A DNA stretch of 64,000 nucleotides from Anaeromyxobacter sp. (GCA_049840735.1 JASGJN010000020.1:256001-320000), one strand, 5' to 3'; shown: positions 1 through 64,000, counted from the first letter of the stretch. Notes: generated by a model not told the origin, from the sequence alone. A program made the numbers and translations.

Positions 1-535
1 CGGCGTAGAGCAGCGCGGCGCCGTCGGCGTCCAGCAGCGCCACCGCCGCGCTGGAGCGGGCGGCGCGCGCCAGCCCCACCCGCAGCGCCGCGCCGGCCGG
101 CACCGCCTCGTCCGGCCCCAGCGCGCTCACCTGCCCGGCGCGCAGGGCGAAGAGCGCGACCTCAGGTCCGGCGGACCCCTTGGCCCGGTGAAGCGGCCCG
201 ACGGCGGGGGCCCGCCCCAGCAGCGGCACCGCCAGCCCCAGCGCCAGCGCCGCCGCGGCCGCCAGCGGGGCCCAGCGCGGGAGGCGGCGCGCCGGGCGGG
301 CGGCCCGGGCGGCCAGCCGCGAGGCCACGCCCGCCGCGAAGCGGTCGAACGGGAGCGAGCGCTCCAGCTCGGCCTGCTCCTCGGCGAAGCTGGCCCGCGT
401 GGCCTGGCAGCGGGCGCAGTCCGCCAGGTGGGCCTCGGCCCGCTCGCGCGCCTCGCCGGCCAGCTCCCCCGCCTCGAGCTGCCGCAGGCGCAGCGACGAG
501 CAGGGCAGCCCCGGGCCCCCCAGGAGCGCGGTCAT
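1..535 (-). CDS. Zinc-finger (ZAS/zf-HC2) anti-sigma factor, 3' end outside the window
   Basis: ATG at 535 overlaps the sigma-factor stop (ATGA). My translation MTALLGGPGLPCSSLRLRQLEAGELAGEARERAEAHLADCARC contains HxxxCxxC and is followed by a hydrophobic segment. Absent from the ORF track. Confidence 0.75.
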   Translation of the reverse strand, partial: MTALLGGPGLPCSSLRLRQLEAGELAGEARERAEAHLADCARCQATRASFAEEQAELERSLPFDRFAAGVASRLAARAARPARRLPRWAPLAAAAALALGLAVPLLGRAPAVGPLHRAKGSAGPEVALFALRAGQVSALGPDEAVPAGAALRVGLARAARSSAAVALLDADGAALLYA

Positions 536-1119
536 GGCAGCACCTCCGGGTCGGGCAGCTGCAGCCCCGGGAAGGCGGCGCGGAGCGCGCCGCGGGCGGC
601 GGACAGGAAGGACCGCAGCCGCCTGCGGACGGTGGGGAGGCTCCGGCCGGTGACGGCGGCGATCTCGGCCTGGGTCAGCTCGTCCACGAAGTAGAGCACG
701 GCCACCTCCTGCGCCTCCGGCTCGGCGGCGCCCAGCACCGCCCGGACCAGCTCGCGCGCGTCCGGGTCGATCCCCTGCTCGCGCCAATCGCGCGCCAGCC
801 GGGCCACCTCGTCGCGCCAGGCCGCGCGCGAGGCGCGCAGCAGGTTGAGGCAGTGGTGGGTGGTGGTCCGGAGCAGGTAGGCCGTGGGGGAGTCCGCCGC
901 CTCGAGCTCCGGGAGCGCCCGCAGCGCGCGCACGAACACGTCCTGGGCGGCGTCGCGCGCCGCCTCCTCGTCCCGCAGCAGGAAGCGGCAGCGGGCCAGC
1001 ACCGCCGCCGCGTGGCGGCGGTAGAGCGCCTCCAGCGCGCCCTCGCCGCCGCGCGGCCGCGGCTGCAGGGGCGGCTGCGGGGCGGCGCGCCCGCCGTCCA
1101 CGACCGACAGGCGCGTCAC
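532..1119 (-). CDS. ECF-family RNA polymerase sigma factor
   Basis: Region 2 (ARDAAQDVFVRA...YLLRTTTHHCLN) and region 4 HTH (ELTQAEIAAVTGRSLPTVRRRL). Confidence 0.85.
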   Translation of the reverse strand: MTRLSVVDGGRAAPQPPLQPRPRGGEGALEALYRRHAAAVLARCRFLLRDEEAARDAAQDVFVRALRALPELEAADSPTAYLLRTTTHHCLNLLRASRAAWRDEVARLARDWREQGIDPDARELVRAVLGAAEPEAQEVAVLYFVDELTQAEIAAVTGRSLPTVRRRLRSFLSAARGALRAAFPGLQLPDPEVLP

Positions 1120-1322
1120 GTCCCGCGCCTCCCGGCGGACGGCGCGCGGCTGGCGGGCGTCTGCATGCGGACCTCGACCTGGGCGCCGGACAGTCCGGCC
1201 GCCCGAGGGGTGGACACGCTGCCCCCTCCCCGATGGAAAGGGGACCCCATCCGGCCCACACCGGCAAGGGCGGGCCGCCCCTGCGGCGACATGGCCGGGG
1301 TGGGTCGCGAGGCCCGGACCGC

Positions 1323-2255
1323 TCAGCCGGCGCGGCGGGCGCGGAAGAACTCCAGCGTCCGGGCCAGGCCGTCGGCCAGCGGCACCTCCGGGCGCCAGCC
1401 GATGGCGGCGGCCGCGGAGGGGTCGATGCAGGAGCGGCGCTGCTCGCCGGCGCGGGCCGGGGCGTGCTCGGCCGGGAGGCTCACGCCGGCGGCGCGGGCC
1501 AGGTGGCCGTAGACCGTGTTCACGTCGGTCTCGACGCCGGTCCCGACGTTGAGCGGGCCGTCGAACCGCTTCTCGGCCGCCAGCAGGTTGGCCCGGGCAA
1601 CGTCGCCCACGAAGACGTAGTCGCGCGTCTGGCCGCCGTCGCCGTAGACCGTGCAGGGCTTCCCGTCCAGCAGCCGGCCGCAGAAGATGGCCACCACGCC
1701 GGCCTCGCCGTGCGGGTCCTGCCGCGGGCCGTAGACGTTGGCGTAGCGCAGCGCCGTGAAGGGGATCCCGAAGTTGGCGCGGTAGACGCCGAGGTAGATC
1801 TCGCTGGCCGCCTTGGCGGCCCCGTAGTGCGGAACCGGGCGCTGCGGGTGGCTCTCCGGCGTGGGGATGACCGGGGTGTCGCCGTAGGTGGCGCCGCCGG
1901 AGGAGGCGAAGAGGACGTGCTCGACCGAGCCGGCCTCCACCGCCGCCTGCATCAGCGAGAGCAGGCCGCCCACGTTGACGTCGGCGTCGAAGCGCGGGTC
2001 CGCCATGGAGCGGCGGACGTCGATCTGCGCCGCCTGGTGGCAGATCACCTGCGGCTTCTCCTTCTTCACCGCCTCGGCGGCGGCGGCGCTGCGCAGGTCC
2101 ACCGGGTAGAAGCGGGCGCCGGGCGGCACGTTCTCGCGCTTGCCGGTGGACAGGTCGTCCAGCACCGCCACGTCCCAGCCGGCCTGCAGGAAGAGGTCCG
2201 CGATGGTGGACCCGATGAACCCCGCCCCGCCGGTGATCAGCACGCGCTTGCCCAT
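1323..2255 (-). CDS. NAD-dependent epimerase/dehydratase (UDP-glucose 4-epimerase-like)
   Basis: TGGAGFIG, YGAAK and LRYANVYGPRQ motifs. True start taken as MGKRV at 2255. Confidence 0.9.
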   Translation of the reverse strand: MGKRVLITGGAGFIGSTIADLFLQAGWDVAVLDDLSTGKRENVPPGARFYPVDLRSAAAAEAVKKEKPQVICHQAAQIDVRRSMADPRFDADVNVGGLLSLMQAAVEAGSVEHVLFASSGGATYGDTPVIPTPESHPQRPVPHYGAAKAASEIYLGVYRANFGIPFTALRYANVYGPRQDPHGEAGVVAIFCGRLLDGKPCTVYGDGGQTRDYVFVGDVARANLLAAEKRFDGPLNVGTGVETDVNTVYGHLARAAGVSLPAEHAPARAGEQRRSCIDPSAAAAIGWRPEVPLADGLARTLEFFRARRAG

Positions 2256-2274
2256 TCCAGCTCCTTGTCTACGG

Positions 2275-2293
2275 GGGGCTGCGCCCCTCCCCC
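2275..2293. repeat. REP-like intergenic element GGGGCTGCGCCCCTCCCCC
   Basis: The same 19-mer recurs at 13301-13319 and 13422-13440. The core GGGGC-TGC-GCCCC can form a hairpin. Confidence 0.65.
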
Positions 2294-2350
2294 TGCTTCG
2301 CAGGGCTCCCACCCTGGGGTCCCAGTCGCTCCAACAGCCTCGTCCGCCTT

Positions 2351-3292
2351 CTACACCCGCTCGCGGAACCAGGCGATGGTCCGCTTCATCCCCTCGTCGA
2401 AGTCCACCCTGGGCTCCCAGCCCAGCACCTCGCGGGCCCGGGTGATGTCCGGCTTCCGCAGCCGCGGATCGTCCTGCGGCAGCGGCTTGGTCTCGATGGG
2501 CAGGTTGGTGCCGATGAGCCGCTGCACCGCCTTCGCGAACTCCAGGATGGACAGCTCGTGCGGGTTGCCGATGTTGACCGGCTCCGTGGTGCTGGAGTTG
2601 AGCAGCCGCCACTGGGCGTCCACGTTGTCCTCGACATAGCAGAAGCTGCGCGTCTGCGAGCCGTCGCCAAAGACCGTGATGGGCTCACCGCGCAGGGCCT
2701 GGGCCACGAAGGCCGGCACCACGCGCCCGTCGTCCAGCCGCATGCGGGGGCCGTAGGTGTTGAAGATGCGCGCGATGCGCACCTGCACGCCCTCGTACCG
2801 GTGGTAGGCCATGGTGATGGCCTCGGCGAACCGCTTGGCCTCGTCGTAGACCGAGCGCGGGCCGATGGGGTTCACGTTCCCCCAGTAGGTCTCCTTCTGC
2901 GGGTGCTCCAGCGGATCGCCGTACACCTCGGAGGTGGACGAGAGCAGAAACACCGCCCCGGAGCGCTTGGCCAGCTTGAGCGCGTTCTCGACGCCGTGCG
3001 AGCCGACGTGCAGGGTCTGGAACGGGTGCTTCAGGTAGTCGATGGGCGACGCCGGCGAGGCGAAGTCCAGCACCGCGTCGATGCGGCCGGTGATCCGGTC
3101 CAGCGGCGCGCAGATGTCGGCCTCCACGAAGTCGAAGCGCGACTCCCGGGTGAGGTGCTCGAGGTTCCGCTCGGTGCCGGTGATGAAGTTGTCGACCCCG
3201 GTGACGCGCCACCCCTCCGCCAGGAAGCGATCAACGAGGTGGCTGCCGATGAACCCGGCGGCGCCGAGGATGACGGCTCTCTTGTCGGTCAT
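2351..3292 (-). CDS. UDP-glucuronate decarboxylase-family NAD-dependent epimerase/dehydratase
   Basis: [31 protein letters not shown] and [10 protein letters not shown] motifs. Confidence 0.9.
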
Positions 3293-3300
3293 GTGGGAAT

Positions 3301-3495
3301 CTACTTCTTGCCGGCGGTCACGTCTTCGAGTGAGAGCTGGCCCGGGAGCGCGCCTCGGTACTTCTCCAGGACCAGGTCGATGCCCTGCCGGACGTACTCC
3401 GCCACCGGGACCTTCGTACGCTCGTGGAGCACCTTCAGCCGCTCGCTCTGCTCGGGCGTAATGTAGACGGTGGTGGAGATCTTCTTTCGTGCCAT
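3301..3495 (-). CDS. Ribbon-helix-helix DNA-binding protein, CdbA-like
   Basis: 64 aa, [46 protein letters not shown], with a beta-alpha-alpha pattern. Resembles Myxococcus CdbA from memory. Confidence 0.75.
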
Positions 3496-3626
3496 GGGTC
3501 GGCCGGCCCCGGGATCGGGCCCGAACCTATGTGAGCGCTGATATAGTGTCAAACATGGTCACGGCGGCTTGAGCCCACGCGGAGCGGGTGGCTACAATCC
3601 CGGACCTTCCCAGCGAGGTCGTCCCC

Positions 3627-4285
3627 ATGCGCCGAGCCCTCCTCCTCCCCTTCGGTCTCCTCGCCCTCTCCTGCGCGCACCGGTCCGCCCCCCGACCGAC
3701 TCCGGGCCGGGCCCGGCGCCTGCGTCGGTCGACGCCATCCCGGAGCTCAAGCCCCAGGAGGGCGAGACCCGCGCCGGCTTCGACCTGAACCACGACGGCA
3801 AGCCGGACTACTGGAAGTACGCGCGGGTGGTCGCGGAGGGCAAGGAGGTCGTGACCCGCAAGGAGAAGGACCTCAACGGCGACGGCAAGGTGGACGTCTG
3901 GGAGGCCTACGACGCCGAGGGGCAGCTGGTGAAGCAGGTCTATGACCTGGACTTCGACGGCAAGCCGGACGTGGTGGCCAGCTACGAGAAGAGCCAGCTG
4001 GTGAAGAAGGAGTACGCCTTCGGCTTCGACGGCGTGGCCCGCACCATCGCGTTCTACGAAGAGGGCAAGCTGGTCCGCAAGGAGCAGGACACGCGCAACG
4101 CCGGCAAGATCGACACCTGGGAGTACTGGGAGAACGGCAAGCTCGACCGGCGCGGCATGGACCTGGACGGCGACGGCCAGGTGGACCGCTGGGAGAAGAG
4201 CTCGGACGCGCCCATCCCCCCGGAGTCGGAGCTGGACCCGGTGGTCCCGACCACCGCGCAGCCGGCCGCCCCGGCCAGGAAGTAG
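3627..4285 (+). CDS. Lipoprotein with repeated Dx[DN]xDG calcium-binding-like motifs (frameshift in C-run near 3690)
   Basis: GAGG SD, signal peptide and lipobox LALSC in one frame. DLNHDGKPD, DLNGDGKVD, DLDFDGKPD and DLDGDGQVD repeats in the next frame. One extra C in the C6 run joins them. Confidence 0.7.
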
Positions 4286-4400
4286 CCGCCGGGCGGTCCG
4301 CGGCGCGGACCCCTGGTCCGCCGCGCGGCCGCCCCCGCTCGCGTCCTCCGCCTGATCTCGAGGGGTTGCGCGTGGCATGCGCCGCGCACTGGGGCGCCGC

Positions 4401-5176
4401 ATGCGCCCTGCCCTGCCCCTCGCCGCCGCGCTCCTGTCGGCGGCCTGCCTGCCGCACACCCGGCTGCACCCGCGCGCCGCCGAGGAGGTCTCGCGCGGCT
4501 ACGTGCACCTGGCCGCGGGCGACGCCGAGCGCGCCGCCATCGCCTTCGACCACGCGCTGGAGTTCGATCCGGACGCGCCGGAGGCGGAGAACGGGCTGGG
4601 GGTGGTGGCGCGGCTGCGGGGCGACCTGCCGGCGGCGCGGGCCCACTTCGAGCGCGCCGGGCACCTGCGCCCGGACTTCGCCGAGGCCCACGCCAACCTG
4701 GGCGAGACGCTGCTCGCCGAAGGGGATCCGGACGAGGCCGAGGCGCGGCTGCGGGCGGCGCTGCGCATCGATCCGGACCTGGCCGACGCGCGCCAGAACC
4801 TGGCCCGCGCGCTGGTGCGGCGCGCCTTCGCGCCCGGCGAGGACCGGTCGCGCCGGCTGGCCGAGGCACGGCGGCAGGTGCTGCACCTGCTGGAGAGCTC
4901 GCCGGAGCGGGCGGCAGCCCACCACGACCTGGCCTTCCTCGACTACACCGCCGGGCGCTGGGCGGCCGCCGAGGCAGGCTACCGCCGCGCGGCGGAGCTG
5001 GAGCCAGGGTCGGCCCCGGCCCAGCTCGGCCTCTGCCTGGCCCTGGCGCGGCAGGGGCGCTGCGCCGAGGCCGCGCCGGCCTGCCAGCGGTGCCTGGCGC
5101 TGACCCCGGCGGACGGCCGGTGCCTGGGCAGCCTGGCGGCGGTGCAGGCCTGCGCGGGCCCCTCCGGCCTACTTGA
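4401..5176 (+). CDS. TPR-repeat lipoprotein (3' end uncertain)
   Basis: Lipobox LSAAC and TPR units (AENGLG, AHANLG, ARQNLA, AHHDLA). No in-frame stop before the convergent korB; an out-of-frame TGA at 5174-5176 is the likely true stop. Confidence 0.65.
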
Positions 5177-6215
5177 CCGTCCAGGTCTCCCCGGAGGTCA
5201 GCAGCTGGCCGAGCCCGCGGGTCTCGCCCTTGGCCGACGCCTTGGCCTTGGCGATGGTGTCCCAGGTGATCTCCTCGGCGGTCGGCCGGCGGACGTCCCG
5301 GAACACGCCGATGGGCGTGGGGAAGCCGGGCCGCGTGTCGAGGCTGGCCAGCATGAAGGCCAGCGTCGGGTCCTCGCGGTGGGCGTCGTGCACCAGCAGG
5401 TCGGCCTCGGTGACGCCGTCCTCGCCGATGGTCACCACCTCCAGCTGCACGGTGGCGGCGTTGAAGCGGATGCCCTTCTTCCCCTCGGGGCCGAAGCGGA
5501 GCGGCTTGCCGTGCTCCATCCGGAGCTGCGTCTCGGACTTCTGCGCCTTGTCGGTCAGCGGGACGTAGGCGCCGTCGTTGAAGACCGGGCAGTTCTGGAA
5601 GATCTCCACCACCGCGCTCCCCTTGTGCTCGGCGGCGGCCTTGAGCACGCCGGCCAGGTGCGGTCCCTCCACGTCGATGGAGCGGGCCACGAAGGTGGCG
5701 CCGGCGCCCAGCGCCAGGGCGGGCGGGTTGAACGGGTAGTCCGGCGAGCCGTGCGGGGTGGACTTGGTCTTCTTGCCCAGCTCGGAGGTGGGCGAGACCT
5801 GGCCCTTGGTGAGGCCGTAGATCCGGTTGTTGAAGAGCAGGAACTTGAGGTCCACGTTGCGGCGCATGGCGTGGATGAAGTGGTTCCCGCCGATGGCCAG
5901 CGCGTCGCCGTCGCCGGTGATGACCCACACCATCAGCTCCGGCCGCGAGATCTTGAGGCCGGAGGCGAAGGACGGGGCGCGGCCGTGCAGCGTGTGCATC
6001 CCGTAGTTGCGCATGTAGTACGGGAAGCGGGACGAGCACCCGATGCCGGAGACGAAGACGATGTTCTCGCGGGGCACGCCCACGCTGGGCAGCGTGCGCT
6101 GGACCTGGTTGATGATGGAGTAGTCGCCGCAGCCGGGGCACCAGCGCGGGTCGACGCCGGACTCGAAGTCCTTCTTGGTGTAGGCCGGGACGGGGGCCTG
6201 GGTCTCGGTGGTCAT
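5169..6215 (-). CDS. korB: 2-oxoacid:ferredoxin oxidoreductase beta subunit
   Basis: WCPGCGD, SGIGCSSR, GDGD TPP motif and NNRIYGLTKGQ. Confidence 0.9.
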   Translation of the reverse strand: MTTETQAPVPAYTKKDFESGVDPRWCPGCGDYSIINQVQRTLPSVGVPRENIVFVSGIGCSSRFPYYMRNYGMHTLHGRAPSFASGLKISRPELMVWVITGDGDALAIGGNHFIHAMRRNVDLKFLLFNNRIYGLTKGQVSPTSELGKKTKSTPHGSPDYPFNPPALALGAGATFVARSIDVEGPHLAGVLKAAAEHKGSAVVEIFQNCPVFNDGAYVPLTDKAQKSETQLRMEHGKPLRFGPEGKKGIRFNAATVQLEVVTIGEDGVTEADLLVHDAHREDPTLAFMLASLDTRPGFPTPIGVFRDVRRPTAEEITWDTIAKAKASAKGETRGLGQLLTSGETWTVK

Positions 6216-6233
6216 GTCGATCTCCGTCTCGGG

Positions 6234-8090
6234 CTACAGGAGCTCCAGCACCTTGCCGACAATCTCGCTCACCTTGAGCGGGCGGCCGTTGATGCGGTTG
6301 AAGGACACCGGGTCGAGGCCGGGGAACTTGCCGCGCAGGTAGAAGGCCAGCTGCCCGTCGTTCACCTCGGGCACCAGGATCTTCTTGAACCGGCGGAGCA
6401 CCGCCTCGAGGTTCTGCGGCAGCGGGTTGATCCACCGGAGGTGGACGTGGGCCACCGGCCGCCCCTCGTTGCGGAGCACCTCGGCGGCGGTCCTGACCGA
6501 GCCGTAGGTGCCGCCCCAGGAGACCATCGCCACCTCGGCGTTGACCGGCCCCTCGACCTTCGCGTCCGGCACGTCCGCCACCACGTTGCGGACCTTCTGG
6601 GCCCGGATGCGGACCATCCGCTCGTGGTTCATGCCGTCGTAGGAGACCATGCCGGAGAGGGCGTCCTTCTCCAGGCCGCCGATGCGGTGCTCCAGCCCAG
6701 GGGTGCCCGGGATGGCCCAGGGGCGGACCAGCCGCTCGTCGCGCAGGTACGGCATGTAGCCGTTCTCGTGGTTGGGCTCCCGCGGGTGCTGCGGCTCGAT
6801 GCGGGGCAGCTCCGACGCGTCCGGGATCCGGAACGGCTCGGAGCCGTTGGCCAGGTAGCCGTCGGTGAGGAGCAGCACCGGGGTCATCCAGCGGACCGCC
6901 ACGCGCATGGCCTCCATGGCCGCCCAGAAGCAGTCGGCCGGGCTCTGCGCCGCGATGACCGGCATGGGCGCCTCGCCGTGGCGCCCGAAGAGCGCCATCA
7001 GCAGGTCCGCCTGCTCGGTCTTGGTGGGCATGCCGGTGGACGGGCCGCCGCGCTGCACGTTGACGATGACCAGCGGCAGCTCGGTGATGACCGCCAGGCC
7101 CATCATCTCGGACTTGAGCGCCAGGCCCGGCCCGGAGGTGGTGGTCACGGCCAGCGCGCCGCCGAACGCCGCGCCGATGGCGGAGCCGATGCCGGCGATC
7201 TCGTCCTCCGCCTGGAACGTCACCACCCCGTGCTCCTTGTAGTTGGAGAGCTCGTGGAGGATCTCGGAGGCGGGCGTGATGGGGTAGCTGCCCAGGAACA
7301 CCTGCTGGCCGGTGGTGCGGGCCACGGCGGCGAAGCCCAGCGCGGTGGCCACGTTGCCGGTCACGTTGCGGTAGGTGCCGGGGGCCAGCTGCGAGGCCGG
7401 GACCACGTAGCGCTGGAAGAAGATCTCCGAGGTGTCGCCGAAGGCGTACCCGGCCTTGAACACCTTGCCGTTGGCCTCGGCCAGCTCCGGCTTCTTGGTG
7501 AACTTCTTGCGGATGGCCTCCAGCTGCTGGTCCATGGGCCGGCTGTACATCCAGTAGATGAGGCCGAGCGCGAAGTAGTTCTTGCAGCGGGCCACGTCCT
7601 TGGAGGACAGGCCGGAGCCGGCCAGCGCCGTCTCGGTGAGCTTGTTCATGTCCACCGCGAACACCTTGTAGGTGTTGCGGAGGGCCTCGTCCTCGAGCGG
7701 GTTCTCGCGGTAGCCGGCCTTCTCGAGGTTGCCTGCGTTGAACGCGCCCGAGTTCACGATCAGCATGCCGCCCGGCTTCAGGTCGGGGAGGCTGGTCTTG
7801 AGCGCGGCCGGGTTCATGGCCACCAGCACGTCCGGCTGGTCGCCCGGCGTGTGGACGTCCCTGGCGCCCACGTTCACCTGGTAACCGGAGACGCCGGACA
7901 GCGAGCCGGCCGGCGCGCGGATCTCGGCCGGGAAGTCCGGGAAGGTGGCCACGTCGTTGCCGGCCAGCGCGCTCGCCCGGGTGAACTCGCTCCCGGTCAG
8001 CTGCATGCCATCGCCCGAGTCGCCGACGAAGCGGATGGTGACGGTCTCGACCTGCTCGACCTTGTGCTGCGCCGCGGAAGGCTGCGTCAT
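6234..8090 (-). CDS. korA: 2-oxoacid:ferredoxin oxidoreductase alpha subunit (gamma-alpha fusion)
   Basis: GDSGDGMQLTG, YPITPAS, QAEDEI, TSGPG and QRGGPSTGMPT. Confidence 0.9.
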   Translation of the reverse strand: MTQPSAAQHKVEQVETVTIRFVGDSGDGMQLTGSEFTRASALAGNDVATFPDFPAEIRAPAGSLSGVSGYQVNVGARDVHTPGDQPDVLVAMNPAALKTSLPDLKPGGMLIVNSGAFNAGNLEKAGYRENPLEDEALRNTYKVFAVDMNKLTETALAGSGLSSKDVARCKNYFALGLIYWMYSRPMDQQLEAIRKKFTKKPELAEANGKVFKAGYAFGDTSEIFFQRYVVPASQLAPGTYRNVTGNVATALGFAAVARTTGQQVFLGSYPITPASEILHELSNYKEHGVVTFQAEDEIAGIGSAIGAAFGGALAVTTTSGPGLALKSEMMGLAVITELPLVIVNVQRGGPSTGMPTKTEQADLLMALFGRHGEAPMPVIAAQSPADCFWAAMEAMRVAVRWMTPVLLLTDGYLANGSEPFRIPDASELPRIEPQHPREPNHENGYMPYLRDERLVRPWAIPGTPGLEHRIGGLEKDALSGMVSYDGMNHERMVRIRAQKVRNVVADVPDAKVEGPVNAEVAMVSWGGTYGSVRTAAEVLRNEGRPVAHVHLRWINPLPQNLEAVLRRFKKILVPEVNDGQLAFYLRGKFPGLDPVSFNRINGRPLKVSEIVGKVLELL

Positions 8091-8285
8091 GTCCCTGCGT
8101 CTCCTGGGGAGGACGGGTGCTGCGGTCCCGGGTGCCGGTGTCCCGACGCCGCCGTGTCCCGCGGCCGTGGGGGAAAGACTCTAAACCGTTCCCCCTGCCG
8201 GCAGTCAAGGCGCGGCAAACGTCCGTTTGCCGCAAACTCCGGCGCCTGCCGGAGCCCGCCGCCCGCCGGCGCCCGGAGGCCGTGG

Positions 8286-9676
<1,391 letters not shown>

Positions 9677-9680
<4 letters not shown>

Positions 9681-10351
9681 CCGAACACCTCCAGGTTGGC
9701 CCCGGTCATCGCCGCGGGCGCGTCCAGCGCGGCGTACACGACCACGCCCGCCACCTGGTCCGGCGTCATCTGCGGTGGGAACGGCGTGCGGGCCAGCATC
9801 TCGGTGTCGGTGCTGCCCGGCGACACGGCCAGGCACTGCACGCCGTGCGGCCGCAGCTCCTCCGCCAGGCACTTGGTCAGGCCCACCAGCCCCCACTTCG
9901 ACGCGTTGTAGGGGCTGGCCTCGGCCGTGCCCAGCGTGGCGGAGATGGAGGCGATGTTCACGATGCGGCCGGAGCCGCGCCGCTTCATGGCCGGCACCAC
10001 CGCCCGCGCGCACAGGAACGGGCCCACCAGGTTCACGTCCAGCACGTGGCGGAAGTCGGCCGCGGAGAGCGCCTCCACCGGCCCGCGCGCCAGGACCCCG
10101 GCCGCGCTGACCAGCACGTCGGCGGGCCCGAGCGCCGCCGCGTGCTCCTCCACCAGCCGCGCCACGTCGGCCTCGCTGCGCACGTCGCCCGCCGCGGCCC
10201 GCGCCGCCCACCCGGCCGCCACGGCGCGCTCCACCTGCCCCGCGGTGCGCGCGAAGACCGTCACGCGCAGCCCGCGCGAGGTCAGGGCCCGGGCCACGGC
10301 CTCGCCGATGCCCCGCCCGCCGCCGGTCACGATGGCGCTGGGGGCGCTCAC
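9677..10351 (-). CDS. Short-chain dehydrogenase/reductase
   Basis: TGGGRGIG and YNASK. Confidence 0.9.
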
Positions 10352-11106
10352 CGCCGCGCCTCGGGCCGCCCGGCCCCCGCGCGGGCGGACCGCCCTGCCC
10401 GGCCGCGCGCCCGCGCCGGGCGCCGTCCCGTCCGCGTCCTCGCCGGCGCCGGTCCGTCCTCTGCGCCCGGCGAGCCCGCCGGAGCGCGCCCGCGCCCTGC
10501 CGAGGGCGCCGCCGCGGCCCGGCCGATGGCGTCCAGCAGCGCCCGCTGCGCGCGCGGCTCGCGCGCCAGCTCCCCGGCGAAGGCCTGCGCGTGCGCGCGG
10601 GCGCCGGGCTGCGTCTCGCCGCGGACGGTCAGGCAGAGCTGCTCGGCCTCCAGCACCACGCCGGCGCCGCGGGCGCCCAGGTGCTGGATCAGCGCCTCGG
10701 CGATCTCCAGCGCCAGGTCCTCCTGCAGCACCAGCCGGTGGGCCAGCGCGTCCACCAGCCGGACCAGCTGGCCGAACCCGACCACCTTCCCGCCCGGCAG
10801 GTAGGCCAGGTGGGCCACACCGCGCGAGGGCAGCAGGTGGTGCGGGCAGACCGAGTGGAAGGTGATGCCGGTCACGGCCACCAGGCCGCCGCTCCGGGTC
10901 GGGATGGCGCCGGCCAGGATGGCGGCGGGGTCCTGCCCGTAGCCGTCCACCAGCTCGTCCAGCCAGGCGTCGGCCACCCGCCCTGGCGTGCCGCGCAGGT
11001 CCTCCGAGCGGCGCACCGCCTCGGGCAGCGGCAGCGCGTCCAGGAAGCTGGCCACGGCCGCGGCCGCGGCCTCGCGCCGCCGGACCCTGGGCCGGCTAGC
11101 GGGCAC
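10348..11106 (-). CDS. folE: GTP cyclohydrolase I
   Basis: TPGRVA, SVCPHHLLP, LQEDL and LCLTVRG, with a low-complexity C-terminal tail. Confidence 0.85.
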   Translation of the reverse strand: MPASRPRVRRREAAAAAVASFLDALPLPEAVRRSEDLRGTPGRVADAWLDELVDGYGQDPAAILAGAIPTRSGGLVAVTGITFHSVCPHHLLPSRGVAHLAYLPGGKVVGFGQLVRLVDALAHRLVLQEDLALEIAEALIQHLGARGAGVVLEAEQLCLTVRGETQPGARAHAQAFAGELAREPRAQRALLDAIGRAAAAPSAGRGRAPAGSPGAEDGPAPARTRTGRRPARARGRAGRSARAGAGRPEARR

Positions 11107-11485
11107 CGGGCCCCCGGTAGGTCACGCAGGAGTCCGGGATCTCGAAGAGGCGGATCTCCACCAGGCCTGCCACGTGCGGCGCCAGGACCTCCCAGATCCA
11201 GCGCGCGATGTTCTCGGCGGTGGGGTTCTCCAGGATGTCGTTCAGGGTGCGGTGATCCACGCGCGCCAGCACGTGCTCCTGCACCGCCTGCTTGATGACG
11301 CCGAAGTCGGCGATCATGCCGGTGGCGGGATCCACCTCGCCCTCGAGGGCGACGAAGAACTTGTAGTTGTGGCCGTGCATCCGGAAGCACGGGCCCTCGT
11401 AGCGGGGCAGCCGGTGGGCAGCGGCGAAGTAGAACTCGACGTCCAGGCGCATGCGCCGGCGGTCGGTGTAGTCGATGGCAGCCAT
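11096..11485 (-). CDS. queD: 6-carboxytetrahydropterin synthase (QueD/PTPS family)
   Basis: FAAAHRL, CFRMHGHNY, DHRTLN and PTAEN. Confidence 0.88.
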   Translation of the reverse strand: MAAIDYTDRRRMRLDVEFYFAAAHRLPRYEGPCFRMHGHNYKFFVALEGEVDPATGMIADFGVIKQAVQEHVLARVDHRTLNDILENPTAENIARWIWEVLAPHVAGLVEIRLFEIPDSCVTYRGPGAR

Positions 11486-11492
11486 GGCGGAT

Positions 11493-11792
11493 TTATAGCT
11501 CCACGAAGACTTCGCCGCCCTCCACAACGGCGCGGAACGTGTCCACCGCGACGCCGGGGAACTCCGGGCAGGCGCCGGTGTCGAGCTCGAACGCCCAGGC
11601 GTGGAGCGGGCAGTAGACCACGCCGCCGCGCACGTCCCCGAAGGCCAGGGCGGCCCCGCGGTGCGGGCACAGGTTGTCGAGGGCGTGCACGCGGTCGCCG
11701 CGGCGGAACAGGGCCACCTCCCGGCCGTCCACCTCCACCTGCCACCCGCACCCCTCCGGCAGGTCCGCCAGCCGCGCCACGCGATGTCGCAT
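11493..11792 (-). CDS. Rieske [2Fe-2S] ferredoxin (NirD-like)
   Basis: CPH...CPLH Rieske ligands, 99 aa. Confidence 0.85.
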   Translation of the reverse strand: MRHRVARLADLPEGCGWQVEVDGREVALFRRGDRVHALDNLCPHRGAALAFGDVRGGVVYCPLHAWAFELDTGACPEFPGVAVDTFRAVVEGGEVFVEL

Positions 11793-11887
11793 GACGCGTT
11801 TCTACCAGGGGTGACCCCGTGCAGCCACGGGTCGCTGGACCAGGGCGAAGGCGCCGCCTCGCGCCGGGGGCGGGGGGCAGCCTCGCC

Positions 11888-12112
11888 TCAGTACCCCGCG
11901 CGCGCTTCGCCCGGCAGGCAGCTGCTGGAGCAGTAGGTTCGGCCGCCGGACTGGAGCCCCTGCCCCAGCACCTTGGTCCCGCAGGAGAAGCACGCCGGCG
12001 CGGCCTGGATCACCGCGCAGGCGAACGAGCAGAAGACCGACTCGCGCCCCCTGTACTTGAGCCCGATCGGATACCTGCCCAGCTCACCACCGCAGCACGC
12101 GCACCGTTCCAT
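11888..12112 (-). CDS. Small Cys-rich metal-binding protein with two TRASH-like units
   Basis: AGGAG SD, 74 aa, CACCG...FCSFAC followed by CFSCG...YCSSSC. Confidence 0.65.
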   Translation of the reverse strand: MERCACCGGELGRYPIGLKYRGRESVFCSFACAVIQAAPACFSCGTKVLGQGLQSGGRTYCSSSCLPGEARAGY

Positions 12113-12240
12113 GGCCGTTCTCCTGCCCAACAAGCTAGGCGCGCGCCCACCTGCCCGGGAGGCTGAACACCCCCAAGGAGGTGCGTCCCTCGGGGGGATG
12201 GCACATGAGACCACCCCGGGACACGTAACTGACGCGCGGT

Positions 12241-12639
12241 GTGGCCGTCAGGGACAGTGGGGAGAGAATCCGCGTGACCACACTCGTCATCGAAGCTGAT
12301 CCGGAGCGCCGCGCTGAAGTGACACGCCTCATCGAGGGCTCAGGCCATCCGGTCAAGGGAGCCGCCGACCTGTCGGGGGCGATCCTCGAGGGACTGGCGG
12401 CAGAGGAGCAGCGCCCCAACGGGCGGCGCGGCCGTCCCACGCTGGCGGAGCTGGACCGGCGCTACGCGGCCGAGATCCTGCGCCAGACCGGCGGGAACAA
12501 GACGCGCGCTGCGGAGATCCTGGGGATCGACCGCAAGACGCTCTACCGGCTCATCGAGCCGCGCCCGGCCGGCGCCGCCCAGGCCGAGGCCGCGCGCGCC
12601 GACGTGGACGCGGGCGAGTCCGCGCCCAACCAGCACTGA
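12241..12639 (+). CDS. Fis-type HTH protein with a short receiver-like N-terminus
   Basis: TLAELDRRY...TGGNKTRAAEILGIDRKTLYR is an HTH_8-type motif. No AAA+ domain. Confidence 0.7.
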   Translation: MAVRDSGERIRVTTLVIEADPERRAEVTRLIEGSGHPVKGAADLSGAILEGLAAEEQRPNGRRGRPTLAELDRRYAAEILRQTGGNKTRAAEILGIDRKTLYRLIEPRPAGAAQAEAARADVDAGESAPNQH

Positions 12640-12804
12640 GCTTCCAGCGGGGCGGGAGCAAGGCGAAGGGGTCCTCCGTCCGCGGCCGTCAGGCCAGGCA
12701 CGGGGGGCCGCCCTTCCAGCCCGCCCTGACGCACGAAGGCGCGCCTCTCGCCGCCGTGGCCGGTGGGCGAGGCGCGCCTTTTCTGCTGCGGCGACGCGGG
12801 GAAG

Positions 12805-13126
12805 CTACTCGATCCCGGAGCCGCCAGCCGCCGGGACGGGCTCGCCAATCGCGCCGTTGAGCGCGTTCTTGAGCACCTGGCTGGGCCGGAAGGTCAGCAC
12901 CCGACGAGCGCTGATCTCGATCTCCTCGCCCGTCTGCGGATTGCGACCCACGCGAGACTTCTTGTCCCGCACGATGAAGTTGCCGAACCCGCTGATTCTC
13001 GATCTTCTCGCCCCGTTCCAGCGTTTCCTTGATGGTGTCGAACACCATCTCGACGACCTCGGCGGCCTCCTTCTTGGAGAAGCCCACCTTCTCGTAGACG
13101 CTCTCGATGATGTCTGCCTTGGTCAC
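12805..13126 (-). CDS. ihfA: Integration host factor alpha (frameshift at 12994-12998)
   Basis: [21 protein letters not shown]... continues in a shifted frame as ISGFGNF...[23 protein letters not shown]. Lies downstream of pheT. Confidence 0.88.
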
Positions 13127-13159
13127 GGTCTCGCTCCCGGCGGGGCTAAGATCCCGAAT

Positions 13160-13188
13160 TCGATAGCTGATTTGCCGGCAGGTGTCAA
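13160..13188 (-). promoter_or_regulatory. Candidate sigma70 promoter for ihfA
   Basis: TTGACA-17-TATCGA on the minus strand. Confidence 0.5.
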
Positions 13189-13230
13189 TCTCACGGGGGC
13201 TGCGCCCCCGCCCCGCCGGCAAAGCCGTCG

Positions 13231-13440
13231 GGGCCCCACCCCTGCTGCGGCGGAGCCAAGCGCGCTGCGGCCTGCGGCCTTGCGCGCTTTCCGCCGTCGA
13301 GGGGCTGCGCCCCTCCCCCAGCTGCGCTGGGGCCCCCACCCTGCCTTCCACGGGCCCCACCCCTGCTGCGGCGGAGCCAAGCGCGCTGCGGCCTGCGGCC
13401 TTGCGCGCTTTCCGCCGTCCAGGGGCTGCGCCCCTCCCCC
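13231..13440. repeat. Direct repeat of an 89-bp palindrome-rich unit, period 121 bp
   Basis: 13231-13319 and 13352-13440 differ at one base. Internal stem GGCGGA..AAGCGCG / CGCGCTT.TCCGCC. Confidence 0.85.
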
Positions 13441-13525
13441 TGGCGCGCTGGGGCCAAGCGCGCTGAACGCGGCCGATCGCCCTGAGCGTTGCGGCGCGCA
13501 GCGCCGCGGAGTCGAAGGGCGGCCC

Positions 13526-13921
13526 CTACGGCGCTGGCGGTGCCGGCGTGCCGGAGGCGCCGCCCAGCTCCCGTCGGGCGCGCTCGCGCGCCTCCTGGGT
13601 GGCTTCAGCCGCCTGATCCAGCGTCCGCTGGGCCTCGTCGCGCGACGGCCCGGCGACCACCGGCTCGCCGGTGGGGTCGCGCCCCACGCCCGCCGTCAGG
13701 GCCAGCACCAGCGCGCTGGCGCCCACCGCCAGGATGGCCATCGCCAGCCCCGCCGCGGCGAAGGGGCGTCCAGCGCCGCCCTTCAGGGCGCGCGCGGACA
13801 GGACCACCGCGGCCAGCCCGACCACCAGGCCGAACGGGGCTGCGAGCGGGTGCCAGGAGGCGAACGCGGCGGCCAGGCCGAAGGCGGCCGCCACCACCGC
13901 GGGCCTGCCGGGCCTCGCCAC
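13526..13921 (-). CDS. Small membrane protein, hypothetical
   Basis: Starts 3 nt after the pheT stop and has 2-3 hydrophobic segments. Confidence 0.55.
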   Translation of the reverse strand: MARPGRPAVVAAAFGLAAAFASWHPLAAPFGLVVGLAAVVLSARALKGGAGRPFAAAGLAMAILAVGASALVLALTAGVGRDPTGEPVVAGPSRDEAQRTLDQAAEATQEARERARRELGGASGTPAPPAP

Positions 13922-13924
13922 GCG

Positions 13925-16352
13925 CTAGCCCCGGAGCTCGGCGCCCACCCGCTCGCGCAGCCGGGCCACGATGCGGCCGTGCGCGGCCTCCGCCTCGGCG
14001 TCGGTCAGGGTGCGATCCGGCGCGCGGTAGCGGATGGCCAGGGCCAGGTTCTTCTTCCCGGCCGGGAGCGGGGCGCCCTTGTAGACGTCGAAGAGCGTCA
14101 CGCCCTCGACCAGCGCCTCCTCGCGGATCAGCGCCTCGACCGCGGCCGCCGTGACCGCGTCCTCCACCACCACCGCCACGTCGCGCAGCACCGCCGGCAG
14201 GCGCGGGATGGGCCGATGCTGCGGCACCAGCCGCGCCGCGCCCACCAGGGCCGCCAGGTCCAGCTCGAAGGCCAGCACGCCCCGCGGCAGCTCGAAGGCG
14301 GTGGCCACGCGCGGGTGGAGCTCGCCCACCGCGCCCAGCACGGCGCCGTCCACCTCGACGGTGGCCGAGGTGCGCGGGTGCAGCCAGCCTGCGCCGCCCG
14401 CGGTCCAGCGGTCGCCGGCGATGCCCAGCGCCCCGAGCAGCCCCGAGACCGCGGCCTTGGCGTCGGAGAAGTCGACCGGCTCGCGGCCGGCGGCCCAGCC
14501 CGCCGGGTGGCGGTGGCCAGCCAGCACGCCGGCCACGCGCAGCCGCTCGTCGGCCGGCGCGTCGTCCCCCTGCCCCGGCGCGGCGGTCCGGTAGGCGCGG
14601 GCGATTCTCGTAGAGCCGCACGTCCTCCACGCGCTGGCGCCGGTTGTGGGCCAGGTTGCGGAGCAGCGAGGGCACCAGGCTGGTGCGCATCACCGCCAGG
14701 TCGGCGCTGATGGGGTTCTTGAGCGCGATGCCGAGGGCGCGGCCGGAGCCGTCGCCGGTCTCCACCTGCCCGCCGAACGGCGCGAGCTCGCGGTCGGCCA
14801 CGAAGCTGAAGTTGACCACCTCGCCGAAGCCGGCGCCCTCCAGGGCGGCGCGCAGCCGCGCCACCGCCTGGGCCTCCACCGGCTCGGCCGGCGTGGTGAC
14901 GGCGTTGGGCGGGAGCGTCTCGGGGATGGCGTGGTAGCCCTTGGTGCGGACGATCTCCTCGACCAGGTCCTCCTCGATGGAGACGTCCACGCGCCAGCTG
15001 GGCACGGCCCAGGTGGCCCCCTCTGCGTCGGCGGCGCGCAGCCCGAAGCCCAGGCCGCCCAGGATGCGACGCACCTCGGCCTCGTCCACCGGCATGCCCA
15101 GCAGCTCGGCCGGGCGCCTCCAGCGGAGGCGCACCTCCGGCGAGGCCACCGGGCGGGCCACCACGTCCACCACGCCGGGGCGGATGGTGCCGCCGGCCAG
15201 CTCGGCGATGAGCTGCGCGCAGCGGTCCAGCGCCGGGATCACCATGCCCGGATCGGCGCCCCGCTCGAAGCGGTAGGAGGCCTCGCTCTTGAGCCCCTGG
15301 CGGCGCGAGGTGCGGCGCACGCCGGAGGGCTGGAACCAGGCGGACTCGATCAGCACGCGGCTGGTGCCCTCGGAGATCTCCGAGTCCCCGCCGCCCATGA
15401 CGCCGGCCAGCGCGCTGCCGCGATCGCGATTGGCGATGAGCAGGTCTTCCGGCTCGAGCGCGCGCTCCTTGCCGTCGAGCGTGGTGAGCTTCTCGCCCGG
15501 GCGGGCGGTGCGGACCACGATTTGGTGGCCGGCCACCTTGTCGAGGTCGAAGGCGTGCAGCGGGTGGCCCAGCTCCAGCAGGACGAAGTTGGTCGCGTCC
15601 ACCACGTTGGAGATGGAGCGGACGCCGCAGCTCTCCAGCCGGCGCGCCAGCCAGGCCGGCGACGGGCCGATCCTCACGCCCTCCACCACGCGCGCGGCGT
15701 AGCGGGCGCACTTCTCCGGCGCCTCGATCCGCACCGCCACCGCCTCGGCGGCGGGCGGGCCGGCCTCGACCAGCGCCGGGCGCGGCGGGCGCACCGGCTG
15801 CCCCAGCGCGGCCGCCACCTCGCGGGCCAGGCCCAGGTGCGAGAGCGCGTCGGGCCGGTTGGGGGTGACGTTCACCTCCAGCAGCACGTCCTCCAGCCCC
15901 AGCGCCTGGATGATGGGCGTGCCCGGCTTCACGTCCGCCGGGAGGATCATCAGGCCGCTGGCGTCCTCGGAGAGCCCCAGCTCGCGCGCCGAGCAGAGCA
16001 TCCCGAAGGACTCCACGCCGCGCAGCTTGGCCTTCTTGATCTCCAGCCCGCCGGGCAGCTTCGCGCCCACCGTGGCGAGCGGGACCACGTCGCCCACCTG
16101 GTAGTTCTTGGCGCCGCAGACCACCTGGAGCGGCTCGCCCTGGCCGCGGTCGATGCGGCAGACCGAGAGCTTCTCCGCGTCGGGGTGCCTGTCCGAGGCG
16201 AGCACGCGGGCCGCCACCACGCCCTGCAGCCCGGAGCCCACCCGCTCCAGGGCCTCCACCTCGAAGCCGACCGCGGTGAGCTTCTGGGCCAGCTCCTCAG
16301 GCGAGGACGGCAGGTCGACGTACTCCGACAGCCACTTCAGCGAGATGCGCAT
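13925..16352 (-). CDS. pheT: Phenylalanyl-tRNA synthetase beta subunit (frameshift at 14603-14607)
   Basis: MRISLKWLSEY, VVCGAKN, TPNRPD, RFERG and C-terminal RDVAVVV...DRTLTD. Confidence 0.95.
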
Positions 16353-16360
16353 GGCGGGCC

Positions 16361-17441
<1,081 letters not shown>

Positions 17442-17715
17442 GGCAACTCCTCGGGGCCCGGACAGCGCCGGGCCCCCACAGCGAGGCTGTCGGGGCCCCT
17501 CCGCTCACCCAGGACTGTCGAGGGCGGAGCGGCGCCGGGGCCCGGCGCGCCGAGGCCAGAGGCCTTGCGCGCCACCCAGCGCCGAGGGGCGATCCCCCTC
17601 CCCCGGCCTTCGGCGGCCGGGGCCTGTCGACGAGACGCTGGGCCGACGGTTGGCCGCCCGTGAGGGTGGCCGTCATGAGGCGCCGCCCTCGCGGGCGGCC
17701 CTCACCACGCGCCGC

Positions 17716-18057
17716 CTACTGGGCGGCCTTGACGACGGCGGCGAAGTCGCCCGGGAGCATCGCGGCGAGGTCCGCCAGGATCTTCCGGTCGATCGCCACG
17801 CCGGCCTTCTTGAGGCCCGCGACGAGCTTCGAGTAGGTCGTGCCGTTCAGGCGGGCCGCCGCGTTGATGCGGACGATCCACAGCGCGCGGAAGTTCCGGC
17901 GCTTGATGCGGCGATCGCGGGTCGAGTAGTTGAGCGCCCGCTCCACCGCCTGGTTGGCGCGGCGGTAGCAGTTCTTGCGACGGCCACGGAAGCCCTTCGC
18001 AAGCTTGAGGACGCGATTACGACGACGGCGAGCCTTGATACCCTTCTTGACGCGCAT
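17716..18057 (-). CDS. rplT: 50S ribosomal protein L20
   Basis: [17 protein letters not shown] and [10 protein letters not shown]. Confidence 0.97.
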
Positions 18058-18160
18058 CTTGCTGCTCCTTGCCGGCGGGAGGCGCCGCGTCCGTCACACC
18101 ACGTGACGGTCCACGCACTCTTTCGGACCCCGCTTGGGCGTTACGTGAACCCGTTCGCCT

Positions 18161-18364
18161 CTACCGGGCGTACGGGAAGCACTCCATGATCTTCTTGCTG
18201 TCCTCGGGGGTCAGGTGGGACGTCCCCTTGAGGTGGCGCTTCTGCTTCTTGGTCTTCCCGAACGTCGCCAGGTGGCGCACGCCGGCCCGGCGGAACTTCA
18301 CCGCGCCGCTCTTCTTCGGGATGAAGCGCTTCTTCGCGCCGCTCTTGGTCTTCAGCTTGGGCAT
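18161..18364 (-). CDS. rpmI: 50S ribosomal protein L35
   Basis: MPKLKTKSGAKKRF, located between infC and rplT. Confidence 0.96.
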   Translation of the reverse strand: MPKLKTKSGAKKRFIPKKSGAVKFRRAGVRHLATFGKTKKQKRHLKGTSHLTPEDSKKIMECFPYAR

Positions 18365-18465
18365 TTTCTTCTTCCGTTCCGTTTCGGTGCTGCGCTCGCT
18401 CCCCGGCTCGTGCCGGGGGCCGCGCCCGCCGGATCCCGGCGATGCGCGGCGATGTCTCGCTGGCT

Positions 18466-19167
<702 letters not shown>

Positions 19168-19197
19168 GCTCTCCCGGGCCTGCAAAAAAGACGTCGT

Positions 19198-19225
19198 AGA
19201 ATAAGGATTTCGCCGGTCTTGTCAA
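19198..19225 (-). promoter_or_regulatory. Candidate sigma70 promoter for infC-rpmI-rplT
   Basis: TTGACA-16-TATTCT. Confidence 0.55.
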
Positions 19226-19318
19226 CGCCGACACGGCGCGCGGGCGCCAGGCCGCATCCGAGCGACCTGGCGCCCCGCCTTTTACGCTTCCTTGGCCCGG
19301 AGGGCGAGCCCCTCGGCG

Positions 19319-20393
<1,075 letters not shown>

Positions 20394-20405
20394 TCAGGGC
20401 TGCTG

Positions 20406-20972
20406 TCAGGTCGTGGGGACGGAAGCCTGCGCCTTCAGGCTCGGGGGCGCCAGCGTCTTGAAGCCGCGCTCCAGCGCGATGCGGCCGGAGCGGCAGATCT
20501 CCTGGATGCCGAACGGCCGCAGCCGCTCCTCCAGCGCATCCAGCTTGCCCGCCGTGCCGCTGGCCTCGACCATCAGGGCGTCCGGGGAGACGTCCACGAT
20601 GGTGGCCTCGTACGTCTCGGCCAGCGCGCGCAGCTCGGCGTGGTTCCGCTCGGGCGTGCGGATCTTCACCAGCATCAGCTCGCGCTCGATCAGGTCCTGC
20701 GGCGACAGCTCGCGCACCTCGACCACCGGCACGAGCTTCTGGACCTGCCGGACCACCTGCTCGACCGTCTTCGAGCCCAGGCGGACCACGATGGTCATGC
20801 GCGAGTAGGCCGGGACCTCGGTCGGGCCCACGGTCAGGCTGGCGATGTTGTAGCCGCGGCGGGAGAAGAGGCCCGCGATGCGGTGGAGCACGCCGGGCTT
20901 GTTCTCCACCAGCATGCTGATGGTGTGGGTGGAGCCGTTGGGGCTGGTCTCGGTGCGTTCCATGTCACTCAC
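20406..20972 (-). CDS. ilvN: Acetolactate synthase small subunit
   Basis: VENKPGVLHRIAGLFSRRGYNI and ERELMLVK. Confidence 0.93.
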   Translation of the reverse strand: MSDMERTETSPNGSTHTISMLVENKPGVLHRIAGLFSRRGYNIASLTVGPTEVPAYSRMTIVVRLGSKTVEQVVRQVQKLVPVVEVRELSPQDLIERELMLVKIRTPERNHAELRALAETYEATIVDVSPDALMVEASGTAGKLDALEERLRPFGIQEICRSGRIALERGFKTLAPPSLKAQASVPTT

Positions 20973-22671
20973 CGCCGATCATGTCGTTGAGGGGGGCGCC
21001 GGCCGGGACCATCGGGTAGACCTTCTCCTCGGCGCGGATGCGGACGTCGATGATGGTGGGGCCGCGATCGTTGGCCAGGGCCTGGTCGATCACCTTGTCG
21101 AGCTCCTGCACGGTGCGCGCGCGCAGCCCCAGGCACCCGTAGGCGTCGGCCAGCTTGACCAGGTCGGGCAGGTCGGCCAGCGGCGTCTCGGCGTAGCGCT
21201 CGGAGTAGAAGAGCTCCTGCCACTGGCGGACCATGCCCAGGAACAGGTTGTTGAGGATGAAGATCTTCACCGGCAGCTTGTGCTCGCTGGCGGTGGCCAG
21301 GTCCTGCAGCGTCATCTGGAAGGAGCCGTCGCCGTCGATGCCGATGACGGTGGCGTCGCGCCGCCCGAACTGGATGCCGATGGCCGAGGGCAGGCAGTAG
21401 CCCATGGTGCCGAGGCCGCCGGAGGTGATGAACTGGCGGGGCTCGGAGGTCTTCCACCACTGCGCGGCGAACATCTGGTGCTCGCCCACGCCGGTGGTGA
21501 CGATGGCCTTGGGGCCGGCCTTCTTGCAGAGCTGCTCGACGACGTACTGCGGGAGCAGCGGGCCGTTCGGCTCCTGCTGGTAGCGCATGGGGTGCTTCTG
21601 GCGCCAGTCGCCCACCTTCTTCTTCCAGGCGGAGAGGTCGGGCCGGCCGTGGGCCTGGAAGGCCTTGCGGACCTCCTCGTGCAGCTGCGGCAGCAGCGCC
21701 TTGAGGTCGCCCACCAGCGGCACCGTGGCGGTCACCAGCTTGGAGATCTCCGCCGGGTCCACGTCCAGGTGGACGATCTTGGCCTCGGGGGCGAAGGTCG
21801 AGAGCTTGCCGGTGACGCGGTCGTCGAACCGCGCGCCCAGGGCGATGATCAGGTCCGAGCCCTGGACGGTGTAGTTCGCGTACCGCGAGCCGTGCATGCC
21901 GAACATGCCCAGGCAGAGCGGGTGCGTCTCCGGGAAGGCGCCCTTGCCGTGCACGGTGGTGACCACCGGCGCGTCGAGGAACTCTGCGAAGGCGAAGACC
22001 TCCTTGTGCGCCGCGGCGGTGCGGACGCCGCCGCCCAGGTAGACCACCGGGCGCGTGGCCGAGCGGATCAGCGTGGCCGCGTCCTTGAGGCGGGGCTCGC
22101 GCGGGAGCGGCGGGTGGTAGCCGGGGATCTCGACCGAGTCCGGGTACTCGAACTCCAGCTCGGAGGTGAGGACGTCCTTGGGGATGTCGACCAGCACCGG
22201 GCCGGGCCGGCCGGTCTGCGCGACGTAGAAGGCCTCCTTGAGGATGCGGGGCAGGTCCTCCACGTCGGTCACCAGCCAGTTGTGCTTGGTGATGGGGACG
22301 GTGATGCCGGTGATGTCCGCCTCCTGGAAGGCGTCGGTGCCGATCAGCGCCCGGGAGACGTTGGCCGTGATGGCCACCAGCGGCACCGAGTCCATGTACG
22401 CGTCGGCGATGGGGGTGACGAGGTTGGTGGCGCCCGGGCCGGAGGTGCCCAGGCAGACGCCCACCTTGCCGGTGGCCAGGGCGTACCCCTCGGCGGCGTG
22501 GCCGCCCACCTGCTCGTGGCGGACGAGGATGTGCTTGGGCGACTCCACCCCGTGGAGCGCGTCATAGAACGGGAGGATGGCGCCACCCGGGACGCCGAAG
22601 AGGTACTCGACCCCCTCGGCCTGGAGCGCCTTCACCACCGCCACCGCGCCGGTCATCTTCTGCTTGGCCAT
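20965..22671 (-). CDS. ilvB: Acetolactate synthase large subunit
   Basis: RHEQ, TSGPGATN, GARFDDRVTG, GDGSFQM and LGMVRQWQ. Confidence 0.95.
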   Translation of the reverse strand: MAKQKMTGAVAVVKALQAEGVEYLFGVPGGAILPFYDALHGVESPKHILVRHEQVGGHAAEGYALATGKVGVCLGTSGPGATNLVTPIADAYMDSVPLVAITANVSRALIGTDAFQEADITGITVPITKHNWLVTDVEDLPRILKEAFYVAQTGRPGPVLVDIPKDVLTSELEFEYPDSVEIPGYHPPLPREPRLKDAATLIRSATRPVVYLGGGVRTAAAHKEVFAFAEFLDAPVVTTVHGKGAFPETHPLCLGMFGMHGSRYANYTVQGSDLIIALGARFDDRVTGKLSTFAPEAKIVHLDVDPAEISKLVTATVPLVGDLKALLPQLHEEVRKAFQAHGRPDLSAWKKKVGDWRQKHPMRYQQEPNGPLLPQYVVEQLCKKAGPKAIVTTGVGEHQMFAAQWWKTSEPRQFITSGGLGTMGYCLPSAIGIQFGRRDATVIGIDGDGSFQMTLQDLATASEHKLPVKIFILNNLFLGMVRQWQELFYSERYAETPLADLPDLVKLADAYGCLGLRARTVQELDKVIDQALANDRGPTIIDVRIRAEEKVYPMVPAGAPLNDMIGGE

Positions 22672-23029
22672 GATCCCTCTCGGTCTGCTGAAAAGCTGGA
22701 AGGCTCGAACGTGCTGCCTCTGGGCGTCGGGGAGTCGAGGTCGGCGGGTTCGCGGTCGCGCGCGGGCGCAGCGGCGCCCGGCAGCGACGCGGCCCGCCCC
22801 TATACCTTCGACGCGGCCAGGAGGCCCGGGCAGCGCACGGCGGGCGCCGAGCCGGTGAGCGGCTCGAGGTGCCCGGGAAGCGGCAGGCTGTGCGCAGTCA
22901 TCGCCACGGACCGTCGATAATCCACGATCCGCGGCGCCGCAGCAAGAACGCGGTGCGGCGTCCGGCGTCGCAGGGCCCCGGCCGGGGAGCGGCGGGCCCG
23001 GCCCGCAGGCTGTCGTCCGGCGTCCAGGC

Positions 23030-24599
23030 TCAAGGCGTCCCCATCTCCTCGCGCGCCTCGCTGGGCTGGCGCGGCCCGATCTTGAGCGCGATGCGGTTCA
23101 CCACGTCGAGGAAGGCGCGGGCGCTCCCCTCGATGATGTCGGTGGAGAGCGCGCGGCCGCGGTAGACGCCGGTGTTGTGCTCCACCTCGATGGTGACCTC
23201 GCCCTGCGCGTCCTCGCCGGTGGAGACGCTGGCGATCTCGGTAGTCGCGCAGCTTGAGCGTGATGCCGGTCACCTTCTCGACGGCGCGGTAGACCGCGTC
23301 CACCGGCCCGTCCCCGGCGGCGACCTCCTGGAAGCGGTCGCCGTTGGCGGCGCGCAGCGCCACCGAGGCGCAGGGGAGCGTGCCGGTGCCGGAGGTGGTG
23401 GAGAGCGCCTCCAGCTCCCAGGCGCCGCCGTGGGCCAGGATCTGCCCGTGCACCACCAGCGCCTCGATGTCGGCGTCGTAGATGTCCTTCTTCTTGTCGG
23501 CCAGGACCTTGAAGTCGGCGAAGACCTTCTCGACCTGCGCGTCGTCCAGCTGGTAGCCGAGCGCGGCCAGCCGCTCCTTGAGCGCGTGGCGCCCGGAGTG
23601 CTTGCCCAGCACCAGCGAGGAGCGGGCGAAGCCCACCTCCTCCGGCCGCATGATCTCATAGGTCTCGCGGTTCGTGAGCATCCCGTGCTGGTGGATGCCG
23701 GCCTCGTGCGCGAAGGCGTTCTGCCCCACGATGGCCTTGTTGCGCTGCACGTGCAGGCCGGTCACCTGCGAGACCAGGCGGCTGGCGGGGAAGAGCCGCT
23801 CGGTCTTCACGCCCGTCCGGACCTTCAGGACGTCCCGGCGCGTCTTGAAGGCCATCACGATCTCCTCGAGCGAGGCGTTGCCGGCCCGCTCGCCGATCCC
23901 GTTGATGGTGCACTCGACCTGGCGCGCGCCCTCGAGGACGCCGGCGATGCTGTTGGCCACCGCCAGGCCCAGGTCGTTGTGGCAGTGGACCGAGACGACC
24001 ACCTTCTCGATGCCGCGGACGTGCTTCCTGAGGTAGCGGATGGTCTCGGCGTAGGTGGAGGGCAGCGCGTAGCCGACGGTGTCGGGGATGTTGACGGTGC
24101 CGGCGCCGGCCTCGATGGCGCGCTCCACCACCTCGCTCAGGAACTCCAGCTCGGTGCGAGCGGCGTCCTCGGGCGAGAACTCCACGTCCTCGAACCGCTC
24201 GCGGGCGATGGTGACGCCCTCGACGGCGCGCCGGACGATCTCGTCCTTGGCCAGCTTGAGCTTGAAGTCGCGGTGGATGGGGCTGGTGGCGAGGAAGACG
24301 TGGCAGCGCCGGCGCGGCGCGTCCTGCAGCGCGCGCCAGGAGGCCTCGATGTCGCCGCGGTTGCAGCGGGAGAGGCTGCAGATGATGGGCCCCTCGACCT
24401 GCTCGCCGATCGCCTTGATGGCCTCGAGGTCGCCGGGCGAGGCGGCGGCGAAGCCGGCCTCGATCACGTCCACCCCGAGGTCGCGCAGGGCCTTCGCCAC
24501 CTGGAGCTTCTGGCCCAGGTTCATCGACGCGCCCGGCGACTGCTCGCCGTCGCGAAGCGTGGTGTCGAAGATGGTGACCCTGTCGGCGCTCTCGCTCAC
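23030..24599 (-). CDS. leuA: 2-isopropylmalate synthase (frameshift near 23240)
   Basis: DTTLRDGEQ, HCHNDLG, GERAGN and LGKHSGRH. The regulatory domain continues EIASVSTGEDAQGEV...STDIIEGS to TGA at 23030. Confidence 0.95.
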
Positions 24600-24666
24600 G
24601 GTTTCTCCACTCCTTCCGGGTAGTTACAGCCTGCCGCAGCAGGTGCTGTCGGAAGCGGAACCGGAG

Positions 24667-24695
24667 AGGATAACAGAAACGATGGGGCCTTGGAA
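24667..24695 (-). promoter_or_regulatory. Candidate sigma70 promoter with extended -10 for leuA
   Basis: TTCCAA-17-TATCCT, with TGn before the -10. Confidence 0.45.
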
Positions 24696-24825
24696 CTGAT
24701 GTAGGCGACGCGATCGCCGACCAGCCGGGCGAGCGGGAGCTGAAGGACGAAAGGCCCCGGGGACGCAGCCGGCGCAGGCGCGCGGGCCGCCTCTCCCGAG
24801 GCCTGACGCCTTCAAGCCCGAGGCC

Positions 24826-26788
24826 TCAGTACGGCGGCGTCGCCTCCTTGACCAGCACCGCCTCGAAGTCGGCGAGCGACATGGTCTTGAGGTCCTCGCC
24901 GCCGTGGCGACGCGGCGCGACGCCCTTGGCCTCGACCTCCTTCTCGCCGACGACCAGCGCGAAGGGGACCTTCTCCAGCTGCGCGTTGCGGATCTTCGCG
25001 CCCAGCTTGTCCGAGGACTCGTCCAGCTCCACGCGCCAGCCCTTGGCCTTGAGCTGCGCCGTGACCTCGCGGGCCCAGTCGTTGAAGCGGTCCGAGACCC
25101 GTCACCACGCGGGCCTGCACCGGCGCCAGCCAGGTCGGGAAGCTGCCGGCGTAGTGCTCGGTGAGGATGGCGATGAACCGCTCGAAGGAGCCGTAGACGG
25201 CGCGGTGGATCACCACCGGGCGGTGCTCCTTGTTGTCGTCGCCGACGTAGGTCAGGTCGAACCGCTCGGGCGCGGCGTAGTCGAGCTGGATGGTGCAGGT
25301 CTGCCACTCGCGGCCCAGCGAGTCGGTCACCGCGAAGTCGATCTTGGGGCCGTAGAACGCGCCGTCGCCGGCGTTGAGCGTCCAGGGCAGGCCGATCTTG
25401 TCCAGGGCCGCGCGGAGCGCCCCCTCGGCCTTGTCCCAGAGCGCGTCGTCGCCGATCCGGTCGGCCGGGTTGGGCGGGCGGGTGGAGAAGCGGAGCTTGA
25501 ACTCCAGCCCGAACGCGCCGTAGACGGTCCGGATCAGGTCCACGCAGCGCTCGACCTCGTCGGGGATCTGCGACTCCATCAGGTAGAGGTGCGCGTCGTC
25601 CTGCGCGAACTGCCGGACGCGGGTCAGGCCGCCCAGCGAGCCGGACAGCTCGTTCCGGTGCAGCACGTCCGAGGTGTAGTAGCGGATGGGCAGCTCGCGG
25701 TAGGAGCGCTTCTCCATCCGGTAGAGCAGGTGGTGCGACGGGCAGTTCATGGGCTTGAGGCTCATGTTGAGCCGCTCGTCCACGGGGAGCGCCGGGTCCG
25801 ACTCCTTGTCGAACACCAGGAACATGTTCTCGCGGTACACGCCCCAGTGGCCGCTCGTCTCCCAGAGCCGCTTGTTGAAGAGCAGCGGGGTCTTCACCTC
25901 GAGGTAGCCGCGCCCCGACACCAGGCGGCGCATGGCGGTCTGCAGCGTGTTGTAGAGGGTGGTCCCCTTGGGCAGCCAGAAGGCCGAGCCGGGCGCCACC
26001 TCGTGGAAGGCGAAGAGCTTCAGCGCCGGCCCCAGCCGGCGGTGATCGCGCTTCTTCACCTCTTCCAGCTTGGCCAGGTGGGCGTCGAGCGCCTTCTTGT
26101 CGAAGAAGGCGGTGCCGTAGATGCGCTGCAGCATCGCGTTCTTCGCGTCGCCGCGCCAGTAGGCGCCGGCCACGTTGAGCAGCTTCACCACGCCGATGCG
26201 GCCGGTGGAGGGGCCGTGCGGCCCGAGGCAGAAGTCGGTCCAGTCGCCGTGCTTGTAGAGCGTGAGGGTCTTCGCGCCCTTGGCGGCGATGTCCTTCACG
26301 ATCTCGACCTTGTACTTCTCGCCCAGCTTCTCGAAGAGCGCGATGGCGTCGTCCATCGCGATCTCGCTGCGCTCGAAGGGCTGGTCGGCCTTGATGGCCT
26401 CGGCGATGCCGGCCTCGATCTGCGCCAGGTCCTCGGGCGTGAAGGGCTTCTCGCGCGCGAAGTCGTAGTAGAAGCCGTCCTCGATCGACGGGCCGATGGT
26501 GACCTGGGTGCCCGGGTAGAGCTTCTGCACCACGCTGGCCAGGACGTGGGCGGCGTCGTGGCGCGCCACCTCGAGCGCCTCGGGGCTCTTGGTGGTCACC
26601 ACCTCGAGCGCGGCGTCGGCCTCGATCTTCCGGGAGAGGTCGACCGGCTGGCCGTCCAGCTTGGCCACGTAGGCCGCCTTGGCCAGGCCGGGCCCGATGG
26701 CGGTCTTCACGAAGTCGAGCACGGAGGTGCCGCGCGCGATCTCCTTGCTGCTGCCGTCGGGGAGGGTCACCTTGACGATGTCGGACAT
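24826..26788 (-). CDS. thrS: Threonyl-tRNA synthetase (frameshift near 25098)
   Basis: TGS domain, [24 protein letters not shown] and GAFYGPKID. The anticodon domain is in the shifted frame (24826-25032 ORF). Confidence 0.95.
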
Positions 26789-26810
26789 GGGGTATGCCTA
26801 GCTTCGGACG

Positions 26811-26841
26811 AAAAAAAAGGCCAGCCTGGTGGGCTGGCCTT
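26811..26841 (-). terminator. Intrinsic terminator after tRNA-Val
   Basis: Minus strand AGGCCAGCC-CACCA-GGCTGGCCT followed by a T run. Confidence 0.75.
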
Positions 26842-26866
26842 CTCCCGGGTGACGCCCGGTGAAATC

Positions 26867-26941
<75 letters not shown>

Positions 26942-26964
26942 GCGGCCGTTTCCGGCGAGGCGCG

Positions 26965-26992
26965 GTTATAGCCGAACGGCGATTCGTGTCAA
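26965..26992 (-). promoter_or_regulatory. sigma70 promoter for tRNA-Val
   Basis: TTGACA-16-TATAAC. Confidence 0.65.
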
Positions 26993-27018
26993 CGGATCGC
27001 TTCTGCGCCCGTCGTTTC

Positions 27019-27615
27019 TCACCCTACCCCTTCGCCCTCCCCCGCCCCGCGCACCGCCCGCGCGAAGAAGAGCGCGTACTGCGCCCAGGAGACCACCAGG
27101 CACTCCGCGGCCAGCAGCCCGAACGCGGCCGCGAAGGGCGCGGCGCCGGGCTCGCCGAACTCGGTGGCCAGCGCCAGCACCACGGTCGCGGCCAGGGCGA
27201 AGGTGGCGTACTTGCCGATCCGGGTGGGGGCCACCGGGATGCGGTGGTGCAGGCCGCGCAGCAGCGCCGCCCCGGCCAGCTGCGCGGAATCCCGCGCCAC
27301 CACCAGCGCCGGGAGCCAGGCCGGCAGCCGGCCGGTGGCCGCCAGCGCCATCAGCGCGCAGGCGGCCAGGAGCTTGTCGGCGATGGGGTCGAGGAACGCG
27401 CCCAGCCGCGTGTGCTGCCGCAGCGCGCGCGCCACCAGCCCGTCCAGCACGTCGGTGGCGGCGGCCAGCGCGAAGACCGCCAGCGCCCGCAGCCGGTCGC
27501 CCTGGAGGAAGAGCACCAGGAAGACCGGCGCCAGCACCAGCCGCGCCGCGGTGAGCGCGTTGGCCAGGTTCCAGGGGGACGGCTCGGCGCCCCCGGGCGC
27601 GGCGGCGGGGCTCAC
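27019..27615 (-). CDS. CDP-alcohol phosphatidyltransferase (PgsA-like)
   Basis: ANALTAAR and TDVLDGLVAR...GAFLDPIADK. Confidence 0.88.
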   Translation of the reverse strand: MSPAAAPGGAEPSPWNLANALTAARLVLAPVFLVLFLQGDRLRALAVFALAAATDVLDGLVARALRQHTRLGAFLDPIADKLLAACALMALAATGRLPAWLPALVVARDSAQLAGAALLRGLHHRIPVAPTRIGKYATFALAATVVLALATEFGEPGAAPFAAAFGLLAAECLVVSWAQYALFFARAVRGAGEGEGVG

Positions 27616-28674
27616 CGGAGCTGCACCTCCACCGCGTCCGGCCGCACCGTCCCCACCGTCACGGTGAACCCCTCCAGCCGGCGGGTGGCCAGCTCGGTGG
27701 CGAACGCCTCCGCCGTGCCGCTGATCGACACCGCCAGCTCCGCCCCGCCCGCGTCGAAGGCGCGGTCCTGCACCTCGCGCACCCCGCGGACGCCGCGCAG
27801 CGCGGCCTTGAAGGCGGAGAGCCGCGCGTAGTCGCCGGCGCCCGTCACCTTCACCGCCAGCCGCACCGGCGCGCCGGTCGCGGCCGGCCAGGCGCGCCCC
27901 ACCTGCGAGAGCACGGCCCGCGCCAGCGCCAGCCCCGCCTCCGCCTGCCCCTCGCGGTCGGCCTCCAGCGGCTCGAAGCCCCGCCCCGGCGCCCCGGTGG
28001 CCTCGAGCTGCGCCAGCCGCTGCCCGCCGGCCACCCGCACCGCCTGGCCGGAGACCGACACCGTGACCTGGTGGAGCGCCCCGCCCGCCGCCGGCAGCGC
28101 GGGGCCGGGGCGCGGCGTGGCCCTCACCTCGACGCGCACCTCCGGGCCCGGCGCGCCGGCGGGCGCGTCCTCCTCCAGCACCTCGAAGCCGGAGCGGCGC
28201 AGCCGCTCGGCGCAGGCGGGCGCCAGCGCGCCGGTCACGGCGCCGGCCGGCGCCCCCGGGAGCGGCACCTCCTTCACCCGCAGCACCAGCCGCGGCAGGC
28301 CCGCGCGACGGTGGGCGATGCCGGCCGCCAGCAGGTCGTCGGCCAGCGTCCCCTCGGCCACGTCGCAGCGCGCCCGCACCAGCCAGGCCGCCCCGTCCTG
28401 CCGGTCCTCCAGGAGCTGCAGCCGCCGCACGTAGCCGCCGGGCCGGGCCAGGATCCGCTCGGAGAGCAGCTGCGCCTGGTCGGGCGCGGTGGCGGCGGTG
28501 GCCAGCCCGCCGGCCACCTGCGAGACGCAGGCGCGCACGGCCGCGGCGGTGGCCTGCTCGCGGGCCTGCGGCGCGTCGGTGGCCGAGGCCAGCGGGGCGC
28601 GGCCGGCCGCCTCCACTGTGGTGAGCGCGTCGGGGGCGGCGGAGACCAGGGCGGCGAGGAGCAACGAGAATCAT
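27612..28674 (-). CDS. Secreted hypothetical protein, possibly with a FlgT-N-like domain (frameshift just after the ATG)
   Basis: Removing one T from ATGATTCTCG gives ATG ATC TCG TTG, in frame with the 350-aa ORF. The N-terminus looks like a signal peptide. Confidence 0.55.
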
Positions 28675-28691
28675 GGCGGAGGCTCGGCAGG

Positions 28692-29450
28692 TCAAGCCCG
28701 GTCGCGCAGCGCGCGCAGGGTCACGAAGCGCTCGGCGGGCGAGGCTGCGGCGGGGTCGGCGCGGCGGAGCGCGCCGGCGACGCCGGGCGCGTCCAGCCGC
28801 AGGAAGGGGTTCTGGGCGCGCTCGTCACCCAGCGTGGAGGCGGCCGGCTCCTGCCCGGCGGCCCGCGCCCGCTCCGCCGCGGCCAGGCGCGCCGGCACCG
28901 CGCCGCCCGGCTCCAGCGCCTGCGCGAAGCCGGCGTTGGCGGCCAGGTAGTCGTGGCCGGGGTGGACCTCTAGCCCGCCGGGCAAGGGCGCGATCACCTC
29001 GAGGAAGGTCCGGGCCAGGCGCGCCGGATCGCCGCCGTGGCGGCAGTTGCCGCAGCCGAGCCAGAAGAGCGTGTCGCCGGTGAGGAGCCGCCCCTGCCAC
29101 TCCAGCAGCACCGAGCCGGGCGTGTGGCCGGGCGCGGCGTGCACGCGCAGCGCGAGCCGGCCCAGCGGGAGCCCGGATCGTCCGGCCAGGTCCTCGTCCG
29201 GCGCGAACAGCGCGCCGTCGGCGCCGTGGCCCAGCACGCGCGCGCCGGTGGCCGCCCGCAGCGCGGCGCTGCCGCCGCTGTGGTCGGCGTGACCGTGGGT
29301 GTGGAGGATCCAGCGCGGCGCCACGCCGTGCGCCGCCGCCAGCGCCTGCGCCACCTCCGGATCGCCGGGGTCGACCCAGGCTGCGTCGGGGCCGTCCGCC
29401 AGCAGGTAGACATAGTTGTCCCGGCGGTAGCGCCTGCGGTCGAAGATCAA
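28692..29450 (-). CDS. gloB: Hydroxyacylglutathione hydrolase (glyoxalase II-like, MBL fold)
   Basis: DNYVYLL, THGHADH, GHT, TGDTLF, GHDY and NPFLR. Confidence 0.8.
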   Translation of the reverse strand: MIFDRRRYRRDNYVYLLADGPDAAWVDPGDPEVAQALAAAHGVAPRWILHTHGHADHSGGSAALRAATGARVLGHGADGALFAPDEDLAGRSGLPLGRLALRVHAAPGHTPGSVLLEWQGRLLTGDTLFWLGCGNCRHGGDPARLARTFLEVIAPLPGGLEVHPGHDYLAANAGFAQALEPGGAVPARLAAAERARAAGQEPAASTLGDERAQNPFLRLDAPGVAGALRRADPAAASPAERFVTLRALRDRA

Positions 29451-29461
29451 CGCGCTCTCCC

Positions 29462-29860
29462 TCAGAGGTCGTGCGGGTAGTGCGTGAGGCCGACCCGGTT
29501 CCCCTCCGGATCATGGAAGTAGATGGTCCAGCGGGTGCGGTGCACCACCTGCACCCCTTCGGCCTCGAGCCGGTCCTCCCAGCGGCGCCGCTCCTGCGGC
29601 GCGATCTGCAGCGCCACCAGGTGCAGCCCCGGCCGCCCGTCGCGCCAGGGGCGCTGCTCCGGCTGCTCGTCCGCGCGCTCCAGGGCCAGGAAGCCGCCCG
29701 CCTCCCCCTCCCCCACCGACAGCCAGACGCTCCGGTCGCCACCCTCCTCGCGCGGCCAGCGGCGGAGCACCGGGAGCCCCAGCACCTCGCGGTAGAACCG
29801 CTCGCAGCGGTCCAGATCCGCGCACTGGATGGCGAGGTGGTGGAAGGCGAGCGCGGGCAC
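29462..29860 (-). CDS. VOC/glyoxalase family protein
   Basis: HHLAI...FYREVLG and YFHDPEGN. Confidence 0.85.
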   Translation of the reverse strand: MPALAFHHLAIQCADLDRCERFYREVLGLPVLRRWPREEGGDRSVWLSVGEGEAGGFLALERADEQPEQRPWRDGRPGLHLVALQIAPQERRRWEDRLEAEGVQVVHRTRWTIYFHDPEGNRVGLTHYPHDL

Positions 29861-29923
29861 GTGCCGAGGTTACCCTCGCGACGCCGGCACGCGCCAGCCC
29901 GCGCCGTGGTACGTTCCCGCACC

Positions 29924-31262
29924 GTGACCGCGCCCCTCTCCGGCAAGCGCCTGCTGGTCGTCGCCGAGGACCCGGCCCTGGCCGAGCTCGTGGCCGGCGC
30001 CCTGCGCCGCCTGGAGGGCAAGGTGGCCCAGGTCGGGTCGGCGCAGGCGGCGCTGCAGGCCCTGGTGGCCACCACGCCGGACGCGGCGGTGCTGGAGCTG
30101 CCGCTGGCCGACGCCGCCACCGCCGCCGTGCTGGAGGGGTTCCGGCGCAGCCGCGTCCCGTGCGTGACGGTCTCCCGGCGTGTACCGCGGGACCCGGGCC
30201 GCCACCGAGCTGCGGCGGATGGGCGCGGCCGACCACCTGGAGAAGCCCTTCGCCCTGGACGCGCTGGTGGCGGCGGTGGGGAACCTGCTGGGCGCCCCGA
30301 CGGCGCCGCCGGAGGGCGAGGCCCCGGACGAGGTGACCGGGTCCCTGCCGCTCATGTCCGACGAGGCCGACGCGCTCCGCCAGGCCCACGCCGACCGCCC
30401 CATCGTGGCGCCCGCCTTCCCGCCGCTGGAGGAGCCCTCGACGACCGTGCTGGCCGCGCGCGAGGGGCTGGCGGCGCCGCTGCCGCACGCCATCACGGGC
30501 CGCCCGGCGGAGTGGGACGTGCCGCCGCCGCCCACCGGCGAGCTGGCCACCACCGCGATGCCGCGGCTGCTGGTGGCCCTCCACGTGGGCCAGGCCACCG
30601 GGGCGCTGACGCTGACCCGCGGCCCGGTCCGCAAGATCGTGGTGGTGGAGCGCGGCGCGCCGGTCTACGCCGCCTCCAACATCGGCACCGAGCGGCTGGC
30701 CGGGCTGGCCATCCGCCGCGGCGTGGTGGGCGCCGACGAGCTGGAGCGGCTGCGCAAGGCGGCCGGGCCGGACGCGCGCACCCGCGACCTCCTGCTGCAG
30801 GCGCAGAAGCTCACGCCGGCCACGCTCAACGACCTCCTCGCCGTGCAGGTGCGCGCCATCGCCTGGTCCACCTTCGAGTGGCGCGAGGGGGCCGTCTACC
30901 AGTTCGAGGCCGGGCGTCCGCCCGCCGTCCGCGTGCCGCTCCGGCTGGAGGTCGGGCAGCTGGTGCTGGACGGCATGCGCCGCACCGCCACGGTGGAGCG
31001 GGTGCGGGCCGAGCTCCTGCCCGACACCCACCTGGCGCCCTCGCCGGATCCGGCGGTCGAGCTGTTCGCGCTGCGCCTGCGGCCGGAGGAGGCCCACCTC
31101 CTCACGCTGGCCGACGGCACCAAGAGCGCGGCCGACCTGGCGCGCCTCTCCGAGCTGTCGGAGCGGGAGGCGCTCGCCTTCCTGCACGCGTGCCGCACGC
31201 TGCGCGTGCTGGACGAGGTGCGGCGGGTGATGGCCTCGAGCCGGCGCGTCGGCTTCATGTAG
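29924..31262 (+). CDS. Atypical receiver domain plus DUF4388-like protein (frameshift near 30174)
   Basis: Receiver fold (LLVVAED, AAVLE with Glu at the phospho-Asp site, KPF), then ATGALTL...GAPVYAASN...FEWREG. Confidence 0.7.
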
Positions 31263-31388
31263 GCAGGCGCGCAGCCCTGCGGCAGGCCGCCTCCCTCCCC
31301 CATTCCAGGGACGGCCGGATCCGGTGGTGCTTGCAGGATCGGGGCCGGAACGACTATACGTCCCCGCCTTTAGAGCACCTGGAGCCCC

Positions 31389-33237
<1,849 letters not shown>

Positions 33238-33511
33238 CCTCGGCGCTCCCTCCGCAGCACCGCGCGGCCGCCCTCCGGGGCGGCCGTGGCGCTTCGGGGG
33301 CCCACTTGATTCGGGCGGAAATGGTCACGGGCCTCTCTTCGCCCTGGACCGGGTGCGCGCACGCTGCACCACCGCCACGGCCCCTTGCCTCCCTCGTCCC
33401 CAGCCCCCACCTCCGTTCGACGCCTCCGGTCCGCGTCCGGCGCGGGGGCAGGGCCTCCCCCGCGCCCTGCAACGCCGGCAGGGGCGAGGCGGGCCCGCGG
33501 TATAAGCTGGC

Positions 33512-34438
33512 GTGGCCCACACCCCGGCACCCGCGCCGCCTGACGCCCGCCCCCGCGCCGTCGCTGCCGTCCTCGGCGCCGCCGCGCTCTTTGGGACGAC
33601 CGGCACGGCCCAGGCGCTCGGCCCGAACTCGGCGACCGCGCTGGGCATCGGCTCGGTCCGACTGCTGGTCGGCGCGATCGGCCTCGCAGCGCTGGCCACC
33701 CTGCAGCGCCCCGCGGCTCCTCGCGCCTGGGCGCGCCACCTCCCCGCCCTGCTGGTCGGTGGCCTCGCCGTCGCCACCTATCAGCTGGCCTGGTTCGCCG
33801 GGCTGCGCCGCGCCGGCGTCGCGCTGGGCACCATCGTGGGCATCGGCAGCGGCCCGGTCTTCGCCGGGCTCATCCACCTGGCGCTGGAGCGCCGCCACCT
33901 CTCCCGCGCCTGGCTGGGCGGGACCCTGCTCACGGTCGCCGGCGCCGCGCTGCTGGCCCTCCGCGGCGCCGACGGCGGGCGCGCCGACCCGGTCGGCCTG
34001 GCCGCGATGCTGGGAGCCGGGCTGAGCTACGCCGTCTACGCCCAGGCGGCCAAGCACGCCATGGACCGCGGCCTGGACGCCACCGGCGCCATGGCCGGCG
34101 TCTTCGTCGCCGGCGCGGTGCTGCTCTCGCCCCTGCTCGCCATCGAGCCGCTGGGCTGGCTCGCCTCCGCGCCTGGCCTCGCGCTGGCCCTGCACCTCGG
34201 GCTCATGACCGTCTGCCTCGCCTACTGGCTCTACGGCCTCGGGCTGCGCGCGCTGCCGGTGCCCACGGTGGTGACGCTCACCCTGGCGGAGCCGCTGACC
34301 GCGGCGCTCCTGGGCGTGCTGCTGCTGGGCGAGCGGCTGGGGCCGGCCGGCTGGCTGGGCGGCGCGGCGGTGGCGGCTGGGCTCGCGGCCGCCGGGCGCG
34401 GCGAGGAGCCCGGAGAGCCGCCGCCGGCGGGGGCGTAG
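33512..34438 (+). CDS. EamA/DMT family transporter
   Basis: About 10 hydrophobic segments, LFGTTGTAQ and LAEPLTAALLG. Confidence 0.85.
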   Translation: MAHTPAPAPPDARPRAVAAVLGAAALFGTTGTAQALGPNSATALGIGSVRLLVGAIGLAALATLQRPAAPRAWARHLPALLVGGLAVATYQLAWFAGLRRAGVALGTIVGIGSGPVFAGLIHLALERRHLSRAWLGGTLLTVAGAALLALRGADGGRADPVGLAAMLGAGLSYAVYAQAAKHAMDRGLDATGAMAGVFVAGAVLLSPLLAIEPLGWLASAPGLALALHLGLMTVCLAYWLYGLGLRALPVPTVVTLTLAEPLTAALLGVLLLGERLGPAGWLGGAAVAAGLAAAGRGEEPGEPPPAGA

Positions 34439-34513
34439 CGGGCACCCGAAACGCAGACGCGCCGCCCGTCTCCGGGCGGCGCGTCGCGCTTCGCGGCTGG
34501 TCCGACGGTCCGG

Positions 34514-35224
34514 CTAGACCTTCGGCTTGGCGCGCTCGCGGACTTCCTGCTTCTGCTTGGCCCGCGGCTGGCCCTTGGCGGCCGTGTTCACGAAGAGCAG
34601 GCCGTCGGCGTGGCCGGGGACGGCGCCGCTCACCAGGATCACGTTGGTCTCGGGCTCGATGCCGACCACCGTGAGGTTCTGGATGGTGACGTTGTCCGTG
34701 CCGTAGTGGCCGGGCATGTGCTTGCCCTTCCACACCTTGCCCGGCGTCTTGCGCTGTCCGATGGCGCCGATGTGACGGTGGTGCTCGTGGGCGGTGGACG
34801 AGTCGCGCGCGGCGCCCTTCATCCCCCACTTCTTGAAGACGCCGGCGAAGCCGCGGCCCTTGGTGACGCCGGCCACGTCGATGCGCTGGTTGGCCTTGAA
34901 GACCTTGTCCACGGTGAGGACGTCACCCGCCTTCAGGTCGCCCAGGAGCTTGGCGTCCTTGACGCGGATCTCCTTCACGTGACGGAAGATGCCGGTGCCG
35001 GCCTTCTTGAAGACGCCGACCTCGGCCTTCGTGAGCCGGTGCGCGTGCTTTTCGTCGATCGCGCCGTAGCCGATCACGACGGCGTCGTAGCCGTCCTGCG
35101 CCGCCGTCTTCCGGCGGATCACCGTGCAGGGGCCAGCCTCCAGCACCGTGACGGCGACGGCGTCGCCCTCCGGCGTGAAGATCTGGGTCATACCAACCTT
35201 CTTCGCGAGCAATCCGGTCGCCAT
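34514..35224 (-). CDS. rplC: 50S ribosomal protein L3
   Basis: KKVGMTQIF, DGYDAV, TKGRGFAG, KGKHMPGHYG and GAVPG. Confidence 0.95.
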   Translation of the reverse strand: MATGLLAKKVGMTQIFTPEGDAVAVTVLEAGPCTVIRRKTAAQDGYDAVVIGYGAIDEKHAHRLTKAEVGVFKKAGTGIFRHVKEIRVKDAKLLGDLKAGDVLTVDKVFKANQRIDVAGVTKGRGFAGVFKKWGMKGAARDSSTAHEHHRHIGAIGQRKTPGKVWKGKHMPGHYGTDNVTIQNLTVVGIEPETNVILVSGAVPGHADGLLFVNTAAKGQPRAKQKQEVRERAKPKV

Positions 35225-35291
35225 GTTCACCTCGCAGCGGTCCGCCGCGCGACGTGAAGGCCGCGGAGGACGTGCCGTTGGAAAGGGGGGC

Positions 35292-35320
35292 GTTCTACCC
35301 AGCCGGGAGCCGGGTGTCAA
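35292..35320 (-). promoter_or_regulatory. sigma70 promoter for rplC
   Basis: TTGACA-17-TAGAAC. Confidence 0.6.
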
Positions 35321-35346
35321 GGGAAGTCCCGGACGCCACGGGGGAT

Positions 35347-35727
35347 TCAGCCCGGGAGCTGCTCCCCGGTCATGTGGGAGACCTGCGCCAGCAGGTCGTC
35401 GATGTCGAAGGGCTTGGCCAGGTAGCCGGCCGCGCCTACCGCCGCGGCGCGCTGGGGGTTCCCGTCGGCCGAGATGACGACGATGGGCACATGTTGCCGC
35501 AGGGGGCGCTCGCGGAGCGCCTGGGAAAAGGCCAGCCCGTCCATCACCGGCATCATCAGGTCCAGCAGGATGACCGCCGGCTCCTCCTCCGAGACCCGGT
35601 CCAGCGCCTCGATGCCGTTCCGGGCCCGGGCGACGCGATACCCCTCGCCGTCCAGGATGTCGCAGATGGCCTCGAGGATGTCCGGGTCGTCATCGACGAC
35701 CAGCACCAGGGGCGGACGGGCGCTCAT
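35347..35727 (-). CDS. Single-domain response regulator
   Basis: VVDDD, LLDLMMP and KPF. Confidence 0.92.
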   Translation of the reverse strand: MSARPPLVLVVDDDPDILEAICDILDGEGYRVARARNGIEALDRVSEEEPAVILLDLMMPVMDGLAFSQALRERPLRQHVPIVVISADGNPQRAAAVGAAGYLAKPFDIDDLLAQVSHMTGEQLPG

Positions 35728-36467
35728 GGCGGGGCGACGGGAACCAGCGGCGGCTGGTCAGCCTCGGCGGACGGCACCGCCAGGACCAGCACCGCCCCGT
35801 CCAGCGCGAGCGTCCCTCCCAGCGCCTGCGCGGCGCGGCGCGCCAGCGGCAGGGAGAGCGACCGCCCCTTGGGATCGCCGGGGGAGCCCTTGCGCGGATC
35901 CTCCAGCGCGTCGGGCCCCGGCGGGTACCCCTCGAAGCGGAGCTCCGCCCGCCCGTCCCGCGTCCGCCCCATCACGCGGCCGGCGGTCCCCTCACGCCCG
36001 ATCACCGACACCAGCGCCTCCAGCGCCCGGTCCAGCAGCACGCGATCCGCCTGGACCAGCAGCCCGTCCTGCAGCTCGACCTCGACCGGCGGAGCGTCCG
36101 CCGGGCGGCGCGCGATCACCTCGTCCAGCACCTCGCGCAGCGTCATCGACTCCGGGCGCACCGGGATTCCCTGCGCATCCAGCCGTTCGCAGAGGAAGTG
36201 ATCCTCGATCAGCTGCCTGACCCGACCGAGGGAGCGCAGGCACATGGCGGTGAGCTTCTCGCCCCGGGCCCCGCCCCGCTCGGCGGCGGCCATCCGGGCC
36301 AGCAGCTCGGCCGACCAGAGCGCCGTGGAGAGCGGGTTCCGGACCTCGTGCGCGACGTAGCCCAGGTAGCCACCCCGCGGGTCCTGGGGCCGCGGATTGG
36401 GTGGACGCGACTCCTGCGGGCGCGCCGGCACCTGGCCCTGCTCTTCATCCGAGTGTTTTCCCGCCAT
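35724..36467 (-). CDS. Sensor-less histidine kinase-like protein with a degenerate ATPase domain
   Basis: H-box AHEVRNPLS is present, but N, G1 and G2 boxes are not recognisable. Confidence 0.65.
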   Translation of the reverse strand: MAGKHSDEEQGQVPARPQESRPPNPRPQDPRGGYLGYVAHEVRNPLSTALWSAELLARMAAAERGGARGEKLTAMCLRSLGRVRQLIEDHFLCERLDAQGIPVRPESMTLREVLDEVIARRPADAPPVEVELQDGLLVQADRVLLDRALEALVSVIGREGTAGRVMGRTRDGRAELRFEGYPPGPDALEDPRKGSPGDPKGRSLSLPLARRAAQALGGTLALDGAVLVLAVPSAEADQPPLVPVAPP

Positions 36468-36722
36468 GCGCCGGTACCCGATGCGGTGAAGAACAGGGGT
36501 GTCGCAGACAGATTGGGGAGACGAGCAACCATCCGCAAGTGGGTCGGGCGGACGCCCCGCCAGGGCTCCTGAAAAACATACAGCCAAAAAGGCCCGTGTT
36601 AGGGCCTTCCGGGCTCGTTCCTGTAATGCTTATAGCCCGCTGCGTCGTCCGCCACCGGATCTCGCTGCCCTCCAGACGTCCAAGCACCCGTATTCATTGA
36701 AACCAGGCGGGCAAGCCCCTCT

Positions 36723-36738
36723 CGGCATGTCGGTTGCT
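36723..36738 (+). promoter_or_regulatory. sigma54 (-24/-12) promoter for the RpoH-family sigma gene
   Basis: CGGCAT-GTCGG-TTGCT, about 50 nt before the start. Confidence 0.6.
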
Positions 36739-36790
36739 ATCCCTTCTCGTGTCGGGCTATCGCACCTCCGACGCCGCAGGAGGCACCAAC

Positions 36791-37717
36791 ATGATGAAGC
36801 GCCAGAGCACCCCGAGCACGTCCGGCTCCCTTGAGCTGTATCTCTCGGAGATCAACCGCTACCCGCTCCTCACCGTCGACGAGGAACAGCGGCTGGCGCG
36901 GCAGTACCGGGCCGACGGCGACACGCGGGCGGCGCACCGCCTCATCACCGCCAACCTCCGCTTCGTCGTGAAGGTCGCCTACGAGTACCGGTCGTACGGC
37001 TTCCGCATCGCCGACCTCATCCAGGAGGGCAACATCGGCCTGATGAAGTCGGTGCAGAAGTTCGATCCCGACAAGGGCATCCGGCTCATCTCGTACGCGG
37101 TCTGGTGGATCCGCGCGTACATCCAGAACTACATCCTCCGCTCCTGGTCGCTGGTGAAGCTCGGCACCACCCAGGCGCAGCGGAAGCTCTTCTTCTCGCT
37201 GGCCCGCACCAAGCGCGAGCTGGACAAGCTCTCGGTCGAGCACGGCGCCGACTCCGACGGCCAGGACGCCTCCAAGGTCGCCCGCAAGCTGCACGTGAAG
37301 CCCGCCGAGGTCCGCGAGATGGAGCAGCGGATGGAAGGGCGCGACATGTCGCTGGACGCGCCCATGGGCGACGACGGCGGCTACTCGCACATGGACTTCG
37401 TGGCCTCCGGCAGCGCGCAGCAGGACGACGAGCTGTCCGGCGCGCAGGAGCAGTCGCTCATGTCGGACAAGGTCCTGGTGGCCCTGGCCCGGCTCGACGC
37501 CCGCGAGCGCTACATCATCGAGCAGCGCGTGATGAGCGACCACCCGCTCACGCTCAAGGAGCTGGGCGAGCACTTCGGCTTCTCGCGCGAGCGCGCCCGC
37601 CAGCTGGAGATCCGCGCCAAGGACAAGCTCAAGCAGGAGCTGGTGGCGCTGGCCGTCGAGGTGGACTGGCCGACCGACGGCACGCCGGTCGACATCGACG
37701 ACCGGGCGCTGGCGTAG
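36791..37717 (+). CDS. RpoH (sigma32)-family sigma factor
   Basis: [19 protein letters not shown], RpoH box QRKLFFSL and SRERARQLE. Confidence 0.9.
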
Positions 37718-37844
37718 GCGCGCCTCGTCCCCGTCCTCCGACTCCGCCCGGCCTGCGGCGAGGCCACGCTCGAGGACGAGCGGAGCCGTCTGGCGGCAGC
37801 AGCGCAGGGCCGGCCCGGGTGCCCCTCACCCGGGCCGCGCCGCT

Positions 37845-39194
37845 TCAGCCCAGCCCGTGCTTCTTGAGCCGGTACCGCAGCGTGTCGCGCGAGATGCCCA
37901 GCAGCCGGGCCGCCTGCGACTGGTTCCCGCGCGCCCGCTCCAGCGCCTCGACGATCAGCTTCCGCTCCACCTCGTCCAGCACCAGCCCGTCGGACGGGAC
38001 CTCCGGCACCAGCGGCTCGGGGCGCCGCCCGGCGCGCAGCTCCGGGGCCAGGTGCTCGGGGCGGATCTCGTCGGCGCCGGCGTAGAGGATGAACGCCCGC
38101 TCGATGACGTTGCGCAGCTCGCGGACGTTGCCGGGCCAGCGGTGGGCCCGGAGCAGCTCCAGCGCCTCCGGGTGGATGCCGCGCACCTGCCGCCCCAGCG
38201 CGCGGTTGAACGCGGCGATGAAGTGGGCGGCCAGCGCCGGCACGTCGTCGAGGTGCTCGCGCAGCGGCGGCACGGTGAGGCGCACCACCGCCAGCCGGAA
38301 GTAGAGATCGCGCCGGAAGCGCCCTTCCCTGACCCGCTCCTCGAGATCGGCGTGCGTGGCCGCGATCACCCGCACGTCGGCCGCGTGGGCCACCGCGCCG
38401 CCGGCGTGCCGGTAGGTGTGCGCCTCGATCAGCTGGAGCAGCCGGGCCTGCGCCGTGAGCGGCAGCTCGGAGACCTCGTCCAGCAGGATGGTGCCGCCGC
38501 CGGCCGTCTCCACCACCCCGCGCGAGGGCGTGGCGCCCGCCACCAGCGGCCGCTCCTGCCCGAACAGCTCCGCCTCGACCAGCGCCGGCGTGAGCGCGGC
38601 GCAGTTCACCACCGCGAAGGGGCGGGCCGCGCGCGGGCTGCGGGCGTGCAGGGCGCGGGCGAGCCGCTCCTTGCCGGCGCCGCTCTCACCCTCCACCAGC
38701 ACCGCCGTCTCCTCGCTCCCCGCCAGGCGCGCCACCGCCGCGCGCAGCGCCTCCATCGCCGCCGAGCCGCCCACCACCGGCGCCTCGTCAGCGCCCGGCG
38801 GCGCCGCCGCCACCTGCCGCCGCGTGCGGGCCGTGGTGAGCGCGCGCGAGACCGCCTCGTCCAGCGCCTGCAGCGCGAACGGCTTCACCAGGAAGTCCAC
38901 CGCGCCGTGCTTCATGGCCTCCACCGCGATGTCCACGGTGGAGTGGGCGGAGATCATCAGCACCGCCAGCTCCGGCTGGAGCGCCAGGGCGCGCCGCAGC
39001 GTCTCCACGCCGTCGATCCCCGGCAGCTTCACGTCCAGCACCATCACCTCGGGCGGCGACGCCGCGATGGCCTCCAGCGCCCCCTCGCCCGACTCGGCGG
39101 TGACCACCTCGTGGCCGGACCGCTGCAGGCGCTCGGTGATGGACCAGCGGATCAGCTTCTCGTCGTCTACGACCAGGACGCGGGCGGCGCTCAC
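37845..39194 (-). CDS. NtrC-type response regulator (REC-AAA+-Fis) lacking GAFTGA
   Basis: GESGAGKE, LLDEV, DLYFRL and WPGNVREL are present. The GAFTGA position reads RPLVAGA. Confidence 0.88.
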   Translation of the reverse strand: MSAARVLVVDDEKLIRWSITERLQRSGHEVVTAESGEGALEAIAASPPEVMVLDVKLPGIDGVETLRRALALQPELAVLMISAHSTVDIAVEAMKHGAVDFLVKPFALQALDEAVSRALTTARTRRQVAAAPPGADEAPVVGGSAAMEALRAAVARLAGSEETAVLVEGESGAGKERLARALHARSPRAARPFAVVNCAALTPALVEAELFGQERPLVAGATPSRGVVETAGGGTILLDEVSELPLTAQARLLQLIEAHTYRHAGGAVAHAADVRVIAATHADLEERVREGRFRRDLYFRLAVVRLTVPPLREHLDDVPALAAHFIAAFNRALGRQVRGIHPEALELLRAHRWPGNVRELRNVIERAFILYAGADEIRPEHLAPELRAGRRPEPLVPEVPSDGLVLDEVERKLIVEALERARGNQSQAARLLGISRDTLRYRLKKHGLG

Positions 39195-40690
39195 GGGGCG
39201 GGCTCCGGGCGGGAGGGCGGACGGGCCTGGGGGAGGCTCACGGTGAAGACCGTACCTCCCTCCGGCGGGCAGCGGTAACCGATGTGCCCGCCGTGCTCGG
39301 CCACGATGCGCGCCGAGATGGCGAGCCCCAGGCCGGTCCCCTGCCGCTTGGTGGTGAAGAACGGGGAGAAGACCTGCTTGCGGACCTCGGCCGGGATGCC
39401 GGGGCCGGAGTCCTCCACCTCGACCATCAGCACCTCCCCGTCGGCGCGGGAGCGGACCGCCAGCGTGCCGCCGGCGCCGGCCATGGCCTGGCAGGCGTTG
39501 AGGCAGATGTTGAGGAAGACCTGCTCCAGCTGGCTCGCGTCGCCGCGCACCGGCGGCAGGTCCGGGCAGAGCTCGGTGCGGACCGCGATGCCGTCGTCCC
39601 GGTGCTGCTGGCGGATCAGGAACAGGGCCTTCTGCAGCGCGGCGTTGAGATCGGTGGGGCGCAGCTCGACGCGCGGCGGGCGCGCGAAGCCGAGCAGGCT
39701 CTCCATGGTCCCGGTGAGCCGCACCACCTGGTGGCGCATCTCGGCCACCACCTCGGCCTTGTGGGCGTCGGTGGCCAGGTCCTCCGCCATCAGCTCCAGC
39801 GCGCCGGAGAGGCCGGCCAGCGGGTTCTTGATCTCGTGGGCCAGGCCGGTGGCCAGCGCCCCCACCGCCGCGAAGCGGTCGGCCTGCACCATGCGCTCGC
39901 GGTAGAAGGCCTCCAGCTCCACCTGGCTGCGCCGCAGGGCGGCCAGGGTGGCGTCGAAGCCGCGCGCCGCGGTGCCCAGCTCGTCCGGGCGCCCCTCGTC
40001 GGCGCGCACGGTCCGGTCGCCGGCCTCGGCGCGCTGCATGGCGGCCACCAGCCGCTGCAGCGGGCTCACCACCTCGCGCCCCAGGAGCCAGAGCGCGATG
40101 GCCAGCAGGCAGATCAGCGCCAGGAAGGCGGAGAGCCCCAGCGTCCGCGCCAGCTGCCCCTGCGCCTCCACCACCGGGAGCCGCGAGAAGCGCAGCTCCA
40201 CCCAGCCGCCCACCGGCTGGCCGGCGTCGTGGCAGCGCGCGCAGGCCTGGCTGCGCGGCACCGGCGCCAGCACCGCGAACTCGCTGGTCACGCCGGGCGG
40301 GGAGAGCACGCGGGTGGCCTCGCCCCCCGGCAGATCGGGCCAGGGCACCGCGCCCAGGCGCGAGCGCTCGCTGGACACCGACACCCGGCCGGTGGGCGCG
40401 ATCAGGCTGGCCGAGATCAGGTCGGAGCGGTGGGCGGTGAGGGTGCCCAGGATGGCAGGCACGTCCGCGGGGCGGCCGGCCAGCATCACGTTGGAGACGC
40501 CGGTGGCGGTCATGCGGGCGTAGATCTCGGCCCGCTCCACCCGGGCGCGCTCCAGGTCCGCGCCGTACCAGCGGACCGCCGCCACCACCATCGCCACCAG
40601 GGTGGCTGCGAAGAGCAGCGCGGTGGGGATGAGGACCCGGGCCTGCAGGCTGGCCGAGAGGCGGGCCCAGCCGCGCGAGAGCGCGTTCAC
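39191..40690 (-). CDS. Membrane sensor histidine kinase with periplasmic CxxCH and HAMP domain
   Basis: Two TM segments, CARCH, AHEIKNPL, NACQA and FFTTK..GTGLGL. Confidence 0.9.
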   Translation of the reverse strand: MNALSRGWARLSASLQARVLIPTALLFAATLVAMVVAAVRWYGADLERARVERAEIYARMTATGVSNVMLAGRPADVPAILGTLTAHRSDLISASLIAPTGRVSVSSERSRLGAVPWPDLPGGEATRVLSPPGVTSEFAVLAPVPRSQACARCHDAGQPVGGWVELRFSRLPVVEAQGQLARTLGLSAFLALICLLAIALWLLGREVVSPLQRLVAAMQRAEAGDRTVRADEGRPDELGTAARGFDATLAALRRSQVELEAFYRERMVQADRFAAVGALATGLAHEIKNPLAGLSGALELMAEDLATDAHKAEVVAEMRHQVVRLTGTMESLLGFARPPRVELRPTDLNAALQKALFLIRQQHRDDGIAVRTELCPDLPPVRGDASQLEQVFLNICLNACQAMAGAGGTLAVRSRADGEVLMVEVEDSGPGIPAEVRKQVFSPFFTTKRQGTGLGLAISARIVAEHGGHIGYRCPPEGGTVFTVSLPQARPPSRPEPAP

Positions 40691-40739
40691 GGCGCACCTC
40701 CAGCCCCAGGGCACCGGCGCAGGTCCGGCCGTCCGCGGA

Positions 40740-42032
40740 TCAGGCCGCCTCCACCCGGTCCCCGGCCCGCCCGGCGCTCGCCTCGCCCGCGGCCTGGAGG
40801 TCGAAGATCTGGACCGCCGCGACCACCAGCGGATCGTCCGGCCCGCCGTCGCGGACCGCCTCGCGCAGCCGCGTGCTGGGCGCGTGCAGCAGCTTGGCGA
40901 CGATCGAGCCGGCCATGGCGTCCAGCTTGCGGGCCAGCTCCGGATCCTCGCCCAGCCGCTTCAAGGTGCGCTCCACCTCCTCGCGCGCGATGGCGCTGGC
41001 GCGGGTGCGCATCTCCCTGATGAGCGGCGCGGCCCGGCGCTCGGCCTCGGCGTCGGCGAACTTGCGGACCTCCTCGTCCACGATGCGGCCGGCCTGCTCG
41101 GCCGCCTCGGACCGCTGCGCCAGCGCGGCCTTCATGACGCGATCGAGGTCATCCACGTCGCAGAGGTAGACGTCCGGCAGCGCCCCGGTGGCGGCCGGCA
41201 CGGCCCGCGGGACGGCCAGGTCCACCAGCACGATGCGGCGGCGGCGCTGCCTCATGAGGCGCGCCATGGCCTCCGGGGCCAGCGCCTCCGGGGCGACCGG
41301 GGCGGCGGAGACCACCACGTCGGCCGTGGCCAGCTCCTGCTCCAGCGCGTCCAGCGGCCGGGCCACGCCGCCCACCTCGGCGGCCAACGTCTCGGCGTTG
41401 GCCAGCGTCCGGTTGAGCACCACCACCGTGGCCTTCTGGTCGGCCAGGTGCTGCGCGGTGAGCCGGGCCATCTCGCCGGCGCCGATCACCACCGCGCGCC
41501 GGCCGGCCACCGGTCCCAGCACCTTCTCGGCCAGCACCGTGGCCGCGTGTCCCCAGGACACGCCGGCCCGGCCCAGCGCGGTCTCGGTGCGGATCCGCTT
41601 GGCGGCGCCCAGCCCGCGCGAGAGGACCTGCGCCAGCTCCTTCCCGGCGGTGCCGGCGTCGGCGGCCCGCTGGAAGGCGTCCTTCACCTGCCCCAGGATC
41701 TGCGGCTCGCCCAGGATGGCCGACTCGAGGCTGCCGGCCACGCGGACCAGGTGCCGGAAGGCCTCCTCGCCCTGCAGCTCGAAGAGCGGCAGCTCGCGCC
41801 CGCCGGCGCGCGCCTGGAGCGCCGAGCGCAGCTCCAGCAGCGCCGCCGCGGGGCAGCGGGTGGCGGCGTAGATCTCGACGCGGTAGCAGGTGGAGAGCGC
41901 CACCACCTCGTCGATGCCGCCCAGCCCGGCGTAGCCGGCCAGCGCCACGTCCAGCTGGTCCGCGGTGAGGGCGACGACCTCGCGGTCCGCGACGGTGGCG
42001 CTCTTCTGGTTCAGGCCGATTGCGACGAGCAC
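40740..42032 (-). CDS. hemA: Glutamyl-tRNA reductase
   Basis: [30 protein letters not shown] and KLLHAP. GGAG SD before the GTG at 42032. Confidence 0.9.
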
Positions 42033-42063
42033 GGCTCCCCCAATCCTGTTCGCCGCACCCCGA

Positions 42064-42078
42064 GCAAGGCCCGTGCCT
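42064..42078 (-). promoter_or_regulatory. sigma54 promoter for hemA-kinase-regulator
   Basis: Minus strand AGGCAC-GGGCC-TTGC. Confidence 0.7.
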
Positions 42079-42119
42079 CGACGAGATTTCCTTGGCTTTT
42101 TGCGAATGGTTGCGGCGGG

Positions 42120-42140
42120 ATGACGCAACGCTTGCGTCAT
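42120..42140. promoter_or_regulatory. Perfect inverted repeat, candidate regulator-binding site
   Basis: ATGACGCAA-CGC-TTGCGTCAT, about 40 bp upstream of the -24 box. Confidence 0.55.
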
Positions 42141-42396
42141 TTCACCCACCTCCCACCGGCGGGCGAAAGGGCTGCATCCCACCCTGCCGGCCGCGCGGGA
42201 ACCCCCCTGTCGGCGGATGTATGGACGGCTCGGGTGATCGCCCGAGCCCTCCCTCCTGCGATCGCCCCCGCCTGCCCCGGACTCTTTCCTCGCCGGCTCG
42301 GTCACCGTCCCAATGTCGCCCGAGGCCGCGATGCGGGAGATTGGGGCTCGAAGGAAGTCGGGCACGTGGCCCGGCGAAGGCCCAAAGGAGCACGTC

Positions 42397-42810
42397 ATGA
42401 CGAACCGGTTCGAGAGCGGCGCGGCGGTCCGGAGCGGCTACTATCTCAACGCGGCGCGCTGGGCGATCCAGCCGGTGGCGCGCGACGGCGAGCGGCTTCC
42501 CGAGGGCAAGGGGGTCTGGATGAAGGTCCCGACGCTGGCGGCCCTGGTGCTCACGCCCATCCTCGGCCTCACCTTCCTGATGTTCCTGCCCCTGATCGGC
42601 TTCGCGCTGCTCCTGGGGTACCTGGCGCGGCCGGTGGTCCGGCTCTTCCACCGCTCCGCCACGGAGCTGGCCGGCACCATGACCCCGGGCTGGCAGCCCG
42701 GCGAGGCGCACCTGACCGGCAAGGCGCCCGAGGCGCCCACGAAGGCTCCGGCCAGGGACGAGAAGCTGGACGCGCTGCAGGCCGAGATCGAGGAGAAGCG
42801 GGTCAAGTAG
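42397..42810 (+). CDS. Hypothetical membrane protein
   Basis: AAGGAG SD and a central hydrophobic hairpin [28 protein letters not shown]. Confidence 0.7.
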
Positions 42811-42871
42811 CCCGCGACCGGGGCAGCGCACCGGGCCGGTGGCCGCGCGCCGCCGGCCCGCGCGCCTTCAG

Positions 42872-43534
42872 TCAGTCCTCGACGCGGATCACGCCGCGCT
42901 TGATGGCGAACCGCACCAGCTCGGTGCGGTTGTGGACCGCCAGCTTCTCCATGACGTGCTCGCGGTGGGTCATGGCGGTCTTCACGCTGATGCCGAGGAC
43001 GTCGGCGACCTCCTTGTTGCTCCGCCCCTCGGCCACCAGCTTCAGCACCTGCTTCTCGCGGTCGGTCAGCGCCTCGTAGGGATCCGACGAGGCCGGGCCG
43101 GCCGCGCCCCCCTCCTCCATGGCGGTGCGGGCCACCTCCGGATCCAGCACCAGGCCGCCCCGCTGCACGGCGCGGATGGCGTTGGCCAGCTCGGCCCCGG
43201 CCGACTTCTTGAGCACGTAGCCGGCCACGCCCGCCTTGAGCAGGCGGCGCACGTACTCGCGATCCTCGTACTGCGAGAGGATCAGCACCCGCGCCCGCCG
43301 CCCCTGCTTGCGCAGCTCAAGCGCCGCCTCGATGCCGCCCAGGCCCGGCATGGCGATGTCCATCAGCACCACGTCCGGATCGAGCCGCTCCACCTCGGCC
43401 AGGGCCGCCTTGCCGTCCCCCGCCTCGCCCACCACCTCGAGGTCCGGCTGCGCCGAGAGCAGCGCGCGCACGCCGTCGCGCAGCAGCGCGTGGTCGTCCA
43501 CGATCAGCACCCTGATCCGTCCGGCCCCGCTCAT
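42872..43534 (-). CDS. NarL/LuxR-family response regulator
   Basis: IVDDH, LMDIAMP and LTDREKQVLKLVAEGRSNKEVA. Confidence 0.93.
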   Translation of the reverse strand: MSGAGRIRVLIVDDHALLRDGVRALLSAQPDLEVVGEAGDGKAALAEVERLDPDVVLMDIAMPGLGGIEAALELRKQGRRARVLILSQYEDREYVRRLLKAGVAGYVLKKSAGAELANAIRAVQRGGLVLDPEVARTAMEEGGAAGPASSDPYEALTDREKQVLKLVAEGRSNKEVADVLGISVKTAMTHREHVMEKLAVHNRTELVRFAIKRGVIRVED

Positions 43535-45453
43535 GCCCCGCCTCCTCCGGCCCGCCGCTGCGCCGGCGCGCCTGCTTCATGCGCCGGCGCCGCCGCGTCC
43601 GCACGCGAATCGGCGTCCGGGCCGGCCACCTCCAGGACCGGGATCCGGACCGTCACCCGGGTCCCCTGCCCCGGCGCGGAGTCCACCTGGGCGCTCCCGC
43701 CCAGCAGCTCGGCCCGCTCGCGGATGCCCAGGAGCCCCCACGCCGGCCGCCCCTCGCGCCGCACCGCCGCGTCCGGGTCGAACCCGCGCCCGTCGTCCTC
43801 GATCTCGACCCGGATCTCGCCCTCGCCCACCGCCACCTGGACCAGCACCGCGCTGGCCTGGGCGTGGCGCGCCACGTTGGAGAGCGCCTCCTGGCAGATG
43901 CGGAACACCGCCGTCTCCAGCTCCGGCGGCAGGCGCCGGTCGGGCCCCTCGAACTCGCAGCGGACCGTCACGCCGCGCGCGCCCAGCGTGCGGTCCCCGT
44001 ACCAGCGGACCGCCGAGGTGAGCCCCAGGTCGTCCAGCACCGAGGGGCGCAGGTCGAGGATCATGCGGTGGACGTCGTCCAGCGTGCGGACCGCGGTGGC
44101 CTTCACCTCGTCCAGGTCCGGCGTGCGCCCGGCCCGCAGCGCCTCGCGCGCGGCGTCCAGCTTCATGGCCAGGAGCGCCAGCGCCTGAGTGGTCTCGTCG
44201 TGGAGCTCGCGGGCGACCCGCTTCCGCTCGTCCTCCTGCGCCACGATCACCTTGCGCAGGAGCTGCCGGCGCTCGTCCTCGCGGGCGCGCAGCCGCTCGT
44301 TGGCGTCGCCCAGCGCGCGCGTCCGCTCCACCACCCGCCGCTCCAGCTCCTGGTTGGCCTCGCCCACCCGCCGCAGCAGCTGGCGCAGCGCCTCGCGCAT
44401 CCGGTCGAGCGAGAGCCCCAGCCGCCCCACCTCGTCGTGGCCCAGGTCCGGGATGGGCGCGTCCAGCTCCCCGGCGGCGATCCGCTCGGCCTCGGCGCCG
44501 AGCACGCCCAGCGGGCGGGTCACGCTGCGGGCCGCGCCCCAGGCGAAGAGCGCGGCCATGGCCAGGTTCAGCGCCAGCCCACCCACCACCACCACCCAGG
44601 GGATCTGCCCGGAGGGCGAGGTCAGGCCGACGGGCTGCCGGATCACCACCGTCCAGGGCGCCACCGTGAGCGGCGCCACCGTCAGGGTCTCGCGCGACCC
44701 CACCTTGCCGTCGCCCGCTCCCGCGCACCCGAGGCTGGTGGGCTCGCGCCCGCGGGCCTCCGCCGCCACCGCGTCGAAGCAGGCCGGCCGGAGCCCCACC
44801 CGCTCGGCGGCGGTGCTCCCCAGCACCACGCCGTCCGGGCCGAGCAGGTCGGCCTCGCCGCCCGTCCGCCGCAGCGGCGCCAGCGCCGCCGCCAGCCCGC
44901 GGTGGCCCGGGTCGAAGGTGCTGCCGGCGATCCCCACCCGCTGGCCGTCCCAGCGCCGGATCGGCACCAGCGCGTGGACCACCCAGCCGCCGCCGCGCCG
45001 GTCCAGGCCGGAGAGGCGGGGCACGCCATCGCGCAGCACCTCCGCCACCGCGGCCGCGTCCGGCGCCGGCACCTGGGCCGCGCCGGGCGGCAGCGTGCTC
45101 ACGGCCCGGCCCCGGGCGTCGAGGAGGTAGACCGCCAGCCGCGGCTCCAGGTCCTGCCGGGCGTCGGCCATGGCGCCGTGCACCAGCGCCGGGGAGGCCT
45201 CGGGGAAGTCGCGCGCCACCGCCGCCGCCAGGCGCTGCAACAGCGCCAGCTCGCGGGTCATGGTCGCGTCCAGCTGGGCGGCCACCGCGCCCGCCGCCGA
45301 GGCCCGCTCGGCCAGGAGCCGGTCGTCCAGCGCCTCGAGCCAGCGCAGGCCCACCGCGGCCATGATGGCCGCCGGCACCAGGATGCCCATGGCCATGAGC
45401 ACGTTGACGCGCTTCTGCAGCGGCACCCCGCTGGCCCTGCCGGTCAGCCTCAC
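43531..45453 (-). CDS. NarX/HisKA_3-type sensor kinase with a periplasmic sensor and HAMP domain
   Basis: ERKRVARELHDE, EALSNVARHA, DDGRGF and GLLGIRER. Confidence 0.9.
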   Translation of the reverse strand: MRLTGRASGVPLQKRVNVLMAMGILVPAAIMAAVGLRWLEALDDRLLAERASAAGAVAAQLDATMTRELALLQRLAAAVARDFPEASPALVHGAMADARQDLEPRLAVYLLDARGRAVSTLPPGAAQVPAPDAAAVAEVLRDGVPRLSGLDRRGGGWVVHALVPIRRWDGQRVGIAGSTFDPGHRGLAAALAPLRRTGGEADLLGPDGVVLGSTAAERVGLRPACFDAVAAEARGREPTSLGCAGAGDGKVGSRETLTVAPLTVAPWTVVIRQPVGLTSPSGQIPWVVVVGGLALNLAMAALFAWGAARSVTRPLGVLGAEAERIAAGELDAPIPDLGHDEVGRLGLSLDRMREALRQLLRRVGEANQELERRVVERTRALGDANERLRAREDERRQLLRKVIVAQEDERKRVARELHDETTQALALLAMKLDAAREALRAGRTPDLDEVKATAVRTLDDVHRMILDLRPSVLDDLGLTSAVRWYGDRTLGARGVTVRCEFEGPDRRLPPELETAVFRICQEALSNVARHAQASAVLVQVAVGEGEIRVEIEDDGRGFDPDAAVRREGRPAWGLLGIRERAELLGGSAQVDSAPGQGTRVTVRIPVLEVAGPDADSRADAAAPAHEAGAPAQRRAGGGGA

Positions 45454-46004
45454 CGCGTCCTCCCGCTCAGGCTCTCGGCCATGCGCTCCAGCTCCTCCTG
45501 CGGGCCGCACGAGCGGAGCCGGTAGGGGCGGCCGTCCAGCTCCCAGGCCAGCTCGCGCCAGGGCGCGCCGTAGAGCCGCAGCTCGGAGAGGCGCGCGCGC
45601 AGCCCACCCAGGGTCACGTCGCGCGTGCCCAGCACCTCCGGGCGCCCCACCAGCTCCGGGTACAGCTCGTCGCCGGCCCGCAGCGCCTGGAGCAGCTGCA
45701 CCGCCGGCCGCCCCCCGGCGTCGTCGAAGACCAGCAGCGCGGTGCCGCGCCGTCCCCCGGCCACCCAGACCTCCGCCGGCGGCCAGCGCAGCCGCTCGGG
45801 GAAGTAGGCCGGGATGTCGATGCGGGCCGCGAGCTGCCGCTCGGCCTCGGGGAGGCCGGGCACCTTGTGCGCCTCCAGGTCCGAGGCCAGCCAGGCCGGC
45901 ACCGCTCCCAGCGCGGCCAGCCCCAGCGCGGCGGCGGCCACGACCAGGACCAGGGTCCGGAGCATCCGGGCCAGCTCGACCGCTGCGGCGCGCGCGCGGC
46001 TCAC
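45450..46004 (-). CDS. Hypothetical single-TM protein
   Basis: Its stop overlaps the kinase start (GTGA). N-terminal TM segment. Confidence 0.6.
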   Translation of the reverse strand: MSRARAAAVELARMLRTLVLVVAAAALGLAALGAVPAWLASDLEAHKVPGLPEAERQLAARIDIPAYFPERLRWPPAEVWVAGGRRGTALLVFDDAGGRPAVQLLQALRAGDELYPELVGRPEVLGTRDVTLGGLRARLSELRLYGAPWRELAWELDGRPYRLRSCGPQEELERMAESLSGRTR

Positions 46005-46011
46005 GGACTGG

Positions 46012-46986
46012 TCATACCACGAAGAACAGCAGCCCCGTGACGGCCAGGCCCCCCAGGACCACCCGGGCGAAGCCGAACGGCAGGGGGGCCGGCGCCGGCT
46101 CCAGCAGGCGGCGGCAGCGCAGCTCCACGTCCGCCGCCCGGACCCGCGCCAGCGCGGCCGCGAACGGCAGGGTGCGGGCGCCGGTCACGCCGGCGCCGGC
46201 GCGGTAGAGCCGGAGCACGGCGCTGGCCAGCGCCAGCCGGTCGCCCGTCAGCTCGGCGGCGCGCTCGTCGGCGAGCGACTCCGCGTCGCGCATCAGCACG
46301 CGCGCCACCACCTGGAAGGCCGGGTTGAAGGCCAGGAGCCCGCGGGCCAGGAAGAGGGCCCAGCTGGACACCGGATCGCGGTGGGCCAGGTGGCAGAGCT
46401 CGTGGGCCACGGCGGCGCGCAGCTCGCCCGGGTCGAGCAGCGCCAGCGCGCCGCGCGAGACCACCAGCGCCGGCCGGCGCAGGCCGGTGCAGTAGAGGAG
46501 CGGCAGGTCGCTGCCCAGGTGGACGATCCGCGGTGGCGCCAGCGCCAGCCCGGCCGAGAGCGGCCGCACCAGCCCCTCCAGCGCCGCGGCCCTGGCCGCC
46601 GCCAGCGGCGTCTCGGCGCGGCGCGGCCCGCTGCGCCGGCGCAGGTACGGGACCAGGTCGACGAGCAGCAGGGCCAGGCCGGCGCCGGCCATGGCCAGCA
46701 CCCACCAGCCCATCAGCCCCATCCCCAGCCAGCGCAGGTCGTCCCAGCGCCGGGCCTCGAAGAGCGCCGCGGCGCGCCGGAAGGCCTCGGTGGCGCGCAC
46801 CGGGAAGAGGACCATCAGCGCCGGAGACACGAACAGCGGAAGGGCCACGCCCAGGAGGCGCAGGCCCATCCGCTGCCGGGGTTCGACCACCCGCCACGCC
46901 CGCACCAGCGCCTCCACCACCAGCGAGGCCACCAGGGCGTGGAAGATGGACTGGGCGAGGTACTCAGCCCACGTCGCGCTTGTCAT
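46012..46986 (-). CDS. M56 (BlaR1-like) membrane zinc peptidase
   Basis: AHELCH, NP, E.LAD.RA and several TM segments. Confidence 0.8.
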   Translation of the reverse strand: MTSATWAEYLAQSIFHALVASLVVEALVRAWRVVEPRQRMGLRLLGVALPLFVSPALMVLFPVRATEAFRRAAALFEARRWDDLRWLGMGLMGWWVLAMAGAGLALLLVDLVPYLRRRSGPRRAETPLAAARAAALEGLVRPLSAGLALAPPRIVHLGSDLPLLYCTGLRRPALVVSRGALALLDPGELRAAVAHELCHLAHRDPVSSWALFLARGLLAFNPAFQVVARVLMRDAESLADERAAELTGDRLALASAVLRLYRAGAGVTGARTLPFAAALARVRAADVELRCRRLLEPAPAPLPFGFARVVLGGLAVTGLLFFVV

Positions 46987-47697
46987 GTCCCGAGCCGTGC
47001 CCGTGCTCGGTGGGGGCCGGACGCCCCTCCAGCCGCGCCAGCTCGAGCGGGTGCTCGTGCACGTACCGGTCCCGGCCGACCTTCCCCGTGAAGATCGAGG
47101 TGTCGAAGGGGAAGACGTCCGGGTTCAGGTGGGCGTTGAAGATGTGCCAGATGGCGATCACCAGGAACGCCATCAGCCCTTCGTTGGAGTGGGCCACCTT
47201 GGCGGCCGGGATGAGCTGGCCGGGCAGGATCGAGGCCACCAGCACCGGGAAGAAGAGGATGAAGCCGGTCAGGACCATGATGACGTTGCCGACCACCAGG
47301 CCCCAGTACTCGAACTTCTCCTTGTAGGTGTACCGGTCGTAGAGCGGCTGCTTGTCGGTCGTGCCCAGGTAGTAGCGCAGCTGCTGGATCACGTCCTCGA
47401 AGTCCTTCTTGGTCGGCACCATCGTGAAGCCGACCTTGCGGGACAGCATGGTCACGATGGCGTTGGCGAAGTGGACCACGGTCGAGACGGCCAGCACGAT
47501 GCCGAAGGCGCGGTGGATTCCAGCGGCAGGCGTCGATGCCGCCGAAGATGGTCACCAGCACCTGGGCCCAGCCGGCCGTGTAGAACTTCTGCGGCAGGCC
47601 GGTGAGGCACAGCATCGCGAACGTCACCATCGTGACGAGGTGCTCGATTCCGCTGCTGCAGGTTCCAGCGGACGATGTACGGGGTCTGAGCGCTCAT
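46964..47697 (-). CDS. Cytochrome b subunit, FdnI/HydC-like (frameshifts at 47516-47520 and 47646-47650)
   Basis: Reconstructed QRIEH...LTGLPQKF...WIHR...YTYKEKFEYW...KVAHSNEG...IWHIFNAH provides four heme-b His candidates. Confidence 0.8.
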
Positions 47698-48752
47698 CGA
47701 TTCACCACGACGCGCCACAGGTGGAGCGCGATCTGGAGCAGGAGCCCGCCCACCATGAACGGGATCATCAGGCGGTAGAACAGCTGCACCATCCAGACCA
47801 GCGGCGCCTTCTCCGGCGTCGGCTGGTAGTGCGAGAGCCAGGCCTTGGGGAAGCTGGCGCTGGCGCCCTGGTGGCACTTGGCGCAGGTCTTCTGGAGGTT
47901 GGCGGCGATCACGGTCGAGCTCGGGTCGCCCGCCTTCTGGATGTCGTGCACACCGTGGCAGTCGGTGCAGCCCGCGGCCAGGCGGCCGCCGCCCTCGCGG
48001 CTGGCGCGGCCGCGCTGCAGCGTGGCGGACATGCCGTGGAAGTCGTTGAGGTAGGTGGAGACCACGTCGGGCGAGAGGCCGTACTTCTTCATCAGCTTCT
48101 CGTCGGAGTGGCAGCGGCCGCAGATGTCGGCGGTGCGCAGCGCCATCTGGCCGCCGCGGACGTCGATGGTGTCGTGCGCCCGGTGGCAGTCGGTGCAGAC
48201 CGGCACGTCCTCGTTCTTCTGGTCGAGGGCGCGGCCGTGCACGCTCTTCGCGAAGGCCTCGGCCTCCTCGAAGTGGCACTCGGCGCAGAGCTGGGCGATG
48301 CGGCCGCGCTCGTGCGGCCCGGCGACGGCGTGCGAGCCGTGGCAATCGACGCAGGTGGGCGCGCTGGTGTTCCCGGCCTCGGCCACCCGGTGGTGGACGC
48401 CGTCCAGGCTCTTCTTGAAGTTCTGGATATGGCAGGCCTTGCAGGCCTCCACGTGACGGCGGGTGAGATTGGCCGTGCCCTTGTAGGGCAGCGGCTTGCC
48501 GTCGGAGTGCTCGGTGGTCATGCCCACGTGGCACTGCACGCAGCTGACGGGCTGCTGCGCCTTGCCGTGGACCGAGCCACCGTAGGCGGCGGCGTCGACG
48601 GGCGCGAGCTTGAGCTCGCCGCCGCCGGCCAGCGTCGCGGACTGCTCGTCGGCGTGGCACATCAAGCAGTCATCGTTGGAGGGGTCGTCGGCGGCGGCCC
48701 AGCTGGGGCCTGCGGCGAGCGCGACGAGGAGCGGCAAGACCGATCGTCTCAT
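47694..48752 (-). CDS. Nine-heme cytochrome c with signal peptide and C-terminal TM anchor
   Basis: CLMCH, CVQCH, CKACH, CVDCH, CAECH, CTDCH, CGRCH, CTDCH and CAKCH. Confidence 0.92.
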   Translation of the reverse strand: MRRSVLPLLVALAAGPSWAAADDPSNDDCLMCHADEQSATLAGGGELKLAPVDAAAYGGSVHGKAQQPVSCVQCHVGMTTEHSDGKPLPYKGTANLTRRHVEACKACHIQNFKKSLDGVHHRVAEAGNTSAPTCVDCHGSHAVAGPHERGRIAQLCAECHFEEAEAFAKSVHGRALDQKNEDVPVCTDCHRAHDTIDVRGGQMALRTADICGRCHSDEKLMKKYGLSPDVVSTYLNDFHGMSATLQRGRASREGGGRLAAGCTDCHGVHDIQKAGDPSSTVIAANLQKTCAKCHQGASASFPKAWLSHYQPTPEKAPLVWMVQLFYRLMIPFMVGGLLLQIALHLWRVVVNR

Positions 48753-48878
48753 TGGGATCCACCTGGTGATGTCGGGCGCGTCAATCCGTACCAGGGTACG
48801 GTTGGCGCCTTGTTACCAGGGGCGGGCAAAATTGTCCAACCTCTAGACTATTGTAACTACGCGATAAATTTACGCGCT

Positions 48879-48892
48879 TTGCGCCCGATCAA
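48879..48892. promoter_or_regulatory. FNR/CRP-like box in the AT-rich region upstream of the nine-heme cytochrome
   Basis: TTGCG-CCCG-ATCAA matches 8 of 10 positions of TTGAT-N4-ATCAA. Confidence 0.4.
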
Positions 48893-49224
48893 TCACGTGT
48901 GAACGTCGCGCAAATCCAGCGCGAAACGCAGCCCTCCGCCCCGGCGGGGCAAATCACGCACCCACCGCCGCCATCTTGATCGCGATCATCCTCCGGCGCG
49001 CAGGCGCCGGGCCCGCGACGCGAGGAGACCTCGCGCGGCGGCGGCGGTGCTCCGGGCACCGGCCCGTAAGCGCTGCGGAACTCGGCGATCGGGTCCGCCT
49101 GGCCGGGCCGGCCGGAGCGGCGCTCCCCGCCCCCACCCTCGCACCCGCACGCACTCCCGGACGGCGCCGCCCGCCGGCGCCGGCGGTGGCCGGCGGGGCG
49201 GGCGGCGAAAGTCGTGCGGGGTGC

Positions 49225-49929
49225 TCAGGCCGGCCTGAGGAAGCTGTCCACCAGCTTGCGCCAGCCGTCCTCGCCCATCAGCCAGGGGGCCGGGGCCACC
49301 AGCGCCCCGCCGTCGGCCGCTGCGAGGCCGAGCCGCTCCTCCAGGAAGGAGGCGAAGCGGAGCGACTCACGCCGGGTGAACGCCTCGGCGACGTCGCCGG
49401 TGGGCAGGCCCAGCCACCCATCGCCGGCGGGCGTGAGCGCCGCCACCCAGCCGCCGGCCAGCCCGTCCCGCTTCACCAGCGCCGGGTCGCGCAGCACCGC
49501 GGCGTTGACGCCGGCCACCACCCCCGCCACCGGCGCGAGCAGCGGCACCGACCGCTCGCCGGCGTGGAGCAGCGCCACCGGCTCGCCCGCCTCGACCCGC
49601 GTGCCGGTCGCCACTGGCTCGACCGCCGTGACGCCGGGCAGCAGCTGCTGGGCGATGCCGTCCAGCCCCAGCTCCACCGTCCCGCCGCCCCGCGCCCGCA
49701 GCCACACGTGGCCGGGGGCCAGGTGGAGCGCCGGCCGGAAGGGCACGCCGGCCACCTCGCGCAGCCCCAGCCGCGCCTCCCGCCGCGCGGCGGCGGCCCG
49801 GATCACCGCGGCCACCGCGGCCACCGGGAGCCCCACCGCCAGGAGCGCCAGCAGCACCACCCCGAACCGCGCCCCCACGCCCAGCACGAACACCGCCGTC
49901 GCCTGGAGGATGTCGATCACGGCCTGCAT
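49225..49929 (-). CDS. Membrane-anchored GcvH-fold protein without a lipoyl lysine
   Basis: N-terminal TM and HVW..GLDG..APVAGVVAGVN..GWV. The lipoyl loop reads HAGERSV. C-terminal ADGG. Confidence 0.75.
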   Translation of the reverse strand: MQAVIDILQATAVFVLGVGARFGVVLLALLAVGLPVAAVAAVIRAAAARREARLGLREVAGVPFRPALHLAPGHVWLRARGGGTVELGLDGIAQQLLPGVTAVEPVATGTRVEAGEPVALLHAGERSVPLLAPVAGVVAGVNAAVLRDPALVKRDGLAGGWVAALTPAGDGWLGLPTGDVAEAFTRRESLRFASFLEERLGLAAADGGALVAPAPWLMGEDGWRKLVDSFLRPA

Positions 49930-49945
49930 GGCTGCCTCCTCTCCG

Positions 49946-50284
49946 TCACTCCGCGTGACACATGCTGCAGTCGTCGAGGCCGAACGCCTTCTTGCCGTCG
50001 TGGCAGGCGCCGCAGGCCTGGCCCTTCTCCATCTTCTCGTGGGTGATCCCCAGCGGCTGGGCGCCGCCCGAGCGCCCCAGGATCCCGAACGGCTGCGGGT
50101 GGCAGCCCAGGCAGCTGGGGTGGGCCCCGTCCACGTGCATGTCGTGGTTGAACGTCACCACGCCCGGGCTGTCCTTGGCCTGCACCAGCGCCTGCCCCTT
50201 GGGCAGGTTGGGCAGCTCGCCCGCCACCGCTCCGCCGGCCAGCAGCCCGGCCACCAGCACCCCCAGCGTCGTCTTGCGCGTCAT
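49946..50284 (-). CDS. Small triheme cytochrome c (c7-like)
   Basis: Signal peptide, FNHDMH, CLGCH, CGACH and CSMCH. Confidence 0.88.
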   Translation of the reverse strand: MTRKTTLGVLVAGLLAGGAVAGELPNLPKGQALVQAKDSPGVVTFNHDMHVDGAHPSCLGCHPQPFGILGRSGGAQPLGITHEKMEKGQACGACHDGKKAFGLDDCSMCHAE

Positions 50285-50300
50285 GGTCCGGTCTCCGGGC

Positions 50301-51032
50301 TCAGGTGAGGAAGAAGCCGCGCGCCAGCTCGTCCCAGTCGTCGCCGGCCAGCGCCTGCGCGATGCCGTGGACCGGCGCGCCGCCGTCCTGCAGCACCTGC
50401 CCGAGCTCCGGGCTGAGCCGGAGCGCCAGGCGCTCCGAGGCCTCGTCCAGCAGCCGGCGCGCGGGGGCGTCGGCGAGCAGCTGGCGCAGGTTGGCCGCCA
50501 GCCGCGGCGCCTTCACCTTGAACAGCCAGCCGGCGCCGTAGACGTCGGCCAGGGCCGCCGGGGCGTCCACCGCGGCCCGGTTCACCGCCACCACCGTGCC
50601 GTCGACCGGCGAGGCCAGCGCTACCGCCTTGTGGCCGTCGCCCAGCGAGAGGGCCGGGTCGCCCTGGGCCACGTGCGCGCCCAGCGCGGGCACCGTGACC
50701 TGGGCCGGGCCCACCAGCTTGTGGGCGAAGTCGTCCACGCCCACCGTCACCAGGCCGTCGGCCTCCAGCCGCGCCCAGGTGTGGCCCGGGTGCAGGTGGA
50801 CGCCGGCCGGGATCTGGAACCAGCCCGGGAGCGCAGCGGCGCGCGGGGCGGCGGGGCGGGCCGGGGTGGCCGCGGCGCGCGGGACCTCGGCGGCGGCCGT
50901 GGCCGCGACCGGCTGCGGCCGGCCGCCCTGCACGTAGCGCCAGAACGGGATGAAGAGCAGCAGGTAGGTGACCGCGAGCCCGTACTCCATCAGCTTCGCG
51001 GGGTAGACCGAGAGCAGGTCGAAGTGGTTCAT
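50301..51032 (-). CDS. Membrane-anchored GcvH-fold protein with a non-canonical lipoyl loop
   Basis: N-terminal TM and HTWAR..VGVDDFA..SPVDGTVVAVN..DVYGAGWLF. The loop reads GDGHKAV instead of ESVKAA. C-terminal QDGG. Confidence 0.8.
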   Translation of the reverse strand: MNHFDLLSVYPAKLMEYGLAVTYLLLFIPFWRYVQGGRPQPVAATAAAEVPRAAATPARPAAPRAAALPGWFQIPAGVHLHPGHTWARLEADGLVTVGVDDFAHKLVGPAQVTVPALGAHVAQGDPALSLGDGHKAVALASPVDGTVVAVNRAAVDAPAALADVYGAGWLFKVKAPRLAANLRQLLADAPARRLLDEASERLALRLSPELGQVLQDGGAPVHGIAQALAGDDWDELARGFFLT

Positions 51033-51042
51033 GGCGTCCTCC

Positions 51043-52261
51043 TCACCCGTGATCCGCGAAGCGGGGGTCCTCGCGGAGGATGGGCATGCGGTTCACGATC
51101 CAGCGGAAGGCCAGCACGCCGACGGTGACCAGCGTGACGGAGACCCAGATCTCCATCCAGCTCGGCACGTAGCGGACCGGCGCCTGCCAGTTGAGGGCCA
51201 CGATGGAGACGTTGAGCCGGTTGAGCGCGATCCCGATCACGCCCAGCACGCCGGCCACGCGCACCACCCTGACCCGGCCGTTGCGCGCGCCCCAGGCGAA
51301 GAGCAGCGAGGGGAGCAGCACGAAGCCGAGGATCTCGACCAGGAACCAGGCGCCCATGGGCGTGGCCAGCAGGGGCCAGGCGTGGCCGTCGATGACGCCC
51401 TGCAGCTTCAGGAAGAAGTAGGCGAACATCACCAGCGCGCCGGCCTTGCCCAGCCCCAGCGTGAGCCTGTCCACGTCCACGTGGTGGCCCGCCACCTGGC
51501 TGGCGAAGATCCGGTGCGAGAGCGCGCTCTCCACCACCACCATGCAGATGCCGGCGATGATCGCGGAGATGAAGAAGAAGATGAAGATGTAGGGCGTGTA
51601 CCAGAGCGGGTGGAGCTTGGTCGGCATGAGCAGGAAGAGCGAGCCCAGGGCCGACTGGTGCATGGTCGAGAAGATGACCGAGAGCACCGTGAGCGCGATG
51701 AGGATCTTCTTCCAGGGGCGCCACCAGCCGCCGCCAGCCCAGCCACTCGAAGAAGGACAGCGCGAACTCGAGGAAGAGGACGCTCGAGTAGCACATCACG
51801 CACCAGGCGACCTCGAAGAGGACCGAGGCGGTGCCGAAGTTCACGATGGCCATCACGATGTTCCAGGGGCGGCCCAGGTCGGCCAGGAGGCCGACGATGG
51901 CGATCACGTAGCCGAGGAAGGCGGTCAGGATCGCCGGCCGCTCGATGGGGTGGTAGGCCTTGAGCCCGAAGAGCTGGACGGTGGCGCCGATGGTGAAGCC
52001 GCCGGCCGCCAGCACGATCCCGGTCATCATGTCGAACCCGATCCAGAGGCCCCAGGGGGCGGTCTGGGAGAGGTTCGTGGTGGCGCCCAGGCCCACTGCG
52101 AACCGCACCACCAGGATGGGCAGGCCGACCGCCAGGATCACGGCGGCCACGGCGTTGAAGGGCGTGATTCAGCGTGCGGAGGTACTCGCGGAGCCCCATC
52201 CCCAGCAGGATTTCTCGCGGAAGAACGTGGACGGTGCCGCGGCGGCGGTCGCGCTAGCCAT
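51043..52261 (-). CDS. NrfD/HybB-family polytopic membrane protein (three frameshifts near 52211, 52168 and 51716)
   Basis: TNLS..PWGLWIGFD, LAAGGF, DLGRPW, FEVAWC and STMHQSALGSLF..KLHPLW. Confidence 0.88.
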
Positions 52262-53153
52262 GGTGATCCTCCTTCGCGGCCGGCGCGTGGGACTGGCCGT
52301 CCACCTCGTCGCGGCGCTTCGAGAACGCGTAGAGCCCCATCAGCAGCGGGGGCCACAGGGTCATCACGAACGGCGGTGCGCCCAGCGCGCCGGAGACCAG
52401 CTCCGGGAACGCCTTGCCCGGCACGTCGGTCCGCAGGGCCAGCTGGCCCAGGTCGACGTCGGACAGGTAGAGCCAGCTGGTGCCGCCGGCCTCCTCCTCG
52501 CCGTAGACGTGGTGCAGGTAGCGGCCCGGGTTGGTGTAGATGCGGGTCTTGGCCACCTCGAGCAGCTCGCCGCGCTTGCCGAAGGTGAGCGCGCCGGAGG
52601 GGCAGACCTCGGTGCAGGCCGGCGGGAGCCCCTGCGCCTGCCGCGGCGCACAGAACGTGCACTTGCGGACGCGCGGGGCGTTGCTGGCGTACTCGTACTT
52701 GGGGACGTCGAACGGGCAGGCCAGCATGCAGTACCGGCAGCCCATGCACTTGCTGGCGTCGTAGACCACCGGCCCGCTGGGCAGCTTGTCCATGGCGCGG
52801 ACCGGGCAGGCCGAGGCGCAGGCGGGCGCGAGGCAGTGCATGCACTGCTTCTTGGCGAAGCGCTCCTCGCCCCCCGCCTTCTCGGTCCGGTTCACCACCG
52901 TGAAGGCCTGCTCGCTGGTGTCCCGCCGCTGCCGCATGACCGCGTCGTCGGGCGGCGGCGCCGGCAGCTGGTTGGCCTCGGCGCACGCCGCCTCGCAGCC
53001 GCGGCAGCCGACGCACAGGGTGGTGTCGACCAGCACGCCCGGTCCATCCGCGGGCGCGCCGTGTTCCGGGGTGGAGGCGGCCGCGGCCGCGGCGCCGGCG
53101 GCGCCTGCGGTCGCGACGGCGATTCTGAAGAACCCTCTGCGTCCGATCTGCAT
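52254..53153 (-). CDS. HybA/NrfC-like 4x[4Fe-4S] protein with Tat signal
   Basis: GRRGFF, CVGCRGCEAAC, CMHCLAPACASACP, CMGCRYCMLACP, KCTFC..CTEVCP and a C-terminal TM. Confidence 0.92.
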   Translation of the reverse strand: MQIGRRGFFRIAVATAGAAGAAAAAASTPEHGAPADGPGVLVDTTLCVGCRGCEAACAEANQLPAPPPDDAVMRQRRDTSEQAFTVVNRTEKAGGEERFAKKQCMHCLAPACASACPVRAMDKLPSGPVVYDASKCMGCRYCMLACPFDVPKYEYASNAPRVRKCTFCAPRQAQGLPPACTEVCPSGALTFGKRGELLEVAKTRIYTNPGRYLHHVYGEEEAGGTSWLYLSDVDLGQLALRTDVPGKAFPELVSGALGAPPFVMTLWPPLLMGLYAFSKRRDEVDGQSHAPAAKEDHHG

Positions 53154-53167
53154 GGCGGTCTCCGGCC

Positions 53168-53245
53168 CTAGCTGCGGGCGGCCATCAGGTTCAGCGTCCC
53201 GAGCACCGCGACACCGACCAGCGCGACGGCGAATGCGAACATCAT
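53168..53245 (-). CDS. 25-aa single-TM peptide (unannotated small protein)
   Basis: GAAAGGAGG SD, ATGA overlap with the upstream stop, sequence MMFAFAVALVGVAVLGTLNLMAARS*. Confidence 0.6.
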   Translation of the reverse strand: MMFAFAVALVGVAVLGTLNLMAARS

Positions 53246-53463
53246 GGCGTGCCTCCTTTCGACAGCTCCGGGGTGAGATGCGAGTCCGCGTCCGCCGACC
53301 GCTCCACGCGCTGCCGGGCCTCGCGGTAGGCGGGGCACGACTCGAAGCCGCAGGCGGCCTCGCAGCTGTTGGCGGTGGTGACCTGGTCGAGCGGGACGAG
53401 CTTCTTGACCGGGTAGGCGCGGCAGAAGACCATCCGGATTTCCTTGAAGTACGGGCAGGTCAT
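53242..53463 (-). CDS. Small Cys-rich protein (73 aa)
   Basis: AGGAGGAG SD, MTCPY...FC...SCEAAC...CPAY. First gene after a sigma54 promoter. Confidence 0.7.
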   Translation of the reverse strand: MTCPYFKEIRMVFCRAYPVKKLVPLDQVTTANSCEAACGFESCPAYREARQRVERSADADSHLTPELSKGGTP

Positions 53464-53490
53464 CGGCCGCTCCTCCTGCCCTTCACAAGG

Positions 53491-53505
53491 GCAAGCGCCG
53501 GGCCA
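53491..53505 (-). promoter_or_regulatory. sigma54 promoter for the hybAB-like operon
   Basis: Minus strand TGGCCC-GGCGC-TTGC, 27 nt before the first ATG. Confidence 0.7.
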
Positions 53506-53959
53506 GCGCAGCGCTGCGGCGCGGCCTGCTCCGAAAGCGCGGGACGTGGCGCTGGGTTAGGTGGGCTGGGCGCCCGGGGTGCGCCGCCGAGGCAACCCCG
53601 GACAGAGCGTCGGGCGCGGAGAGATCCTCAGCAGCGGGCTGGACCGCGCTCCACCGGATGCGCCGTGGTTGCAGCCACTTGCGCGGCGGCCGGGCGGGTC
53701 GAAGAGAATCTCGACACCGTCGACATCCTCAGCACGCGCGGGAGCGCGCAGCTGGGGGAGGTCGAAGGACGTGGGAATCACGCTGCAGGGGCCGGCAGCG
53801 CCGGACTCGCGTGCAAGACGGGCCTCACGGCGGCGGTCAGCCGCGCCGAGGCTGCAGCCGGACCCCGGGAAGTCAGGCCCATGGCCTCACGCGAGGCAAC
53901 GCCCGTCCTGAGGCCTGGGGCCTACCCCTCGGCTGCCCTCGCGCACGAGGGCGCCGCGC

Positions 53960-55338
<1,379 letters not shown>

Positions 55339-55342
<4 letters not shown>

Positions 55343-55881
55343 GGCCACGCTCCTCCAGCGAGTTCTCCGAGCCGCGCGCAGCACTCGCCGCACAGCCTGG
55401 CTTCCTTGTCGTCCACGTCGCGCACGCCGGCGGAGCGGGACATCACGCACGCGGCGGTGGCGCAGTGCACCAGCCCGAAGGCGTGCCCGACCTCGTGCAC
55501 GGCCTCCTTGGCCAGCCGCTCCTCCAGCAGGTCCGGCCCCATCACGTCCACGTCCTCGAGCAGCCGCGCCGTGGAGACCACCGCCGCCGCGCCGCCCAGC
55601 TGCGCCTCGCCGAAGACGTAGGTGAGGATGGGGATGAAGAGGTCGCGGTCGGTGACCCCCAGCACCTTGCCGGCGCGCGGGCCGGCGTCCAGCAGCCACT
55701 GCAGGATCGCCTTCGAGGCGTGCTGCCTGCGCCTCGGATCGTAGGCGTGCAGCGGCCGCGCGGGCGAGCTCCAGCGGCGCACCGGCCGCCGGAACGCGTC
55801 CGCCAGGTGGACGGCGACGTGGGTGAGCAGGGCCTGATCCGGCTCCGCCTCCCCGATCCACCAGATGAAGATGGGCTCCAT
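55339..55881 (-). CDS. Archaemetzincin-family (M54) zinc protease
   Basis: YVFGEA, KEAVHEVGHAFGLVHC....CVM and LCGEC. Confidence 0.88.
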
Positions 55882-57634
55882 TCATCCCCGCCCCGTCGCC
55901 TCGCCGTCCGCACCGGCCGGCCGGGCCGGGAGCCGGAAGGCCACCCGCGTCCCCACCCCCATCTCGCTCCTGAGATCGACGGTCCCGCCGTGGCGCTCCA
56001 CGATGCCGTAGACCACCGAGAGGCCCAGGCCGGTGCCGCGCTCCTTGGTGGTGAAGAAGGGATCGAAGATCTTGGAGAGGTGGTCGGGCGGGATGCCCGG
56101 GCCGCTGTCGGCGAACGCCACCTCCACCTGCCCGTCCGCCAGCACGCCGGTGGTCACGGCGAGGACCCCGCCGCGCCCCATGGCCTCGCAGGCGTTCATC
56201 ACCACGTTGACGCAGGCCTGCCGCAGCTGTCCGAAGTCGCCCGCCACCGCCGGCACCGGCGCGCGCGCCCGCTCCAGCCGGACGCCCTGGATGTTGATCT
56301 GGTTGGCCAGCAGCTGCAGCGCCTCCTCCACCACCGCGTTCAGGTCCACGTCCTTGACGCTGAGCGGCCGCTCGCGCGCGAAGTCGAGCAGGTTGCGGAC
56401 GATGGCGCTGCAGCGCTCGGTCTCGCGCTGCACCAGCAGCAGGTGGTCGATGAGCTTGCGGCGGGTGGCGTCGTCCGGCGGCCCGCCGTCCAGGGTGCGG
56501 ACGATCAGCTTGGCGAAGGTGAGGATGCCGGCCAGCGGGTTGTTGATCTCGTGGGCGATGGACGCGGAGAGCTTGCCCAGCGAGGAGAGCTTCTCCGAGC
56601 GGACCAGCTGGTCCTGGGCGGCCCGCAACGCCGCGGTCCGGTCCTGGACCTGCTTCTCCAGGCTGGACATGAGCGCGTCCAGCTCGCGCCGCGCGTGGCG
56701 GAGCGAGCGGATCATGTCGTTGAAGGAGGCGGCCAGGAGCCCCAGCTCGCCGGTCCAGGTGACGGGGATTCTCCAGCTCCAGCTGCTCGCGCGCCACCCG
56801 GCGCGTGGCCTGCACCAGGGCCGCCACCGGCCGCATGACGTGCCGCCGGGCGAAGAACCAGACGAACAGCCCCAGCAGCGCCGCCGCGACGCCCGCCGCG
56901 GCCAGGCTGCGCCAGCGGAAGGTCCGCGCCTCGGCGTCGAGCCGCGCCAGCGACACGCTCACGTCCAGCACGCCCAGGACCTGCTGCCCGGCGGGGTGGG
57001 CGTGGCAGGCGGCGGTGGAGCAGGAGGGCGCGTTCAGGATGGGCGTGACGATGCCCAGCACGCGGTGGTCGCCGGCCTGGAAGACGCGGCTGCGATCGGC
57101 CAGGTCGAGGTGGCCGAGCGGCTCGCCCTCGGCGTGGCAGCCCCAGCACGCCTCGGCGCGCCGGTCCACCAGGCGCCCGGCCTCGCCCGGGGTGGTCGAG
57201 AAGGTGATCCGCCCGCCCCCGTCCATCATGCGGATCCGCTCGATGCCGGGCTGGCGGGCGATGTCCTCCATGATGGCGTAGGCGTCCGGCCGCCGGTCCT
57301 GCAGCATGGCCCGGTCGAGCGAGTTGCGGACCGTGTTGCTGAGCAGGTCGGACTCGCCCACCACCTGCGTCAGCAGGTGGCGCTGGACGGCCAGCTCGGC
57401 CGCGAAGAAGGCGGCCACCGTGGCGAGCGCCAGCAGGCCGGTCATGGCGAAGAGGCGCGTGGAGAGGCGCTGCCGCCAGGGGATGTCCAGGCCGAGCTGG
57501 TCGACCGAGGCCGGCGCGATGGCCCGCGCCAGCCGGTCCAGCGCCAGCGCCTCCTCAGGGAGGCGAGCCTCGGGGCCGGGGCCGGCCTGGCCCGGTCGGG
57601 GCGGCTGCGGGGCGGATGGGTTCGGCGAGGCCAT
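55882..57634 (-). CDS. Membrane sensor histidine kinase with periplasmic CxxCH and Cx4CH motifs (frameshift at 56767-56771)
   Basis: CWGCH, CSTAACH, HAMP domain, AHEINNPL, NACEA and FFTTK..GTGLGL. Confidence 0.9.
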
Positions 57635-57870
57635 GCGGTTCTCCGGTGGAGACGGCCTGCGCGATGCAGCTATCTGGTGCGACCTCTACGCCCCTCTACG
57701 CTGCGGTTCATTGCCGGCGGTCAAGCACCGTCGAGAAACTCCGCGCACCACTGCTGAGCCCTTTCACAAGCTCCGGCTCCACCTGCGGCGGGATCGCGCA
57801 GTCGCTGTGGAGGGAGCGGCGAGGTGCGTAGGTTGACCACCGGGCGGGTCCTGCTACCCTCCCCGGTCCC

Positions 57871-58731
57871 GTGACCGAGCCCCGCGCCATCCTCCTCGTC
57901 CAGTGCCCCGACCGCCCCGGCATCGTGGCGGCCATCTCCTCGTTCCTGCACCGCCACGGGGCCAACATCATCGACTTCGAGCAGCACACCTCCGAGGACG
58001 AGGGTGGCGTCTACTTCACCCGGCTGGAGTTCCAGATCGGCCGGCTGGACCTGCCGCTGGACGACCTGCAGGCGGCCTTCGCGCTGGACGTGGCCAAGCC
58101 GTTCGGCATGTCCTGGCGGCTGGCGCTCTCGTCGGTGCGCAAGCGGATGGCGGTGCTGGTCTCGAAGCACGACCACGCGCTGCTGGAGCTGCTCTGGACC
58201 TGGAAGCGCGGCGACCTGCGCGCCGACATCGGCCTGGTCGTCTCCAACCACGCCGACCTGCAGGCCTCGGTCGAGTCCTTCGGCGTGCCCTTCGTGCACG
58301 TGCCCAACAGCAAGGAGATCCGCGCCCAGTCCGAGGCCCGCATCTCCGAGCTGGTGGACGGGAAGTTCGACCTGCTGGTGCTCGCCCGCTACATGCAGAT
58401 CGTCTCGCCCGAGCTGGTGGCGCGCTGGCCGGAGCGGATCATCAACATCCATCACTCCTTCCTCCCCGCCTTCATCGGCGCCGATCCGTACCGCCAGGCC
58501 TACGACCGCGGCGTGAAGGTGGTCGGCGCCACGGCCCACTACGTGACCCCGGAGCTGGACGCCGGCCCCATCATCGAGCAGGACGTGGGGCGCGTGTCCC
58601 ACCGCGACGCGGTGGAGGACCTGAAGGCGCTGGGGCGCGACCTGGAGCGGCGGGTGCTGGCGCGCGCGGTGCGCTGGCACTGCGAGGACCGCGTCATCGT
58701 CCACGGCAACAAGACGGTCGTGTTCCAGTGA
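57871..58731 (+). CDS. purU: Formyltetrahydrofolate deformylase
   Basis: CPDRPGIV, LARYMQI, INIHHSFLPAF and GATAHYVT..LDAGPIIEQ. Confidence 0.95.
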   Translation: MTEPRAILLVQCPDRPGIVAAISSFLHRHGANIIDFEQHTSEDEGGVYFTRLEFQIGRLDLPLDDLQAAFALDVAKPFGMSWRLALSSVRKRMAVLVSKHDHALLELLWTWKRGDLRADIGLVVSNHADLQASVESFGVPFVHVPNSKEIRAQSEARISELVDGKFDLLVLARYMQIVSPELVARWPERIINIHHSFLPAFIGADPYRQAYDRGVKVVGATAHYVTPELDAGPIIEQDVGRVSHRDAVEDLKALGRDLERRVLARAVRWHCEDRVIVHGNKTVVFQ

Positions 58732-58813
58732 CGAGGGGCTGAGTCCCCTCAACCTGCAGTCTTCCCCCCTCGCGGGACCTGCGCGAGCCCTGCCCGCCCG
58801 GCCAGATCCGGGC

Positions 58814-59722
58814 ATGCCCACCCCTGCCCCTCAAGAACGGCTCGACCAGCTGCGGCTGGCCATGGGCCAGGCCGCCCGCGCGCTGCAGGCGGAGCTCTGC
58901 GCCGCGCTGGAGCGGCTGGATGGCCTCGGCCGCTTCCGCAGCGACGCCTGGGAGCGGCCGGGCGGCGGGGGCGGCCTCTCCCGCGTGCTGGAGGAGGGCG
59001 CGGTGCTCGAGAAGGCCGGGGTGAACGTCTCGGAGGTCTGGGGCGAGGTCCCGCCGGCGCTGGCCAGCCGGGTCCAGGGCGCGGGCGGCACCTTCGCCGC
59101 GGTCGGGCTCTCGGCGGTGATCCACCCGCAGAGCCCGCTCGTGCCCACCGCCCACGCCAACATCCGCTTCCTGCACCGCGGCGGCGCCGGCTGGTTCGGC
59201 GGCGGGGCCGACCTGACGCCCCACTACCTGTTCGAGGAGGACGCGCGCCACTTCCACGCCGTGCTGCGCGACGCCTGCGAGCAGCACGAGGCCGGGTCGT
59301 ACGTGCGCCACAAGCGCACCGCCGACGACTACTTCTACCTGCGCCACCGCGGCGAGCGGCGCGGCGTGGGCGGCATCTTCTTCGAGGATCTGGGCGGCGA
59401 CCTGGAGCGCGAGCTCGCCTTCGCCCAGGCGGTGGGCCGGGCCTTCCTGGCGGCCTACCTGCCCATCGTGGAGCGGCGGAAGGACCTGCCCTGGGGCGAG
59501 GCCGAGCGGCGCTGGCAGGAGGTGCGGCGGGGCCGGTACGTCGAGTTCAACCTGCTCTTCGACCGCGGCACCACCTTCGGCCTGGAGACGGGCGGGCGGA
59601 CCGAGTCGATCCTGATGTCGCTCCCGCCGCGGGTCCGCTGGGCCTACGACCACCACCCCTCCCCGGGCAGCCGGGAGGCGGCGCTGGTGGAGGTGCTGCG
59701 GACGCCGCGCGAGTGGGCGTGA
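58814..59722 (+). CDS. hemF: Oxygen-dependent coproporphyrinogen III oxidase
   Basis: EKAGVN, WFGGGADLTP, RGVGGIFF and RRGRYVEFNL.FDRGT.FGL. Confidence 0.95.
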   Translation: MPTPAPQERLDQLRLAMGQAARALQAELCAALERLDGLGRFRSDAWERPGGGGGLSRVLEEGAVLEKAGVNVSEVWGEVPPALASRVQGAGGTFAAVGLSAVIHPQSPLVPTAHANIRFLHRGGAGWFGGGADLTPHYLFEEDARHFHAVLRDACEQHEAGSYVRHKRTADDYFYLRHRGERRGVGGIFFEDLGGDLERELAFAQAVGRAFLAAYLPIVERRKDLPWGEAERRWQEVRRGRYVEFNLLFDRGTTFGLETGGRTESILMSLPPRVRWAYDHHPSPGSREAALVEVLRTPREWA

Positions 59723-59731
59723 CCGAGGCGC

Positions 59732-60679
59732 TCAGCCCGCGGCAGCGTCGGCGCGGGTGCGCCAGAGCGAGTAGCCGATGGCGCCGCCCAGCAGCACCAC
59801 CACCACGCACAAGGACGGCACCGAGCCGACGTGCACCCAGGGGGCCACGACCATCTTCCCGCCGATGAAGGCCAGCACCGCCGCCAGGCCGAAGTGCAGG
59901 TACTCGAAGCGGCGGATGAGCTGGGCCACCGCGAAGAAGAGCGAGCGGAGCCCCAGGATGGCGAAGATGTTGGAGGTGAAGACGATGAACGGGTCGAGCG
60001 TCACGCCGAAGATGGCGGGGATCGAGTCCAGCGCGAAGACCACGTCGGAGACCTCGATCAGCGCCAGCGCCAGGAAGAGCGGCGTGGCCACCCGCCGCCC
60101 CGCCTCCAGCACGAAGAAGGCGTGCCCCTCGAAGCGCGGCGTCGAGGGGATGATCCGCTGCAGCGCGCGGTAGGCCCAGGAGCGCTCCGGGTGCGGCGCG
60201 TCCTCGTCGCCCTTGAAGAAGAGCCGGACGCCGGTGACCACCAGGAAGGCGCCGAACACGAGCGTGAGCCAGTGGAACCGGGAGAGGAGCGCGGTGCCGG
60301 CCACGATCATGGCCGCGCGCAGCACCAGCGCGGTCAGGATGCCCCAGTACAGCACCCGGTGCTGGTACTCGGGCGGGATGCGCAGGGCGCCGAAGATGAT
60401 GAGGAAGACGAACAGGTTGTCGACCGAGAGCGACTTCTCGATCAGGTAGCCGGTCAGGAAGTCGACCCCGCTCTGGTGGCCGGACCACCAGAACAGCAGG
60501 CCGTTGAAGCCCAGGGCGAGGAGGATCCAGACCGCCGTCCAGCCCAGCGCCTCGCGCGCCGAGACCACCTTGTCCCGCCGGTGGAAGACGCCCAGGTCGA
60601 GCGCCAGCAGCACCAGGACAAGGCCCACGAACCCGCCCCACAGCCACGGGGTTCCGACGGTGGTGGTGGTCGCGGTCAT
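59732..60679 (-). CDS. TerC/Alx family membrane protein
   Basis: EKSLSVDNLFVF, DVVFALDSIPA and TSNIFAILGLRSL. Confidence 0.92.
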   Translation of the reverse strand: MTATTTTVGTPWLWGGFVGLVLVLLALDLGVFHRRDKVVSAREALGWTAVWILLALGFNGLLFWWSGHQSGVDFLTGYLIEKSLSVDNLFVFLIIFGALRIPPEYQHRVLYWGILTALVLRAAMIVAGTALLSRFHWLTLVFGAFLVVTGVRLFFKGDEDAPHPERSWAYRALQRIIPSTPRFEGHAFFVLEAGRRVATPLFLALALIEVSDVVFALDSIPAIFGVTLDPFIVFTSNIFAILGLRSLFFAVAQLIRRFEYLHFGLAAVLAFIGGKMVVAPWVHVGSVPSLCVVVVLLGGAIGYSLWRTRADAAAG

Positions 60680-60783
60680 GCGCGCACCGGCAGGGACCTG
60701 GGCGTCATCGGGGCCCCTTTTAGACCTTTCGTCCCTTCACAGGGTGAGAATCTTCCGTGGTCTGGGTTAGATTTTCTCGCACC

Positions 60784-61698
60784 ATGGACTGGCTCAACTA
60801 CCACCACCTCTTCTACTTCTGGACCGTGGCCAGGGCCGGCAGCATCGCCAAGGCCAGCCAGGAGCTGCGCCTGGCGCAGCCCACCATCTCCAACCAGCTG
60901 AAGACGCTGGAGGCCAGCCTGGGGGTGAAGCTGCTCGAGCGGCAGGGGCGCAGGCTGGTGCTGACCGACGTGGGCCGCACCGTGCTCCGCTACGCCGACG
61001 ACATCTTCCGGACCGGCCAGGAGCTGCAACGGGCGGTGAAGGGGCTCCCGACCGGCCAGCGGCTCAGGCTGGTGGCGGGCGTGGCCGACGTCATCCCCAA
61101 GCGCATGGCCGCGCTGCTGCTGCAGCCCGCGGTGGACGCCCACCCCGACCTGACGCTGGTCTGCCGCGAGGGGCCGCTGCCGCAGCTGCTGGCCGCGCTC
61201 GCCATCCACGAGCTGGACGTGGTGATCGCCGACGTGCCCGCCACCGAGGAGGTCAAGGTGCGGGCCTTCAACCACCGCCTGGGCGACTGCGGCACCACCT
61301 TCTTCGCGGCGGCCAGGCTGGCCGGGCTGCGCAAGGGCTTCCCGCGCTCGCTGCAGGGGCAGCCGCTCCTGCTCCCGGCCGAGGGGACCGCGCTGCGCCG
61401 CGGGCTGGACGCCTGGCTGGCCGCCGGGGGCCTGCAGCCCATCGTCGCCGGCGAGTTCGACGACAGCGCCCTCATGAAGGCGTTCGGCGCCCGCGGGCTG
61501 GGCGTGTTCGCCGCGCCGTCGGTGCTGGAGGAGGACGTGAAGGCCGAGCACGGCGTCTCGGTCATCGGCCGCGCCGAGGACCTGCGCGAGGTCTTCTACG
61601 CCATCACCGTCGAGCGGCGGCTCCGCCACCCGGCCGTGGTCGCGCTGGCCGGCGTGGCGCGCGACGCGCTCTTCGCCCCGGAGGGCGCGCGCGGCTGA
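60784..61698 (+). CDS. nhaR: LysR-family regulator, NhaR-like
   Basis: MDWLNYHHLFYFWTVA, GVADVIPK, EFDDSALMKAFG and ERRLRHP. Confidence 0.85.
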   Translation: MDWLNYHHLFYFWTVARAGSIAKASQELRLAQPTISNQLKTLEASLGVKLLERQGRRLVLTDVGRTVLRYADDIFRTGQELQRAVKGLPTGQRLRLVAGVADVIPKRMAALLLQPAVDAHPDLTLVCREGPLPQLLAALAIHELDVVIADVPATEEVKVRAFNHRLGDCGTTFFAAARLAGLRKGFPRSLQGQPLLLPAEGTALRRGLDAWLAAGGLQPIVAGEFDDSALMKAFGARGLGVFAAPSVLEEDVKAEHGVSVIGRAEDLREVFYAITVERRLRHPAVVALAGVARDALFAPEGARG

Positions 61699-61815
61699 GC
61701 AAACACATTGCTTCTTTCGCAGTGTCGGTGATTCCTTATCTATTAGACGAACCCAGCCACGCCTCCTAGAACCTCTCCACCCGGCGCGCAGAGGCCGGCG
61801 AGGAGAGACGTGGCA

Positions 61816-62712
61816 ATGACGAACCAGCTCAAGACCATCCTGCTGCTCGGCGCCCTCTCGGCGCTGCTGGTGGGGATCGGCGCGAGCCTCGGACCGGGCG
61901 CGTTCTGGGGCTTCACGGCGCTGGCCCTGCTCATCAACCTGGCTTCCTACTTCTGGTCGGACAGGCTCGTGCTGCGAATGCACGGCGCCCGGGCGCTCTC
62001 GCCCGTGGAGGCCCCGCGGCTGCACGCCATCGTGGCGGAGCTGTCCCAGCGCGCCGGCATCCCGGCGCCGCGCCTGTACCTGATCGACGATCCGCACGCC
62101 AACGCCTTCGCCACCGGCCGCAACCCGGCCCACGCCGCGGTGGCCGTGACCCGCGGGATCCTCGAGGTGCTGGACGAGCGCGAGCTGCGCGGCGTGCTGG
62201 CCCACGAGCTGGCCCACGTGGCCAACCGCGACATCCTCGTGGCCACCGTGGCCGCGGGCATCGCCACCGCGGTCTCGCACCTGGCCAACGTGCTGGCCTT
62301 CTCCAGCCTGCTGGGCGGCGGGCGGGACGACGAGGAGGGCTCGGCCGGCGGAGGGCTGCTCATGATCCTGGTGGCCCCCATCGCCGCCACGATGGTGCAG
62401 CTCGGCATCTCCCGCTCGCGCGAGTACCTGGCCGACGAGACGGGCGCCCGCCTCAGCGGCGACCCGCTGGCGCTGGCCCGCGCGCTCGAGAAGCTGCACC
62501 GCAGCGCCGCGGTGGTGCCCGGCGGCCCGGCGCCCGCCACCGCCAGCCTGTTCATCGTGAACCCGTTCGCCGGGGTCGGCCACGGGCTGGTGCAGCTCTT
62601 CTCCACGCACCCGCCGCCGGAGGAGCGGATCCGCCGGCTGCACGCGCTCGCGCGCGAGCTGCACCGCGAGCCACCCGGCCCCGCCTTCCGCACGCAGCTG
62701 GTCCGCGGCTGA
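61816..62712 (+). CDS. htpX: Zinc metalloprotease HtpX
   Basis: NAFATGRNP, AHELAH, SRSREYLAD and FSTHPP. Confidence 0.93.
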   Translation: MTNQLKTILLLGALSALLVGIGASLGPGAFWGFTALALLINLASYFWSDRLVLRMHGARALSPVEAPRLHAIVAELSQRAGIPAPRLYLIDDPHANAFATGRNPAHAAVAVTRGILEVLDERELRGVLAHELAHVANRDILVATVAAGIATAVSHLANVLAFSSLLGGGRDDEEGSAGGGLLMILVAPIAATMVQLGISRSREYLADETGARLSGDPLALARALEKLHRSAAVVPGGPAPATASLFIVNPFAGVGHGLVQLFSTHPPPEERIRRLHALARELHREPPGPAFRTQLVRG

Positions 62713-62816
62713 CCTGGTCTCCAGGGAGCGCGCGGCTCACCACCCGCGCGCCGCAGCGCCCGGCCCGGCACCGTCCCCCGCGGCGGAGCCGGGCCGGATT
62801 CGTTACAATGGGGGTC

Positions 62817-63083
62817 ATGCCTGCACCGAAGGTGACCGTCTACACGAAGGACCACTGCCCCTGCTGCGTCCGGGCCAAGCGGCTGCTGGAGAAGAAGGGC
62901 GTCGGGTACGAGGAGATCGACGTGGCCGGGGACGACCAGCTGCGCGGGTGGCTGGTGGAGCAGACCGGGCAGCTGACCGTGCCGCAGATCTTCGCCGGGA
63001 CCCGCCCGCTGGGCGGGTTCACCGACCTCGACGCGCTGGATCGCCAGGGCAGGCTCGACCCCATCCTGCGCGGCGAGCCGTAG
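62817..63083 (+). CDS. Glutaredoxin
   Basis: CPCC active site, TVPQIF and GGFTDL. Confidence 0.88.
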   Translation: MPAPKVTVYTKDHCPCCVRAKRLLEKKGVGYEEIDVAGDDQLRGWLVEQTGQLTVPQIFAGTRPLGGFTDLDALDRQGRLDPILRGEP

Positions 63084-63142
63084 CGGCGGACCGGGCGCGA
63101 AATCCGTTGACGCGCGCGGCCCCACCAACGACAAACGGCCTC

Positions 63143-64000
63143 ATGCCTGCCCGCCGGGTCATGCCCTGGACGACGGCGGCCGCCCTCGCGCTCTCGGGCG
63201 CGGGCTGCAGCTGGGCCGCCCCGGAGCGCTACGTGCGCGACGCCGCTCCCCCGCCGGACCAGGTGGCCCGCCAGGCGGCGGCCGCAGGTCGCGCGCCGTT
63301 CCTGGAGCCGCCCGCCGCCCCCGCGCCCGCGCCTGCGCCCGAGCCGCACACGCTGGCCGACCTGATCGACCTGGCGCTGGCCCACGATCCCACCACCCGC
63401 GCCGCCTGGTACGACGCGCGCGTGGCGGCCGCGGTCGCCGGCGGCGCCCGCAGCGCCTACCTGCCGGCCGTGGAAGGCGGCGTGGGGGCCGAGCGGGCCC
63501 GCAGCGGCGGCGGCGTGGGCCGCGAGCCGTCGGAGGGGAGCACGCTCGGGCTCTCCGGGAGCGTCACCTGGGTGCTCTTCGACATGGGGGCCCGCGGCGC
63601 GCTGATCGACTCGGCCGACGCGGCCCTGGCCGCGGCGCGCCTCTCCGAGCACGCCGCGGTGGCCGACCTGGTGCTCCGGGTGCAGCAGACGCACTTCCAG
63701 TACCTGGGCGCGCTGGCGCTGGTGGACGCGCAGACCAGCTCGGTGAAGGTGGCCGAGGCCAGCCTGGCCGCCGCGGAGGCGCGCCGGCGCGCCGGCGTGG
63801 CCACGGTGGCGGACGTGCTGCAGGCGCGCACCGCGCTCTCGCAGGCCCAGCTCACGCTGCAGCTGGTGGAGGGGCAGGCGCTGGCGCTGCGCGGCGCGCT
63901 GGCCACCCTGGCCGGCCTGTCGCCCACCGCGGCGCTCGACGTGGGGGCGCTCCCCACCGAGCTCCCGCGCACCGAGGCGGAGCCCACCATCGACGCCCTG
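63143..64000 (+). CDS. TolC-family outer-membrane efflux lipoprotein, partial
   Basis: My translation gives MPARRVMPWTTAAALALSGAGC (lipobox), LADLIDLALAHDP, SAYLP, WVLFDMG and AGVATVADVLQA. It runs off the window end. Confidence 0.8.
   Translation, partial: MPARRVMPWTTAAALALSGAGCSWAAPERYVRDAAPPPDQVARQAAAAGRAPFLEPPAAPAPAPAPEPHTLADLIDLALAHDPTTRAAWYDARVAAAVAGGARSAYLPAVEGGVGAERARSGGGVGREPSEGSTLGLSGSVTWVLFDMGARGALIDSADAALAAARLSEHAAVADLVLRVQQTHFQYLGALALVDAQTSSVKVAEASLAAAEARRRAGVATVADVLQARTALSQAQLTLQLVEGQALALRGALATLAGLSPTAALDVGALPTELPRTEAEPTIDAL

Follow-up and report, generated by a model that had tools for sequence, protein, structure and literature searches.

The window analysed here is a stretch of 64,000 nucleotides from an Anaeromyxobacter sp. 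(GCA_049840735.1 JASGJN010000020.1:256001-320000). All the genes that the initial annotation had listed between positions 37845 and 57634 lie where it placed them, on the minus strand and in the order it gave. In descending coordinates, the features of this locus are:

55882..57634, minus strand: HK1, sensor histidine kinase (Pfam HisKA/HATPase/HAMP)
55339..55881, minus strand: archaemetzincin (M54) zinc protease (NF033823, 158 bits, cut-off 145)
53960..55342, minus strand: bEBP1, sigma54 activator (receiver-AAA-HTH) with a GSFTGA loop
53618..53733, minus strand: predicted activator-binding sites, tandem GTCGAG-N3-CTCGAC-type palindromes
53491..53505, minus strand: sigma54-type -24/-12 site, TGGC-N7-TTGC (kept in 6/6 relatives checked)
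53242..53463, minus strand: Cys73, stand-alone four-cysteine domain
53168..53245, minus strand: 25-aa hydrophobic peptide (kept in 5/5 relatives checked)
52254..53153, minus strand: HmcB-like Tat-exported Fe-S protein
51043..52261, minus strand: HmcC-like NrfD-family quinone-site subunit (Pfam NrfD)
50301..51032, minus strand: GcvH1, HmcD-type membrane helix, GcvH fold without conserved lipoyl lysine, helical tail
49946..50284, minus strand: trihaem c7-type periplasmic cytochrome (PF14522 and TIGR04257, over cut-off)
49225..49929, minus strand: GcvH2, N-terminal membrane anchor, lysine-less GcvH fold, DGG tail
48811..48839, minus strand: sigma70-like motif upstream of the nine-haem unit
47694..48752, minus strand: nine-haem cytochrome c (9 CxxCH) with a C-terminal membrane helix, split CbcL/CbcA-like
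46964..47697, minus strand: FdnI-type cytochrome b (PF01292; TIGR01583 best)
46012..46986, minus strand: M56 (BlaR1-type) membrane peptidase
45450..46004, minus strand: TM184, single-helix protein of no known family
43531..45453, minus strand: HisKA_3 kinase, NarX-like
42872..43534, minus strand: NarL/LuxR-type response regulator
42397..42810, plus strand: 137-aa membrane protein of no known family, conserved in relatives
42064..42078, minus strand: sigma54-type site before hemA (kept in 1/1 relative checked)
40740..42032, minus strand: hemA, glutamyl-tRNA reductase
39191..40690, minus strand: kinase HK2, one CxxCH (motif kept in 5/5 relatives)
37845..39194, minus strand: bEBP2, with the GAFTGA loop replaced

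The families named above are backed by Pfam, except for Cys73, TM184 and the kinase sensor, which have no Pfam hit; an NCBIfam search of the 25-aa peptide also gave none. Eight of the 18 gene junctions overlap and one abuts, and both sigma54 sites are present as annotated. Three gaps of 472-839 bp separate four units. The plus-strand 137-aa gene had been overlooked. Six indels break three genes: HK1 (one, near 56768), the NrfD gene (three, near 52210, 52168 and 51710) and the cytochrome b gene (two, near 47647 and 47517). Five of the six sit at GA(A)TC words. Because the three genes are unbroken in relatives (L027 among them) and frame changes outside the locus, found in 10 of the 51 genes tested, fall mostly at the same words, these frameshifts are probably assembly errors.

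The Fe-S/NrfD pair had been described as HybA/HybB-like. Membership of the NrfC/NrfD superfamily holds, but the Hmc models score higher: the Fe-S protein reaches 348 bits with the NCBIfam HmcB model, below its cut-off of 420, and 224 with HybA, while the intact HmcC-like protein of relative L027 reaches 461 bits with HmcC, again below the cut-off (550), 248 with HybB and 72 with QrcD. In a quick tree, the NrfD type of the locus groups with the Hmc and Nhc types, far from HybB. The Fe-S protein shares Tat export with HybA, and its RR and 16 cysteines are invariant in 64/64 sequences, with four clusters predicted. The genome's own complete Hyb operon, on C11, is distant in the tree, and linked NiFe small or large subunits are neither present in the locus nor recurrent in 80 distant loci. 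On sequence grounds, the nearest counterparts of the Fe-S/NrfD pair are HmcB/HmcC in the Hmc/Nhc complexes of Desulfovibrio.

As in Hmc (HmcABCDEF), the HmcB- and HmcC-like genes come in the same order and are followed by an HmcD-type helix, regulators lie within the locus and there is no catalytic subunit. Unlike Hmc, the locus has no 16-haem HmcA (the HmcA model scores 15 bits, cut-off 400, and the only cytochromes c have 3 and 9 haems), no NarI-type HmcE and no CCG Fe-S HmcF. Instead, HmcD is fused to a GcvH fold, a second GcvH-fold protein and a c7 cytochrome are present, and a haem kinase, a sigma54 activator and an M54 protease stand where Hmc has Rrf1/Rrf2. Nhc (NhcABCD), described in Desulfovibrio desulfuricans as a cytochrome c3:quinone oxidoreductase (PMC8076601), shares the minimal set of cytochrome c, Fe-S protein, NrfD and small peptide. 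However, its operon is headed by the c3-type nine-haem NhcA, whereas the co-transcribed cytochrome here is a trihaem c7 (best PDB match 3ov0) and the nine-haem protein is membrane-anchored and lies downstream in a separate unit. Hydrogenase, molybdoenzyme and NrfA genes were looked for within the locus and none is there, as the initial annotation had stated. The absence is ordinary, since Hmc/Nhc complexes likewise lack a catalytic subunit; NrfC/NrfD-type dimers have moreover been described as functioning alone with periplasmic cytochromes (PMC6303296, PMC3534657). What is unusual is the conserved core of the locus.

Judged by its sequence, the first GcvH-fold protein of this core is HmcD fused to a GcvH fold. 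The HmcD model NF045712 is matched by 28 of the 112 GcvH1-family members (best 6e-8); the 39-aa HmcD piece of the window's GcvH1, searched alone, gave no hit. Among 30 loci chosen by HmcC alone, the reverse profile found 12 with free HmcD peptides of 30-40 aa and three more with HmcD-GcvH fusions. Cytochrome c-HmcD-GcvH fusions (P0162, P0200) and a receiver-GcvH fusion (P0171) argue that the GcvH fold is located inside the cell. A complex of GcvH1 with HmcBC is weakly supported by modelling, which covered the HmcB/HmcC/GcvH1 part of the assembly put forward in the initial annotation: with the proteins of relative L021, ipSAE was 0.41 (best control 0.00), on a benchmark whose mark was reached by 116/157 solved and 2/215 mismatched pairs, with 18/157 and both mismatches at or below 0.60. 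The runs agreed in at least 64% of contacts and partner pLDDT was at least 68.

The fold is that of the glycine-cleavage H protein (TM-score about 0.88 over the H protein), LbpA and GcvH-L, and the window proteins differ from these by a membrane anchor, a helical DGG tail and the lack of a conserved lipoyl lysine (GcvH score 68 bits, cut-off 117). The lipoyl site column holds G in 53 of 112 members and the next column R in 42 and K in 30; the lysine of the window's GcvH1 lies one position off the site and is not conserved. The ESxK-type lipoyl motif is kept in only 1 of 199 GcvH-like ORFs, and a role as lipoate carrier is improbable. GcvH1 and GcvH2 contain no cysteines. The tail of GcvH1 carries the near-invariant DGG loop, which is also found on bare membrane peptides in 15 loci. 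Cys73 has phmmer matches in 30 loci, in 26 of which, from other lineages, the domain is fused to GcvH-like proteins. The 25-aa peptide also precedes stand-alone GcvH1 genes (L022, L025 twice, L028, L029, L031 and L034), and because such copies without HmcBC are common, GcvH1 would not be solely a stoichiometric subunit.

The conserved core (49225-57634) comprises HmcBC, at least two GcvH-fold proteins without conserved lipoyl lysine, a kinase with two haem motifs, a sigma54 activator and an archaemetzincin. Distant loci were the best 80 of 384 chosen by a GcvH1 query, so that the presence of GcvH is by construction. All five parts are found together in 42 of these 80 loci and in 26 of the 30 full-length ones (at least 19 kb), across at least nine phyla; HmcBC is present in all 30, the activator in 28, the haem kinase in 27 and the M54 protease in 26. 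This confirms the co-occurrence of NrfD, GcvH-like, M54 and haem-kinase genes for which the initial annotation had proposed a neighbourhood search. A multihaem cytochrome lies near the core in 13 of the 30 loci; the other 17 have none within about 10 kb and retain kinase, activator and protease. Other lineages carry c3, 9-, 13- or 21-haem cytochromes in place of c7, and cytochrome c maturation genes and multihaem cytochromes were found in 5/5 distant genomes tested. Neither a catalytic family nor an HmcE/HmcF-like family recurs among the neighbours in the 80 loci. The combination had been said to have no functional description, and our literature search found none.

The regulatory genes of the core point to haem-based control. 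The periplasmic PAS-like domain of HK1 contains CxxCH (57134-57148), CX4CH (57002-57022) and Met110, all invariant in 51-52 orthologues; the CX4CH, a second haem motif, had been overlooked. The sensor model (pLDDT 85.9) retrieved the haem sensor GSU0935 (3b42) at Foldseek rank 2 (E 1.3e-5; TM 0.40-0.51), WalK being higher by TM. HK1 resembles Geobacter-type c-haem PAS sensors in its fold, CxxCH and candidate Met ligand, haem binding being predicted, and the redox sensing proposed earlier is in keeping with these features. The archaemetzincin has no predicted membrane helix, and its HExxHxxGxxH and Cys ligands are invariant in 50/50 orthologues. The operator palindromes lie at 53719-53733 and 53701-53715, with a third site at 53618-53632, and the tandem is kept in 11 relative regions. 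With a matrix trained on relatives only, the window site ranks first in the genome; this matrix was built from a small set of 28 sites, and at relaxed thresholds each shuffled genome yields 0-3 hits by chance. The same operator and an identical sigma54-type site precede an unlinked GcvH2 paralogue (G000:C26:480602), and the predicted regulon is restricted to the HmcBC operon and unlinked GcvH-fold copies.

The genes outside the core are looser neighbours, and the 20 kb form a four-unit mosaic. They had been read as one system with two parallel membrane modules, but no bEBP1 operator is predicted upstream of the nine-haem unit, which has its own sigma70-like motif (TTGGAC...TGGTA, a putative promoter found in the window and 4/7 relatives, with variants in the other three). 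Its M56, TM184 and NarX-like kinase genes occur in 0/80 distant loci, M56 and TM184 being present in 8/10 orthologous genus loci. The NarX-like kinase falls well short of the NarX model (83 bits, cut-off 578); CxxCH is found in it in 7/8 relatives checked and is missing from the window copy. The nine-haem cytochrome shares 28% identity with the N-terminal half of a fused c+b cytochrome encoded in the same genome, on C26, to which the cytochrome b gene is also homologous; a PDB search matched no c3-type nine-haem structure. CbcL of Geobacter sulfurreducens is described as nine c-haems plus an FdnI-type cytochrome b (PMC6295460), which the window matches, except that c and b are split into two genes here and in intact relatives. 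In Geobacter CbcBA/BccR, a sigma54 activator lies beside a bc-type module, and CbcBA homologues are reported in Anaeromyxobacter; CbcL, CbcBA (GSU0593/0594) and BccR were compared with the window by description only. A CbcBA-like pair occurs in 8 distant loci, its cytochrome b being nearer to C23:165151 of this genome than to the window gene. We infer that the window's c and b genes encode a CbcL/CbcBA-like quinol oxidase and are transcribed separately. As for hemA, no tandem operator was found at its sigma54-type site. A dedicated haem supply is not supported, since hemA adjoins the core in only 3 of 13 assessable relatives and a second hemA lies elsewhere in the genome (G000:C12). The loop of bEBP2 is indeed replaced in the window, but this is strain-specific (GAFTDA in 5/5 relatives).

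The earlier reading of a quinone-to-periplasmic-cytochrome conduit with haem-based sensing is supported for the core. We consider it somewhat probable, from sequence comparisons, that the core is a self-regulated quinone:cytochrome c conduit of the Hmc/Nhc type, with membrane-tethered GcvH-fold subunits on the cytoplasmic side. HmcC would bind quinone of the menaquinone pool near the periplasmic face, and exported HmcB, with its four predicted Fe-S clusters, would carry electrons on to the c7 cytochrome or, alternatively, to the other cytochromes that replace it elsewhere or to cytochromes encoded outside the locus. Homology to QrcD/HybB suggests that the step may be electrogenic, and it may run in either direction. 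GcvH1 would occupy the HmcD slot, its GcvH fold and DGG loop facing the cytoplasm where Hmc has HmcEF; together with GcvH2, Cys73, the 25-aa peptide and the M54 protease, it would most likely form a layer that serves assembly, docking or feedback. Sensing the redox state of the haem pool in the periplasm, HK1 would switch on bEBP1, and this activator, bound to the tandem operator, would turn on the HmcBC operon and the unlinked GcvH-fold copies. In Anaeromyxobacter, a soil bacterium, extracellular electron transfer is the likely outlet, because in several relatives the locus adjoins a giant-multihaem island. NrfC/D dimers functioning alone (PMC6303296) and BccR/CbcBA are precedents for such a conduit. 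Counting against it are the 17 full-length loci that lack a nearby multihaem cytochrome, the HmcB and HmcC scores under the cut-offs, the choice of loci by a GcvH1 query, the stand-alone GcvH1 copies and the small operator matrix.

It is possible, if unlikely, that the core is instead a redox-sensing machine, in which HmcBC would send quinone-pool electrons directly to the HK1 haems, with cytochromes as optional passengers and the GcvH-fold proteins, peptide and protease transducing or resetting the signal. Kinase, activator and protease do accompany HmcBC far more often than a multihaem cytochrome does, the haem motifs and candidate ligand of HK1 are invariant, and a receiver-GcvH fusion is known. 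The 25-aa peptide, which accompanies stand-alone GcvH1 under the same operator, recalls MgrB and SafA, small membrane peptides that tune kinases. However, a regulon limited to the cassette's own genes fits a feedback-controlled working complex better than a pure sensor, and an HK1 paralogue lies elsewhere in the genome without HmcBC alongside. Furthermore, the published description of haem PAS-like sensors with an extra haem motif in Geobacter and Anaeromyxobacter mentions no NrfD partner (PMC3831638).

We hold it improbable that the GcvH-fold subunits replace HmcEF as docks tying soluble metabolic enzymes to the quinone module, a complex that would connect oxidation in the cytoplasm with the cytochrome pool of the periplasm. 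HmcD, which in Hmc lies between HmcC and HmcEF, carries a cytoplasmic fold in this locus, the L063 operon holds an acetyl-CoA-synthetase-GcvH fusion (L078 has an ORF of similar length), and the four-Cys fusions and the DGG loop also speak for this reading; yet no redox cofactor is evident in these proteins, which lack both the lipoyl motif and cysteines, and the missing HmcE/HmcF-like neighbours also count against it. Least probable is that HmcBC is the orphan membrane arm of an enzyme encoded elsewhere: the genome does encode a NiFe hydrogenase, NrfA in two copies and several proteins with molybdopterin domains, and a second HmcBC-c7-GcvH1 copy in G021 (L024) is followed downstream by a molybdopterin oxidoreductase and hemerythrins, but the hydrogenase comes with HybA/HybB of its own, Nar and ACIII likewise have dedicated membrane subunits, the inspected NrfA copy has its own tetrahaem membrane partner (the second lies in a similar nine-motif cluster), and no catalytic family recurs in the distant loci.

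Beyond the conduit that we favour, a bolder and rather unlikely joint claim would make the core one of a widespread, undescribed class of membrane machine: an Hmc-type quinone module in physical connection with a histidine kinase that has two haems, and a cytoplasmic feedback circuit made up of lipoate-free GcvH folds, DGG docking loop, 25-aa membrane peptide and archaemetzincin. If this were true, anaerobes of many phyla would sense the quinone pool directly, and a bacterial archaemetzincin would gain its first physiological role.

All genes that the initial annotation had named on the minus strand of 37845-57634 were confirmed, in their order, by ORF listing, GC-frame analysis and Pfam. They fall into four units, set apart by three gaps of 472-839 bp, and units 1 and 2 form what we call the core (49225-57634). 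A conserved plus-strand gene had been overlooked.

Features of the locus, with the names used in the text
Unit 1, minus strand: HK1 (two-haem-motif kinase), M54 (archaemetzincin), bEBP1 (sigma54 activator)
Unit 2, minus strand: Cys73 (four-cysteine domain), 25-aa peptide, HmcB and HmcC (Fe-S/NrfD pair), GcvH1 (membrane-tethered GcvH fold), c7 (trihaem cytochrome), GcvH2 (as GcvH1)
Unit 3, minus strand: nine-haem c, cytochrome b, M56, TM184, HisKA_3 (NarX-like) kinase, NarL
Unit 4, minus strand: hemA, HK2 (kinase), bEBP2 (regulator)
42397-42810, plus strand: conserved 137-aa membrane protein of no known family

The 137-aa protein often occurs in two copies, flanking the locus and a cytochrome island (L021, L023, L129, L130 and L134, loci of other genomes), and has a paralogue in the window's genome, G000 (C13:336352-336771); its genes share an upstream motif of their own, without a sigma54 site. 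ESM Atlas matches to this protein and to Cys73 were hypothetical clusters only. An RpoH/RpoD-type sigma factor gene (36734-37717, plus strand) converges on bEBP2, and such a gene also adjoins the hemA block on its 3′ side in L135, L136, L137 and L139. Just upstream of HK1 begin plus-strand genes (57871-59722) that, by their motifs, look like purU and an oxygen-dependent coproporphyrinogen oxidase gene (hemF), so a further gene of haem synthesis may lie at the edge of the locus.

Six indels break three genes of the locus: HK1 (one), the NrfD gene (three) and cytochrome b (two). Five of the six lie at GA(A)TC words. Of 51 genes tested elsewhere in the genome, 10 have frame changes, mostly at the same words. 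Because relatives are intact and the same breaks occur elsewhere, the six indels are probably assembly errors, and true pseudogenes are unlikely. None of the sequencing runs searched contained this strain (share at most 0.06), and the contigs obtained from them belong to relatives or other organisms. Systematic indels at GA(A)TC words occur genome-wide (for example C13:211399, C21:16806 and C4:203173); among the many genes that they disrupt are both NrfA copies and the second hemA. Annotation of this assembly will give too many pseudogenes. That the host belongs to Anaeromyxobacter follows from GcvH1, whose closest named homologues are from this genus (about 65-74% identity); named homologues are present in cultured members.

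The 20 kb is a mosaic whose units differ in conservation. The region from HK1 to NarL is kept in 10 orthologous loci of the genus (M56/TM184 in 8 of them; one locus is rearranged). The hemA block adjoins it in only 3 of 13 relatives with both on one contig, lying 35-94 kb away in the other 10, and M56, TM184, the NarX-like kinase and hemA were found in none of 80 distant loci (the best 80 of 384). Neither the proposal that the 20 kb forms one system, nor that it carries its own haem supply, is hence borne out. The three hemA gaps examined hold giant cytochromes with 16-42 haem motifs, one of them also cytochrome c biogenesis-like genes; these islands (L128-L134, in genomes G021, G020 and G023) separate the NarL gene from the hemA block and also contain glycosyltransferase-like genes, and none is present at the corresponding place in the window's genome. 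The regulator bEBP2 does lack GAFTGA in the window, as had been noted, but this is not a trait of the locus, since all five relatives have GAFTDA. That loop and the CxxCH of the HisKA_3 kinase (present in 7 of 8 relatives) are both lost in the window strain.

The nine-haem/cytochrome b pair resembles CbcL split in two genes, as far as published descriptions allow (PMC6295460). CbcBA homologues have been reported close to BccR-like activators in Anaeromyxobacter (bioRxiv 2021.04.15.440034). NhcA was rejected as the identity of the nine-haem protein, which matched no c3-type nine-haem structure in the PDB, and NCBIfam scoring gave no support for a nitrate-sensing role of the NarX-like kinase. 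Elsewhere in G000, a CbcL-like gene (C26:83905-85494; L125:5267-7543) fuses a multihaem c to an FdnI-type cytochrome b, with an apparently frameshifted C terminus.

Beyond the genus, the core holds together. Distant loci were searched with a six-sequence alignment and chosen with a GcvH1 profile; records of the best 80 of 384 are labelled with at least nine phyla, including Thermodesulfobacteriota, Bacteroidota, Gemmatimonadota, Calditrichota, Acidobacteriota, Nitrospinota, Deferrimicrobiota, Planctomycetota and Myxococcota, and come from metal reducers, syntrophs and uncultured anaerobes. In these 80 we found HmcBC in 69, at least two GcvH-fold genes in 71, a haem kinase in 53, an activator in 53 and a protease in 50, all five together in 42, and a multihaem cytochrome in 28. 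Among those spanning 19 kb or more, 30 in all, the respective numbers were 30, 30, 27, 28 and 26, with all five parts in 26, which bears out the proposed co-occurrence across phyla; a multihaem cytochrome was present in only 13. Within the phylum, a 301-genome sample has the GcvH1 type in 34 of the 41 genomes from the host's family and in none of the 123 from another (f6). A bc-type cytochrome pair stands beside the core in 10 of the 80 distant loci, and all five distant genomes tested, four of them without a nearby cytochrome, have multihaem cytochromes and genes for cytochrome c maturation at other places.

The reading we favour, at somewhat better than even chances, is that the core encodes a self-regulated Hmc/Nhc-type quinone:cytochrome c conduit, in which HmcD has acquired a cytoplasmic GcvH fold. 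In its place, the core could be a pure redox sensor, which we consider unlikely. What chiefly speaks for it is the constancy of kinase, activator and protease, roughly double that of any cytochrome. In either reading HK1 would sense through haem: its sensor carries CxxCH, CX4CH and an invariant Met; no solved structure matched it by sequence, and its model is a PAS-like domain whose second Foldseek match is the Geobacter haem sensor GSU0935. Haem sensors with an extra haem motif are on record for both Geobacter and Anaeromyxobacter (PMC3831638). A pure sensor is contradicted chiefly by the predicted regulon, which consists of the cassette's own genes only.

This regulon rests on a sigma54 site 5′ of Cys73, kept in 6 of 6 relatives, and on a conserved candidate operator, a tandem palindrome of the type GTCGAG-N3-CTCGAC, 18-19 bp apart and about 270-250 bp 5′ of the first start codon; a third copy lies closer to that codon. 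In G000, a matrix trained on relatives only placed the site of this operon at the top of 28 pairs (30.7), followed by the one at the promoter of an unlinked GcvH2 paralogue (27.1). Only these two have a sigma54 site beside the pair, against none in three shuffles; with looser thresholds the result was 3 of 83 pairs against 0-3 in five shuffles. In the loci of relatives that were examined, the pair precedes 6 of 8 stand-alone GcvH1 copies and a GcvH2 paralogue, though some of these copies come from close kin and are not independent; those stand-alone GcvH1 genes whose upstream sequence was inspected are also preceded by the 25-aa peptide gene. The pair further precedes a second HmcBC-c7-GcvH1 operon in a relative (L024:5489-16369, G021), itself part of the training set. 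Downstream of that operon lie genes for a PAS protein, three hemerythrin-domain proteins (one RIC-like), a molybdopterin oxidoreductase, an Fe-S protein and a Rieske protein. The pair was not found before the nine-haem unit, hemA or the 42397-42810 gene, nor in the cytochrome islands, and a single regulon for the whole 20 kb was rejected.

The GcvH1 model (pLDDT 87.8) begins with an N-terminal helix and ends in a helical tail; between them lies an H-protein fold, with a TM of about 0.88 to solved H proteins. With E up to 1e-10 and clustering at 50% identity, the family comprises 1216 clusters, among which true GcvH may be counted. An HxGHxW motif and a DGG loop in the tail are near-invariant, while the lipoyl lysine is unconserved; in the 80 loci, 187 of 199 GcvH-like ORFs have DGG and only one the ESxK motif. 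Lipoylated carriers were rejected at family level, and automatic annotation of these genes as glycine-cleavage H proteins is misleading. By profile comparison the N-terminal helix is identified as HmcD: an HmcD model matched 28 of 112 family members, and a GcvH1-helix profile detected it as a free peptide of 30-40 residues in 12 of 30 loci picked by HmcC alone, with fusions in 3 more. Fusions of a cytochrome c ahead of an HmcD-type helix and of a receiver domain to the GcvH fold place the GcvH domain in the cytoplasm. A primarily cytoplasmic-docking role is quite improbable in our estimate. A three-chain prediction for HmcBC and GcvH1 of L021 (score 0.41, best control 0.00, contact agreement at least 64%, pLDDT at least 68) hints that GcvH1 may bind HmcBC; 116 of 157 solved pairs and 2 of 215 mismatched ones attain the score mark, but at 0.60 or below only 18 of the 157 do so, and both mismatches.

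Cys73 is a stand-alone form of a four-cysteine domain that is fused to GcvH folds in 26 loci. Bare membrane peptides of 70-120 aa, ending in LGxTMADGG and a charged tail and without a GcvH domain, occur in 15 loci (L044:1016-1279 and 14 others); their DGG motif is that of the GcvH-fold tails. One cassette contains an acetyl-CoA synthetase with a C-terminal lysine-less GcvH fold (L063:6783-9422), and an ORF of similar length lies in L078.

The Fe-S/NrfD pair, annotated initially as HybA/HybB-like, is of Hmc/Nhc type on family scores. The Fe-S protein scores 348 bits with HmcB and 224 with HybA, and the NrfD protein of an intact relative 461 with HmcC, 248 with HybB and 72 with QrcD (NCBIfam), both below the curated Hmc cut-offs. 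In a quick tree of 64 sequences, whose root is unsure because the HybB branch is long, the Anaeromyxobacter NrfD type and other GcvH-linked types form a clade (SH-aLRT 99) beside over-cut-off HmcC proteins and far from G000's own HybB. On NCBIfam scores, this distance and G000's own Hyb elsewhere, a hydrogenase HybAB was rejected. Neither the HmcC-like protein nor its profile found a match among solved structures. Two Bacteroidota loci (L046, L061) carry two tandem Fe-S/NrfD and haem-kinase cassettes, one with a 13-haem cytochrome and a deep-branching NrfD.

That the pair is the orphan arm of an enzyme encoded elsewhere is, in our estimate, the least probable reading: no catalytic family recurs among the 80 distant loci, and the hydrogenase, Nar, ACIII and NrfA copy inspected in G000 each have their own membrane partner. 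The lack of a catalytic subunit, pointed out initially, is no surprise, since NrfC/D dimers are described as able to work alone with soluble periplasmic proteins (PMC6303296), and Fe-S/NrfD pairs without a catalytic subunit are published for Melioribacter (PMC3534657) and MBNT15 (PMC9386147). NhcABCD combines a cytochrome, Fe-S, NrfD and a small subunit (PMC8076601). An orphan NrfD, which may or may not be of the present type, is reported with a tetrahaem cytochrome, an Fe-S gene and regulators, strongly induced on H2/sulfite (PMC13490349).

Gene content, family assignments, the HmcD-GcvH fusion, co-occurrence and conservation of the operator are shown by the sequences. In the quinone:cytochrome c conduit that we favour, electrons would pass between quinone and cytochrome c through HmcBC, a path and direction that we infer; HmcC is described as likely electrogenic, with uncertain direction (PMC6303296). 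The operon would regulate itself, and the extra GcvH folds, the Cys domain, the 25-aa peptide and the M54 protease may serve assembly or feedback. No description of the gene set was found in the openly readable literature searched (general background: PMC2330069, PMC5701242, PMC4215793, PMC5317091, bioRxiv 2023.11.02.564894).

The core is real, and a variant on an already known electron-transfer skeleton. What is new is its constant companions: a fold of central metabolism that seems to be reused, without lipoate, as a subunit of a respiratory complex, a kinase with two haem motifs, and a conserved protease whose substrate is not known. How redox potential is sensed behind the choice of inner-membrane pathway has been described as open (bioRxiv 2021.04.15.440034). 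With its predicted operator and small predicted regulon, this system lends itself to direct tests in cultured Anaeromyxobacter.
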